A stretch of DNA of 64,000 bases, taken from positions 52,255-116,254 of the forward strand of contig JAPDPQ010000002.1 in assembly GCA_034506395.1 (NCBI GenBank), written 5' to 3'. This DNA is from Candidatus Zhuqueibacterota bacterium. Lineage in GTDB: Bacteria; Zhuqueibacterota; Zhuqueibacteria; Thermofontimicrobiales; Thermofontimicrobiaceae. A program made the translations under genes and the position numbers. Positions 1-64,000 of the stretch are shown here, one piece after another. The stretch's first letter is position 1; every line of letters begins with the position of its first letter. The notes beneath the pieces were generated by a model. It did not search any database and was not told the origin of the DNA. It saw nothing but the letters and a program-made list of their open reading frames with translations.

Positions 1-3000
1 GGTGGAATGGTGAAAAGAACCAATGGGAAACGACCGCTTTCTCGAACAAATTTGCATTGACCGCTGATTATAAGCTCTATTCTTTGACATTTACCACGCT
101 GAATGCCGGCGATGAATATCGGGTGATATTCGAAACGTATGCTGGTCAGACCGCTCACAGCGTTCGCATTGATGATGTGTCACTAAGTCTGAAAGCGACT
201 GGCACAACTGCCAAGGCATTGCCTGGTTCGCCAGTCAATTTCAATGCGACAGCGGGCGTAGTCACCTCGCTGCAATCAAAGACGCCCATCAACCTCAATG
301 GCTCGGCTGGCGTTCCGTTGGATGATACCTTGGCGGTTTACGTTAAGGACAATTACGGCAACCCAGTGGGTGGGTACCCAGTGACCTTCTCATCGACCAG
401 CGGCGATAATCCTGGCACGTTCAATGGTCACACGTTCAAGGAGGTTGTCGCGAACACGGATAGCAGAGGGATTGCACAAGCGATCTTTTATCCAGGGAAT
501 AAACCTGGGGTAGCATCGATTGCCAAAGCGATCGCCACTGGCCTGACTGGCTCGCCGATTACCTACACGGTTCAAGTGGCCGAACTGACAGAATTAAAAT
601 ATGTAGATGGCAATAATCAAACTGGCACAGTAGGCACGGCACTGCCCAAACCGCTGATTGTTAAAGTGGTGGATCAGCGCGGCAAGGCGATCCCTTATGT
701 CGACGTCACTTTCAAAGTTGTTCAAGGCAAGGGCAAGGTGAATAGCGACTCTGTTGTGGTTGTAAAAACGGATACCAGTACTTATCAAGCGCAAGTGATT
801 TTCACCTTGGGGCCGACGCCTGGCACCAATAACCATGTTGTCGAAGCCAGTGCCAGTTACAAAGGCAAAGCGTTAACTGGGTCGCCAGTTCGATTCACAG
901 CGTCAGCAACGATTGGCGGAGCCAATGAGTTGGTGGAAGTCAGCGGTAATTATCAACGGACTGTGGTCGGAAGCCCGCTGGAGAACCCGCTGGTGGTAAT
1001 GGTGGGAGATGTGTACCGGAACCCAATCTCTGGCCATCCTGTGACTTTCACGGTCAAGAGTGGCGGGGGTTTTCTGGACGGTGATTCCACGAAGAAGACC
1101 GTGACCAAGAACACGGACAAAGACGGGAAAGCCCAGGTCGTATTAACGGTAGGTCGCGTTTCTGGTCAAAACAACAACACGGTAGAGGTGGTTGCTTATA
1201 AGCCTGGGACTCAGACGCATTTGACCAATTCGCCGATGACGTTTTATGCTTCAGGCACCCATAGTGCTGCCCATACGCTGGAGACGGTTTCCGGTGCTAA
1301 CCAACCACGGAGCCCGGTACGACAAGCGTTAGCCCAGCCATTCGTTGTTAAAGTGAAAGATCGCAATGGCAACCCTGTCTCGGATCATCCTGTGCAATGG
1401 GAGGTTGTCCAAGGCGGTGGTACCTTCGATGGCCTAACAGATTCGGTGAAGACCGTGAATACCAATGCCAATGGACTATCGCAGGTGTATTACTATCCGG
1501 GTCCGGTCGCTGGGCTGCAAAATGTAGTCAGGGCACGATCGTGGAATCAGGTGGAGCTCAATGGTTCACCGCGAACCTTTGTGGTCGAAACCAAGGAAGG
1601 TGCGGTGAGCGCCAAAAATTCGGTGGTCAGTGCCACCAGCCCGGTTCCAGCCGATGGTGAAACGAAATCGACCATTACGGTGATCCTGCAGGACGATTGG
1701 GGCAACAAGATCTCCAATAAAGTGGTAGGATTTCTGAGCGTCACTGGAAGCAACAATGTCCAATCCGGGTTCTTTGATCCCACTGATGCCACTGGGAAGG
1801 CGTTGGGCTATCTGGCTTCGAAGAAGGCTGAGGTCAAAGTCGTCAGAATCCGTGACATTACTGATGGCATCAATCTGGAGGATACAGCGTCAGTGAGATT
1901 TACGCCATTGGCCGCACATAGTATCGGTTACGTTTCTGGCACGGACCAAATCGCTAATTTCGGAACCGCGGTAAAAGATCCCATCAAAGCGGTGGTTCTG
2001 GATGTGAATGGCAATCCCATCCAGGGTCATCCGGTGAAGTTTGAGGTTTATGAGGGCGGTGGTTATATTTGGGAGCATCAACAGTTGAAGCAGCCCTTTA
2101 TCTATACGGATCAGAATGGCATTGCTGCTGCCAATTGGGTATTGGGTCCATCGATCGAGGTGAACCGCGCCAAGGCGGTGGCAGAGGGATTAGCTGGTTC
2201 AGGGAACGTCCGTTATATCGCGACTGGACGCAGCAATACTGCCTCAGCTTTGAAAAAGGTGAGCGGTGATTTGCAGACTGGGACGGCTGGTCTGCCATTG
2301 GACAAACCGCTGGTGGTGAAGGTGGTGGACAAGAATAATGACCCCATTTTTGATCATCCAGTGAAATTCAATGTGGAATTTGGTGGAGGCAATTTCAGCG
2401 GAGAACCATCGCTGATCGTTCGTTCTAACCCATTTGGTGAGGCAATTGCCGTATTTACGCTTGGCAAACAGGCAGGGTCAAACGTCGCCTCGGCCAGCGC
2501 GCCAGGATTGACAGGCTCACCCCAGGGATTTACTGCCCAAGGAGTTGCTGGAAAAGCGGCCAAGATCGTCAAATGGGCTGGTGAAGGCAAGACCGGTCCC
2601 GTGGGTGGTCGTATCAGCGGGATTCAAGTGAAAGTCACCGATATTTTCGATAATGCAGTAGCTGGATACACGGTGAATTTCGCAATCAATAAAGGGGATG
2701 CCACGATTAGCGGTCCCAGTGCGATCGCCAGCGGCCCAGATGGGATTGCCTCGTTGACGATCAACGTGGGCACGACCATGGGCGAGATCGAAATCATCGC
2801 TGCGGCTCCAGGTTTGATCGGAGACGGGCTGATCATCAAGGTCTATGCGGTCGCCGCTGCCGCTGTTGAGATGAAGGAGTATGCTGGCAACAACCAGCAA
2901 GGGACGATTGAGCGAGAATTGGTCTATCCGCTCTCAGTGGTGGTGCTGGATCAATATGGCAATCCTGCTGGCGGCCAAAATATTCCCATCTCGTTTGTGA

Positions 3001-4298
3001 TGATCGAAGGGAATGGTGTGGTGCTGGATCGCACAGTTTATAGCAATGAGAATGGCGTTGCTTCTGCGCGATTTCAATTGGGGAATATGACTGGTACCAG
3101 CTATAAGGTATGGGCGATCAACAATGGTCTGAAGGGATCACCAATCGAGTTCAAAGCCACTGGTGTCACCAACAAATTCCCGTTGTTCGATCCGATTCCA
3201 ACCGCAACAATCCGGGAAAATCAAAATATCAATTTTAAGGTCAATGCCACCGATGGCGATAACGATGCGATTCGGTATGGGATCCGAAACCTGCCGCAGG
3301 GTGCCATGTTTGATTCGTTAGGAAGTCGGCAGTTTAACTGGACACCCAACTATTTCCAGGCTGGTAAACATGTGATTCATTTCATGGCCTGGGATAACAA
3401 AGGCGGTTTCGACGACGAACCGGTGACGATCATCGTGGAAAACGTCAATCGTCCCCCGCAAATCACTTATTATGAGCCCATCAGCATCAATTTAGTCGGC
3501 CACAAAAATATCGGAGAGACGTTCCGATTCCTGGTCCAGGTGAGCGATCCTGATTACGATCCGATCAGCTATTCCTGGTACGATAATAACGTGTTCGTCA
3601 GCGCGAAGAGTAACTACGATTTCTATGTCGCGGATAATATCGTTGGCAGCCATCAAATTAAAGTTGTTGTGTCAGATGGTTACGACACGGTGGAGCGCAG
3701 TTGGGCGCTGTATGTGAAAACACCGGTTCAATTGGCAAGTTTCTCGGGTCGCGTGACGGATCGGCATGTCGTGGAATTGGAGTGGGAAACTACGGTTGAA
3801 GTGGCCCATGCCGGATTCAACTTGTTACGAAAGTCGGCCTCGGATCGGGACTATCAACAGATCAATTTGCAGTTGATCAAATCTGATGGGACCAAGAAAT
3901 ATCGTTATGTGGATCGGTCCATCGAGGTGGGTGAAACCTACTCTTATAAACTGGAAGACGTCTCCATTAGTGGAGAAAAAACGCAACATGATCCCATTAC
4001 CGTGATGGTTGAACGGCCGAAATCATTCAAATTGGCCCAAAATTATCCTAATCCATTCAATCCCAGCACAATGATCGAATACCAACTACCAGAGCAGACT
4101 CATGTAACGATCGTGATTTATAACATGCTGGGGCAGGAGGTGAGGTCATTGGTGGATGAAATAAAGCCCGCCGGCTATCATTCAGTGATTTGGAATGGTC
4201 TGGATAATTCGGGTGGCATGGTGACTTCGGGCGTATATTATTATCGCATGACCACACCGTCTTTTAATGAAGTGAAGAAGATGGTGCTTGTAAGATAA
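1..4298 (+). CDS. 5'-truncated giant T9SS-secreted adhesin-like protein. It has about nine tandem Big_1 (invasin/intimin-type) Ig-like repeats, two cadherin-like/putative-Ig (He_PIG-like) domains, an FN3-like module and a T9SS C-terminal sorting domain.
   Basis: Reading frame 3 is open from the first base of the window, and the listed TTG at 57 is internal. Repeated ~90-aa units show the Big_1 signature ('..VKDNYGNPVGGYPVTFS.TSG..', 'LTGSPITYT', 'GSPVRFTA', 'GHPVKFEV'). The segment 'DPIPTATIRENQNINFKVNATDGDNDAIRYGI..LPQGAMFD' is cadherin/He_PIG-like. The C-terminus 'FKLAQNYPNPFNPSTMIEYQLPEQTHVTIVIYNMLGQEV…SGVYYYRM' matches the Por_Secre_tail / TIGR04183 CTD. Confidence 0.8.
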   Translation, partial: WNGEKNQWETTAFSNKFALTADYKLYSLTFTTLNAGDEYRVIFETYAGQTAHSVRIDDVSLSLKATGTTAKALPGSPVNFNATAGVVTSLQSKTPINLNGSAGVPLDDTLAVYVKDNYGNPVGGYPVTFSSTSGDNPGTFNGHTFKEVVANTDSRGIAQAIFYPGNKPGVASIAKAIATGLTGSPITYTVQVAELTELKYVDGNNQTGTVGTALPKPLIVKVVDQRGKAIPYVDVTFKVVQGKGKVNSDSVVVVKTDTSTYQAQVIFTLGPTPGTNNHVVEASASYKGKALTGSPVRFTASATIGGANELVEVSGNYQRTVVGSPLENPLVVMVGDVYRNPISGHPVTFTVKSGGGFLDGDSTKKTVTKNTDKDGKAQVVLTVGRVSGQNNNTVEVVAYKPGTQTHLTNSPMTFYASGTHSAAHTLETVSGANQPRSPVRQALAQPFVVKVKDRNGNPVSDHPVQWEVVQGGGTFDGLTDSVKTVNTNANGLSQVYYYPGPVAGLQNVVRARSWNQVELNGSPRTFVVETKEGAVSAKNSVVSATSPVPADGETKSTITVILQDDWGNKISNKVVGFLSVTGSNNVQSGFFDPTDATGKALGYLASKKAEVKVVRIRDITDGINLEDTASVRFTPLAAHSIGYVSGTDQIANFGTAVKDPIKAVVLDVNGNPIQGHPVKFEVYEGGGYIWEHQQLKQPFIYTDQNGIAAANWVLGPSIEVNRAKAVAEGLAGSGNVRYIATGRSNTASALKKVSGDLQTGTAGLPLDKPLVVKVVDKNNDPIFDHPVKFNVEFGGGNFSGEPSLIVRSNPFGEAIAVFTLGKQAGSNVASASAPGLTGSPQGFTAQGVAGKAAKIVKWAGEGKTGPVGGRISGIQVKVTDIFDNAVAGYTVNFAINKGDATISGPSAIASGPDGIASLTINVGTTMGEIEIIAAAPGLIGDGLIIKVYAVAAAAVEMKEYAGNNQQGTIERELVYPLSVVVLDQYGNPAGGQNIPISFVMIEGNGVVLDRTVYSNENGVASARFQLGNMTGTSYKVWAINNGLKGSPIEFKATGVTNKFPLFDPIPTATIRENQNINFKVNATDGDNDAIRYGIRNLPQGAMFDSLGSRQFNWTPNYFQAGKHVIHFMAWDNKGGFDDEPVTIIVENVNRPPQITYYEPISINLVGHKNIGETFRFLVQVSDPDYDPISYSWYDNNVFVSAKSNYDFYVADNIVGSHQIKVVVSDGYDTVERSWALYVKTPVQLASFSGRVTDRHVVELEWETTVEVAHAGFNLLRKSASDRDYQQINLQLIKSDGTKKYRYVDRSIEVGETYSYKLEDVSISGEKTQHDPITVMVERPKSFKLAQNYPNPFNPSTMIEYQLPEQTHVTIVIYNMLGQEVRSLVDEIKPAGYHSVIWNGLDNSGGMVTSGVYYYRMTTPSFNEVKKMVLVR

Positions 4299-4510
4299 TT
4301 GATATTAAATCGCCTCGGCCATGATCTCCTTTTGCGCCATCGGAACAGAAGCTTATTGGAACGACATGCCTAAAGCAAGTGTCGGGGCGATTTTGAATAC
4401 GATCTGAAATGATTTATTTCCTCCGGTCGGATATGAGACTATTCTTGCCCAGCCGGAGGAAGTTTATTTTGAGCAAGTTCCTTAGGGGAAAATTGAGAAA
4501 GGCAGAAGTA

Positions 4511-5974
4511 ATGCAAGGAGAAATGACGAATTACAAAAGGATCTTGCTGGTCAATCCAGCGATCGACAAAGAGAAGAAATATGGCAAATTGGTCAGCATG
4601 ATGTTGACTCCATCGGTGCCATTGAGCATCGTTTTTTTGGGTACTTTTTTAGAAAGCCAGGGATACGAAGTCAGGCTATTTGATGAGCAGATCGAATGGC
4701 TGGATGAGCAACGCATTCAGGCGCTGGTGAATGAGTTTCACCCTGGCGTGATCGGTTTCACTTGTACCACCCCGGGGATGGCGCGCGCCCATGAGATCGC
4801 AGCCGATATTAAAAAGGTCAATCCAGAAATCAAAGTCGTGATGGGAAACATTCATCCGACTGTCCTGCCCGAGGAGACGCTTCGGGATGTCAATGTGGAT
4901 TTAGTGGTGCGCGGTGAGGGCGAGTTTACCATGCTGGAATATTTGCAAGCATTGGAGCATAAGGGGGACATCAGCAAAATAGATGGCATCTCGTATCGAC
5001 TCAATGGAGGGTATTATCATACTGGACAACGCGCCTATGAGAAAGATCTGGATGTATTTCCACCAGTCAATTGGAAGCTGTTGACGGATTTTCACAGCAG
5101 TTATGTGATCGAATGGATTCTCACGTCACGAGGCTGTCCGTACAAGTGCGTTTTTTGCTCAGCGCGCAGCATCTCCGGGTACAAATATCGCTTTAATAGT
5201 CCGCAGCGGGTGATCCACGAAGTGGATAATGTGGTCAATAATTATGGGGCAAGATTCTTCAGCTTCGCTGATGATAACTTTGTGGTGAAAAAAGATCGAG
5301 CCCGCCAAATTTGCAACCTGCTGATCGAGCGCGGCTATCATAAATATACCAAATGGTTGTGCCAGACCCGCGCAGATGCGGTGGATCAGCCCCTGCTGGA
5401 GCTAATGCGGGAGGCCGGCTGTGAATATATCAGCTTTGGCATCGAGACAGGCACACAGCGGCTATTGGATTTGATCGGGAAAAGCTTAAAGATCGAAACA
5501 ATCGAAAAAGCAGTGAATCTGGCGCATCAAGTGGGTATCAAGACGCGGGGATCGTTTATGCTCGGGTTGCCCACAGAGACGCGTGAGGAATCGCTGGCGA
5601 CCATTGACTTTGCACTTCGGCTGCCGCTCGATATTGCTAAATTCAATCTTGCAGTGCCATATCCGGGCACCGAATTGTTGAACATGGCCATTGCAGAGGG
5701 GCTTCAGGTAACCGGCGATTGGTCGAAAATCAATACCGCGGCTGGGCTGAGCGATACGCAAGCGTTCTATATCCCCAAAGGCCGCACCATGGCCGAACTG
5801 GCCAAACTGCAGAAGATGGCCCATGCCAAATTTTATCTGCGACCAAAGCAGATCTGGCGTATCCTCAAACGTGAGAATATCGATTTCAATCTGCCAAAAA
5901 TCAGATCGCCACGTCAATTCTTCGAGCTTATGGGGGCAGCCGCCGAATTTCTGGTGCATACCATCAAAAAATAA
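4511..5974 (+). CDS. B12-binding-domain radical SAM protein (class B radical-SAM family).
   Basis: The N-terminal 'KRILLVNP…' segment is a Rossmann-like B12-binding domain. The radical-SAM cysteine triad CxxxCxxC is present ('SRGCPYKCVFCSA'), followed by a long TIM-barrel-like region. The ORF opens at 4409, but the ATGs at 4511 and 4523 (after AAGGAG) are more plausible starts. Confidence 0.75.
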   Translation: MQGEMTNYKRILLVNPAIDKEKKYGKLVSMMLTPSVPLSIVFLGTFLESQGYEVRLFDEQIEWLDEQRIQALVNEFHPGVIGFTCTTPGMARAHEIAADIKKVNPEIKVVMGNIHPTVLPEETLRDVNVDLVVRGEGEFTMLEYLQALEHKGDISKIDGISYRLNGGYYHTGQRAYEKDLDVFPPVNWKLLTDFHSSYVIEWILTSRGCPYKCVFCSARSISGYKYRFNSPQRVIHEVDNVVNNYGARFFSFADDNFVVKKDRARQICNLLIERGYHKYTKWLCQTRADAVDQPLLELMREAGCEYISFGIETGTQRLLDLIGKSLKIETIEKAVNLAHQVGIKTRGSFMLGLPTETREESLATIDFALRLPLDIAKFNLAVPYPGTELLNMAIAEGLQVTGDWSKINTAAGLSDTQAFYIPKGRTMAELAKLQKMAHAKFYLRPKQIWRILKRENIDFNLPKIRSPRQFFELMGAAAEFLVHTIKK

Positions 5975-6379
5975 CTGGCTTCTCCCTCCGCAGCCTCGAC
6001 TATTTGATCGTATGTTAGGCAGTTAAGCCAACCGGCAGAAACCATATTCACCGCTGGGTGATCCGCTCTCATGATCGGATCGGTCTTGATCTACCGAGAG
6101 GTGGGAGTCGTATTCGATCGAAACAACAATCATTGAAGTTTGCTGGTTTCGCCGCCGCGGAGTAGCGGATCATGCAGAGTAAATTCGGTCAGGAAGCGAG
6201 ACACGCTTGCGGGGGATGCTGCGTCAATTTTAACAGGCTGTCCGAAAACTTTCGGATGTTAGGATAAAAACCAGCAACCAAATCAATACGGCCGAACGGA
6301 GAGCGGTTGGAAAAGTAGAATCGCCCTTTGCTACAAGAATGAGATGAATCAGTGATAGTTAAATTTTGTGGGGAGCATT

Positions 6380-9037
6380 ATGAAACGCTGCAGAGTAATT
6401 GGCATTGCTTTGAGCTGGTTGCTCAGTTGGTCGATGATGATATTCGGTCAAACGGAACCAATTGATTCAAATTCTGGGAGCATGATCCCAGTAGCATCAT
6501 TTTATGGTCGGGAATACATTGAGCGGATCGGCTACGCGGTGGCCGGAGCTGGAGATGTTAATGGGGATGGATTTGACGACTTTTTGATTGGCACCTTTCA
6601 CAACGCTGTGATGGGAGCCGACGCAGGGGCCGTTTATCTATTTTTGGGTCACCGCTATCTCCGCTGGACAATGAACGATACCGTCAATCATGCAGATGCT
6701 CGGCTGTTGGGCCAGCAAGCATATGATGCGGCTGGGTATTCGGTGGCTTGTAACGGCGACCTGAACGGCGATGGTCTGGACGATATGATCATCGGCGCTC
6801 CGGCTGGCAATGATAAGGTGCCTTATATGCCTGGACGGGTTTATATTTTGTTCGGCCGCAAAAAAGCCAATTGGGGCTATTATTTCCGCTTGTATGACAA
6901 TTGCGATGCGATTTATGAGGGCGAAGGCAATCAAGACCTCGCTGGTTTATCAGTAGCCTATATTGGCGATTTGAATGGTGATGGATATGATGATTTTTTG
7001 GTTGGTGCACCATTTCGTAATGGGAAGTATGTGGATCAGGGCCAGGTGTACCTCATTTTAGGGCGAGCCACGCCATGGCTTAAGACGGATTATTTAGCCT
7101 ACGCAGATGCGACATTTATTTACGAGGTAAGCAGTGCTAAAACTGGTTACTCAGTGGCGGGAATTGGAGATGTGAATGTCGATGGGATCCCAGATTTCGC
7201 AATAGGCGCTTATGGAGCCAGTCACGTGTTTGTCCTGTATGGACGACCCAAAGTCAATTGGGGGAAAAATTTTGATCTGGAAAATGCAGATGTGATAATC
7301 TATGGCGAGAACCGATGGTCGAAGGAAGGTGTGGGTTGGCGGGTAGCGGGGGGCAGTGATGTCAATGGCGATGGCATCTCCGATCTGTTGATCTCGGCCA
7401 CGCAAAATAGCGATCACGGAACTCGCTCTGGAATGGTCTATGTGTTGTTCGGCAAGAGAGGCGGCTGGGGCGTCTCGGAGATCTCTCTCAATAACGCCGA
7501 TGCCTCATATTATGGTGAGCAACCAGGCGACCAAGCCGGATGGGGATTGGCGATGGCCGGGGATGTCAATGGTGATGGTTTCGGCGATATCCTGGTTGGG
7601 ACTTATAAAGATGAAAATGGCCCAGTTAATGGTAAAGCCTATCTCATCAAAGGAAAAGCCTCTGGCTGGCAAAGAGATGTTTCCTTGACTACTGTGCCAG
7701 ATTTTTGTGAGCGAAGTCCTGAGGGCATTGGGTATGCGGTCGCTTCGGCCGGCGATTTTGACGCGGATGGCCTCGCCGATTATGTGATTAGCGCGCCGTT
7801 CAACAGCGACATACAAAAATGGAACGGCAAGGTATATCTGTTCACCAGCCAGGAGGTGCCCTATGAAATTTCAGGACAGGTGACCTATCATCGAACTGGC
7901 CAACCCATTCCTCAAGTGATGGTGAAATTGGATACGCTTGCTGTTGCCGCTGATACCACCGATGGACTGGGTCGCTATCAAATTTTAGTGCGCGGCAAGC
8001 ACGATCACACCGTTGCCATGGAAAAACTGATCAGAAGCGATCTGGGATCAGCCGTCAGCGCTTATGATGCGGCGTTGATCGCTCAAATGGCAGTGAAATT
8101 GTCTGTGCCCGATACCATCCATCGCGAAGCTGGTGATGTGAATAACGATGGCAAGGTCAGTATGTACGATGCCGCAAACACACTCCGCTGCGCCGTGCAA
8201 TTACCAGCATTGCCGAACACTTATGCTGGCCAATGGGTTTTTACCCCTTCCAGCATGACTTATGATTCCGTTACCCACCATTATTCAAACCAGAACTACG
8301 TTGGTTTTGTTAGAGGTGATGTGGACGGCAACTGGCGGGCGCCTGGCTCTGGGTTGGCAAAAAGCGAAGATGGTAGCACGGGGCTGCAATTTCAGGCTGT
8401 TGTCAATGGCGATGAGCTTCGGTTGCCCATAGAATTAAATTTCGATTTCTCCATGATCTCTTTCGATCTCCACATCAGCTATCCCCAAGCATTCTTAAAA
8501 TTGAAGGCGGTTGAACCTTCAACAAAGATCGCTAATTTTCAATTAGCTGTCAATTCTGAACTCAGCGGACAGGTGAAGGCGGCTGGCTTTGGCCTACAAT
8601 CTATTGTTGCCCATGGGCCTATTTTGGTTTTCGTTTTTGAAACGATCAAGCCGATCGATAACGCTTGCCAGCTTCAGATCGATCATTTTGCAGTGAATCA
8701 GCAATGTTTCGCTGCGAGGGTAAAGTTGGCGGGTGCTGAACCCTTATCTAATTTGCCGCAACGGTTCGAGCTCCTTCAAAATTATCCCAATCCCTTCAAT
8801 GGCACAACTCTCATACGATTTGCGGTTCCGCATACTGGTAAGATTCGATTGACCATTTATAATTTGCTTGGAGAAGAAGTGAATACACTGATCGATGAGA
8901 CGGTAGCGCCAGGCAAATATCATGTGAATTGGGATGGAAAAAATAGAAATGGAGCCGCTGTTGCCTCAGGAATTTACATTGCGAGAATGGACCATCCATC
9001 AGGATCGGAGCAGATTAAGCTCATCTATATGCAATAG
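6380..9037 (+). CDS. FG-GAP-repeat (integrin-alpha-like beta-propeller) T9SS cargo protein, paralog A. It has a signal peptide, about 7 FG-GAP blades, a CarboxypepD_reg-like domain, a dockerin-like double EF-hand, an internal cohesin-like module and a T9SS CTD.
   Basis: GGGGAG lies 4 nt upstream of the ATG at 6380, and the signal peptide is 'MKRCRVIGIALSWLLSWSMMIFGQ'. FG-GAP Ca-loop motifs recur ('GDVNGDGFDDFLIG', 'GDLNGDGLDDMIIGAP', 'GDVNVDGIPDFAIGA'…). The dockerin-like segment is 'SAYDAALIAQMAVKLS…GDVNNDGKVSMYDAANTLRCAVQL' (~8050-8215). The cohesin-like module 'LRLPIELNFDFSMISFDLHISYP…GQVKAAGFG…ILVFVFETIKPID' lies at ~8390-8740. The CTD is 'FELLQNYPNPFNGTTLIRFAVP…IYNLLGEEV'. Confidence 0.85.
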   Translation: MKRCRVIGIALSWLLSWSMMIFGQTEPIDSNSGSMIPVASFYGREYIERIGYAVAGAGDVNGDGFDDFLIGTFHNAVMGADAGAVYLFLGHRYLRWTMNDTVNHADARLLGQQAYDAAGYSVACNGDLNGDGLDDMIIGAPAGNDKVPYMPGRVYILFGRKKANWGYYFRLYDNCDAIYEGEGNQDLAGLSVAYIGDLNGDGYDDFLVGAPFRNGKYVDQGQVYLILGRATPWLKTDYLAYADATFIYEVSSAKTGYSVAGIGDVNVDGIPDFAIGAYGASHVFVLYGRPKVNWGKNFDLENADVIIYGENRWSKEGVGWRVAGGSDVNGDGISDLLISATQNSDHGTRSGMVYVLFGKRGGWGVSEISLNNADASYYGEQPGDQAGWGLAMAGDVNGDGFGDILVGTYKDENGPVNGKAYLIKGKASGWQRDVSLTTVPDFCERSPEGIGYAVASAGDFDADGLADYVISAPFNSDIQKWNGKVYLFTSQEVPYEISGQVTYHRTGQPIPQVMVKLDTLAVAADTTDGLGRYQILVRGKHDHTVAMEKLIRSDLGSAVSAYDAALIAQMAVKLSVPDTIHREAGDVNNDGKVSMYDAANTLRCAVQLPALPNTYAGQWVFTPSSMTYDSVTHHYSNQNYVGFVRGDVDGNWRAPGSGLAKSEDGSTGLQFQAVVNGDELRLPIELNFDFSMISFDLHISYPQAFLKLKAVEPSTKIANFQLAVNSELSGQVKAAGFGLQSIVAHGPILVFVFETIKPIDNACQLQIDHFAVNQQCFAARVKLAGAEPLSNLPQRFELLQNYPNPFNGTTLIRFAVPHTGKIRLTIYNLLGEEVNTLIDETVAPGKYHVNWDGKNRNGAAVASGIYIARMDHPSGSEQIKLIYMQ

Positions 9038-9049
9038 GGGGAGTAATTC

Positions 9050-11722
9050 ATGACTGGAAGAATTTGGTTTGAGAAGTATGTTTTGATACTTTTGATGAAC
9101 TTGATGCTGATCAAAGGCGTTGCGGGACAAAATGGAGATCAAGCGGTTTTGGGCCAGATTTATCCAGACGCAACCTTCATTTGCAAGAACGCCAACGAGC
9201 GGTGCGGCTATTCTATGGCCGGGGCTGGGGATGTCAATGGCGACGGGTTCAGCGATTTTATGGTAGCCGCATATCACAACTATCTTCACGGTTGGAATTC
9301 TGGTGGGGTGTATTTGATCACCGGCGCATTGAATCAGCGATGGGGAATGAATGTCGATATCGAAGCCGCAGCAACAGCAGTATTTCGAGGCAGCCAAGAT
9401 TACGATATGGTCGGTTATTGTGTGGCGGGCAAAGGCGATTTCAATGGCGATGGACTGAGCGATATGATTATCGGTGCGCCAGGCACCTGGGATCGAATGC
9501 CCGAAACTCCAGGATGGGCTTATCTGGTGTTTGGGAAAAAGGAAATGGATTGGGGCAAAGATTATCAATTGGAGGCCTCCGCCGATGTGAAAATCGTGGG
9601 CGAAAAGCCCCTGGATCAATTTGGCTATGCGGTCTCTTTCGTCGGTGACATCAATCATGATGGGTATGACGACATCATCTGTGGCGCACCTTATCGCAAT
9701 CAATATCAAAAATGGGATGGCAAGGCGTATTTAATTTTGGGTGCTGCCCAGGGTTGGGATGGCAATCATCTGGTGGCGAAAAAAGCCGTGGCATCTTTCG
9801 TGTTTCCAGCCGAACAAGCGTTGACCGGCTATTCGGTCGCTGGAGTGGGCGATGTGAATCAGGATGGCACACCAGATTTTGTGATTGGCGTGCCTGGAGC
9901 TAATGTCGCCTGTTTAATATTGGGTAGACCAGCCGTCGATTGGGGGCTCGATTTTGATCTGCGGAATGCTGACTCTAAATTCTGGGGCGAGGTTGATGGC
10001 GATTACGCCGGCTCATGGATCAGCGCAGCGAATGATGTTAACCATGATGGCTATCCAGATTTCATGATTTCAGCTATTCAGGCCTATTTCAATGGGGGCA
10101 AAATTTATGTGGTCTTAGGTAGAAAACGCTGGACTGAGAGCGATATCTCTTTGAAGACTGCCGACGCTTCGTTCCGAGGAGAGGACGTGGAGACGCATAC
10201 CGGCTTCTGTACCTCAGGATTGAAAGATTATGATGGTGATGGCTATGACGACCTATTAATCGGTGCTCGCTACCTTAATAGCATTGATATTCCACATGCC
10301 GGCAAAGTCTATGTGATCAAAGGTCGACCTGGTGGTTGGCAGCATGACGCCGATCTGGAAAATAGCGATTATTACTTCTGGGGGCCAGATTCCATTACGT
10401 GTGCTGGCTGGCAGGTGGCGGATGTGGGCGATGTGAATGGCGATCATGGTCATGATTTTATCGCCTCAGGACCATTTAACAGCACTGGTGCTCATTGGGG
10501 CGGAAAAATATTTTTCTTTTATGGCAAAGATATCGCTTATCATATCTCTGGAACAATTGTTTATTACTCCCATTTCCAGCCAATCTCTGATGCGAAATTG
10601 ACGGTCACTGGCAATGTGGCTGATAGCACTTTGAGCGACCGAATGGGCCGTTATTCTCTTTGGCTCAAGCCGAATGGGAATTATCGAATCGCCGCTACAA
10701 AAGCGGGTCCGATTGGGAATCAAGACTATGCGATTTCAGCCTATGACGCGGCAAGGGTAGCCAGCCATGCCATCGGAATAGATACGCTTTCAAATTGGTC
10801 CCGAAAAGCAGCCGATGTCGATCAAAATGGCGTAATTCAGATGTTCGATGCGGCGCAGATCGCCCGCTATGCTGTCGACCTTCCTGCACTGGAATCTTCT
10901 CATGTGGGCGAATTCCGTTTCGATCCAGAGAGCCGATGGTACTCCAATTTGGGACAATCCTTTCTGCAAGAAAATTTTATTGGGCTGCTATTGGGCGATG
11001 TAGATGGCAATTGGCAAACTCATACCACTATTGCAGCCAAAAATACTGGGAATTCGATATTGCCAAGTAGCATTGTCACGTTATTCAATTCGCGACCTTC
11101 GATCCCATTGACGATCAATGATTTCGCCAATGCCAGATCTGTCGATATCCAGTTCGAGTTTGATCCAACGCAACTGCAATTTCTTGAGCTTCACCGAACT
11201 GAGGTCACAAAAAATTTCTCATTGGTACTGAACGCTAATGTGCCAGGCTTGATAAAAATCGCTCTCTTTAGTGCGACTCCCGTGCACTTTCAGGGAGAGA
11301 TCGCTCGATTGCAATTTAAGCTTGTGAATTTGAATAACACTAATTTAGCCCGCCTGAAAATGACTGTAATTCGCGTCAATGATGTCCGATTCCCGCCTGA
11401 GGAGACATTAATTTTCATGGTTGACAAGAATGGCCTAAACATCGCAACAGAAGCAACATTGATCAGTCAGCCCAATCCATTTAATCCAAGCACCACTCTC
11501 ATCTTTAAAAATAATATGGCTGGTAAGGGGAAGCTGATGATCTATGATGTATTGGGAAAAGCGGTGCGCTGTTTTGATCTGGGATTTTTGCTGCCGGGCG
11601 TACATCAAGTGTTCTGGGACGGGGCGGACGACAGTGGCAACGAGCTATCCAGTGGCGTTTATTTCGCCAGATTTCAGTGCGATGCCAAGGAGAGCATAAT
11701 TAAATTGATCAAGCTAAAATAA
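9050..11722 (+). CDS. FG-GAP-repeat T9SS cargo protein, paralog B, with the same architecture as paralog A.
   Basis: It starts 12 nt after the stop of paralog A and follows GGGGGAG. The FG-GAP motifs are 'GDVNGDGFSDFMVAA', 'GDFNGDGLSDMIIGAP' and 'GDINHDGYDDIICGAP'. The dockerin-like segment is 'ISAYDAARVASHAIG…ADVDQNGVIQMFDAAQIARYAVDLP' (~10735-10890). The cohesin-like module 'SVDIQFEFDPTQLQFLELHRTEV…GLIKIALFS…GEIARLQFKLVNLN' lies at ~11060-11440. The CTD is 'ISQPNPFNPSTTLIF…IYDVLGKAV…SGVYFARF'. Confidence 0.85.
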   Translation: MTGRIWFEKYVLILLMNLMLIKGVAGQNGDQAVLGQIYPDATFICKNANERCGYSMAGAGDVNGDGFSDFMVAAYHNYLHGWNSGGVYLITGALNQRWGMNVDIEAAATAVFRGSQDYDMVGYCVAGKGDFNGDGLSDMIIGAPGTWDRMPETPGWAYLVFGKKEMDWGKDYQLEASADVKIVGEKPLDQFGYAVSFVGDINHDGYDDIICGAPYRNQYQKWDGKAYLILGAAQGWDGNHLVAKKAVASFVFPAEQALTGYSVAGVGDVNQDGTPDFVIGVPGANVACLILGRPAVDWGLDFDLRNADSKFWGEVDGDYAGSWISAANDVNHDGYPDFMISAIQAYFNGGKIYVVLGRKRWTESDISLKTADASFRGEDVETHTGFCTSGLKDYDGDGYDDLLIGARYLNSIDIPHAGKVYVIKGRPGGWQHDADLENSDYYFWGPDSITCAGWQVADVGDVNGDHGHDFIASGPFNSTGAHWGGKIFFFYGKDIAYHISGTIVYYSHFQPISDAKLTVTGNVADSTLSDRMGRYSLWLKPNGNYRIAATKAGPIGNQDYAISAYDAARVASHAIGIDTLSNWSRKAADVDQNGVIQMFDAAQIARYAVDLPALESSHVGEFRFDPESRWYSNLGQSFLQENFIGLLLGDVDGNWQTHTTIAAKNTGNSILPSSIVTLFNSRPSIPLTINDFANARSVDIQFEFDPTQLQFLELHRTEVTKNFSLVLNANVPGLIKIALFSATPVHFQGEIARLQFKLVNLNNTNLARLKMTVIRVNDVRFPPEETLIFMVDKNGLNIATEATLISQPNPFNPSTTLIFKNNMAGKGKLMIYDVLGKAVRCFDLGFLLPGVHQVFWDGADDSGNELSSGVYFARFQCDAKESIIKLIKLK

Positions 11723-11734
11723 CGAGGAGCAATC

Positions 11735-12523
11735 ATGCAAAGGTGGAAGCTTGGGCGTATTTTCGTGCTCAGCGCCATCATCATTGCATGGGGGATCAAT
11801 GATGGATTCGCGCAAGTCAAAGTTACAATCGCCGATGTTGCAGCGACGCCTAAAAGCACGGCCAGCGTGGCAATGTTGGTGAGCGATTTATCTAATTATG
11901 AGATCATTTCCTATCAATTTGAAATTTTGTATGATTCGCTGGTTGCTCGGGCGAAAGGGGTGGCAGTTGAAGGCACGATAACCGCGCCATGGGGCAGCCC
12001 CGCGGTCAATCTGGATAGCGCTGGCAGAATGCTCGTTGGCAATTTCGGGACGCGGCCGCTTTCGCCAGGCGATACACTGCTTAAACTCATCTTTGCGGTC
12101 GTCGGATTACCGGGCGATACGAGTACGATCATCCTAAAGGATTTTCAGTTCAACAATGGCAATCCCATGGCCCTATCGAAAAACGGGCGACTAAAAGTTC
12201 TATCGCCCAGCGGTGTGGCCCAGCCTTCGCCGATCGTACCGCGAAAAGCAATCTATCTCTCTAACTCGCCAGAGCCATTTTGCGACCGCACCACGATTCA
12301 AATGATTCAGCCTTCTCCAGGAGCAATCGATATTGAGATCTACAATGTACTTGGACAGCGGATCAAACGATTAGGAAACTTTGATTCAAATCGATCCTTG
12401 TTGGAGATCGACTGGGACGCGACCGACCAGCAAGGTGGACCAGTGCCGGCTGGCATCTATTTCTGTATGGTGAGACAATTCAATCGGATTCTGGCGGTTG
12501 ATCGGATGATATTCATCAAGTGA
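11735..12523 (+). CDS. Small secreted protein (262 aa) consisting of a signal peptide, a single cohesin-like domain and a T9SS CTD.
   Basis: GAGGAG lies 5 nt upstream of the ATG. The domain 'VKVTIADVAATPKSTASVAMLVSDLSNYEIISYQFEILYDSLVARAKGVAVEGTITAPWGSPAVNLDSAGRMLVGNFGTRPLSPGDTLLKLIFAVVGLPGDTSTIILKDFQFNNGNPMALSKNGRLKV' fits the cohesin beta-sandwich pattern (V.V.I..V.A..G..V.VPV….FxL.YD..VL…G….W…N…G.I..G…GxGxL..I.F.V.G..G..S.L….FN.G.P…NG.V). The CTD is 'PEPFCDRTTIQM…IEIYNVLGQRI…AGIYFCMV'. The gene is tightly coupled to both neighbours. Confidence 0.75.
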   Translation: MQRWKLGRIFVLSAIIIAWGINDGFAQVKVTIADVAATPKSTASVAMLVSDLSNYEIISYQFEILYDSLVARAKGVAVEGTITAPWGSPAVNLDSAGRMLVGNFGTRPLSPGDTLLKLIFAVVGLPGDTSTIILKDFQFNNGNPMALSKNGRLKVLSPSGVAQPSPIVPRKAIYLSNSPEPFCDRTTIQMIQPSPGAIDIEIYNVLGQRIKRLGNFDSNRSLLEIDWDATDQQGGPVPAGIYFCMVRQFNRILAVDRMIFIK

Positions 12524-12534
12524 TTGAGGAGATT

Positions 12535-14970
12535 ATGGTGCAATTACGATTTCTGATATTTGGTTTTATTTTGTCCATGATGGCAGCGATGACGCAGGCT
12601 CAGGTGCAAGTCACCTTGCCAGACACCACGGCAAATTGGAATAGCTCGGTGACCATCTCCATCCGCGTTAGCGATGTCACTGCTTATGGCATTTATTCAT
12701 ATGAGTTCATTTTAAATTATAATGCTCTTGTCTTAAAGCCTACGGCGGTCGATCATAATAATACGCTTGCTTCGAATTGGCAAAAACCAGAGGTGAATGA
12801 TTCAACCAAAGGTGTTTTGGTTATTGGTGGCTATGGAGCGAATAAGTTAGTGGGTAATGGCCGATTGGTCAATATGACATTTCAGGTGATCGGTCAACCC
12901 GATCAGGTGAGTGATTTGACATTTAGCTATTTTGCCTTCAATGATGGTAGGCCAACGCCAACATTGTCCAATGGTCGGGTGAAAGTCATCACCAATTTAG
13001 TACCGGTAACGATAACAACCAACGTACTATCTGGCACCGAGGTCGTGGTGGACGGGAGCTCGCATGCTGCGCCCTATAATACCTATTGGGAGAAAGGCAG
13101 CAGCCATCAGATCTCTGCGCCGGATCTGCAGACCATTGGAGATAGGCGATATAATTATCAGTCATGGAGTGATCAGGGGGCGCAAACTCATACCGTCTCA
13201 GTAACCCAACCAACTACATTTACCGCAAATTATAGCACCCAGTATCTGCTGACGATCCAGACAGCCCACGGCACGCCGCAGGGGAGCGGTTGGTATAATG
13301 CAGGTGCTGTGGCCAGTTTTTCCATCGATTCATCTCTTATTGAAAATGGGGATACAAAATATTTGTTTGTTTCTTGGACTGGCAGTGGCTCAGGTTGTTA
13401 TATTGGGCCGTTGCGCAAGGCATCCGTGGTCATGAATAACCCAATTGTCCAAACAGCGAATTGGTCAACTCAATATTACGTGGATATTCGCACTGATGTT
13501 GGCAAATCTTATGGAAGCGGATGGTATTCTCCAGGAGCGCTAGTGGCATTTGGCCTCGATTCCTCAACCATTATTCGATCGGATGCTCATTATCGATTCC
13601 AATCCTGGTCTGGAACTGGGCCCAATAGCTACTCCGGGACGAACCTTAGCGCCACAATCACTGTGGCTGGCCCAGTAGTCGAACAAGCAATTTGGGATAG
13701 CGAATTTTTATTGGTCACTGGTTCGCTTCCAGAGGGGGTGCTTCAAGTGCCTGGCGCTGGCTGGTACGCGAAAGGACAATCTTTTACGACTATTAAAGCC
13801 CCAGATCCATTGATTGTGAATCAGGTCAGTTATCGATTCAAGGGATGGAAAGTCAATGGGGCGATCGTCCCAGGCAATCCAGTGACGGTGGTGATGGACG
13901 GACCCAAAACAGTCATCGCTGATTACAGCAACGATATTACCGTGGTGGTAACCACCAATGTCGGATCAGGCACAAAGGTGATTGTTGATGGCGAAGAAAA
14001 AAATGCTCCATATACAGCCCAATGGATCGCAGGGACGCGACATGGCATTGGTGTCGTCAACGTTCAAAATGGTGCGCCAGGAGTCCGATATAGTTACGTC
14101 CGCTGGAGTCATGGCGGAAATCAGACCCAGGAAGTTGTCCCAACGATGAACACCACTTATATAGCTGAATTGGCGACCCAATATTATCTTGAAGTGACAG
14201 ATGAACCATCTGGGATCGCGAATCCAAAAGGCACTGGTTGGTACTTGGCTGGGCAGTTGGTCATCTTGGACAGTTTGATTCAAAATAAAATTGCGGGCCA
14301 AACCAGTTATCGTTTTATTAAATGGCAAATTGATGGAGCTGATAGCCTAAAAAAATCTGTGCGGCTAATGATGAGTCAGCCGCGTCAGGCGGTGGCAGTT
14401 TATCAGAAAGGCTTTTTTATCTCAGGTAATATCACTTTTGTGGGCAGCAATCCCAAGCCATTGACCTTGGAGGTTATTGGCGCAGAAAACTTCTCAGTGC
14501 GATCGGATAGCAATGGGTATTATGTGATCGCTGGACTGGTCAATGGGGATTATACAATTCGCCCTCGTCACCCTGCCTTCAACATTGAACCGAGCCAGCG
14601 GTCTTATAAAGTCAATCGCAATTTTGAAAATGAATACTATTTTGCCTTTTATATAACTGCGATTTCATCGCCAGAAGGGCCAACTCAGTCTCCAGATCGC
14701 TTTGAATTGTATCAAAATTATCCTAATCCAGTGGCAGATGAAACCGTGATCGAATATGCTGTAAAAGGATATGTTCCGATTCGAGTCGCAGTTTATAACA
14801 TCCTGGGTCAGGAGATCGCCCAACTTGTGGCAAATCGTCAGCCTGCTGGGCGCTATCGGGTGCAGTGGAATCGAACCGACAATCATGGGGCACGCGTGCC
14901 GCCGGGCATGTATTTCTATCGCATCGAAGCCCCCAATTTTGTCCAGATTCGAAAAATGATCGTGCTTTAG
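12535..14970 (+). CDS. T9SS cargo protein with an N-terminal cohesin-like domain, about six tandem ~100-aa Listeria/InlB-B-type bacterial repeat domains, a CarboxypepD_reg-like domain and a T9SS CTD.
   Basis: The ORF overlaps the previous stop (GTG at 12520). The ATG at 12535 follows GAGGAG, and the signal peptide is 'MVQLRFLIFGFILSMMAAMTQAQV'. The cohesin-like segment is 'VQVTLPDTTANWNSSVTISIRVSDVTAYGIYSYEFILNYNALVLKP…GRLVNMTFQVIGQPDQVSDLTFSYFAFNDGRPTPTLSNGRVKV'. Repeats recur of the form 'TQYYL.I…G.GSGWY..G..V.F..D……Y.F.SWSG.G'. 'GNITFVGSNPKPLTLEVIG…SDSNGYYVIAGLVNGDYTIRP' is CarbopepD_reg-like. The CTD is 'FELYQNYPNPVADETVIEY…VYNILGQEI'. Confidence 0.8.
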   Translation: MVQLRFLIFGFILSMMAAMTQAQVQVTLPDTTANWNSSVTISIRVSDVTAYGIYSYEFILNYNALVLKPTAVDHNNTLASNWQKPEVNDSTKGVLVIGGYGANKLVGNGRLVNMTFQVIGQPDQVSDLTFSYFAFNDGRPTPTLSNGRVKVITNLVPVTITTNVLSGTEVVVDGSSHAAPYNTYWEKGSSHQISAPDLQTIGDRRYNYQSWSDQGAQTHTVSVTQPTTFTANYSTQYLLTIQTAHGTPQGSGWYNAGAVASFSIDSSLIENGDTKYLFVSWTGSGSGCYIGPLRKASVVMNNPIVQTANWSTQYYVDIRTDVGKSYGSGWYSPGALVAFGLDSSTIIRSDAHYRFQSWSGTGPNSYSGTNLSATITVAGPVVEQAIWDSEFLLVTGSLPEGVLQVPGAGWYAKGQSFTTIKAPDPLIVNQVSYRFKGWKVNGAIVPGNPVTVVMDGPKTVIADYSNDITVVVTTNVGSGTKVIVDGEEKNAPYTAQWIAGTRHGIGVVNVQNGAPGVRYSYVRWSHGGNQTQEVVPTMNTTYIAELATQYYLEVTDEPSGIANPKGTGWYLAGQLVILDSLIQNKIAGQTSYRFIKWQIDGADSLKKSVRLMMSQPRQAVAVYQKGFFISGNITFVGSNPKPLTLEVIGAENFSVRSDSNGYYVIAGLVNGDYTIRPRHPAFNIEPSQRSYKVNRNFENEYYFAFYITAISSPEGPTQSPDRFELYQNYPNPVADETVIEYAVKGYVPIRVAVYNILGQEIAQLVANRQPAGRYRVQWNRTDNHGARVPPGMYFYRIEAPNFVQIRKMIVL

Positions 14971-15311
14971 CTGAAAGCTCGAAACCACAGGCGGTTGATA
15001 TTGGGCCTGATCTTCATTCCGTGGAAGCGCTCGTGAATGATATTTGGATTGCTCCATGTTATAGATCATGATGAGGCAAGAATTTTTAAATGAGGGGATG
15101 CTCAATTTTCCTTCCGCAAGTTTTGAACATGATCTACGGGAGCAGCGGCTGAGATTTAGGGGATTTTGATTTGTATTAAAATTGTAGCGTTCATTGTTGC
15201 TGCCTTCTATTATTCTACTATGATGAAATTGAGTTAAAAAAAGCTGTTCAAATTCTCTTTGGTTTCACCAGGGAGAATAAATAAATCGGTGTGAGATGGG
15301 GGAGCTCATCC

Positions 15312-17987
15312 ATGTGGCACTGCGATGTTAGCAGAAGATTTGCAATCACCATTTTCGGGATGCAGTTGGTATTAGGAATCACAAATGGATATGGCCAAAC
15401 TGAAATTGCAAGTCCAATGACCAAGTTGACGCCTTCTGCGGCATTTTTGGGTGAATTTTATTATGAACGGGTGGGATATTACATGGAAAATGCCGGGGAT
15501 GTCAACGGAGATGGGTGCGAGGACTTCCTGATCGGTACGTTTCATAATCGGGAAAATGGATATGATGCAGGAGCGGCTTACCTGATCCTGGGTAATAGAA
15601 ATAATATCTGGGGGATGAAGCAGCGATTGAGGACCGCAGACGCTCGTTTTTTGGGGAAACATGAGTATGATGCGTTCGGATATTATGTTTCAGGCAATGG
15701 CGATGCGAATGGCGATGGCTATGATGATTTTTTGATTGGCGCGCCGGCTGGTAATGAATTGGGAGGGCCCAACCCCGGGTATGCGTTTCTGTTTTTGGGA
15801 AAAGCGACAGCGGATTGGGGTTTCGATTGCGTGGCGCGGGATGCCGCTGATGCCTACTGGATGGGAAGCCATGCTTACGATCATGTGGGCCAGGCTGTTG
15901 CCATGCTCGGTGACATCAATGGTGATGGTTTTGATGATTTTCTCATCGGCGCGCCATTGAACGATGACGGTTCGGAAGAGAGCGGGAAGGCCTATTTATT
16001 TTTAGGCAAGGCCTCTGGTTGGCGACGCGGCGCTGATATTGAAGCTGCTGCAAATGCCAGTTTCATCTGTCAATATTATAAAGCGTGGGCTGGCTATACA
16101 GTTTCTTCCGCTGGGGACATGAATGGGGATGGAATGGCTGATTTTTTAATTGGTGCGCCGTTTCTCGATCGATGGGGAGGCCGAGTTTACCTGTTTTTTG
16201 GCCGAAAAAAGGCCGATTGGGGTGCCAATTTCGATCTTGACCAAGCGGATGTAATTTTCCAAGGTGAAAACTACGGCGATAAAGCTGGCTGGAGCTTGGC
16301 TTCCGCTGGGGACGTCAATGGGGATGGCCTGAGCGATATCCTGATTGGAGCCTACGGAAATGATCACCAAGCAGCCCAAGCCGGAAAGGTTTATTTGATT
16401 CTGGGCCGAAAATCGAATTGGCAGCGGATCGTTCAACTGAACGAGGCAGAGGCCTCCTGGTATGGGGAAAGAATAGATGATCAAGCTGGCTGGAGTGCGG
16501 CAAGCGTCCCAGATCTAAATTATGATGGATGCGATGAAATATTGATCGGCGCGTGGCATAATGATCAAATCGGAGACAACTGCGGCAAAGCTTATTTGAT
16601 CTATGGTAAGCCGAGCGGTTGGCAAACGGATCAAAGTTTGGCTGGAGTGACAGATTATTTTGTTGGTGAATATGATGGCGATTACGCTGGCTATTGTGTG
16701 ACTGGCAACGATGCCAATGGCGATGGGCTGGGAGACATCTGGATTTCTGCAGCCTATAATAGCGATAGCCAGGAGCATGCGGGAAAGGTGTATTTGTTTT
16801 TAAGCGAACGCGATCGTTACGACATCAGTGGGCAAATCCGTTATTATAGCAACGGTGAACCAGTACCAGGGGTACAAATCAATATTTTGGGAGGCACCCG
16901 AAGCTGGCTCGTAAGTGATACCAATGGACTGTTTAGCCAGATATTGCCCCACCACATAGATTATTATTTCGTCCCATGCAAAGCATCTTACAGCGATTTG
17001 AATAGTGAGACCATTATCGCCTATGATGCTGCATTGACGCTGCAAGTTGCTGTCGAAAAATTGCCTTTGGATAGTTTGCAATGGCTGGCTGCCAATGCCG
17101 ATCAAGACAGCTTCATCACCGCGTATGATGCAGCATTGATCGCGCGATACGTCGTTGGCTATCGAGATTCGAACTCGGCGGTTGGAAAATGGGTCTTTTC
17201 CCCGACACAACGCACCATTCACGATCTTGCCCAGGAACACCATCGATTAGATTTTTCCGCCATTGTGGTTGGCAATGTGCATGGCGGTTGGCAGCCATTC
17301 ATGGGGGACTCCCTGCCGCGAACTTTGGCGAGCCTCCCATTGCCCCAAGCACAGCGCCAGGGCAAACGGGTAATCATCCCGTTCGAGATTGAACAGCCGA
17401 TGGAGTTGTCTTCGCTAGAAATTCAATTAGCCTTGCCATCCGATCGGTTTTCCGTAGTAGATGTTCAGCTTGGTTCTATGTTAAGTCGTTTTCAATGGAT
17501 TTGCAATCAACAAAAAAGCCAAATCAAATTAGTGCTATATTCTGCTCATCAAACCACAGCAATCGGTGAGCTGGTCAGTTTGGTACTTGAACCGGACAAC
17601 GATAGCCCTGATTTCGATCATGTTGAATTGATAAAGTATCAAATCAATGACTTCCCTTCGGTTCGAGGCATGATTGAGCTTAGATCCCCGATTGAGCCCA
17701 TGTCACCAAAAAATTTCGCTCTGCACCAGAACTACCCTAATCCATTCAATTCTGAAACAGCGATTCGACTATCTGTCTCTCGGAATTGTAAGATTCATTT
17801 GGCCATCTATAATTTGCGGGGCGATTTGGTGCGGCTACTGGAAGATAAGTCCCTAGCGCCAGGCAATTACCAGTTTGTCTGGAATGGAAGGGATCAAAAT
17901 CAGATTCCACTTGCTTCTGGAGTCTATCTATGCCGGGCAATTGCAGGACAAGAACTACAGACGGTGAAACTCATAATGATTAAATAG
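15312..17987 (+). CDS. FG-GAP-repeat T9SS cargo protein, paralog C (FG-GAP blades, dockerin-like segment, internal cohesin-like module, T9SS CTD).
   Basis: GGGGGAG lies 7 nt upstream of the ATG at 15312, and the signal peptide is 'MWHCDVSRRFAITIFGMQLVLGITNGYGQ'. The FG-GAP motifs are 'GDVNGDGCEDFLIG', 'GDANGDGYDDFLIGAP', 'GDINGDGFDDFLIGAP' and 'GDMNGDGMADFLIGAP'. The dockerin-like segment is 'IAYDAALTLQVAVEKLP…NADQDSFITAYDAALIARYVVGY' (~17010-17165). The cohesin-like module lies at ~17370-17690. The CTD is 'FALHQNYPNPFNSETAIRLSV…IYNLRGDLV…SGVYLCRA'. Confidence 0.85.
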   Translation: MWHCDVSRRFAITIFGMQLVLGITNGYGQTEIASPMTKLTPSAAFLGEFYYERVGYYMENAGDVNGDGCEDFLIGTFHNRENGYDAGAAYLILGNRNNIWGMKQRLRTADARFLGKHEYDAFGYYVSGNGDANGDGYDDFLIGAPAGNELGGPNPGYAFLFLGKATADWGFDCVARDAADAYWMGSHAYDHVGQAVAMLGDINGDGFDDFLIGAPLNDDGSEESGKAYLFLGKASGWRRGADIEAAANASFICQYYKAWAGYTVSSAGDMNGDGMADFLIGAPFLDRWGGRVYLFFGRKKADWGANFDLDQADVIFQGENYGDKAGWSLASAGDVNGDGLSDILIGAYGNDHQAAQAGKVYLILGRKSNWQRIVQLNEAEASWYGERIDDQAGWSAASVPDLNYDGCDEILIGAWHNDQIGDNCGKAYLIYGKPSGWQTDQSLAGVTDYFVGEYDGDYAGYCVTGNDANGDGLGDIWISAAYNSDSQEHAGKVYLFLSERDRYDISGQIRYYSNGEPVPGVQINILGGTRSWLVSDTNGLFSQILPHHIDYYFVPCKASYSDLNSETIIAYDAALTLQVAVEKLPLDSLQWLAANADQDSFITAYDAALIARYVVGYRDSNSAVGKWVFSPTQRTIHDLAQEHHRLDFSAIVVGNVHGGWQPFMGDSLPRTLASLPLPQAQRQGKRVIIPFEIEQPMELSSLEIQLALPSDRFSVVDVQLGSMLSRFQWICNQQKSQIKLVLYSAHQTTAIGELVSLVLEPDNDSPDFDHVELIKYQINDFPSVRGMIELRSPIEPMSPKNFALHQNYPNPFNSETAIRLSVSRNCKIHLAIYNLRGDLVRLLEDKSLAPGNYQFVWNGRDQNQIPLASGVYLCRAIAGQELQTVKLIMIK

Positions 17988-18096
17988 CCAGATGTCGCCG
18001 GGCAAAAGAAGATATTTCCTGAATTCTATGGGAAAACACTTAAAAGTATGATATCTGGAAAAATTTTGGTTCGTAACTTAACTTGAGGATCGCATC

Positions 18097-20850
18097 ATGT
18101 ATGGCAGCAGAATTCTTATGATACTGTTATTTTGGGCTACCATAGCAGCGCCGCTATTGGCTGAAGTAACAGTGACTATTCCTGACACAACGGCGTATCC
18201 AGAAGATACTTTATTTGTTCCAATCAAATTATCCGACGTGACTGGTCTGGAAGTCTATTCCTATGAGTTTCGGATGAAATTTGATCCCAAAGTTGTTCAA
18301 TTCATCCGCGTAGACTCGACCAAAACCCTGACTGAGACGTGGGGCAAAACCTGGCTCAATACCGAATCGGTCGGGGAAATCAGGGTGGGAAATTACAACG
18401 TGACGCCCCTCCAAAATGCTGGAGTGCTGATTTATCTTGGTTTTAAGATGTTGGGCAAAATTGATGATTCGAGCCAATTTGTCGCCCAGGATTTTACCTT
18501 TAATGCGGGTCAACCAACAGTCGAACTCAAAAATGGGTCGGTGAAAATCCTGCATCCTCCTATCAGCGTTCGATTTCGGTCCAATGTGGCAGTGACCATC
18601 AAAATTCTGCTCGACAGCCATGAAAAGAAGCTGCCCTTCGATACGAGCTGGGCATATGGCTCAAGTCATACGATCGGGACAATTTCTCCGCAGTACTTCT
18701 CTTCTGATACGCGTTATAGCTTTCAAAGCTGGAGCGATGGAAAAACAATGTCTCATACCGTTAGCCCAATTTCGGACACCACTTTTACGCTGTTCATGGA
18801 TGAGGAATTCTTGCTAACGCTCCAATCGAGATATGGGACTCCGACCGGGGGAGGCTGGTACCTCCGCGGCAAAAACGCGACCTTTTCTGTCGATTCGGTG
18901 GCGCAACAAACCGATAGCACCCGCTACGTCTTTGCTCAATGGTCAGGGGTCGGAGCGAGCAGCTATAGCGGAACGCAACGCACAGTCACGATTATCATGA
19001 ACAGCCCGGTAATAGAGAGCGCCCAATGGACTCAACAGTATTATTTAGCCATTCGATCGAATATTGGAACTCCGATTGGCCAAGGATGGCATAACCAGGG
19101 CGACGCGGTTACGATATCCATCGATTCTTTGGTTACGCCCATTGCTGGCACCCGCTATATTTTCAGTTCCTGGACAGGAATCGGATCTGGCAGTTACACC
19201 GGTGCTCAGCGGAAAGTATCGGTGACCATGCTCGCACCAATCGTTCAAAAAGCCAATTGGCAAACCGAGCATTACTTGAAAATCAAATCCTCACCAGAAC
19301 AGATCGTTCAGTTCAAACAATCTGGCTGGTATGCGAAGAACAGTCTGGTATCGACCGATAAAGCGTTAGAAAGTGTAAGTTCTCCAGGAATAATTTATCG
19401 TTTCAAGCAATGGAAACTGGATCAGAAAGAGCTACCTGGGAATCCAATTCAAGTCACCATGGATACGTCGCACATAGCGGAAGCAGTCTACCAAATTGAT
19501 AGCGTTTTGGTGAATATCACCACCTCCATTGGCACGGGCAGTTTCATTACCGTGGATGGCAATCGACATCCAGTGCCATATTGGGATTGGTGGCAATTTC
19601 AGTCGAGGCATCATATCGACATCGATTCCATTCAACTGGCAGCGAATCAGAAAACGCGATACGTATTCAAATCATGGAGTGATCGAGGGGCGCGAAATCA
19701 TACTGTAGTCGCAGATACGGGGTTTCAATTAATTGCTGCTCTGGCTAGTCAGCACTTGCTCCGGATTGATACTCATCCTCCAGGGCTCATTCAATTTGCC
19801 GAAAATGGCTGGTATGATCAGGGGAGTTCGGTCAACATCCCGGCGGTTCCTTTGCAGTTCGATATCGGTCAGGAGAAGTTGAATTTTAAAGGATGGTACC
19901 TGGATCGACATTGGATCGGCGGGGAGCTCCGTCAAATTTTAATGGATCGACCCCATTCAGCCATTGCAGCTTACAAAGAGCTCCTATCAGTTAAAGGAAA
20001 AATTTTGAATCGCCGCGGTCAAATAGTGCCAAACATCAAAGTAATACTTTCTGGGGCTGCAGACGATACGGTGATCGTTGCAGATGGTGAATATGCGTTC
20101 GAAATGCTTTCTGTGGGAGTTTATCAGATTGCGCCGCAATCTGCTGGTTTTTGTTTCGAACCACCTGCGCGATCCTATCTGCCTTTATCCGAAAGCCTCT
20201 TCGAACAAAATTTTATTGCTATCGATACCTTAAAACCCCAGGTCCAGCTCATTTATCCCAATGGAGGGGAACGGCTGGTGGCAGCCTCGACTGATACCAT
20301 CAAATGGCTGGCAGCCGACAATTTTGGGATCGATTCGATCCGCATAGATTTAAGCAGCGATCATGGGCAATCCTGGTTGAATATCATCAAATTCGATAGC
20401 TCAAAATTTTCAAGCTATGCCTGGACCATTCCGAATCTTTCCAGCGATCGTTGTCTCCTTCGCATCACGGTAAAAGATTTTGACACGAATGAGGCAGAAG
20501 ACCTCAGCGATGGGATGTTTACCATCACGCCTAAATCGGCAGTGAATGATGACGGGAGCCTTGTGATACCCACAACCTTTGCGGTACACCAAAATTATCC
20601 CAATCCATTCAACAATGCAACTCAAATTCGCTTCCAACTGCCTGTTGCAGCTCAGGTTCAGATCAAAATTTTTAACACGAAGGGTCAAATGGTTGCTACC
20701 ATAGTCGATCGAAATTTTGATGCTGGGTATCATCAAATTGATTGGAATGGGAGAGATCAATTTGGTCATGAGCTGTCATCGGGTATTTATTTCTATCAGA
20801 TCCAAGCTGGGGAACAGGTTGTGATGCGCAGAATGGTATTATTACGCTGA
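18097..20850 (+). CDS. Paralog of the 12535..14970 gene. It has an N-terminal cohesin-like domain, tandem Listeria/InlB-B-type repeats, a CarboxypepD_reg-like domain, a small Ig-like beta-sandwich and a T9SS CTD.
   Basis: GAGGAT lies upstream of the ATG, and the signal peptide is 'MYGSRILMILLFWATIAAPLLAEV'. The cohesin-like segment is 'VTVTIPDTTAYPEDTLFVPIKLSDVTGLEVYSYEFRMKFDPKVVQFIRV…GVLIYLGFKMLGKIDDSSQFVAQDFTFNAGQPTVELKNGSVKI'. The repeats contain 'G.GWY..G' and 'Y.F..WS'. The CTD is 'FAVHQNYPNPFNNATQIRFQLP…IFNTKGQMV…SGIYFYQIQA'. A rho-independent terminator follows. Confidence 0.8.
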   Translation: MYGSRILMILLFWATIAAPLLAEVTVTIPDTTAYPEDTLFVPIKLSDVTGLEVYSYEFRMKFDPKVVQFIRVDSTKTLTETWGKTWLNTESVGEIRVGNYNVTPLQNAGVLIYLGFKMLGKIDDSSQFVAQDFTFNAGQPTVELKNGSVKILHPPISVRFRSNVAVTIKILLDSHEKKLPFDTSWAYGSSHTIGTISPQYFSSDTRYSFQSWSDGKTMSHTVSPISDTTFTLFMDEEFLLTLQSRYGTPTGGGWYLRGKNATFSVDSVAQQTDSTRYVFAQWSGVGASSYSGTQRTVTIIMNSPVIESAQWTQQYYLAIRSNIGTPIGQGWHNQGDAVTISIDSLVTPIAGTRYIFSSWTGIGSGSYTGAQRKVSVTMLAPIVQKANWQTEHYLKIKSSPEQIVQFKQSGWYAKNSLVSTDKALESVSSPGIIYRFKQWKLDQKELPGNPIQVTMDTSHIAEAVYQIDSVLVNITTSIGTGSFITVDGNRHPVPYWDWWQFQSRHHIDIDSIQLAANQKTRYVFKSWSDRGARNHTVVADTGFQLIAALASQHLLRIDTHPPGLIQFAENGWYDQGSSVNIPAVPLQFDIGQEKLNFKGWYLDRHWIGGELRQILMDRPHSAIAAYKELLSVKGKILNRRGQIVPNIKVILSGAADDTVIVADGEYAFEMLSVGVYQIAPQSAGFCFEPPARSYLPLSESLFEQNFIAIDTLKPQVQLIYPNGGERLVAASTDTIKWLAADNFGIDSIRIDLSSDHGQSWLNIIKFDSSKFSSYAWTIPNLSSDRCLLRITVKDFDTNEAEDLSDGMFTITPKSAVNDDGSLVIPTTFAVHQNYPNPFNNATQIRFQLPVAAQVQIKIFNTKGQMVATIVDRNFDAGYHQIDWNGRDQFGHELSSGIYFYQIQAGEQVVMRRMVLLR

Positions 20851-20936
20851 GAGATGCCCTTAATTTTTGCTGAGCAATTGAATTGCAACTTTTGATTCCT
20901 ATAGCGCAACTGCATCGATTCGAGTGAATCGGCAAA

Positions 20937-20977
20937 GAGCCGCTCTATGTAAGATATGAGCGGCTTCTTTGTTTCTA
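20937..20977 (+). terminator. Rho-independent terminator after the 18097..20850 gene.
   Basis: The stem is 'AGAGCCGCTC'…'GAGCGGCT', with a ~12-nt loop, followed by 'TCTTTGTTTCT'. Confidence 0.5.
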
Positions 20978-21276
20978 TTCACCAAATATAAAAGGGATTG
21001 AACCGCCGATTCATTAGTGGCTGCTGTACCTCATAAAAATATCAAATATGGCAATTTTCTGCTTGCCTTTTAATGAAAAAATGCTATTTTCTAAATGAAA
21101 TCACTATCGATGTTACTGCTCCGAGAAATTGTATCCTTCTTGAAATTGTTTGGACCAACTGCTGTATCATCCAGTAACTGGGGATAAAAATAATCCCATG
21201 AATCCCAAAACGAAATATGGCAGCTTTATTAATCACCCCAACGCTGCCATTCAATTTTAACTGGGAGGGCCAATCC

Positions 21277-23829
21277 ATGAAAACTATCAAACACAAGCTA
21301 ATTGGACTCGGGTTAATGATATTTGTATGCGTTCGTGCAATGGCTCAGACGGTAGAGGTATCAATCCCCGACCTGTCGGACAGCGCTGGTGCTGTGGTCA
21401 AGGTGCCAATTATGGTGAACGATGTGACTGGGTTGGGCGTGCTTTCTTATATGTGTGCCCTGACATTTGACCAGCGAGTATTAGATGCGAGAGGATATAT
21501 CATTGCTGGTACACTTTCTGACGGCTGGGCCGCGTTTTTTGCCGATAGTTTAGGGAAAGCTCGGTTGGCGGCCGCAGGAACGAACGTAGCGGTTGGCAGC
21601 GGCGTGCTGGCCTATATTCAATTCGAGGTTGTTGGTGCCCCTGGGAGCAGGACCAATCTGGTTCTGACGGATTTCGTGTTTAATGAAGGATTTCCTCAGG
21701 CAACACTTCGCAACGGTTCATTCGAAGTGAGAGCCGTGAAAAACCGTCCGCCGAAGGCCGATGCCGGGGCTGATATTCTTGGGGTTCAGGCTGCCAGTTA
21801 CGTGAAATTGGATGGTTCAAAATCATCTGATCCAGATGGCGATTCTCTGCGCTATTATTGGAGCAGCGCCAATCCTGACGTCATTATTGACACCTCGCCA
21901 GAAAATCCAGTCGCTGGTTTCCGTCCCCTGGAGATCGGTGAATACAAATTTCATTTAAAGGTAAGTGATGGTCGTGAGGAGAGCGCGCCAGATAGTGTCG
22001 TTGTCTCTGTAACGATCGAAGCGCCAGCGCCATTGGGCTATCGATTTGTGGATAACTTCGCGCAGCTCTTGGGGGCGCAGGGTGTTGTTGTGGATCCTGA
22101 AGGCAAAATATGGTCCGGCTCATATTATACAAGCCCCAGCTCTTATGTCCGGGTCTGGAATTCAGATGGAACTGTTCCCGAATGGGCGCCAGTCAAATCT
22201 GGCCGCGTCGGGAATGATGTGGTGAGCACCATGGGTAATTGCTATGGTTTAGCCATCGACAAAGAAGGGAATGTCTATTACAGCAATGCCACCGAGCATG
22301 TTGTGCTGAAGTTCGACTATCAGACTGGTGCGCCTCTGGGCGGGATTCGATTGTCCAAAGGGAGTCCCACAATGGGAGTCGACCATAACGGTTACCTTTA
22401 TGTAGGGACCGTAGTCGGCGATACCGTATGGATTTATGATAAAGATTTTCATTTGATCAATCGGGTTTATGTGGAATATATCGGCCGGGAGGTGGAGGTC
22501 GCTCCCGATGGGAGCGTCATCTATGTGGGGCAGTTCGATGGCACCGTAAGACGATTTCAGGGCAGCCCGACGACTGGCTATCACCGCATCGAAGATCTTC
22601 CTGGACCATTTACAACTGCCGATGGGCCAGGGGTGACGAGCGATATCGGATTCGATATGCATGGTCGTCTTTGGGTGACCGAAGAACATACAACCTACCC
22701 TCAGCGCGATTTCATTCACATTTACAGCCCAGATCTCAAATTTCGCGAGAGCTTTACATATTCCGATGATCATCCCTGGGATCGGCCGCGCGGGGTGGGA
22801 TTCGATCATAATTTAGGAGATTCGCTGATCTATATTGTGGATTTTGAGGCCAAAAATCCGTTCATCCAGCGCTGGGCGATCCCTGGCACCGAGCTCCCCC
22901 CAATATTTCATACCATTCGACAAGTGGCTGAGGTGGATGATAATGGATTTCCATCTTTATCGAACAAAAACGTCAAGGTTCGCGGCATCGTGACCGTGGC
23001 TGGGGAATTCGGGCCCTCTGGGCCGTCGTACCTTCAAGACGCAGCCGACAGTGCTGGCGTCGCTATCTACGATGCACGATCAATTCTGCCAGATTCTGTG
23101 AAAATAGGCGATGAAATCATGGTGGTAGGTAAAGTTGGTTTCTACAATGGGCTCACCGAAATCGATCCTGTCAAAGATTTTCGCATCCTATCGTCTGGGC
23201 ATACCATCGTACCACGAAAAATCACTTGCGCCGATTTAGCTGAACGGGTTGGCGAGCGGTTTCAATCGCAATTGGTCATTATCGAACAGGTCCATACTAA
23301 TGTGACGGTTTTTCCCAGCAACCAGAATGTCACCATTAGCGATCGGACCGGATTCGCTGTCATGAGGATCGATAAAGACACCGATATTCCTGGGGCTGAG
23401 GTTCGGGCAGACTCGTTCAGTGTGGTGGGCGTGATCACGCAATACGATCCGCAATCTCCCTACTGGGGAGGATATCAAATTATGCCGCGCTCCCGGCGCG
23501 ATTTGGCCAAAGCGACGAATATTCAAATGCTCAGCGAACAATCTGTGCCGAAGCAATTCGCTCTGTATCAAAATTATCCCAATCCATTTAATGCCCAGAC
23601 GATGATCAAATATGATCTGCCAAAAGATTGTCGCGCGACTCTGGAAATATTCAACGTACTGGGACAAAAGGTGAGAACCCTGGTTGATGGCTACCAGAAA
23701 GCCGGGACGAAAAGCGCATATTGGGACGGCCAAAATCAGAATGGTCATCGCGCCGCTGCTGGAACATACATTTATCTGCTAAGTGCTGGAGATTTTCAGC
23801 GATCGAGACGAATGATTTTGCTTCCATGA
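21277..23829 (+). CDS. T9SS cargo protein with an N-terminal cohesin-like domain, a PKD/K319-like domain, an NHL/SGL-type beta-propeller region and a T9SS CTD.
   Basis: GGGAGGG lies 7 nt upstream of the ATG at 21277, and the signal peptide is 'MKTIKHKLIGLGLMIFVCVRAMAQT'. The cohesin-like segment is 'VEVSIPDLSDSAGAVVKVPIMVNDVTGLGVLSYMCALTFDQRVLDARG…GVLAYIQFEVVGAPGSRTNLVLTDFVFNEGFPQATLRNGSFEV'. 'KADAGADILGVQAASYVKLDGSKSSDPDGDSLRYYWSS' is PKD-like. The repeated 'G.AID.EGNVYY', 'G…VGTVVGDTVWIYD', 'G.VIYVGQFDG' are propeller-like. The CTD is 'FALYQNYPNPFNAQTMIKYDLP…IFNVLGQKV…GTYIYLL'. Confidence 0.75.
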   Translation: MKTIKHKLIGLGLMIFVCVRAMAQTVEVSIPDLSDSAGAVVKVPIMVNDVTGLGVLSYMCALTFDQRVLDARGYIIAGTLSDGWAAFFADSLGKARLAAAGTNVAVGSGVLAYIQFEVVGAPGSRTNLVLTDFVFNEGFPQATLRNGSFEVRAVKNRPPKADAGADILGVQAASYVKLDGSKSSDPDGDSLRYYWSSANPDVIIDTSPENPVAGFRPLEIGEYKFHLKVSDGREESAPDSVVVSVTIEAPAPLGYRFVDNFAQLLGAQGVVVDPEGKIWSGSYYTSPSSYVRVWNSDGTVPEWAPVKSGRVGNDVVSTMGNCYGLAIDKEGNVYYSNATEHVVLKFDYQTGAPLGGIRLSKGSPTMGVDHNGYLYVGTVVGDTVWIYDKDFHLINRVYVEYIGREVEVAPDGSVIYVGQFDGTVRRFQGSPTTGYHRIEDLPGPFTTADGPGVTSDIGFDMHGRLWVTEEHTTYPQRDFIHIYSPDLKFRESFTYSDDHPWDRPRGVGFDHNLGDSLIYIVDFEAKNPFIQRWAIPGTELPPIFHTIRQVAEVDDNGFPSLSNKNVKVRGIVTVAGEFGPSGPSYLQDAADSAGVAIYDARSILPDSVKIGDEIMVVGKVGFYNGLTEIDPVKDFRILSSGHTIVPRKITCADLAERVGERFQSQLVIIEQVHTNVTVFPSNQNVTISDRTGFAVMRIDKDTDIPGAEVRADSFSVVGVITQYDPQSPYWGGYQIMPRSRRDLAKATNIQMLSEQSVPKQFALYQNYPNPFNAQTMIKYDLPKDCRATLEIFNVLGQKVRTLVDGYQKAGTKSAYWDGQNQNGHRAAAGTYIYLLSAGDFQRSRRMILLP

Positions 23830-23840
23830 TCAGAGGTCTC

Positions 23841-23877
23841 AAGCCCCATCGCCTGACCTGATGGGGCTTATTTTTCT
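23841..23877 (+). terminator. Rho-independent terminator after the 21277..23829 gene.
   Basis: 'AAGCCCCATC' – loop 'GCCTGACCT' – 'GATGGGGCTT', followed by 'ATTTTTCTC'. Confidence 0.6.
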
Positions 23878-24185
23878 CAGTGAAAAGGCTGGCTCGAAAT
23901 CTATTTCAAATAAATTGGACATCAATCCAGCCGTGCGAAGATATTTTTTCCAGCCAACACTTGGCTGAATTTCTCATCCATTTAGTTTGAGCGTGTGCCT
24001 GCTTTTGTTCTGTCTAAATTAATCGTTAAAAATTAAAATTGATTTTGAGGTTGTGGTGCGTTGAAACATTCGCTTGGTCGGAAAAGATGCAACCTCGGTT
24101 TTGAAACGGCTATAATTCATCATGATGGAGCTACATTTCCACATTTTCGCATGATGGTCCTCGGGCCAAACCTATTTTCCTCGCT

Positions 24186-24656
24186 TCAATCAAAGTAAAA
24201 GCGCATGCCGATGGCCGCATTCATATTGAAATCCGTGGCTGGAATCAATTCGAGTATCGGGACAATTTCGATGAAAAGGTCGAGCGGGGCCTTGGCGAAC
24301 TGGTAATTCAAGCCCAACGGAAAGCGGACGCCCAGCAGGCTTTCGAGCTCCAATTTAAGTCTCCCGCCGATGCCATAATAGACAGGGAGTTTCCCTTCGC
24401 TGACTTTGATCAAATGATAATCATGGAACAGAAAATCACCGTGGAGGTGAAAAGCATCTTCTCGGCCAAATGACCATGCCAATGCCCCATCCAGCGCTGT
24501 TGTCCGACCCGTCCAAAGTTTCGCCGACAAGCCCGTGGGCTCTCCCAAGATGACACCAATACCGAACACTCGTTGATTCTTTGCCCTTGCGATCAGGGGC
24601 AGAAGTGTCACAATCAGCATCAAGCAGAACGAATAAATCAACCTTCGTTTCATCAT
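24186..24656 (-). CDS. Small secreted hypothetical protein, possibly an outer-membrane beta-barrel.
   Basis: GGAGGAG lies 5 nt before ATGATG at 24656. The signal peptide is 'MMKRRLIYSFCLMLIVTLLPLIARA'. The remainder has alternating hydrophobic/aromatic beta-strand-like segments and ends in …RFYFD. It lies immediately downstream of the AttH-like gene on the same strand. Confidence 0.45.
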   Translation of the reverse strand: MMKRRLIYSFCLMLIVTLLPLIARAKNQRVFGIGVILGEPTGLSAKLWTGRTTALDGALAWSFGREDAFHLHGDFLFHDYHLIKVSEGKLPVYYGIGGRLKLELESLLGVRFPLGLNYQFAKAPLDLFIEIVPILELIPATDFNMNAAIGMRFYFD

Positions 24657-24722
24657 CGAATCTCCTCCTAATTCATTCCAATCCAATTCCGAACTCATTT
24701 TCAAAAACGAATAATGGTTTTA

Positions 24723-25928
24723 TTATCTATTCGCATTTTTCACAGTCAAGGCAATACTAGATGAGTCGTAACCAGTCAATTCCACATAACCATGGCCATT
24801 GATCTGATCTCCCGAGGCGAAGCCTTCGATTTTCACTGCACCCTCCCAATAGCGGATTGAAAGTTTCAATTCCTGATCTGCGATAAAAGGCGTGATCACC
24901 AGACCTAATTGATGCTTCGGGATTTGAAGCCGCCAGCGCGATGGATAGCGACTGCCGTGAGGACTGGTCCAATGCTCGAGCACATTCAATTGGACATCTG
25001 ATGGATTTAGCTCTTGACATATTCCGTTTTTATCGATCCAACTGCCACGGCTGAAGGGTCTAATAGATTCGTCTCGATTTCTAATCTGGTAATACATCAC
25101 CTCGCGTCCGTCGGATAATTGGAGGGCGAACCAATCCCATCCTACTTGATCTGGCCCCAAGGCGCTAGTGCTCCACTCCCGATCGAGCCATGCCTCGCCC
25201 GTCACCTCAAAAAGCTGGCCTTTGACCCGAATTTGCCCGTCGGCCGACATCCGCGGGAGCGAATAATAGTAAGAGGCATTTCCTGGTTCAATTCCCTTGG
25301 GGCTCAAGCCTCGATCCCCATGTAACGCGACTGGCTTAAGGATGCTGAGCTCTAACTCGAGGGCAACAACCGCTTCAGCCGCCTGAATCTTCATGGTTGG
25401 AAAAGCGATCAGGCTATCCACTTCAATCGCACTCACGTACCAATCTTCGACCCAAACCTTAAAGGGTATTCCCTGAGCACCGGCCAAGCGATTTGCACCG
25501 CGACTGAACCGTTCAAAGGCATAGAATTTTTTCTCTGCCACATCGGTAATGGCAAAATGGGCCATGTAGATCTGATTGGTTGCCCAGGCAGAAGGGCGCG
25601 ATGGGGACTTCGGCGCAATAGCGAAACGGAATATGGTGAATTGAAAGCCAAAATGTCGACCATTGATCGCTGTCAAATTTCCAGTATAGTACCACCATTC
25701 AGTTTGAAATTCAGGATGCGGTCCATGGTCTTGGGGAAAAATGAACGGCCGTGGTGCAAACGCTTGCGCATAGCCATCGGAATTCGGACGAGACATGAGA
25801 TCAGTAACCAACAGCCCAGATTGGCCGTGCTGCAATTTCGCCTGCTTCTGGAAGATTAAGAAACTAACGATTGCTACTGCAACGGTTCCAACGAAAATCG
25901 AGATCAGCCTTATCATAAATCGTATCAA
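24723..25928 (-). CDS. AttH/CrtC-family lipocalin-like predicted secreted hydrolase (hydroxyneurosporene-synthase-like N-terminal domain).
   Basis: It has an N-terminal membrane-anchor/signal segment. It carries the family hallmark 'FPQDHGPHPEFQTEWWYYTGNL…GFQFTIFR'. Genomic context with an ABC ATPase and FtsX permease upstream mirrors the Agrobacterium attEFGH arrangement. Confidence 0.65.
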   Translation of the reverse strand: MIRFMIRLISIFVGTVAVAIVSFLIFQKQAKLQHGQSGLLVTDLMSRPNSDGYAQAFAPRPFIFPQDHGPHPEFQTEWWYYTGNLTAINGRHFGFQFTIFRFAIAPKSPSRPSAWATNQIYMAHFAITDVAEKKFYAFERFSRGANRLAGAQGIPFKVWVEDWYVSAIEVDSLIAFPTMKIQAAEAVVALELELSILKPVALHGDRGLSPKGIEPGNASYYYSLPRMSADGQIRVKGQLFEVTGEAWLDREWSTSALGPDQVGWDWFALQLSDGREVMYYQIRNRDESIRPFSRGSWIDKNGICQELNPSDVQLNVLEHWTSPHGSRYPSRWRLQIPKHQLGLVITPFIADQELKLSIRYWEGAVKIEGFASGDQINGHGYVELTGYDSSSIALTVKNANR

Positions 25929-26870
25929 TAGATGCTTGTCAACAAAATATGCTTCGTTCAGTTTCTGCAGATGAGGATAGCCTATTTTACCACTTGAATT
26001 ACCACCCGTTCCAGGTTCAAGCTTATCATCATATCAAATTCGGATGAAAAAAATCACTTCGATTTTGTCCTATTTGAGCTATTCCCAAAGCGATTTGAGC
26101 AGAGAAAATCATCTAAAAATCTAACAAAGTGCAAAAACAGTTTGGATCAAGCCTAATTTGTCAGATGCATATTTTTTTCAAACGCATTTTAATTTATACC
26201 ATTTCGTCAAATTATCTTCATTCACCTTACGTGTCATTTCGAGCAGAGCGAGAAATTTGTTTATTCCGAATCTATTTACCCATGGAGATTCCTCAGTTCG
26301 CTTCGCTCCATTCAAAATGAGACATCGTTTTCTAATCTGACTGAGTAGTATTAGCTAATGCTACAAAATGCGAAATTCACCCAAATTGTCTCATTCTTCC
26401 GAATGCAGGAGCCCTAAATCAAATAAAGCCGAAGATTCCTGTCCACCAGCCTGACTTTCGCGTCAACTGAAGGGAAGGAATCGGGAAAGATTATCCTGGC
26501 TAGCATCAGCCCGCTGGTCATTAGAATCAACTTCAGCTCAAAAAATGTTAAAACCGTTAAAACGGATTTAGCGATACAAGTTTGTTATTAATGATCGAAA
26601 TCATTTGGGCGTTTATGACAAATTAACTATAGTTGCTGATCGCTTCAGCAGTGTTTGAAAAAATATCCTATGCAGATGCCAAATAGCCAGTTGGCGGATC
26701 GATCAGAATGACATGGCGCTCTTAATAGCGATTATGGCGAGCTGGCAAACGGCACGAAAAGATCTCCTATTTTTGACATTTTGCAAAAAGAACGAGTTCT
26801 CTGATTCAAGTGCTTTCATCAATGTGAATTCATTAACCAATCGCTCTCACGAAGTACTTTGATTATTGTC

Positions 26871-29426
26871 TCACTCCTCTCTTAGCGCCTGTGCTGGCGA
26901 GGTGCGTGCCATTTTGAGAGCGGGGTAGATGCCCGCAAGCAACGCCGCAAAGATGGCCAGAAGCATGGCCTGAAGCAATAGTTGCGGCAAAATTTCGAAT
27001 TGGATGCTCCAACCAAAAGATCGCTCATTTACAACTTTAATGAGCACCATGGCGAGAATGTTTCCAATGGGCATGGCGATGAAACCGGCCATGAATCCCA
27101 TCATGCTGGTCTGCAAAATCACCATGAGCCAGAGTTGTCTGGGGGTGAGCCCAATGGCACGCAATACACCGAATTCTCGGGCTCGTTCCAAATGAATGGC
27201 CATGAGGGCACTGAGCACACCGATGAATGCGACGATAATCGCTAATCCTTGCAGGACGTTGGTGATCAAAAATGTCCGATCGAACACCTCGACCGAGATA
27301 TTCAAGAGCGAACGATTGGATTGGATGATAACCTCATCCTCAGGCTGAAGCAAAGAGCGAATCTGAGCGATCAGTCGGTCGATATCTGTGCCAGGAAATG
27401 CATAGACCAGAATCCCAGACAGCTGGTCGTCCTCCCAATATTTGCGATAAGTGTGATGGGCAATTGAAAAGAGCCCCTGATCTGTGCCGTAATCATAATA
27501 TATCCCAGCGATCTGAAATTTGTGTTCGCCCCGATCGGTGGGCAAAGCAAACCAGTCACCCACTTGAAGATGGTGTCGGTAAGCAAACGGTTCAGAAATA
27601 ATGGCTGCCTCCTCATTTTGATAAGCATTCCATACCTGCATTGGATCGCCAGCTTTGAAGCTGAAATTTCGATATCGATGGGCTCCTATTTTAGCGGTGA
27701 AAAGTACGATATTTCCATGTGATGTATTAATATGCCTCTCGCGGTAATAATTGACATATTGGACCTGGGGTAACTGGGCAATCTTGTCGCAGAGGATTGG
27801 GTCAAGATCGCCATATGCCTGGGTGGCGATGAGGCGCGGCGCGGCGATATAGATATCTGCTGATAAGATATGTTCTAGCCAATTGATCACAGTCGATCTG
27901 AAATTCTGGATCATCGTTCCTACCCCGATGGTAGTGGCGACTGCGATGCTGAGCGCGGCGAGGGCGACGGCAGTTCGGCTCATCTGGGAAATGATTGCTC
28001 TGAGAGATATGCGGCCGAAAAATCCCAGCAGCCTACCAAAAATTGGCGTAAAACCGCGCACCAACAGGATCATAATTGCAGGGGTGAGCAACGCCATCCC
28101 TAACACCAGAGGGACTATGCCGGCGTAGCTCAGCAAAACATGTCGGCTGGGGATAAATAGGATCGCCGATCCGATGGTGATGAATAAGATGGCCAGCCTG
28201 GTGAGGGTCGGGGTCTTTTTTTGCAATTGGGATTCTAAAGCCGACCGGCGCATGACCACATTCACTGGGGCTAAAGTTGCCTCGCGGGCGGGCTGAAGCG
28301 CTGCACCAAGCGTTGCGATGATCCCTAAGATTAGACCTTTGATGAGGCTCGAGATCGGCAGATCCACTGAAGTGACTGAGAGCACAAAATACAAGTCATT
28401 GATGCTCTGGGTGACCAATCGAACCATGCTGCGGCCCAGCACGACTCCAACGATCAAGCCCAACACTGTCCCAATCACTCCAACCAGAAATGCCTCGGCC
28501 AAGATCAGATGGAAGATCTCTTTACGTGTGACGCCGATGGAACGAATTAACCCAAGGTAGGTTCTTCGCTGCACGACCGAAAAGGTCATGGTATTGTAGA
28601 TCAGAAACGTTCCGACAATGAGGGCTAACAGACTTAGCGCGGTGAGATTCAGGTTGAAGGCGCTGACCATTTGGGTTGCCGTTTGTGTCCGAGTTTCTGA
28701 TGGCAGAATCTGGGCACCCAGCGGAAGAGCCCTGCTGATCTTTTTCAATACTGAATCCTGATCAACAATAAGCTCAATGCGGCTGAGCATTCCAGTCATG
28801 CCCAATAATTCCTGAGCAGTAGCGATATCAGATAAAATTAAGTTTTCCCAACTTTCTTGCTGGTGTTGATCTGCTGGGGTGACGACGCCAGAGATCACAG
28901 CCGATTTTTTTGCGCTGCCAACGCGGATCTGCAGCGTATCCCCTCTTTTCACTTTGAATTCCTTTGCTAACTGATCGGAAATCAACACTGCTCCAGAAGT
29001 CGTTAGCAATGAGATCAATTGGGTTTGCAATGGATTGGTGCCTAAGATAAAGTGGGGTCGAAAAGGGGGCTCGGCAAAGGGATCAATGCCAAGGAATCGC
29101 ATTGGCCGGGGAGGATTATTGCCGATGACAACAAATTGTTCAATAATGGGAGCAATTGGTCGAATTCTCAGATCGATTCTCAGCCGAGTGTAAAGTGTAT
29201 CAGGCAGTCCTATGCCGGCGGCGACGATTTGATGGGTTGCGTTGCCGGTAATTGTTTGCATCGAGATTTCGAAGGCACGTTTGGCGCTGCGGTTCGCCAC
29301 ATCGACCGAAACCACCACGGCAACACCGAGGATAATACCCACCACCGATAAAGCTACCTGCCAGGGATGACGAACATAATATCGCAGGCTGGAGCGCAAT
29401 AAAATGTTGTTATTAAGCGGATGCAT
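26871..29426 (-). CDS. ABC transporter permease of the FtsX/MacB family, a fused double-FtsX protein (851 aa) of YbbP/AttF-AttG type.
   Basis: Two repeats each comprise a large extracytoplasmic domain followed by a 4-TM FtsX domain. Hydrophobic helices cluster at ~aa 250-420 and 720-851. It sits adjacent to the ABC ATPase. Confidence 0.85.
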   Translation of the reverse strand: MHPLNNNILLRSSLRYYVRHPWQVALSVVGIILGVAVVVSVDVANRSAKRAFEISMQTITGNATHQIVAAGIGLPDTLYTRLRIDLRIRPIAPIIEQFVVIGNNPPRPMRFLGIDPFAEPPFRPHFILGTNPLQTQLISLLTTSGAVLISDQLAKEFKVKRGDTLQIRVGSAKKSAVISGVVTPADQHQQESWENLILSDIATAQELLGMTGMLSRIELIVDQDSVLKKISRALPLGAQILPSETRTQTATQMVSAFNLNLTALSLLALIVGTFLIYNTMTFSVVQRRTYLGLIRSIGVTRKEIFHLILAEAFLVGVIGTVLGLIVGVVLGRSMVRLVTQSINDLYFVLSVTSVDLPISSLIKGLILGIIATLGAALQPAREATLAPVNVVMRRSALESQLQKKTPTLTRLAILFITIGSAILFIPSRHVLLSYAGIVPLVLGMALLTPAIMILLVRGFTPIFGRLLGFFGRISLRAIISQMSRTAVALAALSIAVATTIGVGTMIQNFRSTVINWLEHILSADIYIAAPRLIATQAYGDLDPILCDKIAQLPQVQYVNYYRERHINTSHGNIVLFTAKIGAHRYRNFSFKAGDPMQVWNAYQNEEAAIISEPFAYRHHLQVGDWFALPTDRGEHKFQIAGIYYDYGTDQGLFSIAHHTYRKYWEDDQLSGILVYAFPGTDIDRLIAQIRSLLQPEDEVIIQSNRSLLNISVEVFDRTFLITNVLQGLAIIVAFIGVLSALMAIHLERAREFGVLRAIGLTPRQLWLMVILQTSMMGFMAGFIAMPIGNILAMVLIKVVNERSFGWSIQFEILPQLLLQAMLLAIFAALLAGIYPALKMARTSPAQALREE

Positions 29427-29510
29427 AACTATTAAAATGAACCAAGATGATTTTAAAGAAAAAACATTATATCGCTATAATGATCCTGCGCACAGATCCA
29501 TTTGCCAAGA

Positions 29511-30233
29511 CTAAGCGAACGACAAAGAAGGACTCTCCACCAGCTTGCCTTCTCGGATCGAAAAAATTCGATCGGCCATACCGATCAATTCGCGACTATG
29601 GGTTGCCATAATCAGAGTTTTTTGTTGCCGGCGCACCAATTTATCTAAAAGGGCGATCACCTGTGCGCCTGTTTCATAATCGAGATTGCCTGTGGGTTCA
29701 TCAGCTAAAATGATGTCAGGATCATGAATGAGCGCTCGGGCAATGGCGACGCGTTGTTGCTCGCCCCCGGAAAGGCGATCTGGATAGCTTTTTGCGCGAG
29801 CTGGCAAACCGACATCTTCCAGCATTGCAATTACCCGTTCCCTGGCCAATCGTCCATTTTGCCCGTTCAATTCCAATGGCAATAGCAAATTTTCTTCCAC
29901 GGTCAGCGTGGGGATCAAGTTGAAAAATTGAAAAATGAACCCAATATGTGCGCGTCGAAATAGCGTACGCTGTTGCTCGGGAAGTCGATTAAGGCTTTGA
30001 TTCCTCAAAATTACTTCCCCTGATGTGGGCAGATCGATCCCGCTGATCAAATTGAGCAGTGTGGATTTGCCAGATCCGCTTTTGCCGAGCAAGATGATCA
30101 ATTCCCCAGCTCGAATCGTGCAATTGACGTCATTGAGCACCGTTCGCTCGCAATCGACCTCGCGATAGATTTTGGTCAATTCTCGCAATTCAATGATACT
30201 GGATTCGAATGGCTGTTCTAAAAATCGTCGCAT
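29511..30233 (-). CDS. ABC transporter ATP-binding protein (LolD/MacB-type ATPase).
   Basis: Walker A is '[16 protein letters not shown]', the signature is '[15 protein letters not shown]' and Walker B is '[11 protein letters not shown]'. The start is set at the internal ATG of 'MRRFLEQ…' (30233); the ORF track extends to 30344. Confidence 0.85.
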
Positions 30234-30634
30234 AGTTCTCCTTTTCAGAATTAAAGATGGGAAAACGATCAGATACGATGAAAGTTCCCAATCCACCAGA
30301 ATGCTTAGGAAGGCTAAGGAATGGATATTGTATCTTGTGAACATATAGGAAGTAGTACCGAGCTAATCAACCAATTGGGTAGCAGATTGGATCTATCAAT
30401 GATTTTAAGAAGGAAAAGGATCAATCTGCGATTGGAGGCGAATAAAAGCTGCAAATGAGACAGAGAGGATTCTGCGGTTGTTGAATGAGCGCGGCAAATT
30501 ATTGAGTCATATTTGATGATTTCCCGCTTAAAATTCAGGTTGCCCAATGCGGGCCAAAGAAGGGAAACGGACAACCTGAATTCAATGTCGCGAGAAGAGC
30601 AGGAGCATGAAAATTCAATAATCGGACGCGATAC

Positions 30635-31426
30635 TTAGTTTACTTGATAGAGCTCGGGGCGACGATGTTGAAAGATTGGCATCTTGTTGCGCACTGCCAT
30701 CAGATTATCGCGGTTGATTTCGCCGATCAAAAGGGCTTCGCGATCCTCGGCGGCTGATGCGACAATCACGCCATAGGGATCGATGATGCGGCTGGAACCA
30801 CAAAATGTTACCATCCCGTCGTTTCCAACCCGATTGGCGGCAATGAGATAAACTTGATTTTCTATCGCCCGAGCCCGGGTCAAGATATCCCAGTGGCCAA
30901 CCCGAGGAAACGGCCAGGCAGAGCATAGCACCAGAACCTCTGCCCCTTTCAGCACCAATGATCGGCTGAGCTCTGGAAATCGAAGATCGTAACAGATCAT
31001 GAATCCCCACGTCATACTGCCGATAGTAAAAAGCGATAGCGAATCGCCTGGTGAGATACAGCTATCTTCATCCAGCGGCGGATAAGCAGCCAAATGGGCT
31101 TTACGATATTTGCCAATAAATTCTCCTCGAGGACCAAAAGCGGCGATGGAATTGTAAATTCGTTCGCCTTCTTTTTCCGATATCCCAGCGATGACATGAA
31201 TTTTGTGCTGTTCGGCAATGTTTTGGATGGTTTGAAATGGCGCATCATTCCAGGAGGATGCCTTTTCCCGAACCACTGACATTTCATACCCTGTATCAAC
31301 CATTTCGGGGAAGACGATAACGTGACATCCTTTTTCGGCAGCATTTTGGGTAAGAGCGGCGATCTGCTCTAAATTGGACAGCGGATCTCCGAGCGAACAT
31401 TTGATCTGAGCTACGGCAATTCTCAT
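30635..31426 (-). CDS. Carbon-nitrogen hydrolase family protein (nitrilase superfamily, omega-amidase-like).
   Basis: 'MRIAVAQIKCSLGDPLSNL…' and the catalytic Glu-Lys-Cys triad context ('VIVFPEM', 'KAHLA', 'MICYDLRFPEL') are present. The length of 263 aa is typical. Confidence 0.8.
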   Translation of the reverse strand: MRIAVAQIKCSLGDPLSNLEQIAALTQNAAEKGCHVIVFPEMVDTGYEMSVVREKASSWNDAPFQTIQNIAEQHKIHVIAGISEKEGERIYNSIAAFGPRGEFIGKYRKAHLAAYPPLDEDSCISPGDSLSLFTIGSMTWGFMICYDLRFPELSRSLVLKGAEVLVLCSAWPFPRVGHWDILTRARAIENQVYLIAANRVGNDGMVTFCGSSRIIDPYGVIVASAAEDREALLIGEINRDNLMAVRNKMPIFQHRRPELYQVN

Positions 31427-31870
31427 GATTGATTTCTCCTGTTTATGATCGAAGCGATCTCTATAAAGTTATGCAATTCCGCACTCAATAACAAGCATTA
31501 ATTTTTTTCCTCAAGAAATTTGCCTTGATTTTTAGACTCTATTTATTTATTTTGGACTAAAAATCGAGCCACAAAAAATCAATCTGCGCAATTCATATCG
31601 AATTGCGCCTAAAAAGATTCATTATCAGCCAGCACAAAAGAGTCGATCAGCATTTCAGATCATTTTTATTGAATCTGATTGTGATGCTGAATTCTAAAAA
31701 ATATGTTGGAGTGGGCGGATAAGCTTCTCGTCGGTTGATTGACTTTAAAATTGATTTAGTAGGAAATTTTTGCATTCGCAGCAGTGGCATTGTTTTTTTG
31801 CTCTTGGTTTCATATCAGAAATGGGTAGATATTCGAACCGTAGTAAAACCTATAAGGGATGTGATGAGTG

Positions 31871-33256
31871 ATGGACAATGAGCAATACAAGGGCTATCGG
31901 GGACCAGCGCTGAGTACTTTGAAGAATTTTTCGGTTCAGGTATGGAGTGATGTGGAGGTAGAAACAACACGTGGGGAGTTTAAAGGAATTATTTTGCCAC
32001 GGTCCGAGACCGCTGATGATCGGCATATCGTATTGAAATTGCGCAATGGTTATAATGTTGGTTTAGCGGTTGATACAATCACTGGAATGCGACAAACCGG
32101 GTATAAAAAGGCGAACTATAAAATTCCTGAAAAACAATTTCCGTACGATCCCAAAAAACCGCGGGTAAAATTGTTTGGCACTGGGGGGACCATTGCCAGT
32201 CGGCTGGATTATCGCACTGGCGCGGTAATCCCGGCGTTTTCACCTGGTGAACTGTACGGTTCGGTGCCTGAGTTAGCGGATATTTGTAACCTCGAGACCG
32301 AAAAACTTTATGGGGTATTCAGTGAAAACATGGGGCCTGAGCAATGGATTGGGACTGCGACGGCCATTGGACGGGAAATTGAAAAAGGGGTGAGCGGCAT
32401 AGTGATTGGTCATGGGACTGATACGATGCATCACACTGCAGCGATCCTTTCATTTATGGTGCAAAACTCGCCGGTGCCAATCGTTATGGTGGGTTCGCAG
32501 CGCTCCAGCGATCGGCCTTCTTCGGATGCGGCGATCAATCTAATTAATGCGACGAAAACCGCGGCCGAAAGCGATATTGCTGAAGTGATGGTTTGCATGT
32601 TCGGGCCAACCAGTGATCAATATGATTTATTGCATCGAGGGACGCGAGTGCGTAAGATGCATTCCAGTTATAGATCCACTTTTCGCACCATCGGAGATAT
32701 TCCGCTGGCCATGGTCAGCCGTGATTGGATCATCCCATTGCGAAACGATTACAAACGCCGTCGAAACGATAGAAACGTGGTTATCAATACTGCTTTCGAA
32801 GAAATGGTCTCTATCGTCTATTATTATCCCAATATGCGGCCCGATATCATTGAATCGTTGATCGACAACAATTACAAGGGCATCATTATAGCTGGGACTG
32901 GCTTGGGGCATGTGAATAAGCCGCTCTATCCCGCTCTTAAAAAAGCCCACCAAAAGGGTATAGCCATGTTTATGACAGTTCAAACTCTTTGGGGCTACGT
33001 CCAAATGTATGTCTATGACACCGGCCGCGACATCATGGAGTTGGGGGTGATTCCCGCAGCTAATATGTTGCCCGAGGTCGCCTATGTGAAATTGGGCTGG
33101 ACATTGGGACAAACGACCGATCTGGAAAAAGTCAAGGAGATTATGCTGACCCCCATTGCAGGAGAAATTACGGAGCGCGAACCGCATAACGGCTATTTGA
33201 TTTATCAAGGCGGAATCCCTGAGGTCGAGGAGTTCATCAGCAAATATTGGAAATAG
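31871..33256 (+). CDS. Asparaginase-domain protein of the GatD type (Glu-tRNA(Gln) amidotransferase subunit D-like), which has the ~95-aa N-terminal domain absent from plain type-I asparaginases.
   Basis: The N-terminal domain 'GEFKGIILPRSETADDRHIVLKLRNGYNVGLAVDTI' matches the GatD N-domain pattern. The asparaginase core carries both catalytic threonine motifs, 'KLFGTGGTIAS' and 'IVIGHGTDTM'. The length is ~461 aa. Confidence 0.65.
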   Translation: MDNEQYKGYRGPALSTLKNFSVQVWSDVEVETTRGEFKGIILPRSETADDRHIVLKLRNGYNVGLAVDTITGMRQTGYKKANYKIPEKQFPYDPKKPRVKLFGTGGTIASRLDYRTGAVIPAFSPGELYGSVPELADICNLETEKLYGVFSENMGPEQWIGTATAIGREIEKGVSGIVIGHGTDTMHHTAAILSFMVQNSPVPIVMVGSQRSSDRPSSDAAINLINATKTAAESDIAEVMVCMFGPTSDQYDLLHRGTRVRKMHSSYRSTFRTIGDIPLAMVSRDWIIPLRNDYKRRRNDRNVVINTAFEEMVSIVYYYPNMRPDIIESLIDNNYKGIIIAGTGLGHVNKPLYPALKKAHQKGIAMFMTVQTLWGYVQMYVYDTGRDIMELGVIPAANMLPEVAYVKLGWTLGQTTDLEKVKEIMLTPIAGEITEREPHNGYLIYQGGIPEVEEFISKYWK

Positions 33257-33458
33257 CTCTCAAGCCGATGAAAGGCCCATTATTGATTGCGGACAGTTTC
33301 TGGGATCAAAGAACGAAGCAAGTAAAATTTTTCGGAGTTTTGGTAATCTGAATCCGAATAAATTTGAAAATGAATGACGGAAAGGATATTTATCCTGACG
33401 AGATGAAAAATTTTTTGTGAAGAAATCGTTGACAAAATATTTCTTATTTGGGAATGCC

Positions 33459-36400
33459 CTAATAGTTTTTTTCCAATATCATCATCTTATATTCATCCCG
33501 AAACCCCAGCCGTTTCAACAGGCCAGCGATCTCTGATGTCCTCACTGGTTGCCGGTCATAGAATTCGACTTTTATGGCGCGGATCCTGCGCCACCCTGCT
33601 GGATCATCCAATAATTGAGGGAGTAATGCAATAATAGTCTCCAAATCATTTGAAGACAGCTCCCGCAATGGGGTCAATTGTGCACCTTTAGATTCAATCG
33701 CCATTATTGGCAGACCAGCTTTGATGATCAAATAATTGTTTGGATGACGGAGCAATCGCCAATCTGGTTGCCGAGGATGGATGACGGGAAGGGGTGATGC
33801 TGCTCCATAGAGATTGGCTGGATCACAGCTATTGATTAAGATCGGGCGCTCGTCGCCTTCTATCTCGGCAGATGGCCTGTGAGTTAAGTATATGAGTGCA
33901 TCGGCAGCTTTCGGCAACGCGAACTGCAAGCCAGAAAAACTTTTGACGAAGTAGCCACGTCGGATTTCGCCGCGCCATTCTAATCGCACCAATGCCTCAT
34001 AAATTGACCGCCAAGGAATTGGCCAGCGCTCTAGATCATAAATCTCCCGGCAGATGAGACCATAACGTCGGAGGATCTGATTGATCAAAGCCTCAATTTG
34101 ATCCCCGGTCACGTTCTCGGGGCTCATCATTGCTGGCAATTGCCACCATCGGCCAGCACCAGGCAGCGGTCGATAGCGCTCATGGCGCCGATAATGACGA
34201 TAACTAAGTCTTATTCCAGTCGTTTCGATCACTTGTTCAAGTGAGTAAGTTGGTTTATCGGCACGGATAACGGCGAAGCTATCATTGCTGACTTCACCCC
34301 GCCAGATCAATTCCCAGAGACCCGCCGCACAAGCAGACGGCGGTAACCCGGTTGCTAACGATAGATCATTCACAAAGCATGCGCCTTGGGTCTGGAGCGC
34401 GCTTCGAAGTTTCTCAATCAATTCTTCTGCACTATTGTCCTTTGCCTGGGGAATTGCATCCTTAAATCGGTATCGAAAATACGAGAGATCGCTTCGAAAC
34501 GCAAATGCGATATCTCCCTTATTGCTTGTCGAAGAAGATGAGCCATACCAGGTGATCTCGCCTTGCCGACACAATTCATCCAGCCATGCGGGCTGATAAA
34601 CTTCCATTCTTTTGGCGAATATTTCTGTCTCCCAGAGCTCTGCTGGCAAGCGTAAACCTTGGAATTGTTCGATCAATTGCAACAGCCCTTGCAAACCAAA
34701 GCATTTTGTTTCTGGCGTTCGATGTTGCCAGCGCAATAGCCATTGCACATATTGGGTCACGTCGCAGGGTTGAACCTGGTGACGTTGCTGGCGCAACGTC
34801 AGGCGTCGTGCTTGTGCAACGGTTTCGCTTGTCGCCCATTGAAGCTGATCCTCAGATTCACCGATCTTCAGCGCAACATATTTTCCAGCTGCTTTTTGTT
34901 CCTCGAGCCACTGTTCCACCATCGGCCGATCGATTGGGTAACGGGCAACCATATCGGCGAGCGGGACTCCAGCATGATTGGCAACGTAGCGCTCAAGGAT
35001 CAACTTTTGGGCCTCAGCTTGAGGCCGGCTTTGAGACGCGATTTCTGCTGGTAAGATCTCATCGGATGGCAAGGATTCAAGTTCATCATCGCCCAATTTG
35101 AAATAAATTTTTTGGAAGCTCCTGGGGGAAGTCACAGGGGCATTTGGATCTGCGAAGGCTGACCGATATAAAGGGAAATCCTCTGGGGCGATCCACCGCC
35201 AATTTTGATGAACTCCGTCGATGAAGACGCAGAACGCTCGTCGCTCTGCCACTAAGGTTTGCATTAGCGATTTCGCATCCCCAGCAACTCGTTGTTCGAT
35301 CTCTTCTTCAGTTAAATCACCAATCCGATGGAGCAGATCGACCAGTTCACTTGCAGTCCTGGCGCGATAGCCATCGGCTCGACCTTGCATTCGCTGCTCG
35401 ATCTCATTGATGGCGTCTTGATGCAGTAGCAGATGCACCGCTTCAGATGATGTCAATTCTTCAATAAAGTCCTTCTCAACCGCGATGTCGCTGGTATCGC
35501 TTGGTTTCGGCTCATCGTATTCATACATGTAGCTGGCCATGAAGTCCAATAAGAGTGTTGCGGCAAATGGGGACGGCGTCGTAGCTGCACGGATCACAAA
35601 TTTGACTTCACCCGACTCGATGCGAGTGAGGAGTTCCTTCAGCTCATCCATTGCCAGAAAGTCCTGGAGCGATTCCCGATAGGTTTCCACAACAATTGGA
35701 AAATTGGGAAATTGATGAGCGACCTCTAACAGGTCCCGAGAGCGCATGCGCTGTAACCACAGCGGAGAGCGCTTTCCCGGTTTGGGCCGGGGGATGAGCA
35801 TCGCCCGATTGGCATTATGTCGAAATCGAATACCAAAAAAGGCGGAATCGGCCAACTCGGCAATCACTAAATCGGAGATGTTCTGGGGGGTAACGCTTTT
35901 GATGATCTCAATTGCGCGTTGGACGTGTTCGATGGGATAGCGAATCACAATTCCTCCGTCGGAGTGGAGCGATTCGGGTGCGATATTCAATCGCTTTTTA
36001 AACTGGGCGATTATAGCCAATTTCCAAGGCAGATGAACCCGGCCGCCATAAGGCGAGAGGATGACGATCCTCGGATCCCCCAATTCGTCCTGAAAACTCT
36101 CGATCAAAATGGTTCGATCATCTGGAATCACCCCTGCTATCTGTTTTTGATCCTTAAAATACTGATAAAGGTTACTGGCTGCCAGTTCATCCAGAGGGAA
36201 ATTCTCCATCAGCCATTTTAGGCAATGAGGATCTTCGAGCCGATCTGCCATTTCGCGACAAAATTGACCATACCTTCGGGACAAATGAGCCGAGCGATTC
36301 ATGAATTCGCCTCTCCAAAACGGCATTCGGGCCATAGCATCGCGAGCAGGGGCAACGAGAACTCGGTCATGGGTGATCTCTTTGATCCGCCATTGACTGC

Positions 36401-38048
36401 TTCCCAGCGCAATGACCTCGCCGACTCTTCGCTCGAACACGAATTCCTCCTCCAATTCTCCGAGCCGAGTCACGCCATCTTCCAGATAACAGCCGTATTG
36501 GCCTGTATCGGGAATTGCACCGCCGCCCAAAATCGCTGCCCGCTGTGTTCCCGGCAAAGCGTAAAGCATTCGATTCACCCGATCCCATGAAACGCGTGGC
36601 TTTAAGTCGCGAAATACCTCCGATGGATAGCGGCCGGAGACCATCTCCACCACGCTCAGAAAATGCGATTTCGGCAATGCTTGAAAAGGATAAGCCTGTC
36701 GAACCAGATCGTAAAGTTGATCTACTGACCAGGGCTTCATGGCGACCATGGCGATAATTTGCTGTGCTAAAATATCCAGGCAGTTTTTGGGAATTTTGAT
36801 TGGTGACACATCGGCTCGCAGCATAGCGCCGGCGATCACGGTCATTTCGAGCAGATCTGAGCGCATCTTGGGAATCAACCGACCTTTGCTTGCCATCTGA
36901 TATAGATGGCCGGCGCGTCCTACTCGCTGGAGAGCTCGAGCCACATCTTTTGGCGACTCCACCTGACAGACCAGATCGATGGCGCCCATATCGATCCCTA
37001 GCTCCAGGGTGGCAGTTGCTACCAGTGCGGTCAGCTTGCCCTGTTTGAGTTGCTCTTCAATTTCTCGGCGCATCTCCTTTGACACGCTGCCATGATGGGC
37101 TTTCACCAATTCAAACCCCGCCCGCTCATTTAGCGCTGCCGTCACCCGTTCTGCGGCCGCTCGATTATTGACAAAGATCAAAGTCGATCGATGCTTTTGG
37201 ATCAATTCCAGAAGCTTTTGATAAATTTCAGGCCAGATGGTATTCTCTGGAAGTTCTCGAAAATCTTCTACCGGGCTGATGATTTTTAAATCCAAGTTCT
37301 TTCGCATTCCAGCATCCACAATCGTGACTTGCCGAGGCTTCAAAATTGCCACCCCGTTCTGATACTCGAGATCATTCCCGACCAAAAAGCGGCCGATCTC
37401 ATCCAAAGGCTGCTGGGTTGCAGAGAGGCCAATCCGAACAAAAGGCTGCATTACGATATGCTGCAGTCGCTCTAATAGCAAAGCGAGAAAAGTGCCCCGC
37501 TTATTGTCCGAGATCGCATGAATCTCATCGACGATCACATATTTCACAGATCGAAGGATTCGCTGGGCGCGATGCGAGGTCAAAAGTAGATGCAACGATT
37601 CTGGGGTGGTAATTAATATGTGCGGCGGGAAACGCAAGGCCAACTCGCGCTCCTGCTGAGGAGTGTCTCCAGTTCGAACTGCTACTCGAATCTCTGGAAT
37701 GGTTGTTTTCAATTCCCTGGACTTTTCCTGAATTCCAGCCAAAGGCGATACCAAGTTTCTCTCGATATCATAATTGAGCGCTTTCAAAGGAGAGATATAC
37801 AGGGTATGCACACCCATCGGCGGTTCGTTGGAAAGCAGCTTTTTTAATAAGTCATCGATGCACACCAGAAAAGCCGCCAGTGTTTTGCCCGAGCCGGTTG
37901 GAGCTAAAATGAGCGTATTTTCGCCGCGGGAAATTGGTGGCCAACCCTGCATTTGAGGAGGGGTTGGTTCTCTAAATCGCTCATTAAACCATAGCTGGAT
38001 GATCGGATGAAAAAGCCCCAAAGAATTTTCTCCATTAAGCATAACCAA
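33459..38048 (-). CDS. lhr: Lhr-family large ATP-dependent DEAD/DEAH-box helicase (1529 aa).
   Basis: Motif I is 'LILAPTGSGKTLAAFL' and the DEAH box is 'VIVDEIHA'. A helicase C-domain follows, then the Lhr-specific WH/beta-barrel region and a long C-terminal extension. The size matches E. coli Lhr (~1540 aa). Confidence 0.85.
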   Translation of the reverse strand: MVMLNGENSLGLFHPIIQLWFNERFREPTPPQMQGWPPISRGENTLILAPTGSGKTLAAFLVCIDDLLKKLLSNEPPMGVHTLYISPLKALNYDIERNLVSPLAGIQEKSRELKTTIPEIRVAVRTGDTPQQERELALRFPPHILITTPESLHLLLTSHRAQRILRSVKYVIVDEIHAISDNKRGTFLALLLERLQHIVMQPFVRIGLSATQQPLDEIGRFLVGNDLEYQNGVAILKPRQVTIVDAGMRKNLDLKIISPVEDFRELPENTIWPEIYQKLLELIQKHRSTLIFVNNRAAAERVTAALNERAGFELVKAHHGSVSKEMRREIEEQLKQGKLTALVATATLELGIDMGAIDLVCQVESPKDVARALQRVGRAGHLYQMASKGRLIPKMRSDLLEMTVIAGAMLRADVSPIKIPKNCLDILAQQIIAMVAMKPWSVDQLYDLVRQAYPFQALPKSHFLSVVEMVSGRYPSEVFRDLKPRVSWDRVNRMLYALPGTQRAAILGGGAIPDTGQYGCYLEDGVTRLGELEEEFVFERRVGEVIALGSSQWRIKEITHDRVLVAPARDAMARMPFWRGEFMNRSAHLSRRYGQFCREMADRLEDPHCLKWLMENFPLDELAASNLYQYFKDQKQIAGVIPDDRTILIESFQDELGDPRIVILSPYGGRVHLPWKLAIIAQFKKRLNIAPESLHSDGGIVIRYPIEHVQRAIEIIKSVTPQNISDLVIAELADSAFFGIRFRHNANRAMLIPRPKPGKRSPLWLQRMRSRDLLEVAHQFPNFPIVVETYRESLQDFLAMDELKELLTRIESGEVKFVIRAATTPSPFAATLLLDFMASYMYEYDEPKPSDTSDIAVEKDFIEELTSSEAVHLLLHQDAINEIEQRMQGRADGYRARTASELVDLLHRIGDLTEEEIEQRVAGDAKSLMQTLVAERRAFCVFIDGVHQNWRWIAPEDFPLYRSAFADPNAPVTSPRSFQKIYFKLGDDELESLPSDEILPAEIASQSRPQAEAQKLILERYVANHAGVPLADMVARYPIDRPMVEQWLEEQKAAGKYVALKIGESEDQLQWATSETVAQARRLTLRQQRHQVQPCDVTQYVQWLLRWQHRTPETKCFGLQGLLQLIEQFQGLRLPAELWETEIFAKRMEVYQPAWLDELCRQGEITWYGSSSSTSNKGDIAFAFRSDLSYFRYRFKDAIPQAKDNSAEELIEKLRSALQTQGACFVNDLSLATGLPPSACAAGLWELIWRGEVSNDSFAVIRADKPTYSLEQVIETTGIRLSYRHYRRHERYRPLPGAGRWWQLPAMMSPENVTGDQIEALINQILRRYGLICREIYDLERWPIPWRSIYEALVRLEWRGEIRRGYFVKSFSGLQFALPKAADALIYLTHRPSAEIEGDERPILINSCDPANLYGAASPLPVIHPRQPDWRLLRHPNNYLIIKAGLPIMAIESKGAQLTPLRELSSNDLETIIALLPQLLDDPAGWRRIRAIKVEFYDRQPVRTSEIAGLLKRLGFRDEYKMMILEKNY

Positions 38049-38641
38049 ATTGATAAAATAATCAACTTTTCAATTCGGGGAAAAAGCAGCCTTAAAAAAG
38101 AATAATTCTCGATGAAGATTTCTGCTCAAAAACTTTTCACTCAATTGCAACTGACCCGATTTATTTTTCAAATCATTAAAGAAACAATTTGGCAATCCGA
38201 TTGGACGTTTCAAAAAGTATAAAGGTTGTTTTGAACTGGATTGTCCCATGGCAATAGCAACCGGGATCTGGACAAATCCTTCAATCCAATCAAATGACGA
38301 TTTTCCTGAACTGAGATTTCATTCACCCCAAGCTGGTTCTGAAAACCCAGGATCAGCTTAGCGAGCACTAAGTGAAAGCAACGATCCATGCCCCGAAATA
38401 GAGAACAATTGTCTCCATTGAGGGCAAGTAGTTCACCAGTGACAAAGCTGGTTTGATCATTCAATTGTTCAAAACCGGACGCGAGATAGAATCATGAATT
38501 CAAGATCTCGAACCGTTGCTCAATCTTCATGATGAAACCGAGCAAATCTCATTGAATAAAAATGAGCCGAATATCAATTGAAATCTTTATCAAGAAATGT
38601 TTTTCTCCAGTTGCATCGCATATGGCGATGACTCAACAGTT

Positions 38642-39460
38642 TTATTCCGATAAAGATGCCAAATGCTGTGCAATGGGTATTTGCTGGACCAACTTTCGGT
38701 TTTCGAACAAACACACCGAATCGATGCCGTATTTCAGCGCCAAACGGATCGCCCGATCGAAATCTCGGCCCACATGTTCAGGTCGATGGGCGTCGGAGCT
38801 AATCACAATTGGAACATTGTATTTTTTCAGCAATGCGATGATTTCCTCTGAAGGGTAAATTTCGCCTACGGGCTTATATAATCCTGCTGTGCTAATTTCG
38901 ACAGCTAATCCGTTTTGGGCAAAACATTGTACCAACTCTTCCCACTGATCATGAAAACTTCTGGTTGGTCGATACCCAAAAATTTTCACCAGATCGCAAT
39001 GGGCAACGATATTGAATAATCCTGAGCAAGCTGCATGTTTGAGCAATAGGATATATTGTTCATAAACCTCGTTGACATCCCGCTTTTCCCATTCGGCGAT
39101 CTCAGCCCGATTGTCAAAATTCCATTCGCCGATGAAATGGACCCCGACGATGACGTAATCGAAAGGATATTGGGCGAGCAATTTGCCAATTTGCTGCTCC
39201 TGCTGAGGAAAATAATCAACCTCGGTCCCCAGTCGAATGGGGATTTTGGGGTAGCGGTGACGAATTTGTTCGACATCACGCACATAATCGGGCAGCTCAG
39301 CAAGCGACATGGCCAGTTCAGGCCGCTCTCGATCTTGGAATGGAAAATGGTCGCTGAAGCCCATCTCGGATAATCCAATCGCTTGCGCCTGTTCAACATA
39401 TTCGTGCATCTCTCCAGTAGCATGACCGCACCGTTTGGTGTGAATGTGGTAATCCAACAT
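38642..39460 (-). CDS. PHP-domain phosphoesterase of the histidinol-phosphatase HisJ/HisK family.
   Basis: It has the 'MLDYHIHTKRCGHATGEM…GFSDHFP' metal-binding His motifs of PHP/HIS2-type histidinol phosphatases. The start is set at the internal ATG (39460); the ORF extends to 39511. Confidence 0.75.
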   Translation of the reverse strand: MLDYHIHTKRCGHATGEMHEYVEQAQAIGLSEMGFSDHFPFQDRERPELAMSLAELPDYVRDVEQIRHRYPKIPIRLGTEVDYFPQQEQQIGKLLAQYPFDYVIVGVHFIGEWNFDNRAEIAEWEKRDVNEVYEQYILLLKHAACSGLFNIVAHCDLVKIFGYRPTRSFHDQWEELVQCFAQNGLAVEISTAGLYKPVGEIYPSEEIIALLKKYNVPIVISSDAHRPEHVGRDFDRAIRLALKYGIDSVCLFENRKLVQQIPIAQHLASLSE

Positions 39461-39633
39461 AATATCCTTTTCAGTTTTAAATGATAAAGCGTTAAATCGC
39501 TCTGACGCCACAATTGCGGAAGAAAAAATTAATGACGATTTGCAAAGTTGAGCTTTGGGATTCGAGTTTGTTTATCCAATTTGCTCATTTCAACGTGCTT
39601 CAATTTCACCGTTTTTATCCATGTCAGAGCGAG

Positions 39634-40392
39634 TTAAGATTTGAATTCACCTAAGAAAATCCTATTCCCTTCAATGAAGATGTAATCCCTTCTTCCAGCG
39701 ATCCAAGTGCCGCTATTGGCATAAATGCCAGTTGGATGCAAATATTTGAGCATCGGTTTATGAGTATGCCCAAGAATGATCATTTGATACCTTCCCAACA
39801 ATTTTTCGACTTCTCTTTCGTATTCGATTAAGGTTCCTCGATAGCGCCGTGATGCGGGTGTTTTTGGCTGGAAAATATGATAGCGCTGCAATGCTCGATC
39901 CAACCTGAGATCTATATTACGGTCGAACCACCGTTCGGCCCAGGCAACCAGCCATACTGCTGCTTGACGGATCTTCCAAATTGTCCCCGAATCCCGATCA
40001 AATCGATGGCCATGTTCAATATGAAGATATTGCCCAAAATCCCAGCTCTCGACGATGAAGCGAAACAGGTGTTGCAAATAGCTGAGATCGAAATCATGAT
40101 TACCAAAAATATAGATGATCTCCAGACCTTGGTCAGAGATTTCCTTGAGCTTGGCTAGTATTCGGCGATACACTCGGAGGCAGATCGGCAGATCAAATTT
40201 CCATAGCTCGAACAAGTCACCGTTGATAATCAGCCGTTTTCCTCGTTGGGCTGCCATATCGAGAAAGCGAAGCAGTGGCTGCTCAGCTCTGCTCTGACGA
40301 AAATTATCGGCTCGAGCGCCATCGCCAAGGTGCAAGTCGCTGATCAAAAAAGTGGGCTTGTCGATTTCAAACGGTAACTCCAATTCTTGCAA
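39634..40392 (-). CDS. Calcineurin-like metallophosphoesterase (LpxH/YaeI-like).
   Basis: The motifs are 'FLISDLHLGDG', 'INGDLFE', 'GNHDFD' and 'GHTHKP'. A TTG start is preceded by GGAGGG. Confidence 0.75.
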   Translation of the reverse strand: MQELELPFEIDKPTFLISDLHLGDGARADNFRQSRAEQPLLRFLDMAAQRGKRLIINGDLFELWKFDLPICLRVYRRILAKLKEISDQGLEIIYIFGNHDFDLSYLQHLFRFIVESWDFGQYLHIEHGHRFDRDSGTIWKIRQAAVWLVAWAERWFDRNIDLRLDRALQRYHIFQPKTPASRRYRGTLIEYEREVEKLLGRYQMIILGHTHKPMLKYLHPTGIYANSGTWIAGRRDYIFIEGNRIFLGEFKS

Positions 40393-40583
40393 TTATCATC
40401 CCTCCTGAAGCGATTTTGAATTCAAGACATCAGCAAAATACGCAAAGCCATCATTCTGGATCAATCGAATTTAGTAATAAGAAAACTTATTGCTCTTTAA
40501 AGAAGAGCTATTCTGCGCTTTCCAGTGCTTTGAATTTCGTAAGATTGGAGAGCGCCATTGTCTTATGAATCGCTGCTAATTGC

Positions 40584-41063
40584 CTAATCAGCTCGCATTG
40601 AATCAATATTCGATTTCGTTTGGATGAGTTGGCTCAGGCATCCCTCCAGGTATGCAATTACCAGAGGCAAATTATTTAACAAAAGGCGAAAGCCTTTTTG
40701 GGTCCAACCAGTATACTTTTCGCTTCGGATACATTCCCTCACATCCAACGAACCAATTTGGTTTTTCTCACTTGGTGGTATGATCCGAGCGATCAACTCA
40801 GTGGAGTTGTTTTTCGGTAGTCGACAGAGTTCTTGTTCCGCCGATGATTGTTGGATCGATCCTGCAGATCGGATCGCAACGAGCAATTGCTCGGCCAACT
40901 CATTGCTGAGCGTCACACCCTTTCGCGTATAACCTGCATATTTATCCGAAGTGACGTACTGTCGGATATTAATGTAGCTTTTGCCTTTATATTGGTTCAC
41001 TTCAAACCGCAATTCTGTTGTGCGGCTCAACGGGATTGAATTGAAATTCGTTTGTGACAGCAC
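40584..41063 (-). CDS. Hypothetical protein with two tandem PC4/YdbC-like (transcriptional coactivator p15-like, ssDNA-binding) domains.
   Basis: There is an internal duplication: 'KGKSYINIRQYVTSDKYAGYTRKGVTLSNELAEQLLVAI' aligns with 'IGSLDVRECIRSEKYTGWTQKGFRLLLNNLPLVIAYL'. The pattern (basic-G, …IR.Y…KY.G.T.KG..L) resembles PF02229-like domains. Confidence 0.4.
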   Translation of the reverse strand: MLSQTNFNSIPLSRTTELRFEVNQYKGKSYINIRQYVTSDKYAGYTRKGVTLSNELAEQLLVAIRSAGSIQQSSAEQELCRLPKNNSTELIARIIPPSEKNQIGSLDVRECIRSEKYTGWTQKGFRLLLNNLPLVIAYLEGCLSQLIQTKSNIDSMRAD

Positions 41064-41201
41064 CGCATCTTTTTTATCTGTTGTTGATGTTCAGTATTGT
41101 ACTCATTGTTTAAATTGCTAAAACTTTTTTCATGGTGTACCTCTTTAGAATGCGATTCGAGCTCATTTTTGAATGATTGCAAATTGAGCCAGTCGGCTGC
41201 A

Positions 41202-41855
41202 TTAAAAGGCATATACGATGCCAAAGAGGCCGTGGAAATTGAATAGAAGCAATTGGGACTGGCCCGCAGCGATCGGAATCCAGCAATGAGCTCCAGTGAA
41301 TTTGCCAGAGATAAAAATTGAAAAATCACGCCTTCGGATCAATGTCCTTGCAAGTGCCAGTTGAATATTTGGGCCAGCGATGTAGTAGCCGCTATGGAAT
41401 AAACCATTGGTCTCAGATATTTTCAGGTTTCTCACCGTATTTTCAGGGTGGGCAAGCACTAGCCCCCCTCCGATTTGCCAGTCAAAATTCCGCCGTTTCC
41501 AACTTCGAAGCAATGTAAAAAGATTAAATCCATGGGACACTTCAAACCGTTGGATGTCTTCGTTTTTATTTTTTAAGTCGATTTTCAGATGGATGAACTC
41601 GAACTCCCAGCCATCGGCACCAGCATAGCGGCTCGCTTTCATGGCATAATAGATGGGAGGCTGAAACGAATGGGTCGCAAATCTGGCAGTGACTTTGATA
41701 TCAGAAAAGCCTTTTTGCCGCAAGCATAAGGGCGCTGGAACACAGTAGGCATCGCCTAGCGCAATCGCTAGTTGCCAAGAATGCTGCGCTTCCAATTCGC
41801 TGACCAGCAAGACGCTTGACCAGCACAGCATCAAGAGAATAAAATAGACTTTCAT
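41202..41855 (-). CDS. Hypothetical secreted or outer-membrane protein.
   Basis: The signal peptide is 'MKVYFILLMLCWSSVLLVSELEAQ', taking the internal ATG at 41855. It is rich in aromatic residues with alternating hydrophobicity. I recognise no family. Confidence 0.45.
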   Translation of the reverse strand: MKVYFILLMLCWSSVLLVSELEAQHSWQLAIALGDAYCVPAPLCLRQKGFSDIKVTARFATHSFQPPIYYAMKASRYAGADGWEFEFIHLKIDLKNKNEDIQRFEVSHGFNLFTLLRSWKRRNFDWQIGGGLVLAHPENTVRNLKISETNGLFHSGYYIAGPNIQLALARTLIRRRDFSIFISGKFTGAHCWIPIAAGQSQLLLFNFHGLFGIVYAF

Positions 41856-42111
41856 ATAGAAATCTATATGAATGGCTTCGAAAATATTCAATCATTTTAT
41901 GATCGACGGAGCACCTTGTTGAACGGCTTCAATATAAAAATATCTGTTGACATTTTCAAATATTTTCTTTTAATTTTGATTCAAACAAAACTCTTGCTTG
42001 ATATTAAGCTTTTAATTAATGAACGAACAGATAAATCGCTCGGCTCGCTCGCGCTGAAAAACTGAGGAATAGGGGTATTTTGAAGGGAATTTAGGTCCTC
42101 AATTCAGAGAA

Positions 42112-43518
42112 ATGAAAATGAAAAAAACGTTCAAAATATTTATTTCAGTCTTCCTGGTCATCCTTCTGCTTGCTGTTTGGTACTTTGGCAGGAATTTTCT
42201 TCATATCGCTTACATTGGGGCAGGATATAAAGCAAAGCTACTCTGTTCCAGCGTGTTTGTCGCCGATCGTGATCCAGTTGATGTGTTGCGCGAAGAGCTT
42301 TCAGATCCGAGATTAAAAATCATTCAGCATCAGATTGATTTTGAGACCAAGCGAGTGATAGCCACAGCGCCACTGGGTCTGGTGAAACGAACCGCGTATT
42401 ATCGACCAGGTCTGGGCGCAACTTTGGACTTATCCCCAAAGGATTTGAGTTTGACTTTGCCTGAGGCGCAACCGCCAGAGGCCTATTGGTCCACGCATTG
42501 GCCTCAGGGAGATTTGGTAGATTTGAGCCATCTACCAAAGGAAATTGATCGAGCACTAATGGATCAGGCGATCAGTGATGCGTTCGCGGAACCTGATTCC
42601 CAGCACTTGCGTCGGACTCGGGCATTGATAGTTGTATATCAGGGGCAAATTATCGCCGAGCGGTATGCAGAGGGATTCACCCCAAGGACCCGAATGCTGG
42701 GCTGGTCCATGACCAAAAGCGTGATGAACGCATTGATCGGAATATTGGTCGGCCAGGGGAAGCTGTCCATTGAGCAGTTCGCTCTGGTGCCGGAATGGCA
42801 ATCTGCTGACGATCCCCGGCGCGCTATTCAATTAGATCATCTGCTTCACATGACCAGTGGTTTGGAGTTTGACGAACGATATAGCAGCCTCTTCTCCGAC
42901 GTGGTGATGATGTTATATCGCGAAAAGGATGTGTCGAAATTTGCCATCAATAAGCCAGTCATTCATGCACCAGGGAGCTATTGGGACTATTCCAGCGGAA
43001 CGACCAATATCCTTTCCCGCATCATTCGTCAGACCTTCGCTGGAGATGATCGGGCTTACCTGGAATTTCCAGCAAAAATGCTTTTTCATCGAATCGGGAT
43101 GTACAGTGCCCTGATCGAGCCAGATGCCGCTGGAAATCTTGTTGGGTCTTCCTACATGTATGCGACGGCTCGGGATTGGGCACGATTCGGTTTGCTCTAT
43201 CTGCAAGATGGAATTTGGGAGGGGCAGCGCATCTTACCGGAGGGCTGGGTGCAATACTCGGTGAAGCCGCTGGAATTGGCTCCGAATGGAAAGTACGGCG
43301 CGCATTGGTGGGTGGGACATCATTGTCTGCCCATTTACGACCCCACTTTAGCCGCCTCTCTTCCTCAGGATCTTTTCTCAGCCAGAGGGCATAACGATCA
43401 GTATGTTACCATCATCCCGTCGAAACAGTTGGTCATTGTGCGGCTGGGATATACTGAGCAAAATAACGTTTGGAACCAGGCGGAATTGGTAGCGCGGATT
43501 TTAAAGGCGATTCGCTAA
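42112..43518 (+). CDS. Serine hydrolase with a beta-lactamase/transpeptidase-like fold (class-C beta-lactamase/esterase/6-aminohexanoate-dimer-hydrolase family).
   Basis: It has an N-terminal membrane anchor/signal. The S-x-x-K active-site motif is present ('GWSMTKSVMNALIG'), and 'YSSGTTNIL' marks the second conserved region. The length is 468 aa. Confidence 0.8.
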   Translation: MKMKKTFKIFISVFLVILLLAVWYFGRNFLHIAYIGAGYKAKLLCSSVFVADRDPVDVLREELSDPRLKIIQHQIDFETKRVIATAPLGLVKRTAYYRPGLGATLDLSPKDLSLTLPEAQPPEAYWSTHWPQGDLVDLSHLPKEIDRALMDQAISDAFAEPDSQHLRRTRALIVVYQGQIIAERYAEGFTPRTRMLGWSMTKSVMNALIGILVGQGKLSIEQFALVPEWQSADDPRRAIQLDHLLHMTSGLEFDERYSSLFSDVVMMLYREKDVSKFAINKPVIHAPGSYWDYSSGTTNILSRIIRQTFAGDDRAYLEFPAKMLFHRIGMYSALIEPDAAGNLVGSSYMYATARDWARFGLLYLQDGIWEGQRILPEGWVQYSVKPLELAPNGKYGAHWWVGHHCLPIYDPTLAASLPQDLFSARGHNDQYVTIIPSKQLVIVRLGYTEQNNVWNQAELVARILKAIR

Positions 43519-43779
43519 ATGCTCCCCTTGCATTGTCCCTTTTCGATTGAGAGCGATTAGAGGGTCTGAATTCATGCCATATAATCAGTTTTTCTTCGGC
43601 TGCCTCATTTAAATGAAACGATCAACTTCATTTGGGAAAAAATGAGAAAACCCAAGCTCCGTCAAAGCATTTCGGAGCTCGGGCAATATGACACTCAGCT
43701 CAACTGAATTTTCTCAGAATGGTTGAGACTGAACAAGCTTTTTCACTTGAAAAATCCGTTGATTGACTATCAGACTCCG

Positions 43780-45150
43780 CTAAAACTGCTTTAACAAATT
43801 TATCATTTGTTCCAGGGTGACGTTGGTTTGTTCGCCCGAGTTCATATTTTTGAGTGAAATCAGATTGTTCTGGATCTCCTCCGGCCCTAGGACCACCACG
43901 AACGGAATACCCTTCCGATTGGCATACTTGAATTGCTTTTTTAAACCGCCAGCTTCGAAAAATATTTCAGTGTTGATGCCGGCAGCTCGTAACTGCCGGG
44001 CAATAGCCAGACTGGCCTTTTTTGTGTTCTCATCGAATATCGTTACCAGGACCTGAGTTCTGGTGCGTGACTCGGGGAACATATTCAGCTCGGTCATGAC
44101 ATCGATGATGCGCTCGATGCCAATGGTGGTTCCTGTTGCTGGGATATCGGTCCCGAGAAACATCCCAACCAACTGATCATAGCGACCGCCGCCCGTCAGA
44201 GAGCCAATGCTCGGTTGTTCTACCACAGATTCATAGATCGGACCAGTGTAATAAGTCAGTCCCCGCGCCAAATACAGATCGATGGCATAATTTTCTGATG
44301 GGATGCCTAAATCTGCTATATATCCGATCAGTTCATTAAGCTCATTGATCCCCTCCAGGCCAATAGCGGAATCTTTCAAAAATGTGGTTATATCGCTCAA
44401 TACATTTTTGGCTGGTCCTGTGATTTCTAAAATGGGCAGAATCTTATTGATGGCCGATAGGGAAATATCGCGCTCCTGCAACTCTTGCCGGACTCCATCA
44501 ATCCCGATTTTTTCCAACTTATCAATGGCGATGCAAACTTCATTACCGCGCACCGCTTCTACGCCAGCATATTCCACAATCCCGGATAATATCTTGCGAT
44601 TATTGATCCTAATTTTGAATTTGTTGAAACCCAAAGTTGTTAGGATCTCATGGATCAATGCGATGGTTTCGGCATCAGCCAACATCGAGGAGCTGCCGAC
44701 GGTATCGGCATCGCATTGATAGAACTCGCGATATCGTCCCTTTTGCGGCTTATCGCCCCGCCAAACCGGCTGCATCTGATACCGTTTGAACGGAAGGGTA
44801 ATTTCGTTCTGATACATAGCCACCACGCGACATAGCGGCACAGTTAGGTCGTAGCGCAACGCCTCTTCAACAATATCAGAAAGCCGTGAAATGGTAAATT
44901 GAGTGATCGATCGACCCACTTTCTCTATTCCTGTGCCACGTTTGAGCACCTTAAAGATCAATTGTTCACCCTCTTCACCATATTTTCCTGAAAGGACCTC
45001 CAGCGTTTCAATTGAAGGCGTTTCAAGCGGCTCATAACCATATTTTTCGAAGATGGATCGAATGGTATTCATGACTAACTGACGCCGTAGCATCTGTTCT
45101 GGCAGAAAATCCCGAGTCCCTTTTGGTAGGCTGGGTTTAATAATCTCCAT
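43780..45150 (-). CDS. hisS: Histidine--tRNA ligase.
   Basis: The class-II aaRS motifs and HisRS-specific segments are present: 'LPKGTRDFLP', 'RYDLTVPLCRVVAMY' and 'FKRYQMQPVWRGDKPQKGRYREFYQCDADTVG'. An anticodon-binding domain follows. The start is set at the internal ATG of 'MEIIKPSLPKG'. Confidence 0.9.
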   Translation of the reverse strand: MEIIKPSLPKGTRDFLPEQMLRRQLVMNTIRSIFEKYGYEPLETPSIETLEVLSGKYGEEGEQLIFKVLKRGTGIEKVGRSITQFTISRLSDIVEEALRYDLTVPLCRVVAMYQNEITLPFKRYQMQPVWRGDKPQKGRYREFYQCDADTVGSSSMLADAETIALIHEILTTLGFNKFKIRINNRKILSGIVEYAGVEAVRGNEVCIAIDKLEKIGIDGVRQELQERDISLSAINKILPILEITGPAKNVLSDITTFLKDSAIGLEGINELNELIGYIADLGIPSENYAIDLYLARGLTYYTGPIYESVVEQPSIGSLTGGGRYDQLVGMFLGTDIPATGTTIGIERIIDVMTELNMFPESRTRTQVLVTIFDENTKKASLAIARQLRAAGINTEIFFEAGGLKKQFKYANRKGIPFVVVLGPEEIQNNLISLKNMNSGEQTNVTLEQMINLLKQF

Positions 45151-45585
45151 TACTCGTCGCTCCACATCTAAGAAAATAAGATTCATCCGATGACGATTGC
45201 ATTGCGCCTATTCAGTCCAAAAGCTTTGCTGATTCTTTCACGGAGATTCACGGATAATTGAAACTTCAGAAAAATGAAAATCAAAATAGCCCTGTTAATA
45301 GGGCCAAAGCATTCCAGAATCTACCACCTAATAAATTCCAAAAGTTGGTATTGATCGATGCTTTAGACAAAGATACGCATGTCGATCGTCAGCAGACTTC
45401 CAATTTCAAATTGGCCGAAATATAAGTATTATTGCAAAAGAAGGCAAGCAATTTTTTTGTTAAAACCTATAATCATGCTTGTGTTCGATCCAACTGAATT
45501 TTAGGGAACGGTATGCACCCGATTCAGATAAGCTTAATGATGCAGAATCTTACCGAAAGACTTGGCTTTTTTCCCAAAAAAATGA

Positions 45586-45614
45586 TTGACTCTTGCGGGC
45601 GAAATAAGTAAATT
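45586..45614 (+). promoter_or_regulatory. Putative sigma70-type promoter for the HAL-like gene.
   Basis: TTGACT, then a 17-nt spacer, then TAAATT, located ~50 nt upstream of the GGAGG RBS and the ATG at 45667. Confidence 0.3.
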
Positions 45615-45666
45615 GAGCGATAAAAATAAGAGATGGAACAGCTAAAATTTTAATATTGGAGGAGCA

Positions 45667-47196
45667 ATGGCGATTGAGGTCACAGGAAAAGATCTGACGA
45701 TTGAGGATGTTTATCGCGTGGCTTATCAGCAGGAACAAGTGAAGCTCCATCCGGGCGCACTGGAGCGGATTCAGCGCTGCCGGGGCTTTATTGAAAAAAA
45801 AATTACGGATGGGGAGATCATGTATGGAGTGAATACTGGGATTGGCGAGCTGTGCAATGTCATTTTGAATGAGGAACAGATTCAGCAATTTCAAAAATAT
45901 TTGATCTACAATCATTCGGCTGGAATTGGGGAGCCGGTTCCGATCCCTGAGGTGCGTGCAGCGATGCTGAGCCGCATCAATGTCCATGCAAAAGGATTTT
46001 CCGGTTGTCGTCCTGAGATCACTTTGACTTACGTTGAAATGTTGAATAAAGGAGTGACCCCAGTGGTTTGTCAAAAAGGGAGTGTTGGGGCATGCGGAGA
46101 TCTTTCGCCGATGAGCCAGATGGCGTTGCTGCTCATGGGAGAAGGGGAGGCTTTCTATCAAGGGGAGCGCTTGCCAGGGGGTGTTGCGATGGAGCGCGCC
46201 GGAATTCCAATCCCCGGTTTAAAGGCCCGAGATGGTTTAGCAGCAATTAATGGGAGCAATTTGATCACTGGCATGGGCTGTTTGCAGATTTACGAGGCGG
46301 AGCGGCTCTTGAAGCAAGCAGAAATCGCCGCAGCCATGACGCTGGAAGCCCTTTTGGCGAATATGAAGCCGTACGATCCGCGCTTGCATCGGCTCCGAGG
46401 ATTTCCTGGCGCAATTACATCCGCCGAAAATCTTCAGAAGATCATCGCTGGATCTGATCTCTTAACGGGAAAAATGAAAGTGAAAGTGCAGGATGCGTAT
46501 AGCATGAGGTCGACGCCCCAGGTGATCGGTGCAGCGCGGGATCAGTTGCGCTGGACTCGCCAGCAGTTTGAAATCGAACTCAATGGCGTAGCCGATAATC
46601 CGATCTTCCTGCCCAATGATGGAATCGTGTTAACTGGAGCCAATTTTCAGGGCTCGCCGATAAGTGTGCCGCTGGATATGCTCGGGGCTTGTATTACCAT
46701 GGTCTGTGTCATTTCCGAACGTCGGCTGAACCGGTTACTCCACCCAGCGCTTAGCGTTGGATTGCCCGCGTTCCTCACTAAAGGCGCAGGGATGTTTTCG
46801 GGACACATGCTGAGCCAGTATACTGCAGATATGCTGATCGTCGAGCAGCGCATCCTCTCCATGCCCGCCTCGATCCAATCAATTCCGGCGGCTGCAGATC
46901 AGGAGGATTTCGTCAGCATGGGGATGAATACGGCGCTAAAGACCAAACAGATTATCGAAAATGCCTATGGCATTTTGGGTATTGAGTTCATTGCCGCGGC
47001 GCAGGCGCTGGATTTCAGGGATTTTCAACCAGGCAAGGGGACGCGGGCGGCTCACGCTGCGGTCCGAAAAATTGTCGACCATCTCGACGAGGACCGGCCC
47101 CTGTATCCTGATCACAATAATATGATGCAAGCTGTGAAACAGCGAAAAATTCTCGAAGCTGTCGAAGCTGAGATCGGCGAGCTGAAAACGTATTGA
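45667..47196 (+). CDS. hutH: Aromatic amino-acid ammonia-lyase family protein (MIO-dependent), histidine ammonia-lyase-like.
   Basis: GGAGG lies 6 nt upstream. The sequence aligns along its full length with HAL ('YGVNTGIGEL', 'GSVGACGDLSPMSQMALLLMGEGEA', 'QDAYSMR'). The MIO-forming tripeptide reads Ala-Cys-Gly here rather than the usual Ala-Ser-Gly. Confidence 0.8.
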   Translation: MAIEVTGKDLTIEDVYRVAYQQEQVKLHPGALERIQRCRGFIEKKITDGEIMYGVNTGIGELCNVILNEEQIQQFQKYLIYNHSAGIGEPVPIPEVRAAMLSRINVHAKGFSGCRPEITLTYVEMLNKGVTPVVCQKGSVGACGDLSPMSQMALLLMGEGEAFYQGERLPGGVAMERAGIPIPGLKARDGLAAINGSNLITGMGCLQIYEAERLLKQAEIAAAMTLEALLANMKPYDPRLHRLRGFPGAITSAENLQKIIAGSDLLTGKMKVKVQDAYSMRSTPQVIGAARDQLRWTRQQFEIELNGVADNPIFLPNDGIVLTGANFQGSPISVPLDMLGACITMVCVISERRLNRLLHPALSVGLPAFLTKGAGMFSGHMLSQYTADMLIVEQRILSMPASIQSIPAAADQEDFVSMGMNTALKTKQIIENAYGILGIEFIAAAQALDFRDFQPGKGTRAAHAAVRKIVDHLDEDRPLYPDHNNMMQAVKQRKILEAVEAEIGELKTY

Positions 47197-47224
47197 TCGA
47201 TTTATTACTCCAGCGGATGATAGG

Positions 47225-47263
47225 ACAGCCGCGGATGAGTGGATCTGCGGCTGTTTTGTTTTC
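47225..47263 (+). terminator. Rho-independent terminator after the HAL-like gene.
   Basis: 'ACAGCCGC' – loop 'GGATGAGTGGATCT' – 'GCGGCTGT', followed by 'TTTGTTTTC'. Confidence 0.55.
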
Positions 47264-47377
47264 TGTAGGGGATGTTAGGCGTGGATCGAGTGAGATCGAA
47301 AATGATTGAAATTTAGCCAAAAAGGCAAATCCACGTTCGGGAAAATTGGTCTCGTCCCTCGCGCTCTGCATGATCCT

Positions 47378-47716
47378 TCATTTCTGATCGATATCAGACC
47401 AATTAAACGGCATTATGTTAACCTCAATCTTGAGTTTCTTCTCAACCATTGCTTTCAGTTGATCTGGTCTCTGGATCAGCAAAATTTTGGTCGCTTTAGA
47501 TTGCTGTTTGATCCATCGTTCGATTCGCAGGACAACCCCAATTGAATCGTCCAAATGCCAACATTGAGCGATTCGTATCGGTCTAAAACTTCGCGTATAG
47601 CTGGATTTGGCAGTCCCATTGCGATGTTCGGCATATCGCCGGGCCAAATTTTTAGTATAGCCAGTATAATAGCTGCCATTATCGCATTCCAAAACATAGA
47701 GGAAGTACCCAGGCAT
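47378..47716 (-). CDS. GIY-YIG nuclease-domain protein (UPF0213/YhbQ-like).
   Basis: The GIY-YIG motif is present ('GYFLYVLECDNGSYYTGYTKNLARRYAEHRNG…'). The internal ATG at 47716 is taken as the start. Confidence 0.7.
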   Translation of the reverse strand: MPGYFLYVLECDNGSYYTGYTKNLARRYAEHRNGTAKSSYTRSFRPIRIAQCWHLDDSIGVVLRIERWIKQQSKATKILLIQRPDQLKAMVEKKLKIEVNIMPFNWSDIDQK

Positions 47717-47729
47717 GGTCAGATTCGAA

Positions 47730-48659
47730 TCATTTTTTGTCGAAGTAATGGTTCCCATAAGGATTATAAATTGCCTTCAAATGTTGCGGTAAGACACTCA
47801 CTTCAAAACGGGACCCAAAGTACATTTCGCCATCTAAGTGAGCTGGCACTTCGTGATCAAATTCGAATACAATTCGATTCGTGGAAAAGTAATTGACCAC
47901 AGCATCCTCGGTATGCACTTTTTTGATCACCCGCAGTAGCTCCTTGATTCGCCCCGGCAATGAGAGCTCGTTAATCATGCAGACATCAAGCAAGCCGTCG
48001 TTTGCAATTGCGTTTGGTGTCAGATAAAAGCCACCCGCTAATCTGCGACCATTCGCTATGGTGTTTAAAAACGATTTAGTATGGCGCATTTGGTCGAAAT
48101 AGTTGACTTGCATGTCGTGTTCCTTGTAGGTGACCAGCGTTTTTAAAATATGTTTCCAGTATTTAACCTTGCTGCCACCTTTGACCGCACGACTATTTTC
48201 TGCCTCATAATTTTCGAACGCTACCTGCGCATCGAAACCCAGACCCATTCCGTTGATAAAATAGCGATCATTACATTTGCCGACGTCCATTTGCACGGTG
48301 TGCTCTTCAAAAAATATTTCCCAGTCATGATCAGCAAAATGCTCGGAGAAGCCAAGGATAGTGATAAAATCATTGCCGGTTCCGGCAGAGACCGCTCCAA
48401 AGGTGATGTGCGGTTGGTCGACCAAAGCTTGGACGATTTCGTTGAAGGTCCCATCACCACCTACTCCGATGATATGGGTAAATCCCTCCCGGGCAAATTG
48501 ATCGGCAAGCTGTGTGGCATGACCGCGGCGTTCGGTAAATAAGATCTCAGCAGAAAGTTGATATTTTTCGATCATCGCCTTGACGGTATTTTTATAGCTC
48601 GCCGCCAAGCCATTACCAGCAATTGGATTAATGATAAAAAGCCATTTCTTTTCAGACAT
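47730..48659 (-). CDS. Lipid kinase of the diacylglycerol-kinase catalytic-domain family (YegS/BmrU-like).
   Basis: 'WLFIINPIAGNG' and the 'GGDGT' motif ('IIGVGGDGTFNEIVQAL') are present. The length is ~310 aa. Confidence 0.75.
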   Translation of the reverse strand: MSEKKWLFIINPIAGNGLAASYKNTVKAMIEKYQLSAEILFTERRGHATQLADQFAREGFTHIIGVGGDGTFNEIVQALVDQPHITFGAVSAGTGNDFITILGFSEHFADHDWEIFFEEHTVQMDVGKCNDRYFINGMGLGFDAQVAFENYEAENSRAVKGGSKVKYWKHILKTLVTYKEHDMQVNYFDQMRHTKSFLNTIANGRRLAGGFYLTPNAIANDGLLDVCMINELSLPGRIKELLRVIKKVHTEDAVVNYFSTNRIVFEFDHEVPAHLDGEMYFGSRFEVSVLPQHLKAIYNPYGNHYFDKK

Positions 48660-48921
48660 TTTTCCTCCGCTCAAATTCATTATTCAAAATTAACGAAAGG
48701 TTCTGTCTGCCAATTGGCAGGATGAAATTTCATCACTAAATGGGCTAAAACACACCCATTCGACATCCAGATGAAATTTAATTTCGCTTGAAGATGTCAT
48801 GAGAGCGGCGCTCCAGAAAGAGGAAGATTTTCTTTTGCAGGACGCTCTTATTAGAATTTGGGCACCAAAGAAATGAAGATCGGCAAAAGTTTGGATCATC
48901 AGAAGTCTGGTGCGAAATTGG

Positions 48922-50658
48922 CTAAAGACCTTGAGCCACTTGATGATAAACCTCAAGGTAGCTCTGAGCTGCATTGGACCAATCGAAACTTCGAGCCTGC
49001 TTGAAGCCCATAATGATCAATCGGTAGTATTCCTCGGGATGATGTTGGTAGAGATGAATGGCCTCGATTAATTTTTCATGCAACGCGGCGACCATGCTTT
49101 GGGACCAGGGATTGGCACGTCGAGCGTTTAAATCATTGCTATGGGCAAAGTAATCTCGGATAAAAGCGATTTGATAAAAATCGTTTGTTTCACGATACAA
49201 TAAACCACAGCGTTGGTCCTGAATCTGGTCAGCCAGACCACCCGTTTTTCGCGCGAGGACCACCGTTCCATTGACCAGATATTCCAAGGCGGCACCGAAC
49301 GGTTCGTAAATGGAGGGCATCAGCCCGAAACTGCTGCCCAGAAGCAATTCCTGGTATCCTTGTTCCAACCGCATGGGGAACATTGTGACATTGCCTTGAC
49401 ACCGTGAAACGGCTTCACGGAGGAAATCCAAATGGCTAAATTTGGATACCAGAGGCGTTAAAACGACCTTGATCTCGTCCGGCGCAAACCGCTCAAAACA
49501 TTGCAGCGCAATATCGTACCCTTTCTGATTTACGTCCATTCGGCCAGTCATTGCAATAATTGGAACTGAGTCGGGCAGATGGCTAATCGGTCCTCCCTGG
49601 TAGGTCAATGCTCCAATTTGTTCGGCTGGGTGATATTGCTCCAAAACCTGCAACAATGCTTTTCGATTTCGCGATTTGATTTCTTTGATTTTTTGGATTG
49701 TCAGTTGTTTTTCTGGCCTGAATTCCTCTGGGAACGGTACAAAAGGGCCGTTTGGAATGCCGACGAGTTTAGACCGCTGAAGCAATGGCTGGAGGTGCGG
49801 AGCAAAATACTCGGCTTGGAGGATGTCAGTAGTTAATTCTCGAGCAAAGGATTGACTCACTGTCGTGATCGGTGCATCGACCAGGGGCAGAGCGAGCTGC
49901 AGGGCCGTCAATCCCTGTCGGAATTGTCGTTCGATCCGTTCGATCGTGCCAGCACCGAGGATTGGTACCAGCGATTCCCATGGAACAAAGCAATCGAACA
50001 CATTATGAAGGGTTATCACCGAGCCGCAAGAACGCAATACCCCATTTCGCATCGCGAGCTTACTGGTCAACGCGATCAGAGCAGATTGCCAATCCTGGAG
50101 GTGAAATACAATATTATTGTCGCGACCTAAAGCCTTTAACGCGAATGGCACTGCATGACAAAATATGAGCGCATTCTGCAAAAGCAGCCGATCATTCTCA
50201 TCTTGGTCCGATTCATGAAAGATGTATGGATCATTGAGCCTATTTTGCGCATTGAAAAAGCCATCGATCTTCAAATAATATTCTTTAACCGCACCATGCT
50301 CACCACAAGGAATCGAATGTTCCAAAATTTCGACATCGTATTGGTGCTGACCCACTTCGATTGACACATGCTGATGGGTCGGGGACACTCGTCGTTCATC
50401 GATGATTCCAGAATGAAACGGCGTTAGGACGATGACGTCCACATTGGGATCAGCGGCTTTTAAATGTAGGGGTAAGAGGGTAGCCACAGCACCCAGTCCC
50501 CCACTTTTGGCGAAACGATTTTCATAGGTACAATAGGCAACAGTTTCGATCTGCAGGTGTTTCAGCCGATCGACTATCAAATTGATTTCAGCATTATCAA
50601 AAAAATAAGGCATCAAAGTCCAGTCCTTGGACCAATCGATATGGGGCTTTTCTTTCAT
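48922..50658 (-). CDS. GT5-family glycogen/starch-synthase-like glycosyltransferase.
   Basis: The 'FAKSGGLGAV' motif matches GlgA's 'KTGGLADV'. The C-terminal GT-B domain ('EPFGAALEYLVNGTVVLARKTGGLADQI') matches GlgA's 'EPCGLTQLYALRYGT.P.VR.TGGL.DTV'. There is an extra ~40-aa N-terminal extension. Confidence 0.7.
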   Translation of the reverse strand: MKEKPHIDWSKDWTLMPYFFDNAEINLIVDRLKHLQIETVAYCTYENRFAKSGGLGAVATLLPLHLKAADPNVDVIVLTPFHSGIIDERRVSPTHQHVSIEVGQHQYDVEILEHSIPCGEHGAVKEYYLKIDGFFNAQNRLNDPYIFHESDQDENDRLLLQNALIFCHAVPFALKALGRDNNIVFHLQDWQSALIALTSKLAMRNGVLRSCGSVITLHNVFDCFVPWESLVPILGAGTIERIERQFRQGLTALQLALPLVDAPITTVSQSFARELTTDILQAEYFAPHLQPLLQRSKLVGIPNGPFVPFPEEFRPEKQLTIQKIKEIKSRNRKALLQVLEQYHPAEQIGALTYQGGPISHLPDSVPIIAMTGRMDVNQKGYDIALQCFERFAPDEIKVVLTPLVSKFSHLDFLREAVSRCQGNVTMFPMRLEQGYQELLLGSSFGLMPSIYEPFGAALEYLVNGTVVLARKTGGLADQIQDQRCGLLYRETNDFYQIAFIRDYFAHSNDLNARRANPWSQSMVAALHEKLIEAIHLYQHHPEEYYRLIIMGFKQARSFDWSNAAQSYLEVYHQVAQGL

Positions 50659-50857
50659 TCGTTTTATAACTCCACAGCTTCAAGTCGGTGATACTTTTTT
50701 CCATCGCGAATAAATTGATGATTCGGAAAATGGATTTTGACCTCAGATTCAGCCAAATGAAAATATGGTTGAACAATGATATTGATCGATGGATATTCCG
50801 ATGATCGAAATTATGAGCTCTTAGGATTTATTGATCGCAGAAGCGCCTTGATTGTGG

Positions 50858-51568
50858 TCATTGGGACATGTTCCAAATGATCACCGAGTCGAATAATTTC
50901 GATTCTCTTGCCTGACGCTGCAGTTGAATGGCTTCCGCGCGAGTCATCGGTCCACCGATGACGATCGAATACTGCGTTCGACTACCGAACGGTTCGTAGA
51001 CCTCGAATTTGAATTGATCGGTCTTTTTCGTCAATCTTTTCGCCTCATTCATCGCATCAGAGAGCTTGTCGTGTGAGCCGACAATCACAAAAAAGGTTCG
51101 TCGCGGGTTAATGCCCAACAAGCCGCGCCAGAATTGCTGGATTGGTGTTTCTTGGGGCAATGCAAAAGTTCTCAGCCGGAGCTCGATACGAGTGGTATCC
51201 TGAACTTGGGTGGTATCCTGGGATTGAGCATAGACCACCGAGCTGAACAATGGCAAGCCGATGGGATGATTCGCGGTCGCCGAGTGCCTTTGTGGGACAT
51301 CGATTTGTCCGGCATTGATGAGCGCGGTGATTAATGCCGGTGCAACAATGCCCAGTTCAAAGATTTTGACTGGGTTGTTCTCATCTTTATGGAGGAACGC
51401 TGTGATCCCGCCGAGATAGAACAAAATGAGCACGCGAATAGCATAGCCCAGCACGGCAAAAACGGTGAGTTTTACCAACAACACCTCCAAATCCACCACC
51501 AGTAAATTCATGATAATCGGTGTCAGCGCACCCAGCCCACCGATGAATATTTTCTTCCATGTTTTCAT
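50858..51568 (-). CDS. Membrane protein with a possible C-terminal SPOR-like (peptidoglycan-binding) domain.
   Basis: Three N-terminal TM helices are present. The C-terminal ~75 aa ('FFVIVGSHDKLSDAMNEAKRLTKKTDQFKFEVYE…YSIVIGGPMTRAEAIQLQRQARESKL') resembles the SPOR βαββαβ pattern. This assignment is weak. Confidence 0.4.
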   Translation of the reverse strand: MKTWKKIFIGGLGALTPIIMNLLVVDLEVLLVKLTVFAVLGYAIRVLILFYLGGITAFLHKDENNPVKIFELGIVAPALITALINAGQIDVPQRHSATANHPIGLPLFSSVVYAQSQDTTQVQDTTRIELRLRTFALPQETPIQQFWRGLLGINPRRTFFVIVGSHDKLSDAMNEAKRLTKKTDQFKFEVYEPFGSRTQYSIVIGGPMTRAEAIQLQRQARESKLFDSVIIWNMSQ

Positions 51569-52221
51569 TGACGCCTCTCCTCTTGGCAAAAATGAGCATC
51601 AGAATTAAAATCTGGCTGCTTGATGACCACAACTAGCGCAATAGATCCGATGATCAGGTACAAAAAAGCTGCATTACTGCTCCTACCCGGGATCAATTGT
51701 GCCTTCTCCTAACGTTACAAAGCATCGGCAAAATGTGAACCCTCCATCATTCCGAACCACGCCAGTTGTTGGAGGGAAATTTGGTTAATCAGCGATTCCG
51801 AAAAAGACGCCTTCTTCGATCTGTCGAATGACGGACAGATCCACTTGGAATGAACAGAATATATCGCTTTCACAAAAACATAATTTCGTACGGTGGGTTC
51901 GAGTTCAATATTTTATGCGGCAAGATACTAAATTTAGATCGATTTGTCAAGCTCAAATTTGGCTGCCTGAAATTTTGGTTGCTTCAAAGCACTATTGGCC
52001 GAAACGCAGTTCAATCTGTCTGGCTATTTCTCATTAGATTTCATTTTTGGGCGATAGCAATGATAGTTACAATCGAATTCGATGAATAATCCTCTGAGAA
52101 CGTTCAGGGACGCTTCATCTGTGAAAAAATTTAGAAGGAGTTGAATAGCGATCGCGCAAAGCAACTCTTGATGGAGCATTAATTCGATAAATTTTATAAG
52201 GAACCAGCTCCCAAGCGTTCA

Positions 52222-52914
52222 TTACTCTTCCACCACGTACTCGAACAATAAGCTTGCCATTACCAGAAAAATGATATCGAAACCGATCAGAATTCTGAGC
52301 CAGGATGCCGCGCCAGCTAAGCTCTCCTGATTGATTAGCGAACTGGTCGCTTTCACAGCGGCCAGCAGCACGGGGATTGCAATCGGAAATAGCAGAATGG
52401 GCAGCAGGATCTCCCTGGCGCGAGTATTGACCGAAATGGCAGAGAGCAAGGTTCCAACGGTAGCGAACCCCAGAGTGCCCAAAAGAATAATGGATAGGAG
52501 AGGGAGCAGAATGGCGAAAATATCAAGATTGAAAAGCACAATCATCAAAGGAAGCATGATCACTTCCATCAATACCATGAACAAGAAATTTCCGATCATC
52601 TTGCCCAAATAAAGCAGATAGTGGTCTACGGGACAAAGCAGCAGCCCCATCAAGCAGCCCTGGTCGACTTCGTAGATGAACGAGCGATTCAGGCCCAACA
52701 AGCCCGCGAAAGTGATGGCGACCCAGAGAATTCCAGGTACCATTTGTTTGACCACGGTACTTCCTGGTTCGAACATGAAATTGAAAATGACCACCACGAT
52801 CAAGCAAAAGATCAGCATTGATGAGATGGTTTCGCGACTTCGAAGCTCTGAGAGAATGTCCTTCCAGGCGATTGTGATCATGGGTGGCATCGTCATGCTT
52901 TTTGCTCCCTTCAA
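52222..52914 (-). CDS. ccmB: Heme exporter protein B (ABC permease CcmB).
   Basis: It is ~225 aa with 6 TM helices. It aligns with CcmB ('PGILWVAITFAGLLGLNRSF..E.DQGCLMGLLLCP'). It lies directly downstream of ccmA. Confidence 0.75.
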   Translation of the reverse strand: MKGAKSMTMPPMITIAWKDILSELRSRETISSMLIFCLIVVVIFNFMFEPGSTVVKQMVPGILWVAITFAGLLGLNRSFIYEVDQGCLMGLLLCPVDHYLLYLGKMIGNFLFMVLMEVIMLPLMIVLFNLDIFAILLPLLSIILLGTLGFATVGTLLSAISVNTRAREILLPILLFPIAIPVLLAAVKATSSLINQESLAGAASWLRILIGFDIIFLVMASLLFEYVVEE

Positions 52915-52970
52915 TCTATTGCAAGAACATGCGCAACAGGTAAAGAGTCATTTGGACCGTTTGCTGCATA

Positions 52971-53744
52971 TTAGGATGGCTCCTCTGTCAATCGGCGATA
53001 AAGGGATTTAAACGCCAATGGATCATATTCACGGGTAAGTCCTTGCCACACAAGCCTTCCTTTTGATAGGATGACGAAATGGCTGGCCAGTTTTAATCCC
53101 AAATCGAGATCATGAGTGGTCATGACGATCGTGCGATCGGGTGAGATTAATGAAGTGAATAAATCGACGAAATTTTCGATGGCACTTTGGTCCAGTCCAG
53201 TAAAAGGCTCATCCAATAAAATAATTTTGGGATCGGCAAGGAGGGCGCGACCGATGGAGAGACGCTGCTGCATGCCGCGGGAAAAGGTGCGAACCAGGTC
53301 GTGTCGGCGGGCCGAGAGACCAATAAGCTGGAGCGTCCTTTCGATCTGTCGTTGGGCATTGGGGAGGTGATACATCCTAGCGTAGAACCTCAAATTTTCC
53401 TCAGCAGTCAGATTGTTGTATAAAAAGCTTTGATGTCCAATAAATCCGATCTGCTGTCGAATAGCGAGCGGTTGGGTTTTAGCCGACTGTTGCGCCCCAG
53501 TGGTCTGGTTCTGATTTCTTGCCGCGGGACCATTTAACTGAGCCGCTGATCGAGAGGTTGTTTGGATGATTATCTCCCCTTGGGAGGGTTTCGCCAGGGT
53601 TGCGATGAGTTTAAGCAGGGTGGTCTTGCCAGCACCATTAGGTCCAATTATCATCCAATATTGCCCTGGCGTAATCTCAAGCGTAATATCTTTTAGGGCA
53701 ACGAACGAGCCGAACGATTTCGAGACTTCGTGGAGTGTGATCAT
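52971..53744 (-). CDS. ccmA: Heme exporter ATP-binding protein CcmA, carrying a low-complexity insertion.
   Basis: Walker A is 'GPNGAGKTTLLKLIA', the signature is 'FSRGMQQRLSIGRAL' and Walker B is 'ILLDEPFTGLD'. The start is the ATG of 'MITLHEV' (53744), which overlaps the upstream gene's stop (ATGA). A Q/T/A-rich ~45-aa insertion ('TTSRSAAQLNGPAARNQNQTTGAQQSAKTQPLAIRQQ') lies between Walker A and the Q-loop. Confidence 0.8.
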   Translation of the reverse strand: MITLHEVSKSFGSFVALKDITLEITPGQYWMIIGPNGAGKTTLLKLIATLAKPSQGEIIIQTTSRSAAQLNGPAARNQNQTTGAQQSAKTQPLAIRQQIGFIGHQSFLYNNLTAEENLRFYARMYHLPNAQRQIERTLQLIGLSARRHDLVRTFSRGMQQRLSIGRALLADPKIILLDEPFTGLDQSAIENFVDLFTSLISPDRTIVMTTHDLDLGLKLASHFVILSKGRLVWQGLTREYDPLAFKSLYRRLTEEPS

Positions 53745-54709
53745 GACTTGGCTTTTCTCATGGTATACACAAAACCGACCAGCAGCAAGGCAACGACAGC
53801 GATCAGCACCAACCATTGAATGGAGAACGAAAAATGCTTGATAGGAATATTCGTAAGAGTAAAATTGAGTTCCATCCCTGGCATGAGGTGGAATGCTGAA
53901 TACCGCTGATAGTTGATGCCGCGAATCGAGAATTCTCCCTGTTTCATGATCCCCGGACCTTGCAATACAAGCTCCGGGTTCGAGACAAAAATATTGATTC
54001 CCCCGCTTGGATAAATGACGGGGCGCGAAAAATTCCATTCCGATTTTCTGGTCGGCACTGAAAAACGGAACGAAAATTGGCGCGAGCCCGGCGACATCAG
54101 CTCAGTGTGATAGAGCTGATCCCCCTCGATTCGAACCACATTTTGAGCCTCTGGTGTCAGGATTTCCAGATCTTCGAACCCATCCGGCAAGGGAAATTGC
54201 AGCACGAAATGTTGCTCGGGCTGATCGAAATGTTCGCCAATAAACGTCTTATTCCCCACATTGTTCATGACGAAAATTTCGCGGAACAGCAGCTTGCCTG
54301 GCTCAGCGTCGATGAACAGATGCTCTAATTGTAAAACGATCTTTTCGGGACTCGAGGTCGTGTCATATACGATCACATTGCTTTGCGCCACGGGCGTGTC
54401 GGTTGTTAAACGCACCGCCTGGCCGTAGTAAACAATATCGACAAATGTGGAACGAGGATAATAAAGTAGGGTGCTATCGAGCTTCAAACCTTGAAATTCA
54501 AAATGACCTTTTGCATCGGTTTTTTGCATATACGACGAGTCATCAACGACGGTATGACCACGATTGACAAGTAGATTCACTTCCGCCCCAGCCACAATCG
54601 TACTATCGGCTGAGCCGTTATAAACGAAACCAGAAATTTTGCCAGTCTGGGCCAATATCGGCATTGAAAAGAAACTCATTGCTAAGAAAATCAAAACGAA
54701 ATATCTCAT
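53741..54709 (-). CDS. Hypothetical exported protein encoded inside the ccm operon. It has a signal peptide, a CarboxypepD_reg-like beta-sandwich, an unknown domain and a C-terminal TM anchor.
   Basis: The signal peptide is 'MRYFVLIFLAMSFFSMPILAQT'. 'GKISGFVYNGSADSTIVAGAEVNLLVNRG…TDAKGHFEFQGL' is CarbopepD_reg-like. The C-terminal hydrophobic helix is 'WLVLIAVVALLLVGFVYTM' followed by basic residues. The protein has no cysteines. It is translationally coupled to ccmA. Confidence 0.55.
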   Translation of the reverse strand: MRYFVLIFLAMSFFSMPILAQTGKISGFVYNGSADSTIVAGAEVNLLVNRGHTVVDDSSYMQKTDAKGHFEFQGLKLDSTLLYYPRSTFVDIVYYGQAVRLTTDTPVAQSNVIVYDTTSSPEKIVLQLEHLFIDAEPGKLLFREIFVMNNVGNKTFIGEHFDQPEQHFVLQFPLPDGFEDLEILTPEAQNVVRIEGDQLYHTELMSPGSRQFSFRFSVPTRKSEWNFSRPVIYPSGGINIFVSNPELVLQGPGIMKQGEFSIRGINYQRYSAFHLMPGMELNFTLTNIPIKHFSFSIQWLVLIAVVALLLVGFVYTMRKAKS

Positions 54710-54885
54710 TTTTCCCTTCCGTAATTAACGATCTATTCACTTTAAGATTAAAAAATGCCTTGATTGAATACTCGATCGATTGAGCAGCATCGCTTTTTAG
54801 CAACAATGGGCTTTAGTACCGTTTTTTATCATGACACATATGCTTGAAAGCGAAACCTCTGGTCCAGAACTTAAGACTCAACTTG

Positions 54886-56913
54886 TCACCGTCCTTTTTT
54901 ACTCTTGGATGACCTGGCATTTTTTGGTCGCTCCGATGATGGAGCTGCCGAATCCTTTTTTCGCGCTGCCTGGATCAGGATAATGGAAACGCCTATGACC
55001 ATAACAAAGCCTCCAATCCACATCCAAATCTGGAGCGGATTCACCAAAAATGTGAACGTGGCAGATCCATCATCCTGGTAGCTGGATAGAATGGCATAGA
55101 GGTCCTCTTTGAATGTCGAGCGAACCGCTACCTCCGTAGTATACTGGGTTTTACCCATGGCGGAATGATAGAAATTTCGCTGCGGCTTCAAAATCCCAAT
55201 TTTTTTGCTATCTTTGAAGACTTCTAATTCTGCAATAAGTATATCCTGGTTGGTCCGATGGCGTTCTCCCATCCCGGTATAAACCAGGCGGTAGCTGCCA
55301 ATGCCTGTCGCTTGGCCTTGTTGAAGGGTGATCTGCTTTTCCTGTTTGAAAGCGGTTGTGCCAACAATCGCCAAATAGATCAAAATAACTCCAACATGGA
55401 TCAAATAACCAGCATAGCGTCGCGTATTATGTTTTAAGGTTCGGAATAACGCAGGAATATAGCGCATTTTTTCTGATTTGACGCGATGACTTGCTGCACC
55501 GATGATTTCCGCGGCGATGATCGCCAGAGCAAGAAATGCGATCACTAGGGTGACCAACGCCCAAACATGATTGATCCCAGAAACATAGAGAATGATTCCA
55601 AATAACACCGATGTAGTGAAAGGATAAAGGCCTCGATTCAATAGGACTTGATTTGAGGTCTCACGCCACGATAAGATGGGGCAAATCGCCAGCAAAAACA
55701 ACAGCACGAGTCCAATAGGTTTGGCAATTCGATTGAAATAAGATTCGCCCAAGGCAACTTGCTTTCCGATGAACAACTCGGTAATAGCTGGGGCTAACGT
55801 GCCGATCAAGACCATAACCAATAGCACAATGAAGATGATGTTGAGGAGCAGAAAACTGGTCTCGCGGCTCAAAAGCGATTCATAGAAAGATTTGGAGCGC
55901 ATCTTGTTAATGCGGAACACCATCAAACCGATTGCTACCACCAAGATGATTAGCATGAATACGAGGAATAATGTGCCAAGATTGGATTGGCCAAAGGCAT
56001 GCACCGAGGAGATGATCCCGCTGCGCGTGATGAAAGTGCCCAGGATGGTCAGCAAAAAGGTGAGGATTGCCAGCGAAACGTTCCAACCGCGCATCAGATC
56101 CCGTGTCTTTTGCGCCATGATGGAATGGACCAGCGCCGTACCAGTGAGCCAGGGCAATAGAGAAGCGTTTTCCACTGGGTCCCAAGCCCAATAACCGCCC
56201 CATCCCAATTCCACATAGGCCCATTGCGCGCCCAAGAGATTGCCCACGGTCAATGCGATCCAGGCAAATAAGGTCCAATTTCGGCTACGATCCAGCCATA
56301 GATCGGAAACATCACCCTTGGCTAAAGCCGCTATTGCATAGGCAAAAGGAATTGTGAAACCGACGAAACCCAGAAAAAGCGATGGTGGGTGAAAAATCAT
56401 CTCCGGGTTCTGAAGCAACGGATTCAACCCCATGCCATCTGGCGGAACTGGGGACAATCGCTCGAATGGATTGGTGGCGTAGTTGACCAGAACGAGAAAG
56501 AAAAGGGTGACAAGATTGACAGTTGCCACCACATGATGTTTAAAAGGATCATCTTTGGTCCGATTCAGAAAAATATAGAGTGCGTTAAAAATCGTTAGCA
56601 GCCAGGTCCAGAACAGCAACGATCCTGACTGACCAGCATAAACTGCTGATAACGTGTATAACAATGGCAGGTGTCGATCCGAATAATCAGCGACGTATCG
56701 AAACGAGAAGTCGCGGCTGACAAAGGCATGAGCAAGGACAAAGATACTCAGGGTGATCAATATAAATTGACCGTAAACTGCCAGGTTCGCATTTTGGAGC
56801 CATGATTTTCGCTGTAATTTTATTCCCGAAACACCTGCCCAAATCGAATAGGCCGAGGCAATAAATGCAAGCAATAATAGGTAATGTCCCAATGACAATG
56901 TAATTCTCCTCAC
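54886..56913 (-). CDS. ccmF: Cytochrome c-type biogenesis protein CcmF (heme lyase / NrfE family).
   Basis: It is 675 aa and polytopic. The WWD motif is 'WGGYWAWDPVENASLLPWL'. The overall length and hydropathy are typical of CcmF. Confidence 0.9.
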   Translation of the reverse strand: MRRITLSLGHYLLLLAFIASAYSIWAGVSGIKLQRKSWLQNANLAVYGQFILITLSIFVLAHAFVSRDFSFRYVADYSDRHLPLLYTLSAVYAGQSGSLLFWTWLLTIFNALYIFLNRTKDDPFKHHVVATVNLVTLFFLVLVNYATNPFERLSPVPPDGMGLNPLLQNPEMIFHPPSLFLGFVGFTIPFAYAIAALAKGDVSDLWLDRSRNWTLFAWIALTVGNLLGAQWAYVELGWGGYWAWDPVENASLLPWLTGTALVHSIMAQKTRDLMRGWNVSLAILTFLLTILGTFITRSGIISSVHAFGQSNLGTLFLVFMLIILVVAIGLMVFRINKMRSKSFYESLLSRETSFLLLNIIFIVLLVMVLIGTLAPAITELFIGKQVALGESYFNRIAKPIGLVLLFLLAICPILSWRETSNQVLLNRGLYPFTTSVLFGIILYVSGINHVWALVTLVIAFLALAIIAAEIIGAASHRVKSEKMRYIPALFRTLKHNTRRYAGYLIHVGVILIYLAIVGTTAFKQEKQITLQQGQATGIGSYRLVYTGMGERHRTNQDILIAELEVFKDSKKIGILKPQRNFYHSAMGKTQYTTEVAVRSTFKEDLYAILSSYQDDGSATFTFLVNPLQIWMWIGGFVMVIGVSIILIQAARKKDSAAPSSERPKNARSSKSKKGR

Positions 56914-57053
56914 ATGATCTTAGAGTAATGCCGAACACGGAATGGAACAATTTGGATTTTAGGTTGTGAAGCATGAAAGAAAAATCAGGCAGTCGCGCAA
57001 TTGCTTCTCAGAAAGGAGCCTCCGCAGATATAAAATGCTATTTATCCGAGGAA

Positions 57054-57437
57054 TTACTCCCGCTTTGCCTCATATTTGGATGGGCATTTGGTCATGATCT
57101 GTGTGGCATTGAAGGTACCATTTTCATATTTGCCTTCCACAACCACCGATAGACCTTCTTGAAAGGTATCTGGGGCGACGCCCTTATGTTGAACGTTCAG
57201 CACTTTATTGCCGTCCGTCAGTTGAAAGCTGAGCAAAAGGCGCGGAGCATCCCACTGAATCGAGCCTGGAACCACCTCGCCGTTGATGCGCGTCCCTTTT
57301 CCCTCAAGCTGATGCGCTTGGGCAAAAAATTCATCAACGGTCAAGAAATAAACGGATGAATCCTTCATGCCCGACCAGAACAAATAAACAACAACGATCA
57401 ATATGATGAGTCCACCAATAAGCAATTTTTTATTCAT
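57054..57437 (-). CDS. ccmE: Cytochrome c-type biogenesis heme chaperone CcmE, of the variant CxxxY type.
   Basis: An N-terminal TM anchor is followed by an OB-fold ('GEVVPGSIQW…VQHKGVAPDTFQEG..VVVEGKY'). The C-terminal 'TKCPSKY' has Cys in place of the canonical heme-binding His of HxxxY. GGAGG lies upstream of the start. Confidence 0.85.
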   Translation of the reverse strand: MNKKLLIGGLIILIVVVYLFWSGMKDSSVYFLTVDEFFAQAHQLEGKGTRINGEVVPGSIQWDAPRLLLSFQLTDGNKVLNVQHKGVAPDTFQEGLSVVVEGKYENGTFNATQIMTKCPSKYEAKRE

Positions 57438-57523
57438 GCTGAAATTGCCTCCTGAATAATTCTAATAAAACCGAAATACAACAGAGTTTTTCCGAAGTAT
57501 CGATGGAAAAAGGCGAGGTCCGG

Positions 57524-58792
57524 TCACTTAATGATATCCGTGCCCATGAACTCTCTCAGCACCCGAGGAACGATGACTGTACCCTCGTCGGTTTGATAAT
57601 TTTCTAAGATGGCGATCACCGTTCTCGGCAATGCAAGTCCAGATCCATTGAGCGTATGGACATATTCGGGCTTGGCATTGGCATCGCGCTTGAATCGGAT
57701 ATTGGCGCGTCGAGCTTGGAAATCCTCAAAATTGCTGCAAGATGACACTTCCAGCCACTTGCCGAGACCATCAGCCCAGACTTCGATGTCATAGCATTTA
57801 GCAGCCGCAAAGCTCAGATCTCCAGTCGAAAGAGCCATGACACGATATGGCAACTCCAAGAGTTGCAAGACTTCCTCAGCATTTTGAAGCAACTTTTCCA
57901 ATTCATCGTAAGAACTTTCTGGCGTGACAAATTTCACCATTTCGACCTTATCAAATTGATGCACCCGCACCAGTCCACGAGTATCTTTGCCATAGGTCCC
58001 TGCTTCGCGACGAAAGCAAGGGGTATAGGCGGTATAATATATTGGCAGGTCCTCGCCTCGAAGGATTTGATCGCGCAACAAATTCGTCACTGGCACTTCA
58101 GCCGTGGGGATAAGAAACAAATCGTCTTGCGAGGTGACGTACATGTCATCTTCGAGCTTGGGAAGCTGCCCGGTGCCGAACATGCTTTCGCGATTCACCA
58201 AAAACGGTGGATATACTTCGGTATAACCATGTTTTTTGATATGAAGATCAAGCATAAAATGGATCAGCGCGCGCTGCAACCGGGCCCCCAGACCTTTATA
58301 GTTAATGAAAAACGAGCCGGCGACGCGAGACCCTCCTGCAAAATCGATGATCCCCAGCTTCTCGCCGATCTCCCAATGCGGTTTTGCTTTGAAATCCTTA
58401 GGAGGCAGTTCGCCCCAGCGTTTGACCTCTAAATTTGCTGAAGCATCCTGACCAATCGGGACCGATTCATGGGGAATGTTAGGGATGCGGATTAGGATGT
58501 CATAGATCTGCTGGTCGAGGGTTTTCACCCGATCGTCCATTTGTTTGATCCGATCTGCCACGGATTTCATTTGACTAATCAGATGACTGGCATCCTGTCG
58601 TTGCTGTTTCAAACGACCGATCTCCTCAGAGACCTGATTTCGTTCATGTTTTAGCGCTTCGACTTCAGTCAGAATCTGCCGTCGCTCCCCATCCAATTGC
58701 AACAGGCGATCGATATCTGCATGATCATTTTTTAGCTGAATGGCTTGTTTGACGCGATCGACATTGTTGCGAATAAACTTGATGTCTAACAT
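57524..58792 (-). CDS. serS: Serine--tRNA ligase.
   Basis: The N-terminal coiled-coil is '[22 protein letters not shown]…'. The class-II catalytic core is present ('[26 protein letters not shown]', '[28 protein letters not shown]'). The length is 422 aa. Confidence 0.9.
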
Positions 58793-59055
58793 GTTGAGTC
58801 CTCACCTATTATATTTTGGGTCTTTAGCTCGCATCCCGCTATTATTCTTTCATCGATTCGTTATCAGTCTCAGAGATCGTAGAACCGATCAATCAACTAA
58901 GAAGCGATCCAGTATTCCATTATTTTGATTTATGCTTTTAACACCGGAATGATGCAAAAGTTCACTTTTCCAATGCGCTACCAGGATAAAACAAACCAAA
59001 AAACCGATCATTTAAAAAATCAAGCTATCGATGAATCAGTATGCTGTCAAATTCG

Positions 59056-60456
59056 CTATTGTCCTTTGCCGCGCAACATGACATAAATGGTGCTTAGAAT
59101 GATCTTCAAATCCATCCGCAACGAGACGTTTTCGATATAAAACAGATCGTATTCGAGTTTTTTCTTGACGCTCTCGATGCTGGTGTCGTACCCGCCTTTG
59201 ATCTGCGCCCAACCAGTGATCCCTGGCTTCATGCGAAGTCGTCGCGCATAAAGTGGGATCTCTCTTTTAAGTTTTTCGACAAAAAAAGGTCGTTCTGGAC
59301 GAGGACCGACCAAGCTCATTTGACCGATCAGAACATTGTAAAATTGGGGAATCTCATCGATCCTCAGTTTGCGAATAATGCGGCCGACAAAAGTCACCCG
59401 AGGATCGCGCTGACCTGCCCAGACTGGCCCGGTTTCCTTCTCAGCATCGACCACCATAGATCGAAATTTATAGATCGTGAAATGCTTACCATCCTTTCCG
59501 ACGCGCTTCTGACGAAACAATACTGGCCCACGAGAATCCAGCTTGATCAAAATCGCCACTAATAACCAGACTGGCATAAAACCGACCAAAACGATAATTG
59601 ACACGGCGACATCGATAATTCGTTTAATGCGTTGCTCCCACTGCGGCATCATTTGGGGCAAGATCTCGATTAACGGAAAAGCGTAAATTTGATTGGTGCG
59701 GCCGTAGCCCATCACAATGTCATAAAGATCTGGTACAATCTTCAAATTGACCAATAACGAATCGCAATAGGAGATGATATTGATTACCTCTTTGGGCGAG
59801 CTTTTCTTCGCTGCGATAATGATCTCTTCAATTCGTTGTTGCTCCACGATCCGTGCAATATCTTTATAATGTCCCAGCACAGGGACGCCCTTATAATTGG
59901 CATTCACATCCTTTTTCGACGGGGAGATAAATCCGACGACATCATAGCCGAGGGCACGATATTGATTGATCTTATCATATAATTCCTGAGCTTTCTCATT
60001 CCATCCAATGATCAGGGTCTTGCGCCGGCCAAATCCCATTTCCAATAGCTTCCGCTGGATCGTTCGCAGCAAAATCCGCTCGCTGCTGGTAAAAAAGACC
60101 AGCATGAACCAGTAGGAGATGATAATGATGCGACTCACCGAGGGGGGTGATTGGAGATCGGTTCGAGTGTCAAAGGTCAGAAGAAACAGCAGCAACACAC
60201 CGATAGACACAGTCTTAAGGACAGTGACAAATTCATCGAAGCGCGATTGCGCATACCAGGATTTATAAAGACCAAAGAAGAAGAACAGAAAAAACCAGTA
60301 CAGGAACAAAATGAACGACAGTAGCAAATTACTGGCAAGCCCTGGTTCGATATAGTAATTCAACGAATGGCGCAGCAAAACCCAGCACAGATAGGTTAAA
60401 TTGATGGCGATAAAGTCGCCAACCAACAAAAATATTTTCTCTATGGCTTTTGGCAT
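59056..60456 (-). CDS. Polyprenyl-phosphate glycosylphosphotransferase (WbaP/exopolysaccharide 'bacterial sugar transferase' family).
   Basis: Four to five N-terminal TM helices are followed by a central CoA-binding-like domain. The C-terminal sugar-transferase domain is 'PVLFRQKRVGKDGKHFTIYKFRSM…DEIPQFYNVLIGQMSLVGPRPE'. Confidence 0.85.
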   Translation of the reverse strand: MPKAIEKIFLLVGDFIAINLTYLCWVLLRHSLNYYIEPGLASNLLLSFILFLYWFFLFFFFGLYKSWYAQSRFDEFVTVLKTVSIGVLLLFLLTFDTRTDLQSPPSVSRIIIISYWFMLVFFTSSERILLRTIQRKLLEMGFGRRKTLIIGWNEKAQELYDKINQYRALGYDVVGFISPSKKDVNANYKGVPVLGHYKDIARIVEQQRIEEIIIAAKKSSPKEVINIISYCDSLLVNLKIVPDLYDIVMGYGRTNQIYAFPLIEILPQMMPQWEQRIKRIIDVAVSIIVLVGFMPVWLLVAILIKLDSRGPVLFRQKRVGKDGKHFTIYKFRSMVVDAEKETGPVWAGQRDPRVTFVGRIIRKLRIDEIPQFYNVLIGQMSLVGPRPERPFFVEKLKREIPLYARRLRMKPGITGWAQIKGGYDTSIESVKKKLEYDLFYIENVSLRMDLKIILSTIYVMLRGKGQ

Positions 60457-60466
60457 GGATCGAATT

Positions 60467-61612
60467 TCAACCTCGGATCGGATTCCAGGTCACTACGGTT
60501 TTGCGTTTGATCAAAAAACTAACGATCGCCTGGAACGAGGCCAAGTTCACCAGACAATAATAAAACGGGGCATAAAATAGAAAATTATGATAGCGCTTTC
60601 GCTCCATTCCATATCCGAACAAAGCGGCTGCATAGAATAGACATTGCAGCACAAAGGTGATTTGAAAAAGCCTGATATGCAACAGAAATAAATTGATCAC
60701 AAATAGAATCGGTAAATAAAATGCAACCAACCAGCGAAGGATTTTATGAGAGAATAATTGAAAGCTTAGCATAGGATATTTGATCGGGTTTAAAAAAGAT
60801 CGATGTTGCAGCAGCGAATAGAAGCTGCGGTTAATGATGCGTTTCTTTCGCTGATATTCCTCCTGGAAGCTGCTCATGGTCCTTTCAAAGCAGAGGGCAG
60901 CAGGTTCGTAGACGACACGGTAACCTTGCTCAATGATGGTCAACGGTTCGATTAGGTCGCTAATGATGTCGTCAGCTAAAGGGACATACAACTGCTTTCG
61001 AACCGCATAAATCGATCCATTGGCACCCAGAATGGAAGCCGCGCGACTCTCCTGGCGTTTGAGAAACTTTTCATAATCCCAATAAACATTTTCGGCCTCG
61101 CCAATGGGATTTTTGCTATCAGTAACGTAGACCAGCTCGCCACAGACACAGCCTACCGATGGATCGAAAAAATTGCGGACAATTTTGCGAATCGCATCCG
61201 AGCGATAAAAAGCATTGGCATCAGAAAACACGATGATCTCGCCGTGTGCATGGCTTACCGCCAAATTTTGACCTGCGGTCTTGCCCTTTCGTTCTGGTAA
61301 TCGGAGCAAAATGACCCCCTGGGAGGCAAAGCGTTGCACAATCGCATCGGTCTCATCGGTCGATGCATCGGAAATAACCATGATTTCCAGCTTTTCCTTT
61401 GGATAGTCCAGCGCAAGGCAATTTTCTAACTTTTGCTGGATCACGGCAGCCTCGTTATAAGCCGAAATGATAAGCGTTACAGAAGGCTCATGATCATCGT
61501 TTTTCTTGACACGGTGCGGTTTTATCGCCGCTATGAGTGTAATGAGCAGCGGATAGCCGACGTAAACATAAAAGATGATCGCGATAAAGAAATAAAAGAT
61601 GGCTGCTAACAT
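60467..61612 (-). CDS. Family-2 glycosyltransferase with C-terminal TM helices (processive/synthase-like GT2).
   Basis: 'VTLIISAYNE', 'DASTDETDAIV' and the 'DAN' context are present, as is a QxxRW-like region ('QRKKRI'). The C-terminus is hydrophobic. Confidence 0.8.
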   Translation of the reverse strand: MLAAIFYFFIAIIFYVYVGYPLLITLIAAIKPHRVKKNDDHEPSVTLIISAYNEAAVIQQKLENCLALDYPKEKLEIMVISDASTDETDAIVQRFASQGVILLRLPERKGKTAGQNLAVSHAHGEIIVFSDANAFYRSDAIRKIVRNFFDPSVGCVCGELVYVTDSKNPIGEAENVYWDYEKFLKRQESRAASILGANGSIYAVRKQLYVPLADDIISDLIEPLTIIEQGYRVVYEPAALCFERTMSSFQEEYQRKKRIINRSFYSLLQHRSFLNPIKYPMLSFQLFSHKILRWLVAFYLPILFVINLFLLHIRLFQITFVLQCLFYAAALFGYGMERKRYHNFLFYAPFYYCLVNLASFQAIVSFLIKRKTVVTWNPIRG

Positions 61613-61771
61613 AAAGTCTGATCTGATTGATTAAGGCCGACCCGTCAGACCGATGAAGCAAGCGCTGGCGGTATTATTGGTTGGAATCTAAAGAAAATGG
61701 TTTTACCTCCAGATATCAAATACTGTTTATTCAACTTTGTGCAAGAGAAGATCGTTCCCATGTACGATGCG

Positions 61772-62884
61772 TCATAAGTTCTCCTCTAAAATTGCGACGA
61801 TGCGACGCGCTGCCTGACCATCCCACAATGGTGGGATTTGACCTTGACGGGATTGGCCATCAAGAATTTTGTAACTCTCATGGACGATGCGATCTGTGTT
61901 CATGCCTACTAACACATTTGTGCCGAGCTCCACTGTGATCGGCCGTTCGGTATTACGCCGCAAGGTGACACATGGAATACCCAGCACGGTGGTTTCCTCT
62001 TGAATCCCACCAGAATCTGTCAGCACCAAACTGGCGTTTCTCATTAGTTGCAGAAAATCCAAATAGCCCAGGGGTTCGATCAAGCGGAGATTCTTGGCTC
62101 GCTCGATGCGCCAGTCGAATTGGAATTGCGTCAGCATTTTCCGAGAGCGCGGATGAATTGGGAAGATGATCGGGACTCGTGAGGCGATCTGTTCCAGTGC
62201 GGAGAGGATTCGATCGAAAGTTTGCCGATCATCGACATTGCTGGGCCGATGCAGAGTAAGTAATGCATACGGCTGGTGATTAAGTCCCAAATGGTTAAGT
62301 ATAGTCGACTGTTGAGCGCGCTGGAGGTGGCTCATCAAAGAATCGATCATCACATTGCCTACGAAGAAAATTTTATTCGGATCGATCCCTTCATGGATCA
62401 AATTGCGCCGGCCGCTCTCCTCTGTGACAAATAAAAAATCCGCCAAGGAATCGGTCACGATGCGGTTGATCTCTTCAGGCATCGAGCGATCAAAACTTCG
62501 CAGTCCTGCCTCTACATGGGCGATTCGGACTTGCAACTTGGACGCTACCAGCGCCGCAGCCAACGTGGAATTGACATCTCCAACCACCAACACCAAATGC
62601 GGCCGAAGCTCTTGGATAATCCGTTCTAATGCGATCATGATCGCTCCGGTCTGTTGGGCATGGCTCCCAGATCCACACCCCAAATAAATGTCAGGTTCAG
62701 GGAGATTTAGATCATGAAAGAAGATCTGCGACATCTTCTCGTCATAATGCTGACCAGTGTGTACCAGTGTAGCGCACAAGCGATTGGAGACTTGCATGAG
62801 CCGATGGATTGGGGCGATCTTCATAAAATTTGGGCGCGCCCCTACGATATTCAAGATGCGAACCCTATTCTGCTGCTGATCCAT
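61772..62884 (-). CDS. wecB: UDP-N-acetylglucosamine 2-epimerase (non-hydrolysing).
   Basis: 'RILNIVGARPNFMKIAPI…LVHTGQHYDEKMS' and the conserved 'GDVNST' and 'HVEAGLRS' motifs are present. Confidence 0.9.
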   Translation of the reverse strand: MDQQQNRVRILNIVGARPNFMKIAPIHRLMQVSNRLCATLVHTGQHYDEKMSQIFFHDLNLPEPDIYLGCGSGSHAQQTGAIMIALERIIQELRPHLVLVVGDVNSTLAAALVASKLQVRIAHVEAGLRSFDRSMPEEINRIVTDSLADFLFVTEESGRRNLIHEGIDPNKIFFVGNVMIDSLMSHLQRAQQSTILNHLGLNHQPYALLTLHRPSNVDDRQTFDRILSALEQIASRVPIIFPIHPRSRKMLTQFQFDWRIERAKNLRLIEPLGYLDFLQLMRNASLVLTDSGGIQEETTVLGIPCVTLRRNTERPITVELGTNVLVGMNTDRIVHESYKILDGQSRQGQIPPLWDGQAARRIVAILEENL

Positions 62885-63169
62885 GATGTCTTAGCCGTTC
62901 TTTTTGCCTGAAGAAGCGATCAACAAGCTTCGCTCAGGCTGTTCTCATTGAAAATCCGAAATGATTTTTTAGCTGATCAATCGCGCCATTACTTTCAAAT
63001 CGTATTGTATCGGCGCTCAATCCCAGTCGATAATTCGATATGAACAGGGGCGAATTGAACTGGCCCGATTGCCTGAAAAATTCTGGAAATTTCCCTGCCG
63101 AAGGTCCATTCTTTCAGGCAATCGGTGTAGCTTGATAAAAAATGCTGTGAGAATCTTCGAGTCAGTTTA

Positions 63170-64000
63170 TTATTGGGATGGTGACTCTTCTTTACAGTAG
63201 ATATCGGTGTAGAATCCGCGACCTGAACCCAATTTGACGATTTTATCGAGACCATCTTTAATATTTTTAGTGAGATTTCTGGTATCGACCAAAGCCTTCG
63301 AGTGCTTCAAGATGAATTCGGCGTCATAGACATCATGATCGGCGGTAACGACTACAACGTCCTGAGCCTCAAGCAGCTCTTTGGTCAATGGTTGCGATTC
63401 ATATAATTTGCCAGCGATTTTGATCTGGGGGACGTAGGGATCGTTGTAGCAAAGCTGTTTCACCCCGCGCTGTAACAGAAGCTCCATAATTTTAATCGCT
63501 GGCGAGTTGCGCGTGTCGTCCACGTTTTTCTTGAAAGCAATTCCCAATATCAAAATTTTTCCTTTGCGGATCGACGAGTCCACGTTCGCCAGGGCGCGAC
63601 GGATGTTGCCGATCACATAGAATGGCATTTCTTCGTTTGTTTCGGCAGCTAGTTCGATAAATTTGGTGTGAAAATCATATTCCCGGGCCTTCCAAGCCAG
63701 ATAATAGGGATCGATCAGGATGCAATGTCCCCCGATTCCTGGACCAGGATAAAATGGCATGAAGCCAAACGGTTTGGTCGCTGCTGCATCGATCACCTCC
63801 CAGATATCGATACCGCCCATGCGGTCGCACAATTGTGCCATTTCGTTGACCAGAGCGATATTGACACTGCGGAAAATATTTTCCAGTAATTTTTCCATCT
63901 CGGCCACGCGAGGGCTGGAAACGGTATGCACCTGTTTCACAACTTGAGAAATTGCCAATCGTGCGACTTCAGTGCATTGAGGAGTAACGCCGCCGACAAC
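63170..64000 (-). CDS. Nucleotide-sugar dehydrogenase (UDP-ManNAc/UDP-glucose dehydrogenase family). Only the central and C-terminal domains are in the window; the N-terminal NAD-binding domain lies beyond the window end.
   Basis: The catalytic Cys is in 'GIGGHCILIDPYYL'. The 'KDGLDKIVKLGSGRGFYT' tail is typical of the UDPG_MGDP_dh C-terminal domain. The frame is open through base 64000. Confidence 0.85.
   Translation of the reverse strand, partial: VVGGVTPQCTEVARLAISQVVKQVHTVSSPRVAEMEKLLENIFRSVNIALVNEMAQLCDRMGGIDIWEVIDAAATKPFGFMPFYPGPGIGGHCILIDPYYLAWKAREYDFHTKFIELAAETNEEMPFYVIGNIRRALANVDSSIRKGKILILGIAFKKNVDDTRNSPAIKIMELLLQRGVKQLCYNDPYVPQIKIAGKLYESQPLTKELLEAQDVVVVTADHDVYDAEFILKHSKALVDTRNLTKNIKDGLDKIVKLGSGRGFYTDIYCKEESPSQ

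Follow-up and report, generated by a model that had tools for sequence, protein, structure and literature searches.

Cohesin–dockerin pairs are among the strongest known protein connectors and have been much reused in biotechnology, and to our knowledge their roles outside cellulosomes are largely unknown. In the non-cellulosomal literature, a cohesin and a dockerin are at times found within one polypeptide. Cohesin and dockerin modules outside cellulosomes were reportedly treated by Peer et al. in 2009.

For Cloacimonadota, a multi-cohesin scaffoldin bearing a type IX secretion system (T9SS) C-terminal sorting domain (CTD) has been proposed in silico together with dockerin enzymes (Williams et al., 2021, PMC8542988). 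The scaffoldin of ‘Ca. Stygibacter’ (3755 aa) carries tandem cohesins and CBM2/CBM3, and the C-terminal dockerins lie on GH18, GH57 and peptidases (PMC8542988). The original prediction had held that a CTD-anchored cohesin–dockerin set was undescribed, a claim that this proposal leaves unsupported. Like the ‘Ca. Stygibacter’ system, the locus studied here combines a CTD-bearing cohesin protein with secreted dockerin proteins and comes from a phylum within the FCB superphylum that has not been cultivated; unlike that system, it has single N-terminal cohesins, non-catalytic propeller partners, a cassette holding dockerin and cohesin in cis, and a tight conserved cluster.

Compared with the type I pairs of clostridial and ruminococcal cellulosomes (1OHZ, 6KGC, 4UYP), the locus lacks enzymes, a CBM and a multi-cohesin scaffoldin. 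Its predicted anchor is the T9SS CTD, in place of SLH domains or sortase; its dockerin has a degenerate first calcium loop, lies within an Ig domain and is always followed by a cohesin of its own; and it comes from a diderm host belonging to the FCB group. Of the cellulosome analogy drawn originally, only the pairing principle carries over. A cellulosome was rejected as an identification: Pfam revealed no catalytic domain or CBM in the locus, and no protein there has more than one free cohesin. The locus resembles the non-cellulosomal modules of Archaeoglobus fulgidus (2XDH) and of Clostridium perfringens GH84/GH33 (2JH2, 2VO8) in standing outside plant cell-wall degradation, and 2XDH, 2VO8 and 2JH2 were among the best structural or sequence matches.

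Layout of the cluster and its sorting domains

In the window (the whole 64-kb stretch of DNA that was analyzed, from an uncultivated bacterium of candidate division KSB1), seven consecutive genes on the + strand occupy positions 6380–23829, as predicted. A (6380–9037), B (9050–11722) and C (15312–17987) encode three paralogous proteins of ~890 aa, each with a signal peptide, an FG-GAP propeller, an Ig domain interrupted by a dockerin (Ig⟨dockerin⟩), an internal cohesin and a CTD. The other four begin with a signal peptide and a cohesin and end in a CTD; between these, c3 (11735–12523, 262 aa) has a flexible linker, c4 (12535–14970) has six InlB-B-like repeats and CarboxypepD_reg, c6 (18097–20850) has six InlB-B repeats, CarboxypepD_reg and a Big_7-like domain, and c7 (21277–23829) has PKD, a weak beta-propeller-like region and an ExeM/NucH-like segment.

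The gaps A-B, B-c3 and c3-c4 measure 12, 12 and 11 nt, and GGAG lies 7–8 nt 5′ of the ATG that follows each of them; these short gaps with GGAG before each start constitute operon-like spacing. The tight coupling claimed earlier is present in the 11–12 nt gaps, but the ATGA overlap is absent: c4 starts at 12535, and it could overlap c3 only from an alternative GTG at 12520. The terminator expected after c7 is matched by an intrinsic-terminator-like hairpin at 23841–23869 (+ strand; 11-bp stem, 6 GC pairs, T-rich tail), which closes the cluster.

A T9SS type-A sorting domain was present in all seven proteins, as originally proposed, with TIGR04183 scores of 24.0–42.9 bits against the NCBIfam cutoff of 23 and always inside the last ~85 residues: A, 8783–9034 (30.1 bits); B, 11471–11719 (24.0 bits); c3, 12269–12520 (24.3 bits); c4, 14719–14967 (41.0 bits); C, 17733–17984 (26.0 bits); c6, 20596–20847 (42.9 bits); and c7, 23575–23826 (32.6 bits), all on the + strand. 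With signal peptides called by eye from the hydrophobic N-termini, each of the seven has the two ends of a T9SS type-A cargo, a signal peptide and a CTD at the extreme C-terminus. By analogy with Porphyromonas biology, the CTD would lead to surface attachment rather than release. No T9SS machinery (PorU/PorV/SprA and others) was found in the 64-kb window.

Cohesins and the dockerin cassette

The claim that four proteins carry a cohesin directly after the signal peptide was borne out by PF00963, a PDB profile search and a structural model. The modules of c4 (12595–12996, 46.9 bits), c6 (18160–18558, 45.3 bits) and c7 (21346–21735, 31.2 bits) pass the PF00963 gathering score of 24.1 bits, and that of c3 (11810–12208, 18.2 bits; all four on the + strand) falls below it. 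The c3 module is 29–36% identical to those of c4, c6 and c7, and its AF2 model (pLDDT 80.5; pTM 0.53, with two domains and a flexible linker) resembles type I cohesins in Foldseek (TMt 0.74–0.78). When the four modules and their orthologues were searched as a profile against the PDB, all 32 matches were cohesins (best E 2.2e-8). The modules agree with the nine-stranded jelly-roll fold of solved cohesins. Orthologues of c3 and of B carry PF00963, and the c3 homologues are 257–264 aa long in all 13 cases among the matches listed, an identical sequence included. Mean identity in the N-terminal cohesin alignment was 0.37.

Beyond their cohesins, c4 and c6 are full-length paralogues (E 1e-132); the repeat motif is present six times in c4, and c6 matches PF18998 (29.5 bits). 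c7 matches PF22352 (41.1 bits), and its residues 607–696 match NF033681, resembling the N-terminal part of ExeM/NucH nucleases. The earlier “NHL” label of c7 is not sustained: the Pfam search returned no NHL match, only weak SGL/propeller-like matches below cutoff (SGL, 19.2 bits).

A, B and C proved to be FG-GAP proteins, as expected, with PF01839 scoring 7 repeats in A (E 2.5e-45), 6 in B (9.3e-37) and 7 in C (3.4e-40). From these repeats, in line with the approximately seven of the family, each is predicted to form a seven-bladed calcium-type propeller. They resemble bacterial integrin-alpha-like FG-GAP propellers in their seven repeats and DxNxDGxxD calcium motifs, but are fused to a cohesin–dockerin cassette and a T9SS CTD. 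Protein B is 100% identical to a KSB1 MAG protein at NCBI, where it is named ‘dockerin type I domain-containing protein’.

In all three, the dockerin is an insertion within a transthyretin-like (CarboxypepD_reg) Ig domain on the + strand. The Ig domain of A spans 7862–8344 with its insert at 8036–8197 and the canonical loop DVNNDGKVSMYD, its in-frame translation having been checked; that of B spans 10538–11029 (insert 10709–10885, canonical loop DVDQNGVIQMFD), and that of C spans 16818–17297 (dockerin 16995–17168, loop NADQDSFITAYD). PF00404 scored 26.8 bits in B and 22.9 bits in A, which equals the Pfam gathering score, and gave no match in C at E<0.1. The C cassette aligns across the dockerin with those of B (E 7e-26) and A (E 2e-25), and the A dockerin matches the family dockerin HMM at E 5e-40. 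The family profile matched the solved dockerins 4uyp_B (2.5e-6), 9qf9 (4.6e-5), 1ohz_B (5e-4) and 8ajy_B (0.019).

Among 105 family members, a canonical calcium loop was found in none at the first position and in 87 at the second, and both dockerin helices are kept (AF2 H70–80 and H104–114) with a linking helix. The family therefore departs from the type I pattern of two 12-residue EF-hand-type loops plus helices, and the A/B/C dockerin is an atypical, single-loop one. What had been described as a double EF-hand dockerin is thus a real dockerin by PF00404 and the solved-structure matches, with its first loop degenerate in 105 of 105 sequences. The ‘truncated’ group-2 dockerins of R. flavefaciens likewise have one canonical calcium-coordinating loop and still bind cohesin (Duarte et al., 2025, PMC12270676; PDB 8AJY). 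In those dockerins truncation has left a single repeat, whereas here both helices remain (YDAAL…/…YDAA.IARYAV) and decay is confined to the first loop.

The internal cohesins lie between the Ig⟨dockerin⟩ and the CTD, at 8351–8779 in A (divergent; family HMM E 5e-34), 11036–11449 in B and 17325–17729 in C (within the cassette that aligns to A and B), all on the + strand. PF00963 detected only that of B, below threshold (20.2 bits), with no match in A or C. In hhalign against the N-terminal family, the internal modules gave a probability of 99.2% (E 1.5e-19), and the N-terminal cohesin HMM also finds the A module (E 8e-10), results that uphold the call of an internal cohesin in each. Within the family, the dockerin had a mean pairwise identity of 0.45 and the internal cohesin one of only 0.21, below that of the N-terminal cohesin. 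AF2 gave a pTM of 0.90 for the three-domain piece of B, compared with 0.53 for the two domains of c3, indicating that the Ig⟨dockerin⟩–cohesin cassette is rigid in the predicted structure. Separate sets of cohesin-bearing and dockerin-bearing partners, as first envisaged, are not supported, because each dockerin shares such a cassette with a cohesin of its own.

Conservation of the locus and occurrence of the cassette

The gene order is repeated at seven other fetched loci, at identities down to 36% in candidate division KSB1 and at 42% in Zhuqueibacterota; the cluster is conserved in both. Genes for N-terminal cohesins lie directly 3′ of FG-GAP cassette genes at 8/8 distinct loci (the window, L001, L002, L003/L008, L004, L005, L006 and L007), which had been collected by way of the FG-GAP protein or cassette and without using the cohesin genes. 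At L009, L010 and L012, where the cassette accompanies other passenger domains, no N-terminal-cohesin gene was found nearby.

Upstream, the + strand at 57–4298 codes for the last 1413 aa of a giant Big_1/invasin-like surface protein (Pfam Big_1 x7, E 2e-49) with a T9SS CTD (TIGR04183 35.1 bits), whose gene begins 5′ of the window. Its orthologues of ~2860 aa have an N-terminal SGNH/GDSL lipase and fn3, with CBM_4_9 in L001, and hold the same position in L001–L003; in L004 a related giant GDSL/Big_1 protein lies farther upstream. The gene for the giant protein is a conserved first member of the cluster. Between it and the FG-GAP genes, a B12-binding radical SAM enzyme (4409–5974, + strand; Pfam Radical_SAM 8e-26, B12-binding 1e-20) keeps its position in L001, L002 and L003.

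A search with the cassette returned 813 cluster representatives at E≤1e-30 and 11,499 at E≤1e-3, with passengers that include propellers, peptidases, a GH43-like domain and lipases, and with the CTD present or absent. In KSB1 relatives the passengers include GH43-like and GATase-like domains and an SGNH lipase, and in Acidobacteriota M12B and M36 peptidases. The Ig⟨dockerin⟩–cohesin cassette is therefore a widespread generic module that extends beyond this locus, to thousands of secreted proteins in several phyla.

From these proteins we defined, outside curated families, a cohesin–Ig⟨dockerin⟩–cohesin unit: a dockerin-interrupted transthyretin-like Ig followed within ~15 aa by a cohesin, to which another cohesin may be added that ends ~60 aa before the dockerin. 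A, B and C have the Ig⟨dockerin⟩–cohesin portion and lack the upstream cohesin, whose closest counterparts are the N-terminal cohesins of c3, c4, c6 and c7. Among 140 of the best representatives, 72 had the order dockerin cassette–cohesin–CTD and 37 were exactly cohesin–dockerin–cohesin, with further variants containing the latter. Only a short gap of almost constant length separates the dockerin from the cohesin that follows (median 15 aa, 151 instances), and the upstream cohesin, with few exceptions, stops 58–76 aa short of the dockerin match, a distance close to the length of the N-terminal half of the Ig. Some single proteins, such as P0140 and P0141, contain tandem (dockerin–cohesin)x2–3 arrays. 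A literature search turned up no account of a fixed cohesin–transthyretin-like⟨dockerin⟩–cohesin arrangement, of a version of it split within an operon or of its link to the T9SS CTD.

Two class HMMs were made from the fused proteins, one with 63 upstream and one with 63 downstream cohesins. The N-terminal cohesins of c3, c4, c6 and c7 scored better as upstream modules (+8 to +29 bits), and the internal ones of A, B and C as downstream modules (+5.5 to +20 bits). This positional match is 7/7, with modest margins and with paralogous modules that are not independent trials, and the upstream class may merely lie nearer the general cohesin consensus.

A proposed split assembly unit and its alternatives

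Given the 7/7 match to the fused unit, the locus looks like a split form of this widespread three-part unit with the first cohesin supplied in trans. In this reading, to which we assign a probability of about 0.45, the KSB1/Zhuqueibacterota cluster distributes the unit over non-catalytic T9SS surface proteins. A, B and C would each present their propeller on a rigid C-terminal stalk, made up of a transthyretin-like Ig with the dockerin in one loop, then the divergent cohesin and the CTD. The partners would expose a cohesin at the mature N-terminus, followed by nothing in c3, by the InlB-B repeats in c4 and c6, or by PKD and the propeller-like region in c7, and then by the CTD. The N-terminal cohesin of c3, c4, c6 or c7 would dock on the cassette of A, B or C in trans. 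Heteromeric complexes of propeller and stalk would result, or else a network extending laterally over the outer membrane, and these would serve adhesion or surface architecture rather than polysaccharide degradation. Assembly by cohesin–dockerin contacts is plausible, and synteny and the fused proteins give it new, indirect support; the single-loop dockerins of R. flavefaciens are a functional precedent. Counting against the split unit, the cassettes of L009, L010 and L012 lack a nearby N-terminal-cohesin gene, the window shows no T9SS machinery, and every partner has its own CTD, so that the need for extra tethering is not obvious.

The pTM of 0.90 is equally compatible with a dockerin held in cis by its own cohesin, an occupancy that would deprive the N-terminal cohesins of their partner. 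The cassette would then be a rigid spacer or pedestal joining passenger to CTD, the N-terminal cohesins would be beta-sandwich modules for another ligand (glycan or protein), and the locus would encode independent adhesins. The nearly fixed gap fits this explanation, as do the many unrelated passengers, also in phyla without a CTD, and the cassette proteins that have no N-terminal-cohesin neighbours. It leaves unexplained the 8/8 synteny and the many proteins in which a cohesin of N-terminal type is fused ahead of the dockerin at constant spacing, and the dockerin is conserved far better than its supposed cis partner (0.45 vs 0.21); we regard it as somewhat unlikely. The short fixed linker and high pTM, which favour a closed intramolecular arrangement, also weigh against a quite improbable alternative: since dockerin and cohesin occur together in every cassette, domain swapping could link A, B and C head to tail into homo- or hetero-polymers, with cohesin-only proteins capping the chain-end dockerin to give an S-layer-like or fibrillar coat. 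The tandem arrays, the ratio of seven cohesins to three dockerins in the locus and the surface direction of all components would suit such a polymer.

Cellulosome-like scaffolding would make the four N-terminal-cohesin proteins CTD-anchored mini-scaffoldins able to recruit whatever cargo in the genome bears a cassette or dockerin, enzymes encoded elsewhere included, as in the Cloacimonadota proposal. That in silico precedent (PMC8542988) and the cassette-borne enzyme domains of KSB1 relatives and Acidobacteriota speak for this view. It is nevertheless improbable: the locus has neither catalytic domain nor CBM and one free cohesin per protein, the 64-kb window holds no further dockerin or cohesin, enzyme-bearing cassette proteins possess a CTD and a cohesin of their own, and the genes conserved beside those for the cohesins encode propellers rather than enzymes.

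A broader form of the split-unit reading is offered more tentatively. Cohesin–transthyretin-like⟨dockerin⟩–cohesin may be an unrecognised, widespread extracellular assembly unit, found in thousands of protein clusters from KSB1, Zhuqueibacterota, Calditrichota, Acidobacteriota and Chloroflexota, which the KSB1 cluster has split into a trans adhesin ‘snap’. One T9SS cargo, through its free N-terminal cohesin, would non-covalently complete the unit of a second cargo, so that integrin-like propellers could be paired with different stalk or binding proteins at the cell surface. The result would be combinatorial surface adhesins built on a cellulosome connector and unrelated to polysaccharide degradation.

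The locus offers a clean, conserved and testable case, with seven surface-directed proteins, three dockerins and seven cohesins, free of enzymes. If the cassette is only a cis-locked pedestal, it would caution against taking Pfam cohesin and dockerin matches in genomes of the FCB group and Acidobacteriota for ‘cellulosomes’. A correct split-unit reading would explain how T9SS cargo comes to form heteromeric surface complexes, define an assembly module that is both new and generic, and provide a source of new orthogonal connector pairs.

Domain composition of the cluster

Seven co-oriented ORFs lie on the + strand, at the coordinates of the original prediction: A (6380–9037), B (9050–11722), c3 (11735–12523), c4 (12535–14970), C (15312–17987), c6 (18097–20850) and c7 (21277–23829). 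The gaps are 12 nt between A and B, 12 nt between B and c3, and 11 nt between c3 and c4 (also 11 nt between the orthologues in L001, one of the related loci L001–L016 fetched from other genomes), and they are longer before C, c6 and c7 (341, 109 and 426 nt). GGAG is found 7–8 nt 5' of the ATG at each of the three short-gap starts (B, c3 and c4), which supports the c4 start at 12535; the ATGA-type overlap that had been proposed is thus absent and occurs only with an alternative GTG at 12520. The terminator expected after c7 was found as a strong terminator-like hairpin (23841–23869) directly 3' of the gene. An Rfam scan of the window returned no RNA family, and the sigma-70-type promoter matches in the window, which were not above shuffle expectation (39 versus 30.3 ± 6.1), were left unused. 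The remainder of the window consists of chromosomal housekeeping genes.

All seven proteins passed the T9SS type A sorting domain (CTD) model TIGR04183 of NCBIfam, with 24.0–42.9 bits against a cutoff of 23, a range that includes the upstream gene 57–4298, itself over the cutoff. The N-terminal modules of c4 (46.9), c6 (45.3) and c7 (31.2) exceeded the gathering score of Pfam Cohesin, and that of c3 (18.2) fell under it; the four take up about residues 1–140 of the mature proteins and share 29–36% mutual identity. An F-x-F-N-x-G-x-P strand is invariant in the cohesins. A profile search of PDB with these four modules and their orthologues gave 32 matches, all of them cohesins (best 4UMS, 2.2e-8). 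Profiles were required, as c4 searched against PDB as a single sequence had no match. An AF2 model of c3 (pLDDT 80.5) matched type I cohesins at TMt 0.74–0.78. The internal cohesin family of A, B and C was aligned to the N-terminal family by hhalign with a probability of 99.2% (E 1.5e-19), and the FG-GAP propellers of these three proteins have 6–7 repeats each (Pfam, E 1e-37 to 1e-45).

Pfam Dockerin_1 matched B (26.8) and A (22.9, equal to the cutoff) and gave no match in C, the C-terminal region of which aligns whole to those of B (E 7e-26) and A (E 2e-25). A profile of this family matched the PDB dockerins 4uyp_B (2.5e-6), R. bromii Amy16 (4.6e-5) and 1ohz_B (5e-4), and also the solved cohesins 2xdh (1.4e-4) and 3ul4 (2.3e-4). 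Thus, of the predicted dockerin-like double EF-hand, the dockerin assignment held and the pair of calcium loops did not: the EF-hand pattern is present in the second loop of 87 of 105 family members and in the first loop of none. Judged by its sequence, the dockerin is atypical, with YDAA and IARY as conserved helix residues; R. flavefaciens has single-loop dockerins that are known to work (PMC12270676). Sequence and fold both place the cohesin modules in their family, the dockerins are placed in theirs by sequence, and a chance or low-complexity match was ruled out by the concordance of fold, profile and synteny. Taken together, the sorting-domain, cohesin, propeller and dockerin checks confirm the domain observation itself.

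By eye, the predicted mature N-terminus begins with Gln in six of the seven proteins (6446-6451, 9125-9130, 11810-11815, 12598-12603, 15396-15401 and 21346-21351) and with Glu in c6, recalling the Bacteroidetes "Q-rule", in which pyroglutamate forms after signal peptidase I cleavage. In c7, residues 607-696 of the 870-aa ORF (23090-23364) match an N-terminal portion of the ExeM/NucH family of extracellular nucleases (positions 28–115 of the NF033681 profile), with the nuclease domain absent; from this similarity, the segment may serve to bind nucleic acid or a polymer.

Structure and spread of the cassette

The C-terminal cassettes extend over residues 495–791 in A, 497–804 in B and 503–800 in C. 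That of B (modeled residues 495–805) was predicted by AF2 with a 104-sequence alignment, yielding pLDDT 93.6 and pTM 0.90. The model runs through five strands, three helices and three strands into a beta-sandwich. Only ∼57 residues precede the helices, and the Pfam CarboxypepD_reg match spans only profile positions 2–58 of 82, so that the strands after the helices must complete the sandwich. In the model, the dockerin is therefore an insertion within an Ig-like domain, an arrangement written here as Ig⟨dockerin⟩–cohesin. The pTM of 0.90 over three modules, compared with 0.53 for the two-domain c3 model with its disordered linker, indicates that the predicted cassette is one rigid body.

Local HMMs and Pfam located the cassette in relatives on other passengers: InlB-B repeats (L010), a Caldithrix protein with PKD (L012), GH43-like and GATase-like domains in a KSB1 locus (L009), M12B and M36 peptidases without CTD in Acidobacteriota (L014), and an SGNH lipase of another KSB1 genome (L004:641-4222). 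This last protein, of 1193 aa, ends in Ig⟨dockerin⟩–cohesin–CTD and is encoded within a homologous cluster. An exhaustive HMM search with the A/B/C cassette profile against 1.84 billion cluster representatives gave 11,499 matches at E≤1e-3, 3,783 at E≤1e-10 and 813 at E≤1e-30. Lengths among the top 150 representatives run from 360 to 4,736 aa, and nearly all align over nearly the whole cassette. Among the 140 of these for which architecture strings were derived, 72 read dockerin–cohesin–CTD, 37 have exactly cohesin–dockerin–cohesin (further variants include it), and several have two to three dockerin–cohesin pairs in tandem. In some proteins (P0140, P0141 and P0145), three Ig⟨dockerin⟩–cohesin units in a row precede the CTD; being self-complementary by sequence, these arrays could be scaffold-like or polymerising proteins.

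The spacing is regular, with a median dockerin-to-cohesin gap of 15 aa and, with few exceptions, 58–76 aa from the end of the upstream cohesin to the dockerin match, about the length of the N-terminal half of the Ig domain. The fused form, cohesin–Ig⟨dockerin⟩–cohesin in one protein, accompanies WD40, PD40 and RCC1 propellers, PKD, BACON and an M23 peptidase; one such protein is named as Caldilineaceae (Chloroflexota), and some proteins of 466–493 aa, such as P0204, P0168 and P0277, consist of just this unit behind a signal peptide. As the cassette is generic and joins each dockerin to its own cohesin, the proposed division into cohesin partners and dockerin partners is too simple, and cohesin and dockerin matches of this type should not be taken as a cellulosome.

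In three MAGs of Pyrinomonadaceae (Acidobacteriota), a BACON–dockerin ORF and the next cohesin ORF are parted by TAG stops (L013:1383-1475, L015:10508-10600 and L016:1584-1687). The stops occupy three different codons, all inside some five codons of sequence, and L016 is also frameshifted; the cause could be pseudogenes that arose independently, noise in the assemblies or a form of recoding. These ORFs were set aside as evidence for a natural split, since stops that differ among the three MAGs may be pseudogenes or assembly noise.

Conservation of the locus

B and c3 are 100% identical to proteins of candidate division KSB1 annotated at NCBI as "dockerin type I domain-containing protein" and "T9SS type A sorting domain-containing protein", respectively. 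In gene order, a giant SGNH/fn3/Big_1 CTD protein comes first and a B12 radical SAM protein second; the FG-GAP cassette genes, two to four in number, are next, followed by a small cohesin gene and then by bigger N-terminal-cohesin genes. Within the fetched range, this order recurs in L001 (76% identity), L002 (61%), L003/L008 (Zhuqueibacterota, 42%), L005, L006 and L007, and it is kept in L004 (36%), where a different insert replaces the radical SAM gene. An N-terminal-cohesin gene stands directly 3' of the FG-GAP cassette genes in all eight distinct loci; because these were retrieved via the FG-GAP protein or its cassette, the co-occurrence does not arise by construction. An earlier alignment (A2) had yielded 600 FG-GAP pattern matches, none confirmed, and a narrower one (A4) was used instead.

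The ORF 57–4298 is the C-terminal 1413 aa of the giant protein, with seven Big_1 repeats, Big_9 and the CTD; orthologues of 2856–2883 aa add an N-terminal GDSL/SGNH lipase and fn3, and in L001 also CBM_4_9. The functional cluster therefore begins before 6380, where it had been placed. Between the giant protein and the FG-GAP genes, the B12-binding radical SAM gene is conserved (window 4409-5974; L001:5397-6863; L002:5835-7268; L003:5490-6938), and L004 has carbamoyltransferase, SxtJ and DUF5989 in that slot instead. This pattern hints at a modification reaction that goes with the surface cluster.

Predicted assembly in trans and its alternatives

In fused proteins, the N-terminal-cohesin HMM scores higher on the upstream cohesin in 44 of 58 cases, and the internal-cohesin HMM on the downstream cohesin in 122 of 151. 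For the reciprocal test, HMMs were built from the fused proteins, one from 63 upstream cohesins and one from 63 downstream cohesins. All seven modules fell into the corresponding class, with modest margins and among modules that are paralogues: c3, c4, c6 and c7 scored as upstream (+8 to +29 bits), and the internal modules of A, B and C as downstream (+5.5 to +20 bits). The locus thus resembles a fused three-part unit that was split: A, B and C would retain its Ig⟨dockerin⟩–cohesin part, with the first cohesin now at the mature N-terminus of the neighboring gene products. Fusion of this kind is a classical "Rosetta stone" argument that the parts are linked physically or functionally, though not proof; it is consistent with the lack of exceptions in the synteny and with much stronger conservation of the dockerin than of the internal cohesin (mean identity 0.45 versus 0.21).

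We tentatively predict assembly in trans between the N-terminal cohesins and the A/B/C cassettes, at a probability of roughly 0.45. A cis-locked pedestal, in which the cassette is closed on itself, accounts for the high pTM equally well and is unlikely, though to be kept in mind. Enzyme scaffolding is improbable, and head-to-tail polymerisation still more so. A true cellulosome was rejected, and with it the T9SS cellulosome implied by the original prediction: unlike a cellulosome, the cluster has no enzyme, CBM or multi-cohesin scaffoldin. Non-cellulosomal cohesins and dockerins have long been known. For MAGs of Cloacimonadota, a cohesin scaffoldin anchored by a CTD, together with enzymes that bear dockerins, was proposed earlier (PMC8542988). 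On both counts the novelty claimed for the architecture was overstated. In the searchable literature, we found no description of a dockerin inserted in an Ig domain, of cohesin–Ig⟨dockerin⟩–cohesin as a fixed unit, or of an operon that encodes this unit in split form together with FG-GAP propellers.

The cluster is real, well defined and conserved. It offers a compact 4 × 3 cohesin–cassette binding matrix that is directly testable, and it points to a widespread, uncharacterised assembly module.

What the first reader, a model, noticed from the sequence alone, without database searches (positions are those of the whole stretch)
6380..17987. Triplicated FG-GAP propeller proteins that carry both a dockerin-like and a cohesin-like module
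The three paralogs (6380..9037, 9050..11722, 15312..17987) share one architecture. In order, this is a 7-bladed FG-GAP propeller, a CarboxypepD_reg domain, a dockerin-like segment, a cohesin-like module and the CTD. They have diverged considerably, so this is an old tandem duplication rather than a recent one. Proteins holding both halves of the cohesin–dockerin interaction pair could chain to one another or to the four N-terminal-cohesin proteins. This would allow polymeric or combinatorial surface complexes. Integrin-like FG-GAP propellers are themselves ligand-binding heads, which suggests an adhesion or substrate-capture role.
Basis: partly seen in the sequence, partly recalled or inferred. 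Interest (0 to 1): 0.6.

Follow-up and report, generated by a model that had tools for sequence, protein, structure and literature searches.

The report
Surface proteins with self-matched dockerin–cohesin module
Three old paralogous surface proteins of an uncultured KSB1 bacterium combine an integrin-like propeller head with a dockerin and a cohesin, and these two modules co-evolve as a matched pair inside a portable unit that many other secreted proteins of this lineage also carry.

Summary
The ORFs 6380..9037, 9050..11722 and 15312..17987 encode paralogs of 885–891 aa that share 34–39% identity. Each has a signal peptide, a 7-blade FG-GAP propeller, a short CarboxypepD_reg-like sandwich, a dockerin, a conserved ~50-aa linker, a cohesin and a T9SS type A sorting domain.

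The pre-CTD module is a true cohesin by three tests:
- its family profile hits the neighbours' N-terminal cohesins;
- 29 of 40 family members hit Pfam Cohesin;

The dockerin has the three-helix layout. Its second Ca loop is canonical and its first is degenerate.

There are two new points. First, dockerin–linker–cohesin is one portable supermodule. It occurs in more than 1,100 representative protein clusters, under many different heads, usually just before the CTD. Second, covariation links the canonical recognition face of the dockerin to strands β3 and β6 of the cohesin that follows it in the same chain. That signal is stronger than for an upstream cohesin in the same protein.

So the pair is self-cognate. 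It is most likely docked in cis, or else swapped head-to-tail between molecules. Binding to the four neighbouring orphan cohesins is untested. I rate this a new variant of a known kind.

The parts
6380..9037 (+). Paralog P1 (885 aa). Layout: signal peptide, 7-blade FG-GAP propeller, short CarboxypepD_reg-like sandwich, dockerin, linker, cohesin, T9SS CTD.
   Evidence: Full-length AF2 model has pLDDT 90.4. A 100%-identical partial KSB1 MAG protein exists, P0001.
6494..7843 (+). P1 propeller, residues ~39-488. It has seven FG-GAP blades, each with a DxNxDGxxD Ca-type loop.
   Evidence: PF01839 with 7 stretches, E 2.4e-45. Best PDB sequence hits are integrin alpha-V and alpha-IIb, ~1e-15. Foldseek top 50 for the full model are all integrin alpha chains, E down to 7e-27.
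7859..8023 (+). P1 short CarboxypepD_reg-like beta-sandwich, residues 494-548.
   Evidence: Only a weak Pfam hit, 15.4 bits. The model has five strands here. Homologs carry a precomputed PF13620 annotation.
8033..8206 (+). P1 dockerin, residues ~552-609. Loop 1 is degenerate (RSDLGSAVSAYD). Loop 2 is canonical (DVNNDGKVSMYD).
   Evidence: Dockerin_1 scores 22.9/25.3 bits. Helices lie at 561-571, 582-585 and 595-605.
8207..8350 (+). P1 conserved ordered linker, residues ~610-657, running G-x-W-x-F-x-P ... N-Y-x-G-x-x-R-G-D-V-D-G-N-W. It matches no Pfam family.
   Evidence: Four positions are nearly invariant: W74, G101, V103 and W107 of the construct. pLDDT is 82-94. The linker covaries with the dockerin and with the cohesin.
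8375..8737 (+). P1 internal cohesin, residues ~666-786.
8780..9037 (+). P1 T9SS type A C-terminal sorting domain.
   Evidence: TIGR04183 scores 30.1 bits against a cutoff of 23. FlgD_ig scores 31.1.
9050..11722 (+). Paralog P2 (890 aa), same architecture. Approximate module coordinates: dockerin 10709..10888, linker 10889..11029, cohesin 11072..11413, CTD 11471..11722.
   Evidence: Dockerin_1 26.8 bits, Cohesin 20.2 bits, TIGR04183 24.0 bits. P0114 is 100% identical.
15312..17987 (+). Paralog P3 (891 aa), same architecture. Approximate module coordinates: dockerin 16992..17168, linker 17169..17300, cohesin 17343..17681, CTD 17733..17987.
   Evidence: Family HMM scores: dockerin 72.9 bits, cohesin 88.5 bits. 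TIGR04183 26.0 bits. P0073 is 100% identical.
11735..12523 (+). Orphan-cohesin protein of 262 aa: N-terminal cohesin plus T9SS CTD only.
12520..14970 (+). Orphan-cohesin protein of 816 aa: N-terminal cohesin, a middle region, T9SS CTD. Its start overlaps the previous gene by 4 nt.
   Evidence: Cohesin 46.9 bits. TIGR04183 41 bits.
18097..20850 (+). Orphan-cohesin protein of 917 aa: N-terminal cohesin, Flg_new_2 / CarboxypepD_reg / Big_7-like region, T9SS CTD.
   Evidence: Cohesin 45.3 bits. TIGR04183 42.9 bits.
21217..23829 (+). Orphan-cohesin protein of 870 aa: N-terminal cohesin, PKD, propeller-like region, T9SS CTD.
   Evidence: Cohesin 31.2 bits. TIGR04183 32.6 bits.
57..4298 (+). C-terminal 1413 aa of a giant Big_1/Invasin_D3-repeat T9SS protein, cut by the window start. 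A counterpart lies upstream of the FG-GAP genes in all four related loci examined.
   Evidence: Orthologs are 2666-2866 aa and carry Lipase_GDSL.

Best explanation
P1, P2 and P3 are type IX secretion substrates of a candidate division KSB1 bacterium. Each probably displays an integrin-alpha-like, Ca-binding, seven-blade propeller on the cell surface, presumably as a ligand-binding head. The head sits on a base made of a short beta-sandwich and a conserved dockerin-linker-cohesin supermodule, which lies directly before the T9SS sorting domain.

Within that supermodule the dockerin and the following cohesin are a cognate, co-evolving pair. Helices 1 and 3 of the dockerin contact strands beta3 and beta6 on the classical dockerin-binding sheet of the cohesin. 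The most likely state is a dockerin docked in cis on its own cohesin, clasped by the conserved linker. This would give a compact, Ca-stabilised stalk base. Because the covalent linker runs in parallel with the bond, the complex could also act as a reversible, force-bearing clasp.

The same pair could open and swap between molecules to tether copies head-to-tail.

Shown here: the identities and order of the domains; the portability of the supermodule; its position next to the CTD; the covariation; the conserved gene neighbourhood.

Inferred: surface anchoring by T9SS; cis rather than trans docking; any mechanical role; the ligand of the head.
For: Domain identities:
- The family profile of the internal module hits the four N-terminal cohesins of the neighbouring genes at 25-45 bits.
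- 38 of 40 family members hit Pfam Dockerin_1, and 29 of 40 hit Cohesin, best E 1.7e-16.
- A profile search of PDB returns only cohesins and dockerins. The best is 2xdh, the A. fulgidus cohesin, at 1.1e-6.
- The AF2 model of P1 residues 546-800 has pLDDT 88.4 and pTM 0.84, with three helices and a beta-sandwich.
- TIGR04183 is above its cutoff in all seven locus proteins tested.
- The propeller matches integrin alpha chains.

Supermodule:
- An exhaustive profile search finds 1,146 representative clusters at E<=1e-30. All 256 profile positions typically match in one stretch that ends ~85 aa before the C-terminus. Host proteins range from 337 to 5,614 aa.
- Heads differ: none, Sde0182-like, PKD, Flg_new_2, apiosidase-like, and GDSL lipase.
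- Tandem arrays [Doc-link-Coh]x3-CTD exist.
- The linker is conserved and predicted to be ordered.

Covariation, by mean-field DCA on 255 instances:
- The top Doc-Coh couplings are 17-191, 58-193, 21-149 and 24-193, scoring 2.43 to 1.79. They are as strong as the best intra-domain pairs. Five shuffles gave maxima of 1.06-1.34.
- The dockerin positions are segment positions 10, 14, 17, 18 and 21 on one face of helix 1, and 17, 20 and 21 on helix 3.
- The cohesin positions lie on two strands that DCA itself predicts to be adjacent.
- Residue sizes compensate: Ala pairs with Phe/Tyr, and Leu pairs with Ala.
- Internal control: in 64 units with an extra upstream cohesin in the same protein, coupling is stronger to the downstream cohesin. 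For 21-149 the z-scores are 7.4 against 0.6, and for 58-193 they are 17.9 against 8.2.

Synteny: FG-GAP Doc-Coh genes sit next to orphan-cohesin CTD genes and giant GDSL/Big_1 CTD genes in four other genomes.
Against: - The pTM of 0.84 is indirect evidence.
- DCA used only about 219 effective sequences for 256 columns.
- With a control that keeps phylogeny (the CTD), the margin is moderate: top Doc-Coh 1.59 against Coh-CTD 1.20 and Doc-CTD 0.95.
- Covariation cannot separate cis docking from homotypic trans docking.
- A permanently cis-occupied dockerin leaves the four syntenic orphan cohesins without a partner inside the window.
- Upstream cohesins still track the dockerin class at column 193, z 8-10. 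This may mean the dockerin also binds other cohesins.
- The first Ca loop is degenerate.
- The three window cohesins do not reach the Pfam gathering score on their own.
- No T9SS machinery gene lies in the window.
Confidence: 0.55

Rival explanations
1. Head-to-tail daisy chains. The dockerin of one molecule binds the internal cohesin of another copy of the same protein or of another protein carrying the cassette. Surface-anchored polymers or a mixed protein coat would result.
For: The covariation fits trans docking as well as cis docking. Many different secreted proteins carry the same cassette. Proteins with one dockerin and two or more cohesins of the same column-193 class exist, which would allow branching. 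Tandem [Doc-link-Coh]x3 arrays also exist.
Against: The linker is conserved, ordered and covaries with both modules. AF2 predicts a single-chain arrangement with pTM 0.84. Classical inter-molecular Doc-Coh systems use variable flexible linkers (my own knowledge). Nothing here shows oligomers.
Confidence: 0.25
2. Hetero-assembly with the neighbours. The dockerins of P1-P3 plug into the N-terminal cohesins of the four adjacent CTD proteins, and the internal cohesins receive other dockerins. This would give a combinatorial, cellulosome-like surface complex.
For: FG-GAP Doc-Coh genes and at least one orphan N-terminal-cohesin CTD gene are adjacent in all five genomes examined. The genes look operonic, with 12-nt gaps and one 4-nt overlap. 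Orphan cohesins keep an S-Y-E/Q/M motif on beta3, close to the internal S-F/V/L-D/E. Upstream cohesins track the dockerin class at column 193.
Against: Coupling is clearly stronger to the chain's own downstream cohesin. Three of the four orphan cohesins have Gly at column 191. In the family, Gly there goes with Ser/Thr/Met at dockerin position 10, whereas P1-P3 have Ala. The window holds 7 cohesins for only 3 dockerins. No dockerin-bearing enzymes are present in the window.
Confidence: 0.15
3. Vestigial modules. The dockerin and cohesin are only structural spacers that no longer bind anything. The proteins are simple T9SS-anchored FG-GAP adhesins.
For: The first Ca loop is degenerate across the family. 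The window copies score weakly or not at all against Pfam Cohesin.
Against: The recognition-face positions are conserved and co-vary with size compensation. The second Ca loop is canonical family-wide: D1 95%, D/N3 89%, D/N5 97%, D12 100%. The module order and linker are maintained in more than 1,000 clusters.
Confidence: 0.05

Closest known systems
Adaptor and anchoring scaffoldins of clostridial cellulosomes (for example ScaB-type adaptors carrying cohesins plus a dockerin; PMC4959524, PMC4217186)
   Same: One polypeptide carries both a cohesin and a dockerin. The modules belong to the same Pfam families, PF00963 and PF00404. The system is attached to the cell surface.
   Different: Here there is one dockerin and one cohesin in a fixed order, joined by a conserved ordered linker. 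The two co-evolve with each other instead of with modules on other proteins. The cargo is an integrin-like propeller, not CAZymes. Anchoring is through a T9SS CTD, not SLH domains or sortase. The organism is an FCB-group KSB1 bacterium.
Non-cellulosomal cohesin/dockerin proteins of archaea (Archaeoglobus fulgidus cohesin 2xdh; ANME proteins with one dockerin and up to five cohesins, PMC9012536)
   Same: Cohesin and dockerin occur outside cellulose degradation and sometimes in the same protein. 2xdh is the best PDB sequence-profile match to the internal cohesin.
   Different: No conserved Doc-linker-Coh supermodule, T9SS CTD or FG-GAP head has been described there. The partner relationships differ.
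Predicted T9SS-CTD-anchored cellulosome-like system of Cloacimonadota 'Ca. Stygibacter' (PMC8542988)
   Same: An FCB-group bacterium with cohesin and dockerin proteins and a C-terminal T9SS-type CTD proposed as the surface attachment.
   Different: That system is a classical design: a 3,755-aa multi-cohesin scaffoldin plus enzymes bearing a C-terminal dockerin. It is not a self-paired Doc-Coh unit inside each cargo protein.
Integrin alpha subunit ectodomain
   Same: Seven-blade FG-GAP propeller with Ca loops followed by beta-sandwich 'leg' domains. Integrin alpha chains are the best sequence and fold matches in PDB.
   Different: All seven blades carry a Ca-type loop. There is no beta subunit, no transmembrane segment, and no sign of an I-domain. 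The legs are a CarboxypepD_reg-like domain, a dockerin, a cohesin and a CTD.
Intramolecular clasp of the R. flavefaciens ScaA dockerin (PMC3821032), and type II/III X-module-dockerin units
   Same: Extra sequence packs against the dockerin and stabilises it. Here the conserved linker covaries with the dockerin.
   Different: In those cases the clasp lies within the dockerin or involves an X-module, and the cohesin partner is on another protein. Here the linker leads directly into the cognate cohesin.

Membership tests
Dockerin (Pfam PF00404, type I-like) | Score at or above the Pfam gathering threshold (22.9 bits) | tested here: met
   P1 scores 22.9 bits (25.3 as a fragment) and P2 scores 26.8. 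P3 has no Pfam hit but scores 72.9 bits against the family dockerin HMM. 38 of 40 family members hit PF00404.
Dockerin (Pfam PF00404, type I-like) | Two duplicated ~22-residue segments, each a 12-residue Ca-binding loop (ligands at positions 1, 3, 5, 9, 12) followed by a helix | tested here: inconclusive
   Segment 2 is canonical in P1-P3 and family-wide: D1 95%, D/N3 89%, D/N5 97%, D12 100%. Segment 1 keeps I/V8, S/T9, D12 and the helix, but positions 1, 3 and 5 are degenerate (G/D/N, D/H, G/N/D). A single Ca site is therefore likely.
Dockerin (Pfam PF00404, type I-like) | Three-helix fold, with helices 1 and 3 antiparallel | tested here: met
   DSSP on the AF2 models gives helices at 561-571, 582-585 and 595-605. 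The DCA helix1-helix3 pairs (23-57, 24-51, 17-58) fit antiparallel packing. Profile hits to solved dockerins include 4uyp_B at 3.4e-5.
Dockerin (Pfam PF00404, type I-like) | Ca-dependent binding to a cohesin | not testable with these tools
   There is only covariation with the adjacent cohesin.
Cohesin (Pfam PF00963) | Score at or above the Pfam gathering threshold (24.1 bits) | tested here: not met
   The window copies do not reach it: P2 scores 20.2 bits and P1 and P3 have no hit. At family level, 29 of 40 members hit at E<=0.01, best 1.7e-16. The family profile also hits the neighbours' bona fide cohesins at 25-45 bits.
Cohesin (Pfam PF00963) | Nine-strand jelly-roll beta-sandwich of the cohesin type | tested here: met
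Cohesin (Pfam PF00963) | Binds a dockerin on the 8-3-6-5 sheet | tested here: inconclusive
   The coupled cohesin columns 149-152 and 191-193 lie on two adjacent strands. Columns 150/152 align by motif with Asn37/Asp39 of C. thermocellum Coh2. That alignment is my own, and the contact residues come from my knowledge of 1OHZ. No coordinates were inspected.
T9SS type A cargo (TIGR04183 C-terminal sorting domain) | C-terminal ~80-aa sorting domain above the NCBIfam cutoff (23 bits), plus an N-terminal signal peptide | tested here: met
   TIGR04183 scores 30.1, 24.0 and 26.0 bits for P1-P3, and 24-43 bits for the four neighbours. Hydrophobic N-termini are visible, and the model has a helix at 2-21.
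T9SS type A cargo (TIGR04183 C-terminal sorting domain) | The genome encodes T9SS machinery (PorU/V, SprA and others), and the cargo is exported and anchored | not tested
   No machinery gene is in the window. The rest of the genome was not available.
FG-GAP / integrin-alpha-type propeller (PF01839) | Seven FG-GAP repeats forming a seven-blade propeller with Ca-binding loops | tested here: met
   PF01839 E 1e-37 to 1e-45 with 6-7 stretches. Seven DxNxDGxxD loops are present. The model has pLDDT above 90 across residues 39-488. Integrin alpha chains are the top hits.
Cellulosome | A multi-cohesin scaffoldin that recruits dockerin-bearing carbohydrate-active enzymes | tested here: not met
   Each protein has one cohesin. 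The only three dockerins in the 64-kb window are on the FG-GAP proteins themselves, and no dockerin-bearing enzyme is present. Multi-cohesin proteins do exist elsewhere in related metagenomes.

The most novel reading that the evidence does not exclude
Dockerin-linker-cohesin is a previously undescribed, self-docking 'clasp' supermodule that KSB1-type bacteria place between many different T9SS cargo domains and the surface anchor. Cohesin-dockerin, known as an inter-protein glue, would here work as an intramolecular, Ca-dependent, force-bearing latch with hidden length. Alternatively it would be a domain-swap unit that knits many different cargo proteins into a surface lattice.
Probability: 0.4. 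Interest if true: 0.75.

Novelty: new variant of a known kind. Interest (0 to 1): 0.62.

Why it matters
Cohesin-dockerin is the textbook inter-protein connector of cellulosomes and is widely used in protein engineering. This locus shows the pair fused in a fixed order with a conserved linker. The two modules co-evolve with each other, and the unit is reused under many different heads next to a type IX secretion anchor, in a phylum with no cultured model organism.

If the pair docks in cis, it is a natural single-chain Coh-Doc clasp. That would be directly testable by structure determination and single-molecule force spectroscopy, and potentially useful as a mechanical or switchable module. If it swaps in trans, it describes a new way to build a heterogeneous protein coat on the cell surface of a diderm bacterium.

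Either way it corrects the default reading that 'dockerin plus cohesin means a cellulosome-like complex' for MAG annotation in FCB-group phyla.

Tried and rejected
- Word-index homolog searches with the Doc-Coh fragment and with its alignment returned nothing useful. They missed even known family members. The exhaustive profile search was needed.
The afdb50 fold library was not installed. Taxonomic spread beyond KSB1/Zhuqueibacterota, and the reproducibility of the inter-domain geometry in AFDB models, could therefore not be checked.
- Model coordinates are not exposed, so the cis interface could not be read. I substituted DCA.
- I looked for a small ORF between the radical SAM gene and P1 as a possible RiPP precursor. 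No convincing candidate was found.
- 'Generic Ig/FN3 instead of cohesin' is rejected.
- 'Cellulosome' is rejected as a classification.
- 'Recent tandem duplication' is rejected.
- Literature searches for FG-GAP+dockerin+cohesin, KSB1+T9SS and Latescibacteria+dockerin+cohesin found nothing. The KSB1+cohesin+dockerin search listed no paper that mentions KSB1. Peer et al. 2009 is not held in the library.


Full report
**1. Observation**

Three long ORFs lie on the + strand at 6380..9037 (P1, 885 aa), 9050..11722 (P2, 890 aa) and 15312..17987 (P3, 891 aa). They align end to end at 37%, 39% and 34% identity, and their DNA is no longer alignable.

A search with P1 returned more than 100 full-length relatives of about 885 aa. 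Every source name given was candidate division KSB1, 'Ca. Zhuqueibacterota' or simply 'bacterium'. P0001, P0114 and P0073 are 100% identical to P1, P2 and P3. Each paralog has its own orthologs at 50-78% identity in other genomes, while the paralogs differ from each other at the 34-39% level. The triplication is therefore old.

**2. Domains**

*Propeller.* Pfam finds 6-7 FG-GAP repeats, E 1e-37 to 1e-45. Each of the seven blades carries a DxNxDGxxD loop. The best solved relatives, by sequence and by fold, are integrin alpha chains.

*Sandwich.* A short five-strand sandwich at residues 494-548 matches CarboxypepD_reg only below threshold.

*Dockerin.* It reaches the Pfam threshold in P1 and P2 but not in P3. 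A family HMM scores all three at 73-87 bits, and 38 of 40 family members hit PF00404. Both AlphaFold2 models show the three dockerin helices.
- Loop 2 is canonical in the window (DVNNDGKVSMYD, DVDQNGVIQMFD, NADQDSFITAYD) and family-wide: D1 95%, D/N3 89%, D/N5 97%, D12 100%.
- Loop 1 is degenerate at positions 1, 3 and 5, although its helix is fully conserved.

*Cohesin.* On its own the pre-CTD module is only a sub-threshold Pfam hit in P2, 20.2 against 24.1 bits. Four lines of evidence show it is a cohesin:
- A profile of this module from about 100 homologs hits precisely the N-terminal cohesins of the four neighbouring genes, at 25-45 bits. Three of those four pass the Pfam threshold themselves.
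- 29 of 40 family members hit PF00963, best E 1.7e-16.
- The profile finds only cohesins and dockerins in PDB. The best match is the non-cellulosomal A. fulgidus cohesin 2xdh.

*Sorting domain.* The C-terminal ~85 aa reach the TIGR04183 cutoff for the T9SS type A sorting domain in all three paralogs and in the four neighbours.

**3. Context**

The window contains exactly three dockerins, all in P1-P3. It contains seven cohesins, three internal and four N-terminal 'orphans'. The genes are tightly packed, with 12-nt gaps and one 4-nt overlap.

The neighbourhood is conserved:
- A genome with 76%-identical orthologs has the identical gene order: giant Big_1/GDSL protein, B12-radical SAM, P1, P2, 263-aa cohesin protein, 811-aa cohesin protein, P3, 918-aa cohesin protein.
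- A Zhuqueibacterota-labelled genome has two FG-GAP genes followed by four orphan-cohesin genes.
- Two distant KSB1 genomes keep a minimal version: GDSL giants, two FG-GAP Doc-Coh genes and one orphan-cohesin gene.

The rest of the window encodes housekeeping functions.

**4. The supermodule**

The ~50 residues between dockerin and cohesin are not a floppy linker. They contain nearly invariant residues (W, G, V, W in GxWxFxP ... GDVDxxW). They are predicted to be ordered, with pLDDT 82-94. They match no Pfam family.

An exhaustive profile search of 1.84 billion representative proteins found 27,530 hits at E<=1e-3, 7,000 at 1e-10 and 1,146 at 1e-30. In the best hits all 256 profile positions match in one stretch that typically ends ~85 aa before the C-terminus. 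The host proteins are 337 to 5,614 aa long.

Sampled heads are diverse: none, Sde0182-like, FG-GAP_3+PKD, Flg_new_2+PKD, and apiosidase-like+FG-GAP_3+UnbV_ASPIC. In the syntenic loci a GDSL lipase also carries the cassette.

Among the 138 best representatives the architectures are:
- 71 are Doc-link-Coh-CTD.
- 32 add one upstream cohesin.
- A few have [Doc-link-Coh]x2-3-CTD.
- A few are 8-10-cohesin scaffoldin-like proteins with one dockerin and a CTD.

All named cluster members are KSB1.

**5. Who binds whom**

The method behaves sensibly. It recovers antiparallel helix1-helix3 pairs in the dockerin and an antiparallel strand ladder in the cohesin.

Four of the eleven strongest long-range couplings are between dockerin and cohesin: 17-191, 58-193, 21-149 and 24-193, scoring 2.43 to 1.79. 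Five shuffles of the cohesin half gave maxima of 1.06-1.34. Further pairs are 25-152, 28-138 and 61/62-152.

The positions make geometric sense:
- The dockerin columns correspond to segment-1 positions 10, 14, 17, 18 and 21, which form one helical face.
- They also correspond to segment-2 positions 17, 20 and 21.
- From my knowledge of type I complexes such as 1OHZ, these are the classical recognition positions.
- The cohesin columns lie on two adjacent strands. By motif alignment, columns 150/152 correspond to Asn37/Asp39 on beta3 of C. thermocellum Coh2. That alignment and the contact residues are my own reading and knowledge.

The residues compensate in size. Ala at columns 24/58 pairs with Phe/Tyr at 193, and Leu pairs with Ala. 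Ala at column 17 pairs with Ala at 191, and Ser/Thr/Met pairs with Gly.

Two controls keep phylogeny:
- With the CTD included, the top Doc-Coh coupling (1.59) exceeds Doc-CTD (0.95) and Coh-CTD (1.20) only moderately.
- In 64 units that also have an upstream cohesin in the same protein, the dockerin is coupled more strongly to its downstream cohesin. The z-scores are 7.4 against 0.6 for 21-149, 17.9 against 8.2 for 58-193, and 5.8 against 2.7 for 17-191.

The linker covaries with the dockerin (43-101, 14-100, 24-105) and with the cohesin (105-230). The two-module construct has pTM 0.84.

**6. Interpretation**

The best-supported reading is that the dockerin and the following cohesin are a cognate pair inside one supermodule. 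Most likely they are docked in cis and clasped by the linker. This would form a compact, Ca-stabilised base between the integrin-like head and the T9SS anchor (confidence about 0.55).

Geometry suggests a mechanical role, though this is only inference. Force applied to the head enters at the dockerin N-terminus and leaves at the cohesin C-terminus. The covalent linker would keep the protein intact if the bond opens.

The main rivals are:
- Homotypic head-to-tail swapping, which the covariation cannot distinguish from cis docking (0.25).
- Docking onto the syntenic orphan cohesins (0.15). Conserved neighbourhood favours this. The stronger coupling to the chain's own cohesin argues against it, as does the Gly191/Ala17 mismatch.
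- Vestigial, non-binding modules (0.05).

These readings are not mutually exclusive, because a cis clasp could exchange with other cohesins. What binds the four orphan cohesins remains unexplained.

**7. Comparison and novelty**

Proteins carrying both a cohesin and a dockerin are known. Examples are cellulosomal adaptor scaffoldins (PMC4959524, PMC4217186), archaeal non-cellulosomal proteins (PMC9012536) and a predicted T9SS-CTD-anchored scaffoldin in Cloacimonadota (PMC8542988).

I found no description of three features seen here:
- the fixed Doc-linker-Coh order with a conserved linker;
- its mutual co-evolution;
- its use as a cassette next to the T9SS CTD under many heads.

The locus is not a cellulosome. 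It has no multi-cohesin scaffoldin and no dockerin-bearing enzymes. I rate it a new variant of a known kind, with interest 0.62. The proteins themselves are already deposited as MAG proteins with generic names such as 'FG-GAP repeat' and 'dockerin type I domain-containing'.

Noticed in passing
window 4409..5974 (+): A B12-binding radical SAM gene sits directly upstream of the FG-GAP genes here and in two related genomes (L001, L002), but not in the two distant loci. It reaches no NCBIfam equivalog cutoff; the best is HpnJ-like at 224 bits against 578. No small ORF that could be a peptide substrate was found in the 400-nt gap before P1.
   Followed up: partly
window 57..4298 (+), cut by the window start: This is the C-terminal 1413 aa of a giant Big_1/Invasin_D3-repeat T9SS protein. 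Its orthologs are 2666-2866 aa with an N-terminal GDSL/SGNH lipase domain, and they lie upstream of the FG-GAP genes in all four related loci.
   Followed up: partly
L003 3579..7214 and L004 6345..9944: In distant KSB1 genomes a second GDSL lipase of ~1190 aa in the same locus carries the same dockerin-cohesin-CTD cassette as the FG-GAP proteins.
   Followed up: partly
protein P0216 (2232 aa, metagenome): It has 21 repeats at a period of about 80 aa that match only positions ~77-101 of the supermodule linker. This piece of the linker may therefore be a repeat element in its own right.
   Followed up: no
proteins P0148 (5614 aa), P0236 (2739 aa), P0250 (4351 aa): These are scaffoldin-like proteins with 8-10 cohesins of this family and a T9SS CTD. 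P0148 and P0250 also carry one dockerin; none was detected in P0236. Classical multi-cohesin designs therefore coexist with the single-pair cassette in related organisms.
   Followed up: no
window 11735..12523, 12520..14970, 18097..20850 (N-terminal cohesins): Three of the four orphan cohesins have Gly at profile column 191, while P1-P3 dockerins have Ala at the coupled column 17. In the family, Gly191 goes with Ser/Thr/Met17. This hints that the orphan cohesins prefer dockerins other than those of P1-P3.
   Followed up: partly
window 12520..14970 and 21217..23829: The 816-aa orphan-cohesin protein has a weak GH43-like stretch (18 bits, residues 193-310). The 870-aa protein has a PKD domain and a propeller-like region with weak SGL/Reg_prop hits. 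Their middle regions are otherwise uncharacterised.
   Followed up: no
window 24000..64000: The remainder of the window is ordinary chromosomal housekeeping: CrtC-like lipocalin protein, MacB-type ABC exporter, GatD, Lhr helicase, HisRS, SerRS, CcmF, histidine/aromatic ammonia-lyase and glycosyltransferases. No T9SS machinery gene is present.
   Followed up: yes

Follow-up and report, generated by a model that had tools for sequence, protein, structure and literature searches.

To our knowledge, experimental work on cohesin-dockerin pairing has been confined almost entirely to the cellulosomes and amylosomes of Gram-positive bacteria. Several proteins from these systems, and one from the FCB group, bear on the gene described here. 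The single-cohesin proteins of Ruminococcus flavefaciens include the anchor ScaE, the adaptor cohesin ScaC and the standalone cohesin ScaG (PMC5301203). In ScaE, a signal peptide is followed by a single cohesin, a short stalk and, at the C-terminus, a signal for sortase-type covalent attachment to the surface (PMC5301203). Its cohesin is of type III with extra flaps, its LPXTG anchor leads to the peptidoglycan of a Gram-positive host, and its cellulosomal partners are ScaB and CttA, which it binds through their X-dockerins. The small ScaG protein amounts to little more than one cohesin, also of type III, and its proposed role is transient retention, not anchoring. In Clostridium thermocellum, OlpA and OlpC each display a single type I cohesin at the surface through non-covalently anchored SLH repeats and bind dockerin-bearing proteins directly, in a cellulosomal setting. 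For Cloacimonadota, in silico work has already led to the proposal of a cohesin scaffoldin anchored by a T9SS C-terminal sorting domain (CTD): the FCB-group ‘Ca. Stygibacter’ encodes a scaffoldin-like protein of 3,755 aa with many tandem cohesins and CBMs, dockerin-bearing hydrolase partners and a T9SS CTD, and surface attachment of this cellulosome-like cohesin-dockerin assembly was inferred (Williams et al. 2021, PMC8542988). Our literature search returned no paper linking KSB1 or Zhuqueibacterota to T9SS, cohesin or dockerin, and none uniting FG-GAP with cohesin and dockerin.

In the diderm, uncultured phylum considered here, signals for type IX secretion are joined to plug-and-socket modules. 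The window, by which we mean the whole 64-kb stretch of DNA that was analysed (64,000 nucleotides), comes from an uncultured KSB1 (Zhuqueibacterota) bacterium and contains a small gene whose 262-aa product combines one cohesin with a T9SS CTD. We propose, with a probability of roughly 0.45, that this product is a secreted, cell-surface single-cohesin receptor and that the likeliest partner for it is the dockerin-like module in one of the FG-GAP proteins encoded in the same cluster. By analogy, the protein would be a non-cellulosomal counterpart of single-cohesin anchors such as ScaE and OlpA/OlpC, with the T9SS CTD replacing the LPXTG or SLH anchor. We regard it as analogous to an anchoring scaffoldin and not as a member of the cellulosomal class (ScaE, SdbA, OlpA-C), since neither SLH nor LPXTG was matched in the protein and its dockerin-bearing neighbours are FG-GAP propeller proteins, not scaffoldins or carbohydrate-active enzymes. 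Unlike ScaE, it has a diderm FCB host, a T9SS CTD, a type-I-like cohesin, putative FG-GAP partners with CTDs of their own, and no CAZymes. Its identity to OlpA and OlpC is only about 17%, and its T9SS CTD has no equivalent in ScaG. It differs from the ‘Ca. Stygibacter’ protein in having one cohesin within 262 aa and non-enzymatic putative partners that carry both dockerin and cohesin; both cases are known in silico only. The features of the gene are as follows.

11735-12523, forward strand: coding sequence of the 262-aa cohesin and T9SS CTD protein (ATG start; stop codon TGA at 12521-12523)
11735-11812, forward strand: Sec signal peptide, residues 1-26, with predicted cleavage between A26 and Q27 (GFA-Q), from sequence inspection
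11813-12205, forward strand: cohesin module, residues 27-157, a type-I-like nine-strand beta sandwich (AF2, Foldseek, Pfam)
12206-12259, forward strand: short Pro-rich linker, residues 158-175 (18 aa), SPSGVAQPSPIVPRKAIY, from variable alignment columns and low pLDDT
12260-12520, forward strand: T9SS type A CTD, residues 176-262 (TIGR04183, Pfam, motifs)

This layout is the one that the initial annotation had read from the sequence. Residues 1-26 show, on inspection, a basic n-region, a hydrophobic core and small residues at -3 and -1; residues 3-15 form a helix in the full-length AF2 model, and Q27 is invariant across the 13 orthologs. A lipoprotein was ruled out because the cleavage site has no nearby Cys. 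The linker is variable among orthologs (alignment A1), and residues 142-183 have pLDDT <50 in the full-length model. The CTD scores 24.3 bits against TIGR04183 (cut-off 23) over residues 179-248 of 262 and contains the motifs NSPEPF and GIYFC, with IFIK at the very end. The CTD of this protein and of its orthologs is also matched by the Pfam families FlgD_ig, CHU_C and Por_Secre_tail (PF18962), the last of these in nine of the 13 orthologs. Genes for the T9SS machinery (SprA/Sov, PorU, PorV and others) were not found within the window; the eight CTD-bearing genes that it contains imply that the host has this secretion system.

The central module had been called cohesin-like, with the proviso that domain searches might instead assign it to another family, such as a carbohydrate-binding module or a transthyretin-like fold. 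Pfam Cohesin (PF00963) matches residues 28-132 with 18.2 bits (E 0.0029), below the gathering cut-off of 24.1, and matches 12 of the 13 orthologs, with a best E of 2.3e-8. A full-length AF2 model built from the 13-ortholog alignment was poor (pLDDT 52) and was left out of the fold search, for which we used a domain-only AF2 model built from a more diverse alignment of 19 sequences. The domain-only model (pLDDT 95.6, pTM 0.89) is a nine-stranded jelly-roll with its strands in canonical order, and all 50 listed Foldseek matches in the PDB are cohesins, with E down to 2.9e-10. At the top of the listed matches stand type I cohesins whose structures were solved with a bound dockerin (TM 0.78-0.81). 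Among the listed matches are the cell-surface anchors OlpA (3ul4, TM 0.80), OlpC (4dh2) and ScaE (2zf9, TM 0.71), and 3ul4 and 4dh2 also appear among the weak sequence matches of the protein. With no Pfam match to a carbohydrate-binding or transthyretin-like family and only cohesins among the listed structures, the non-cohesin assignments were rejected, and in the structural model the central module is a type-I-like cohesin.

An identical protein is present in NCBI as ‘T9SS type A sorting domain-containing protein [candidate division KSB1 bacterium]’. Another 12 homologs, 257-264 aa long and with 47-86% identity, align with it from end to end, so that a chance open reading frame can be dismissed and 11735-12523 is a conserved gene; the opposite strand is riddled with stop codons. 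The 13 orthologs are all full length, with none truncated at identities as low as 47%, and 59 columns of their alignment are invariant, a pattern that suggests purifying selection. The neighbourhood of the gene includes three FG-GAP genes and three genes for larger cohesin proteins:

6368-9037, forward strand: FG-GAP protein A (fgA), 889 aa, with a dockerin-like module at 8027-8335, a cassette cohesin at 8336-8773 and a CTD
9050-11722, forward strand: upstream FG-GAP protein (fgB), 890 aa, with a propeller, a CarboxypepD_reg-like domain, a dockerin-like module at 10706-11014, a divergent cohesin at 11015-11458 and a CTD at 11459-11719
11724-11729, forward strand: Shine-Dalgarno-like GAGGAG, read from the sequence, within the 12-nt gap before ATG 11735
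12535-14970, forward strand: downstream paralog, 811 aa from ATG 12535, with an N-terminal cohesin, a variable middle and a CTD (Pfam Cohesin 46.9 bits, TIGR04183 41 bits)
15291-17987, forward strand: FG-GAP protein C (fgC), 898 aa, with a more degenerate dockerin-like module at 16986-17291, a cassette cohesin at 17292-17723 and a CTD
18097-20850, forward strand: paralog, 917 aa, with an N-terminal cohesin, a variable middle and a CTD (Pfam Cohesin 45.3 bits)
21277-23829, forward strand: paralog, about 850 aa from ATG 21277, with an N-terminal cohesin, a PKD domain and a CTD (Pfam Cohesin 31.2 bits)

The prediction that the FG-GAP neighbours bear dockerins is supported for two of them by Pfam Dockerin_1 (PF00404; cut-off 22.9), which gives 26.8 bits for fgB and 22.9 bits for fgA, and for fgC, which is unmatched, by homology in the alignment. 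The same Pfam search gave fgB 124.8 bits for FG-GAP and 20.2 bits for Cohesin. The dockerin-like modules are conserved among the FG-GAP proteins and keep both helices (xYDAA). In each module the second Ca-binding loop alone is canonical and the first is degenerate; the canonical loop of fgA, at residue 590, is DVNNDGKVSMYD. Searched against the PDB, a profile of these segments retrieved dockerins only, the best being that of R. bromii Amy16 (E 3.6e-5), with the A. cellulolyticus ScaB dockerin also matched (2.7e-4). The module is not free-standing and is apparently inserted within the CarboxypepD_reg-like domain. Directly after the dockerin, each FG-GAP protein has a cohesin of its own (hhalign probability 97.3% for the cassette cohesins against alignment A3), and all three proteins end in their own T9SS CTD. 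These putative partners look like adhesins, not enzymes, and no glycoside hydrolase was found above threshold in the cluster, where the sole trace is an 18-bit GH43-like match.

The N-terminal cohesins of the larger paralogs are related to that of the small protein, with 34% identity for the 811-aa paralog and, by BLASTP, 37% identity over 134 aa (E 7e-26) for the 917-aa paralog. An NCBI fragment of the paralog of about 850 aa (P0014) begins at MKTIKHKL. The order of the cluster (Big_1 giant, B12-radical SAM, FG-GAP, FG-GAP, small cohesin, cohesin-810, FG-GAP, cohesin-916) is kept in loci where the small protein is 48-65% identical.

The small gene had been described as wedged between its neighbours, with a 12-nt junction on one side and an overlapping junction on the other. 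Upstream, exactly 12 nt (11723-11734) separate the start codon from the FG-GAP stop codon TAA at 11720-11722. The 4-nt downstream overlap exists only if the next gene begins at GTG 12520 and is probably a start-codon artefact. It was rejected in favour of the in-frame ATG 12535, a better start that has GAGGAG ahead of it, is followed by a normal signal peptide (MVQLRFLIFGF...) and leaves an 11-nt gap, the same gap as is called for the ortholog in locus L001. The junction between the FG-GAP gene and the small gene measures 9-14 nt in all four syntenic loci.

This short and recurrent junction is one of two lines of circumstantial support for docking of FG-GAP dockerins by the small cohesin. The other is that small cohesin-CTD genes of two further lineages likewise lie behind cargo genes encoding dockerin, cohesin and CTD: three of them (P0175, P0180 and P0178) lie 20, 61 and 100 nt, respectively, downstream of large T9SS cargo genes that have the same dockerin-like, GDVSGNW, cohesin and CTD cassette with different payloads. 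The more specific suggestion of the initial annotation, that the small protein is the surface docking site for its neighbours, is only partly supported by these sequences. Tight coupling to the upstream FG-GAP gene speaks for it, but the proposed partners carry their own CTD and their own cohesin. Because all three have a CTD, they would need no anchor unless the cargo is released after secretion. The sub-threshold Pfam Cohesin score of the small protein also counts against an anchor, as does a small homolog in Zixibacteria (P0188) that has no dockerin, cohesin and CTD cargo gene beside it. Further points against it are the surplus of cohesins over dockerins in the cluster, the lack of glycoside hydrolases there, the degenerate first Ca-binding loop of each FG-GAP dockerin and the apparent insertion of that dockerin in another domain. 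The idea that the smallest cohesin proteins act as anchors holds for ScaE but not for the adaptor ScaC or the standalone ScaG (PMC5301203).

In the mechanism that we consider likeliest, the small protein would be exported by the Sec system, cut by signal peptidase I between A26 and Q27, and carried across the outer membrane by the T9SS. By analogy with Porphyromonas gingivalis, a PorU-type sortase would then remove the CTD and may link the new C-terminus to anionic LPS. The cell surface would thereby display only the cohesin, about 145 aa in size, held by a stalk of some 15-20 residues. A cohesin-only product can hardly do anything other than bind a partner protein. The likeliest partner would be the dockerin-like module of a co-encoded FG-GAP propeller protein. 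Gene coupling favours fgB, encoded 12 nt upstream, as the first candidate. The small protein would hold or organise this partner at the cell surface.

Counting the paralogous N-terminal cohesins of the three larger neighbours, the cluster contains seven cohesins as candidate sockets and three dockerins as plugs. Competition among them is plausible, and it fits an alternative in which the small protein, as a standalone cohesin that is transient or released, would cap or shuttle the FG-GAP dockerins or compete for them. Instead of being a stable membrane anchor, such a protein would occupy these dockerins and so control which cohesins they engage, those of their own cassettes or the N-terminal ones of the larger paralogs. 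Several Bacteroidota release their T9SS type A cargo and do not anchor it. ScaG offers a precedent: it occurs beside the anchor ScaE, weakly binds some of the same dockerins (PMC5301203), and its structure (4n2o) is among the listed fold matches of the small protein. We nevertheless consider this alternative unlikely, given that the CTD is conserved and close enough to the canonical form to exceed the TIGR04183 cut-off, that the very short linker suits a membrane-proximal role, and that there is no sign of release here.

Alternatively, the cohesin fold may serve a purpose other than dockerin binding, either recognising a different ligand (a glycan, LPS or a non-dockerin protein) or acting as a structural or secretion-helper module beside the CTD, with the small protein being a free-standing copy of a cohesin-CTD tail. 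The small protein is colinear with the C-terminal cohesin and CTD part of the large cargo proteins, which suggests an origin by duplication of the tail cassette: it is 22% identical to fgB (E 5e-6), and for two of its homologs in other lineages the corresponding identities to their neighbours are 38% (P0175, E 2e-43) and 30% (P0178). Cohesin-like modules of C. perfringens that are non-cellulosomal (2jh2, 2vo8) are among the listed fold matches. Ten residues are conserved in the orthologs and different in the three paralog groups (I58, Q61, E79, F104, D113, T114, I132, N141, L153 and G160), and these scatter over both sheets with no clear clustering on the dockerin-binding sheet, in a comparison that has only 3-4 sequences per paralog group. 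On the other hand, the solved structures nearest to the model are all dockerin binders, cassette cohesins are always accompanied by dockerin homologs, and a protein of the same cohesin subfamily (P0015) is fused to a canonical dockerin. The last two observations argue that cohesin-dockerin pairing is the selected function, and a use of the fold apart from dockerins therefore seems doubtful. That the gene is a non-functional remnant of a partial duplication or a miscalled open reading frame, as its small size, sub-threshold domain scores and large paralogous flanking genes might suggest, is effectively refuted by the conservation of its sequence, position and length (262-264 aa) and by its own Shine-Dalgarno-like site.

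If the small cohesin does dock its neighbours as a surface receptor, it would show how T9SS cargo is organised into defined surface complexes. The cohesin and dockerin would make up a minimal pair (about 145 aa and about 100 aa) that is directly testable and might find use in surface display with Bacteroidota-like hosts. If there is no binding, some other explanation is needed for the many T9SS proteins of FCB genomes that are annotated with a ‘cohesin’.

The search for this architecture in other FCB genomes, as proposed in the initial annotation, showed that the layout is common in related bacteria and that small cohesin-CTD proteins are common in FCB-group metagenomes. The same cohesin subfamily also includes scaffoldin-like proteins with 8-10 cohesins. 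The cassette tail occurs on unrelated T9SS cargo, including FG-GAP propellers, an S8 peptidase and GIFT/DUF4350-type proteins. We speculate that the stand-alone cohesin-CTD proteins and the recurrent tails of dockerin-like module, GDVxGNW, cohesin and CTD belong to a widespread, non-cellulosomal, T9SS-dependent surface-assembly system of the FCB group, in which cargo is chained plug to socket and the LPS-linked, dockerin-less small cohesin forms the base or terminates the chain, though we consider such a system improbable. A scan of GTDB genomes with alignment A1, using back-translated patterns derived from the CTD, yielded no orthologs and only two CTD-level matches, in Zixibacteria and Ignavibacteriales. 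A word-indexed search with four cohesins from the window retrieved only six proteins, and the family became visible by exhaustive HMMER search.

Sequence comparison identifies the small gene as a conserved gene, since 12 further homologs of 257-264 aa align end to end with its product (47-86% identity, 59 invariant columns). The opposite strand of its interval, 11735-12523, holds no open frame. NCBI has four deposits of an identical protein named 'T9SS type A sorting domain-containing protein [candidate division KSB1 bacterium]', KSB1 being the present-day Candidatus Zhuqueibacterota of the FCB group. The gene lies within a run of eight same-strand T9SS cargo genes (57-23829) that also holds one B12-binding radical SAM gene; no T9SS machinery was found in the window, the remainder of which is housekeeping. 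The cluster genes discussed here are listed with better starts where four mechanically called ones (6368, 12520, 15291 and 21217) probably lie too far upstream:

6368-9037, forward: fgA, FG-GAP protein, 889 aa; better start ATG 6380
9050-11722, forward: fgB, FG-GAP protein, 890 aa
11735-12523, forward: small gene, ATG start, 262 aa
12535-14970, forward: cohesin-810, 811 aa; better start ATG 12535 rather than 12520
15291-17987, forward: fgC, FG-GAP protein, 898 aa; better start ATG 15312
18097-20850, forward: cohesin-916, 917 aa
21277-23829, forward: cohesin protein of about 850 aa; better start ATG 21277 rather than 21217, and NCBI fragment P0014 begins at 21277

The initial annotation described a 12-nt junction upstream of the small gene and an overlapping one downstream. 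The upstream gap is indeed 12 nt and holds GAGGAG. The downstream overlap of 4 nt requires a GTG start at 12520 and was not borne out: starting at the in-frame ATG 12535, which follows a GAGGAG of its own, gives an ordinary signal peptide and a gap of 11 nt, as called for the ortholog at the syntenic locus L001.

The layout proposed at that time (signal peptide, one cohesin-like domain, short linker and T9SS CTD) is upheld by AlphaFold2, Foldseek and NCBIfam, and by inspection for the signal peptide:

Residues 1-26: Sec-like signal peptide ending GFA-Q, by inspection; AlphaFold2 helix at 3-15
Residues 26-160: central module, modelled as a cohesin
Residues 158-175: Pro-rich linker, variable among orthologs, low model confidence
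Window 12260-12520: T9SS type A CTD

Pfam scores the cohesin of the small protein at 18.2 bits, below the 24.1 cut-off; 12 of 13 orthologs match the family (best E 2.3e-8), and the module shares 34-37% identity with the N-terminal cohesins of the three larger neighbours (Pfam 46.9, 45.3 and 31.2 bits). The full-length AlphaFold2 model is poor (pLDDT 52). A model of residues 26-160, built on a 19-sequence alignment, has a pLDDT of 95.6, a pTM of 0.89 and the nine-strand order of cohesins. Foldseek returned 84 PDB matches at E <= 0.001, and the best 50 of these 84, those listed, are all cohesins, so the confident assignment to a non-cohesin family that would have refuted the initial reading is absent. 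The closest among the matches listed are type I cohesins solved with their own dockerins (TM 0.78-0.81), the top ones being C. acetobutylicum CohA2 (E 2.9e-10), A. cellulolyticus ScaB Coh6, a C. cellulolyticum cohesin and C. thermocellum OlpA; type II and type III cohesins stand lower among those listed, for example ScaE at TM 0.71. At 24.3 bits the CTD clears the cut-off of 23 of the NCBIfam model for type A T9SS sorting domains. Its motif is slightly unusual in this family, NSPEPF or NYPEPF, that is (N/Y)(S/Y)PEPF, rather than NYPNPF; Cys244 within GIYFC and a VDRM close to the end are both invariant, and these slightly atypical features may be the reason for the weak Pfam scores of the CTD.

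Each of the three FG-GAP proteins joins a seven-bladed propeller to a composite tail made up of a CarboxypepD_reg-like domain (HMM match ending near position 58 of 82), a two-helix (xYDAA) dockerin-like element, GDVDGNW, a divergent cohesin and a CTD. The initial annotation had called these proteins dockerin-bearing, and we consider that assignment reasonably solid because Pfam Dockerin_1 matches two of the three (26.8 and 22.9 bits; cut-off 22.9), the element is conserved across orthologs, and its profile finds 15 PDB sequences at E < 1, of which all the identifiable ones are dockerins or dockerin-bearing proteins (R. bromii Amy16 at 3.6e-5 and the A. cellulolyticus ScaB dockerin at 2.7e-4 lead the hits). 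Of the two Ca-binding loops the second alone is canonical and the first is degenerate; the GDVDGN that trails the element looks like loop one of a canonical dockerin. The tail cohesin is identified as real by profile-profile comparison with the N-terminal cohesin family (probability 97.3%, E 1.7e-11). In total the cluster has seven cohesins for three dockerins and a separate CTD on each protein, and no dockerin-like motifs were found in the cluster outside the FG-GAP proteins.

The full order of the cluster (Big_1 giant, B12-radical SAM, FG-GAP, FG-GAP, small cohesin, cohesin-810, FG-GAP, cohesin-916, further cohesin protein) is kept in three other assemblies, L001, L002/L003 and L006, in which the small protein is 65%, 51% and 48% identical, respectively. 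The second FG-GAP gene ends 12, 14, 9 and 9 nt before the small gene in the window, L001, L002 and L006, and these short gaps point to co-expression of the two; the small gene is followed by the next gene after 11, 11, 226 and 287 nt, respectively. The gene for the radical SAM enzyme, which is cytoplasmic, lies at 4409-5974 between the adhesin-like Big_1 giant and the first FG-GAP gene, and keeps that position in all three assemblies.

In Porphyromonas and Flavobacterium, T9SS cargo is exported by Sec and directed across the outer membrane by the CTD, which the PorU sortase removes, with possible attachment to anionic LPS. If the same biology applies, the small protein would be exported by Sec, carried across the outer membrane by its CTD and trimmed by PorU, possibly with attachment to anionic LPS. 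Some 145 aa would be left after processing (Q27 to roughly residue 170), in effect a bare cohesin with a 15-20-residue stalk. Its role would be to bind a partner protein, because a cohesin-only protein has little else to do, and the nearest and best-linked candidates are the FG-GAP dockerin-like modules, above all that of fgB, encoded 12 nt upstream. We tentatively give such binding, chiefly to fgB, a probability of about 0.45. The initial proposal that the small protein is the surface docking site of the FG-GAP proteins stands in part. The modules, their order, their conservation and their linkage are established; a role as the anchor is questionable, as each candidate partner brings a CTD and a cohesin of its own and the cluster offers seven sockets to three plugs.

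In function such a protein would be like the single-cohesin surface anchors ScaE (LPXTG/sortase; PMC5301203) and OlpA/OlpC (SLH). However, it falls outside their class, having neither SLH nor LPXTG, and its candidate partners are neither scaffoldins nor CAZymes. Pfam found no cellulosome context around the gene in the window. The small protein is best described, from its predicted modules, as a minimal cohesin that a T9SS tail would display, within a cluster of surface proteins that is non-cellulosomal and probably adhesive. A T9SS CTD as the anchor of a cohesin scaffoldin in an FCB bacterium was proposed from sequence for 'Ca. Stygibacter' (Cloacimonadota) (PMC8542988). Our literature search found no paper linking either KSB1/Zhuqueibacterota or FG-GAP proteins to T9SS or cohesin-dockerin modules.

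We regard as unlikely the reading of the small protein as a standalone cohesin that is released or competes, as with ScaG of R. flavefaciens (PMC5301203). Similarly improbable is a cohesin fold that binds some ligand other than a dockerin or that acts as a structural unit of the tail. HMMER, run exhaustively over 1.84 billion representatives, gave 417 proteins at E <= 1e-30, among them at least 14 further protein clusters that share the whole layout at 249-282 aa, and a further search gave small cohesin-plus-sorting-tail proteins named from Zixibacteria. Related fragments or longer forms are named from KSB1, Calditrichaeota, Ignavibacteriaceae and Gemmatimonadota. We inspected the context of four small genes. 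Three of them (P0175, P0180 and P0178) begin 20, 61 and 100 nt after the end of a large T9SS cargo gene whose product closes with two xYDAS helices, GDVSGNW, a cohesin and a CTD, with payloads that differ (GIFT/DUF4350-like in two, an S8 peptidase in one); the inspected context of the fourth, from Zixibacteria, had no such tail-bearing neighbor. The small proteins look like free-standing copies of this tail minus the dockerin, because they are colinear with the cohesin and CTD end of their upstream neighbors (P0175, 38%, E 2e-43; P0178, 30%; window, 22%, E 5e-6).

The cohesin plus T9SS-tail layout is common in metagenomes, every case being putative. The more interesting reading, a general T9SS-linked chaining system of cohesins and dockerins with the small cohesin as its base, is compatible with the evidence but unlikely. 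That the small gene is a dead duplicate is contradicted by its conservation and is very improbable.

The 417 matches also include proteins of 2,100-2,700 aa with 8-10 Pfam cohesins alternating with Fn3-like domains. These scaffoldin-like proteins (P0020, P0022 and P0023) share the cohesin subfamily of the small protein; their interleaved domains are Fn3 or Pur_ac_phosph_N-like, CarboxypepD_reg domains number three, and of these proteins P0020 and P0022 have a CTD-like FlgD_ig end. Two metagenome proteins of about 200 aa, P0015 and P0016, are made up of a signal peptide, a cohesin (Pfam 43.9 bits) that shares 39% identity with that of the small protein, and a canonical two-loop dockerin (Dockerin_1, 33.6 bits), a combination that could allow self-polymerization.

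The composite tail recurs on unrelated T9SS cargo (window 8027-9034, 10706-11719 and 16986-17984; L008:3847-7980, L009:207-2945 and L010:3-3647). The CarboxypepD_reg-like Pfam match always ends at about position 53-58 of 82 and the two-helix dockerin-like element (xYDAA or xYDAS twice) comes next, then GDV(D/S)GNW, the cohesin and the CTD; the dockerin seems to be inserted into the CarboxypepD_reg-like beta-sandwich. The sole hint of a glycoside hydrolase in the cluster, a sub-threshold GH43-like match (18 bits against a 32.2 cut-off) at residues of about 193-310 of the 811-aa protein, probably merely reflects a beta-propeller. Gln directly follows the predicted signal-peptidase site (A-Q or G-Q) in six of the seven cohesin and FG-GAP proteins (6368-23829), with Glu in the seventh, and Q27 is invariant across the 13 orthologs of the small protein. 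This pattern agrees with the 'Q-rule' reported for Bacteroidetes (PMC10653852), suggesting that KSB1 follows it too.

Follow-up and report, generated by a model that had tools for sequence, protein, structure and literature searches.

The gene and its family

The stretch of DNA analysed here as a whole (the window, 64 kb) carries a gene of the histidine ammonia-lyase (HAL) family, preceded by a Shine-Dalgarno-like motif and divergent from a histidyl-tRNA synthetase gene (Table 1). An initial annotation had placed its product in the HAL/PAL family, and this was borne out by the PF00221 profile, of which the protein covered positions 1-466 of 466 with 552 bits. The reading frame is unambiguous, as had been claimed, the ORF being intact over its 509 aa with gca tgc gga as the codons of the triad. 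Among the NCBIfam models, the protein passed the cut-off of the HAL subfamily NF006871 (548.4 against 524) and missed that of the hutH equivalog TIGR01225 (519.8 against 539.15); five other members of its clade also fell below the latter, with 505.9-527.9. Scores with the TAL, PAL and aminomutase models were far under the cut-offs: 379 against 501 for TIGR03832, 360 against 800 for TIGR04475, 336 against 700 for the FlxA TAL model and 203 against 519 for TIGR01226. With such scores, the choice between lyase and aminomutase is no longer as open as it had been said to be. The protein also had no match among the NCBIfam families of trimethylammonia-lyases that work without the methylidene-imidazolone (MIO) group.

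Table 1. Position of the HAL-family gene, of its key codons and of flanking features in the window
Feature	Position	Strand	Basis
hisS (histidyl-tRNA synthetase), divergent neighbour, context only	43780..45186	-	PF13393 + PF03129
Shine-Dalgarno-like GGAGGAG	45658..45664	+	2 nt 5' of ATG; read off sequence
HAL-family (PF00221) gene, 509 aa, 'Cys-type' clade member	45667..47196	+	PF00221 full length; AF2 fold match
Y53 codon, catalytic base of inner loop (P. putida Y53)	45823..45825	+	Conservation counts
N82-H83 codons, substrate-selectivity position (HAL Ser-His; here Asn-His)	45910..45915	+	Conservation counts
GCA TGC GGA = A142-C143-G144, presumed MIO-forming triad	46090..46098	+	Aligned to P. 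putida HAL A142-S143-G144
E413 codon (P. putida E414, imidazole binding), motif AAADQEDFVSM	46903..46905	+	Invariant in clade; alignment to 1gkm

The loop region of the ORF at 45667-47196 reads KGSVGACGDLSPMSQ, with the core GSVG-A142-C143-G144-DL followed by SPMSQ. The triad itself had been recognised correctly, at coordinates one base off (about 46089-46097); the codon of C143, TGC, lies at 46093-46095. In the HMMER alignment, C143 fell on S143 of Pseudomonas putida HAL (GSVGASGDL), ungapped across residues 23-230, which makes this loop a homologue of the MIO-forming one. Thus the proposal that a Cys takes the place of the MIO-precursor Ser was upheld, and the reservation that the loop might be a non-homologous one no longer applies. 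A motif that demands Ser does not match this protein to the letter, the central residue being Cys, while G141, A142, G144 and D145 are present.

Structural comparison gave the same family assignment: the AF2 model (pLDDT 80, pTM 0.85) found its best fold match in HALs, with Foldseek TM values of 0.85-0.89 to solved HAL structures. Confidence fell under pLDDT 50 at the active-site loops, so that the model is uninformative on geometry around C143. P. putida HutH (1b8f/1gkm; TIGR01225) shares with the window protein the fold (TM 0.88), the catalytic and substrate residues and the MIO loop bar one residue, in a colinear alignment with small gaps only after residue 230. The window protein differs from canonical HutH by Cys for Ser, Asn-His for Ser-His, a sub-equivalog score and second-shell residues of its own. 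Thermoplasma acidophilum HAL (7tqr) was the best match in the PDB both by sequence (E 8e-98) and by structure; its triad is the standard one in processed form (given as X in the PDB sequence), its dipeptide is Ser-His, and the Foldseek alignment shows about 33% identity.

Recurrence of the cysteine codon

A protein identical to that of the window (P0001, 'MAG: candidate division KSB1 bacterium') was recorded on four contigs. The DNA of the triad was identical in two separate NCBI MAG assemblies, GCA_034506055.1 and GCA_034505535.1, which closes the doubt about the base calls raised in the initial annotation. In a relative 88% identical to the window protein (locus L007), the triad reads GCT TGT GGC: all three codons are synonymous, and flanking codons are changed too. 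Of the 120 database proteins nearest to that of the window (at least 80% identity), 113 carried Ala-Cys-Gly (ACG) and seven Ala-Ser-Gly (ASG). Similarly, a genome scan returned at least 596 related loci, and in the best 80, which were analysed (69-88% identity), ACG was found in 67 and ASG in 13. Cys was encoded by TGC (52 loci) or TGT (15 loci), and Ser by AGC (8), AGT (4) or TCC (1). The Ser codons AGC and AGT, used in 12 of the 13 Ser cases, lie one base from TGC and TGT.

Judged from these sequences, the recurrence of Cys across homologues and loci is far beyond chance. Sequencing error was ruled out by the identical DNA in separate assemblies, by Cys in most relatives and by the use of two codons for it. 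That the Cys codon results from some other fault of sequencing or assembly, or that the gene is a decaying pseudogene, is a reading to which we attach practically no probability: an artefact would have to appear in independent assemblies, in 67 of 80 loci and in 113 of 120 proteins through both TGC and TGT, and decay of the gene is contradicted by an intact, full-length ORF and by purifying selection that is very strong, columns averaging 87% identity in an alignment of 40 sequences.

Serine and cysteine alternate within the clade

The clade is tight, with 70-88% identity across more than 10 phyla. The MAG labels of the best 80 loci comprised Cloacimonadota, Aminicenantes, Ignavibacteria, Elusimicrobia, Acidobacteriota, Anaerolineae/Chloroflexi, WOR-3, Eisenbacteria, Myxococcota, Gemmatimonadales, Bacteroidota, Vulcanimicrobiota and others. 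In a library of representatives at 50% identity, the next full-length relatives were 55%, then 48-50% and then about 41-44% identical to the window protein, the last range being that of typical full-length HALs.

We placed 327 sequences on an NJ tree and reconstructed the Ser and Cys states by Fitch parsimony. The clade of the window protein comprised about 202 sequences on this tree, 181 with ACG and 21 with ASG; of the 200 members used for conservation counts, 180 had Cys and 20 Ser. Parsimony placed Cys at the clade root and gave about 15 changes, a rough count, with 16 separate Ser groups. One Ser protein (L057) was 95% identical to a Cys protein (L051), indicating a recent switch, and the Ser variants retained all clade-signature residues. 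As a qualitative result, many independent Ser/Cys switches appear robust on this tree, given that a Cys protein is a near-equal or closer neighbour of most of the Ser proteins. Cys is the majority state and, by this reconstruction, the ancestral one. The clade most likely represents a large, little-studied and highly conserved distinct subfamily, carried mostly by anaerobic uncultured bacteria.

The triad was also tallied in the 150 top-ranking members of the 50%-identity library: ASG was present in 120, SSG in 8, ACG in 7 and TSG in 1, and the other 14 had none that was recognised by regular expression. A distant ACG representative (P0221) passed the hutH equivalog cut-off with 650 bits; its lineage includes a protein annotated as Silvanigrellales MAG, and ACG was present in 57 of 120 of its relatives and ASG in 63 of 120. 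This Silvanigrellales-type hutH lineage resembles the window protein in having a natural Ala-Cys-Gly at the same position amid ASG relatives. It differs in that it is 37-38% identical to the window protein, lies above the hutH equivalog cut-off and has a Cys of independent origin. Since ACG thus occurs in a second lineage, within canonical hutH, natural Cys has arisen at least twice.

By these counts, natural Cys at the MIO Ser position is common in metagenomic sequence space. Natural A-C-G had been called rare at first, which holds for characterised enzymes and not overall, ACG being the majority in a clade of which at least 200 members were sampled and present in nearly half of the second lineage. 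In the openly readable reviews and primary papers, the MIO precursor is written X-Ser-Gly and its middle Ser is taken to be universal, and no description of Ala-Cys-Gly paired with a lyase was found in the openly searchable literature.

Active-site residues and the second shell

Residues Y53, H83, N195, Q275, Y278, R281, N311, F327, M381 and E413 were invariant in 200 of 200 clade members; their equivalents in P. putida HAL are, in this order, Y53, H83, N195, Q277, Y280, R283, N313, F329, M382 and E414. Y53 was also found in 119 of 120 outgroup sequences. An alignment at the selectivity positions, proposed earlier as a check on the substrate, thus put H83, M381 and E413 on the three corresponding P. 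putida residues, with Asn-His as the dipeptide. G141, A142, G144, D145 and F327, all required for cyclisation, were 100% conserved in the clade. In P. putida HAL, it is G144, D145 and F329 (here F327) that drive this step.

The conservation of this loop bears on the possibility that Cys143 stays unconverted, the enzyme being either MIO-less and acting on a good leaving group in the manner of ergothionase or histidine-betaine lyases, or using the thiol itself. MIO-less PF00221 members do exist that are HAL-like in other residues, and some representatives have the loop GSVGY--L. The known MIO-less trimethylammonia-lyases (ergothionase, 6s7j; Shewanella histidine-betaine lyases) share the HAL fold and the His-type binding residues with the window protein; however, they lack the whole triad and depend on trimethylammonium as the leaving group, whereas the window protein keeps the cyclisation apparatus (GSVGACGDL), with G141-A142-x-G144-D145 and F327 invariant. 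Since the known MIO-less lyases lost the loop, such a mechanism is unlikely here. Moreover, the frequent and neutral Cys-to-Ser swaps are hard to square with a thiol-specific role, the hutU genes adjoining some orthologues (see below) are urocanate and not thiourocanate hydratases, and the NCBIfam search gave no match to families of this kind. Taken together, we consider an unconverted Cys143 very improbable.

The selectivity dipeptides of the family are Ser-His in HAL, His-Leu in TAL and Phe-Leu in PAL, and the Ser-His dipeptide has been described as the HAL 'substrate switch' (PMC11432326). Neither the TAL nor the PAL dipeptide is present in the window protein, which has Asn-His instead. Throughout the clade the His is kept and the Ser replaced by Asn: N82 was found in 200 of 200 members, against Ser in 115 of 120 (96%) other HALs. 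Further residues fixed in the clade, each given with the residue prevailing in other HALs, are C135 (P, 87%), M149 (L, 93%), Q151 (H, 82%), S282 (C, 93%), A325 (G, 93%), Q328 (H, 95%), D388 (A, 88%) and F415 (H, 66%). Several of these substitutions adjoin active-site residues, and the clade has a second-shell signature of its own.

Genomic context in the window and at orthologous loci

The window gene is surrounded by beta-lactamase-like, hisS, GIY-YIG, DAGK/YegS-like and glycogen-synthase-like genes, followed by ccm genes, a setting uninformative on function. The earlier statement that neither hutU nor hutI is adjacent was confirmed and extended: urocanase tblastn and Pfam scans of 31 ORFs (HAL ORF included) revealed no other hut gene in the 64-kb window. 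The divergent pairing with hisS, also pointed out earlier, is real as an adjacency and is not a feature of the family; among the 80 loci it was kept only in the close relative L007, with one independent case on the same strand (L074). An Rfam search over 43500-47800 gave no match at E <= 1, hence no T-box or riboswitch near hisS/HAL, and a promoter and terminator scan at hisS/HAL performed no better than on shuffles. Given these results and the restriction of the adjacency to two loci, a regulatory link to hisS was rejected.

All-vs-all clustering of the ORFs of the 80 loci showed no neighbour common to more than seven of them, shadow ORFs inside the HAL gene excepted. When the 135 immediate neighbours were sorted by Pfam family, urocanase was found six times and a second PF00221 gene five times, the rest being noise. 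A conserved operon was rejected on the basis of the clustering and this tally. The only recurrent functional neighbour was hutU, present at 6 of 80 loci from Elusimicrobia, Anaerolineales/Chloroflexi and Myxococcota, that is, three or four phyla. At an Elusimicrobia locus (L022; ACG, 75% identical), the genes are in the order HAL-hutU-DUF520-hutI. The start of this hutU (TIGR01228, 961 bits) overlaps the HAL stop, its hutI exceeds the cut-off of TIGR01224 (394 against 298), and no other hutH is visible within the locus of about 21.5 kb. At an Anaerolineales locus (L067, ACG), a GntR/UTRA regulator is followed by HAL and then hutU; the best match of the regulator was HutC, at a score under the HutC cut-off. 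The hutU genes of both loci fell under the thiourocanate-hydratase cut-offs.

The initial annotation had left the substrate open. This no longer fits the data, with H83, M381, E413 and the catalytic residues invariant and with orthologues in hutH-hutU(-hutI) operons that contain genuine urocanate hydratase. L-histidine is the likely substrate because hutU recurs beside orthologues, as in the gene order of L022, and we regard the substrate question as largely settled by this context.

A different arrangement was observed at five Cloacimonadota loci, where a canonical hutH (ASG; TIGR01225, 714 bits) lies immediately downstream in tandem. This tandem fits sub- or neo-functionalisation as well as redundancy. 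Its further neighbours (TPR, DUF5683 and T9SS-tail proteins) are uninformative. Another locus, L001, has a further PF00221 gene at a distance of 7.5 kb.

Such arrangements lend some weight to the view that the gene is a neo-functionalised paralogue, still a Cys-matured MIO enzyme, with another substrate (a modified histidine, for instance N-methyl- or thio-histidine) or with a 2,3-aminomutase reaction. The genuine hutH that follows in tandem in Cloacimonadota and the second PF00221 gene in L001 point in this direction, as do the position of the whole clade under the hutH equivalog cut-off, the clade-fixed substitutions close to substrate-contact residues (N82 beside H83, Q328 beside F327, F415 two residues after E413) and an unusual conservation across phyla. 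However, the only recurrent functional neighbour is a genuine urocanate-type hutU, and L022 combines hutH, hutU and hutI with no second hutH in its roughly 21.5 kb. In addition, the His-binding residues are all invariant, and genes for accessory functions (methyltransferases or NRPS/PKS, for instance) do not recur in the vicinity. On balance, a changed substrate or reaction seems unlikely to us.

A model for MIO formation from Ala-Cys-Gly

The gene thus probably encodes a functional MIO-dependent HAL, converting L-histidine to trans-urocanate and NH3, with its MIO made from Ala-Cys-Gly. From the sequence comparisons we infer both MIO formation from Cys with loss of H2S and turnover of histidine by the window protein. 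A142-C143-G144 would cyclise autocatalytically, the amide N of G144 attacking the A142 carbonyl with loss of water. The side chain of Cys143 would then be eliminated as H2S, in place of the water lost from Ser, and the methylidene-imidazolone so formed would be the same, chemically, as the product of Ala-Ser-Gly. Catalysis would then follow the scheme of P. putida HAL: Y53 would act as the base, H83, M381 and E413 would hold the imidazole, and N195, Q275, R281 and N311 the carboxylate.

Ser and Cys are unlike as nucleophiles, and beta-elimination turns both into the same dehydroalanine. Repeated single-nucleotide swaps between Ser and Cys without compensation would therefore be expected if both mature to the same product. 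Work by Langer et al. in 1994 reportedly found P. putida HAL S143C, an engineered Ala-Cys-Gly enzyme, to be active, which would imply formation of dehydroalanine and MIO via loss of H2S, and S143A to be inactive. The Ser/Cys interchange seen in the clade agrees with this reported activity. S143C is a laboratory point mutant, whereas Cys in the present clade appears to be naturally selected and the ancestral state of the whole group.

Several observations sit uneasily with the HAL assignment, namely the 505-528 bits of the clade on the hutH equivalog model, the fixed second-shell differences, the Cloacimonadota tandem and a window that has no other hut genes.

Significance

The window gene most likely represents a natural, previously undescribed form of a known enzyme, and no new type of system. 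It should cause only mild surprise to MIO enzymologists, because the S143C precedent predicts the use of Cys, undocumented as this use is in nature. For annotation, motif rules that demand Ser will mis-score such enzymes, and the clade already lies under the hutH equivalog threshold. For engineering, its members offer natural scaffolds in which to ask if a Cys precursor alters the rate or completeness of maturation, a point relevant to PAL/HAL biocatalysts and therapeutics.

A bolder proposal is that Ala-Cys-Gly is an ancient and selected route to MIO via H2S, marking a horizontally spreading HAL subfamily of anaerobes whose function differs from that of HutH, for instance in the range of substrates, the kinetics of maturation or the tolerance of oxygen or sulfide. 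If true, it would account for the Cloacimonadota tandem with hutH and for the extreme sequence conservation; we hold it to be speculative, with a modest chance of being correct. Independently of this proposal, the presence of Cys in a large clade and in an independent lineage, toggling with Ser, repeats on an evolutionary scale the S143C experiment of 1994. The natural use of Cys and its free toggling with Ser would therefore imply that MIO biogenesis via loss of H2S takes place in nature.

Cysteines and the MIO triad within and outside the clade

The HAL homolog of the window (triad A142-C143-G144) belongs to a Cys-type subfamily, hereafter the clade, in which Cys205 goes together with C143: it was found in 62% of ACG members versus 5% of ASG members, the latter carrying mostly Ala (Fisher p 6e-7, uncorrected for phylogeny). 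This association may reflect shared ancestry and not coupling. Cysteines are also gained in the clade at positions 114, 135 and 143, while the one present at position 282 in 93% of other HALs is lost (S282). Judged from the alignment, the cysteines around the MIO loop are redistributed, in a region where the AF2 model is unreliable.

Ala-Cys-Gly was also observed in an independent, second lineage of canonical hutH (database homologues P0221 and P0271-P0389), in 57 of its 120 members. This lineage takes in one protein annotated as a Silvanigrellales MAG, and its cultured Fluviispira proteins (P0337 and P0342) carry ASG. Further HAL-like representatives, P0199 and P0200 among them, show the loop GSVGY--L, with 'Y--' in the triad column and hence without the triad; they are probably MIO-less trimethylammonia-lyases.

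Paralogues alongside the clade gene

At five Cloacimonadota loci (L009, L011, L012, L014 and L018) a canonical hutH lies 13-69 bp after the clade gene. The first gene of the pair carries ACG or ASG and the second, matched by the hutH equivalog model TIGR01225 at 714 bits, ASG. The two paralogues are only ~42% identical, and their tandem arrangement is conserved. In locus L001, a second PF00221 gene was found on the opposite strand, 7.5 kb downstream.

Features located in the window and at related loci
Feature	Location	Strand	Remark
Cloacimonadota tandem (example)	L012:4746-6272, then L012:6342-7862
Second PF00221 gene, 508 aa	L001:17090-17527	(-)	same contig as homologue P0067
Codon of C205	window 46279-46281
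Run of six large ORFs	window 6368-23829	(+)
262-aa ORF	window 11735-12523		no Pfam match
GatD-domain asparaginase-family protein, 462 aa	window 31868-33256	(+)	domain match
PC4-domain protein, 159 aa	window 40584-41063	(-)	domain match

Other genes of the window

Six successive large ORFs of 816-917 aa each lie on the same strand, interrupted solely by the 262-aa ORF. The first, the sole one scanned, has FG-GAP repeats together with a dockerin-like segment, and its tail is FlgD_ig/T9SS-like. Upstream of the run lie a gene for a Big_1/invasin-like protein of 1413 aa and one for a B12-binding radical-SAM enzyme. The asparaginase-family protein of this bacterial MAG has the N-terminal domain of GatD, which is subunit D of the archaeal-type Glu-tRNA(Gln) amidotransferase. 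The gene for a protein with a PC4 ssDNA-binding domain, which is like that of the eukaryotic transcriptional coactivator p15, adjoins Lhr helicase, PHP and metallophosphoesterase genes.

Conservation of the HAL gene relative to its syntenic neighbours

The HAL gene is conserved far above its syntenic neighbours. Between the window and related locus L007, identity was 88% for HAL, 76% for hisS, 70% for DAGK, 52% for glgA and 50% for GIY-YIG; with the Bacteroidota locus L074, it was 71% for HAL and 39% for hisS. Among the best 80 of at least 596 related loci, clade HAL identity amounts to 69-88% over more than 10 phyla, a pattern suggestive of horizontal spread, of constraint that is unusually strong, or of the two together.
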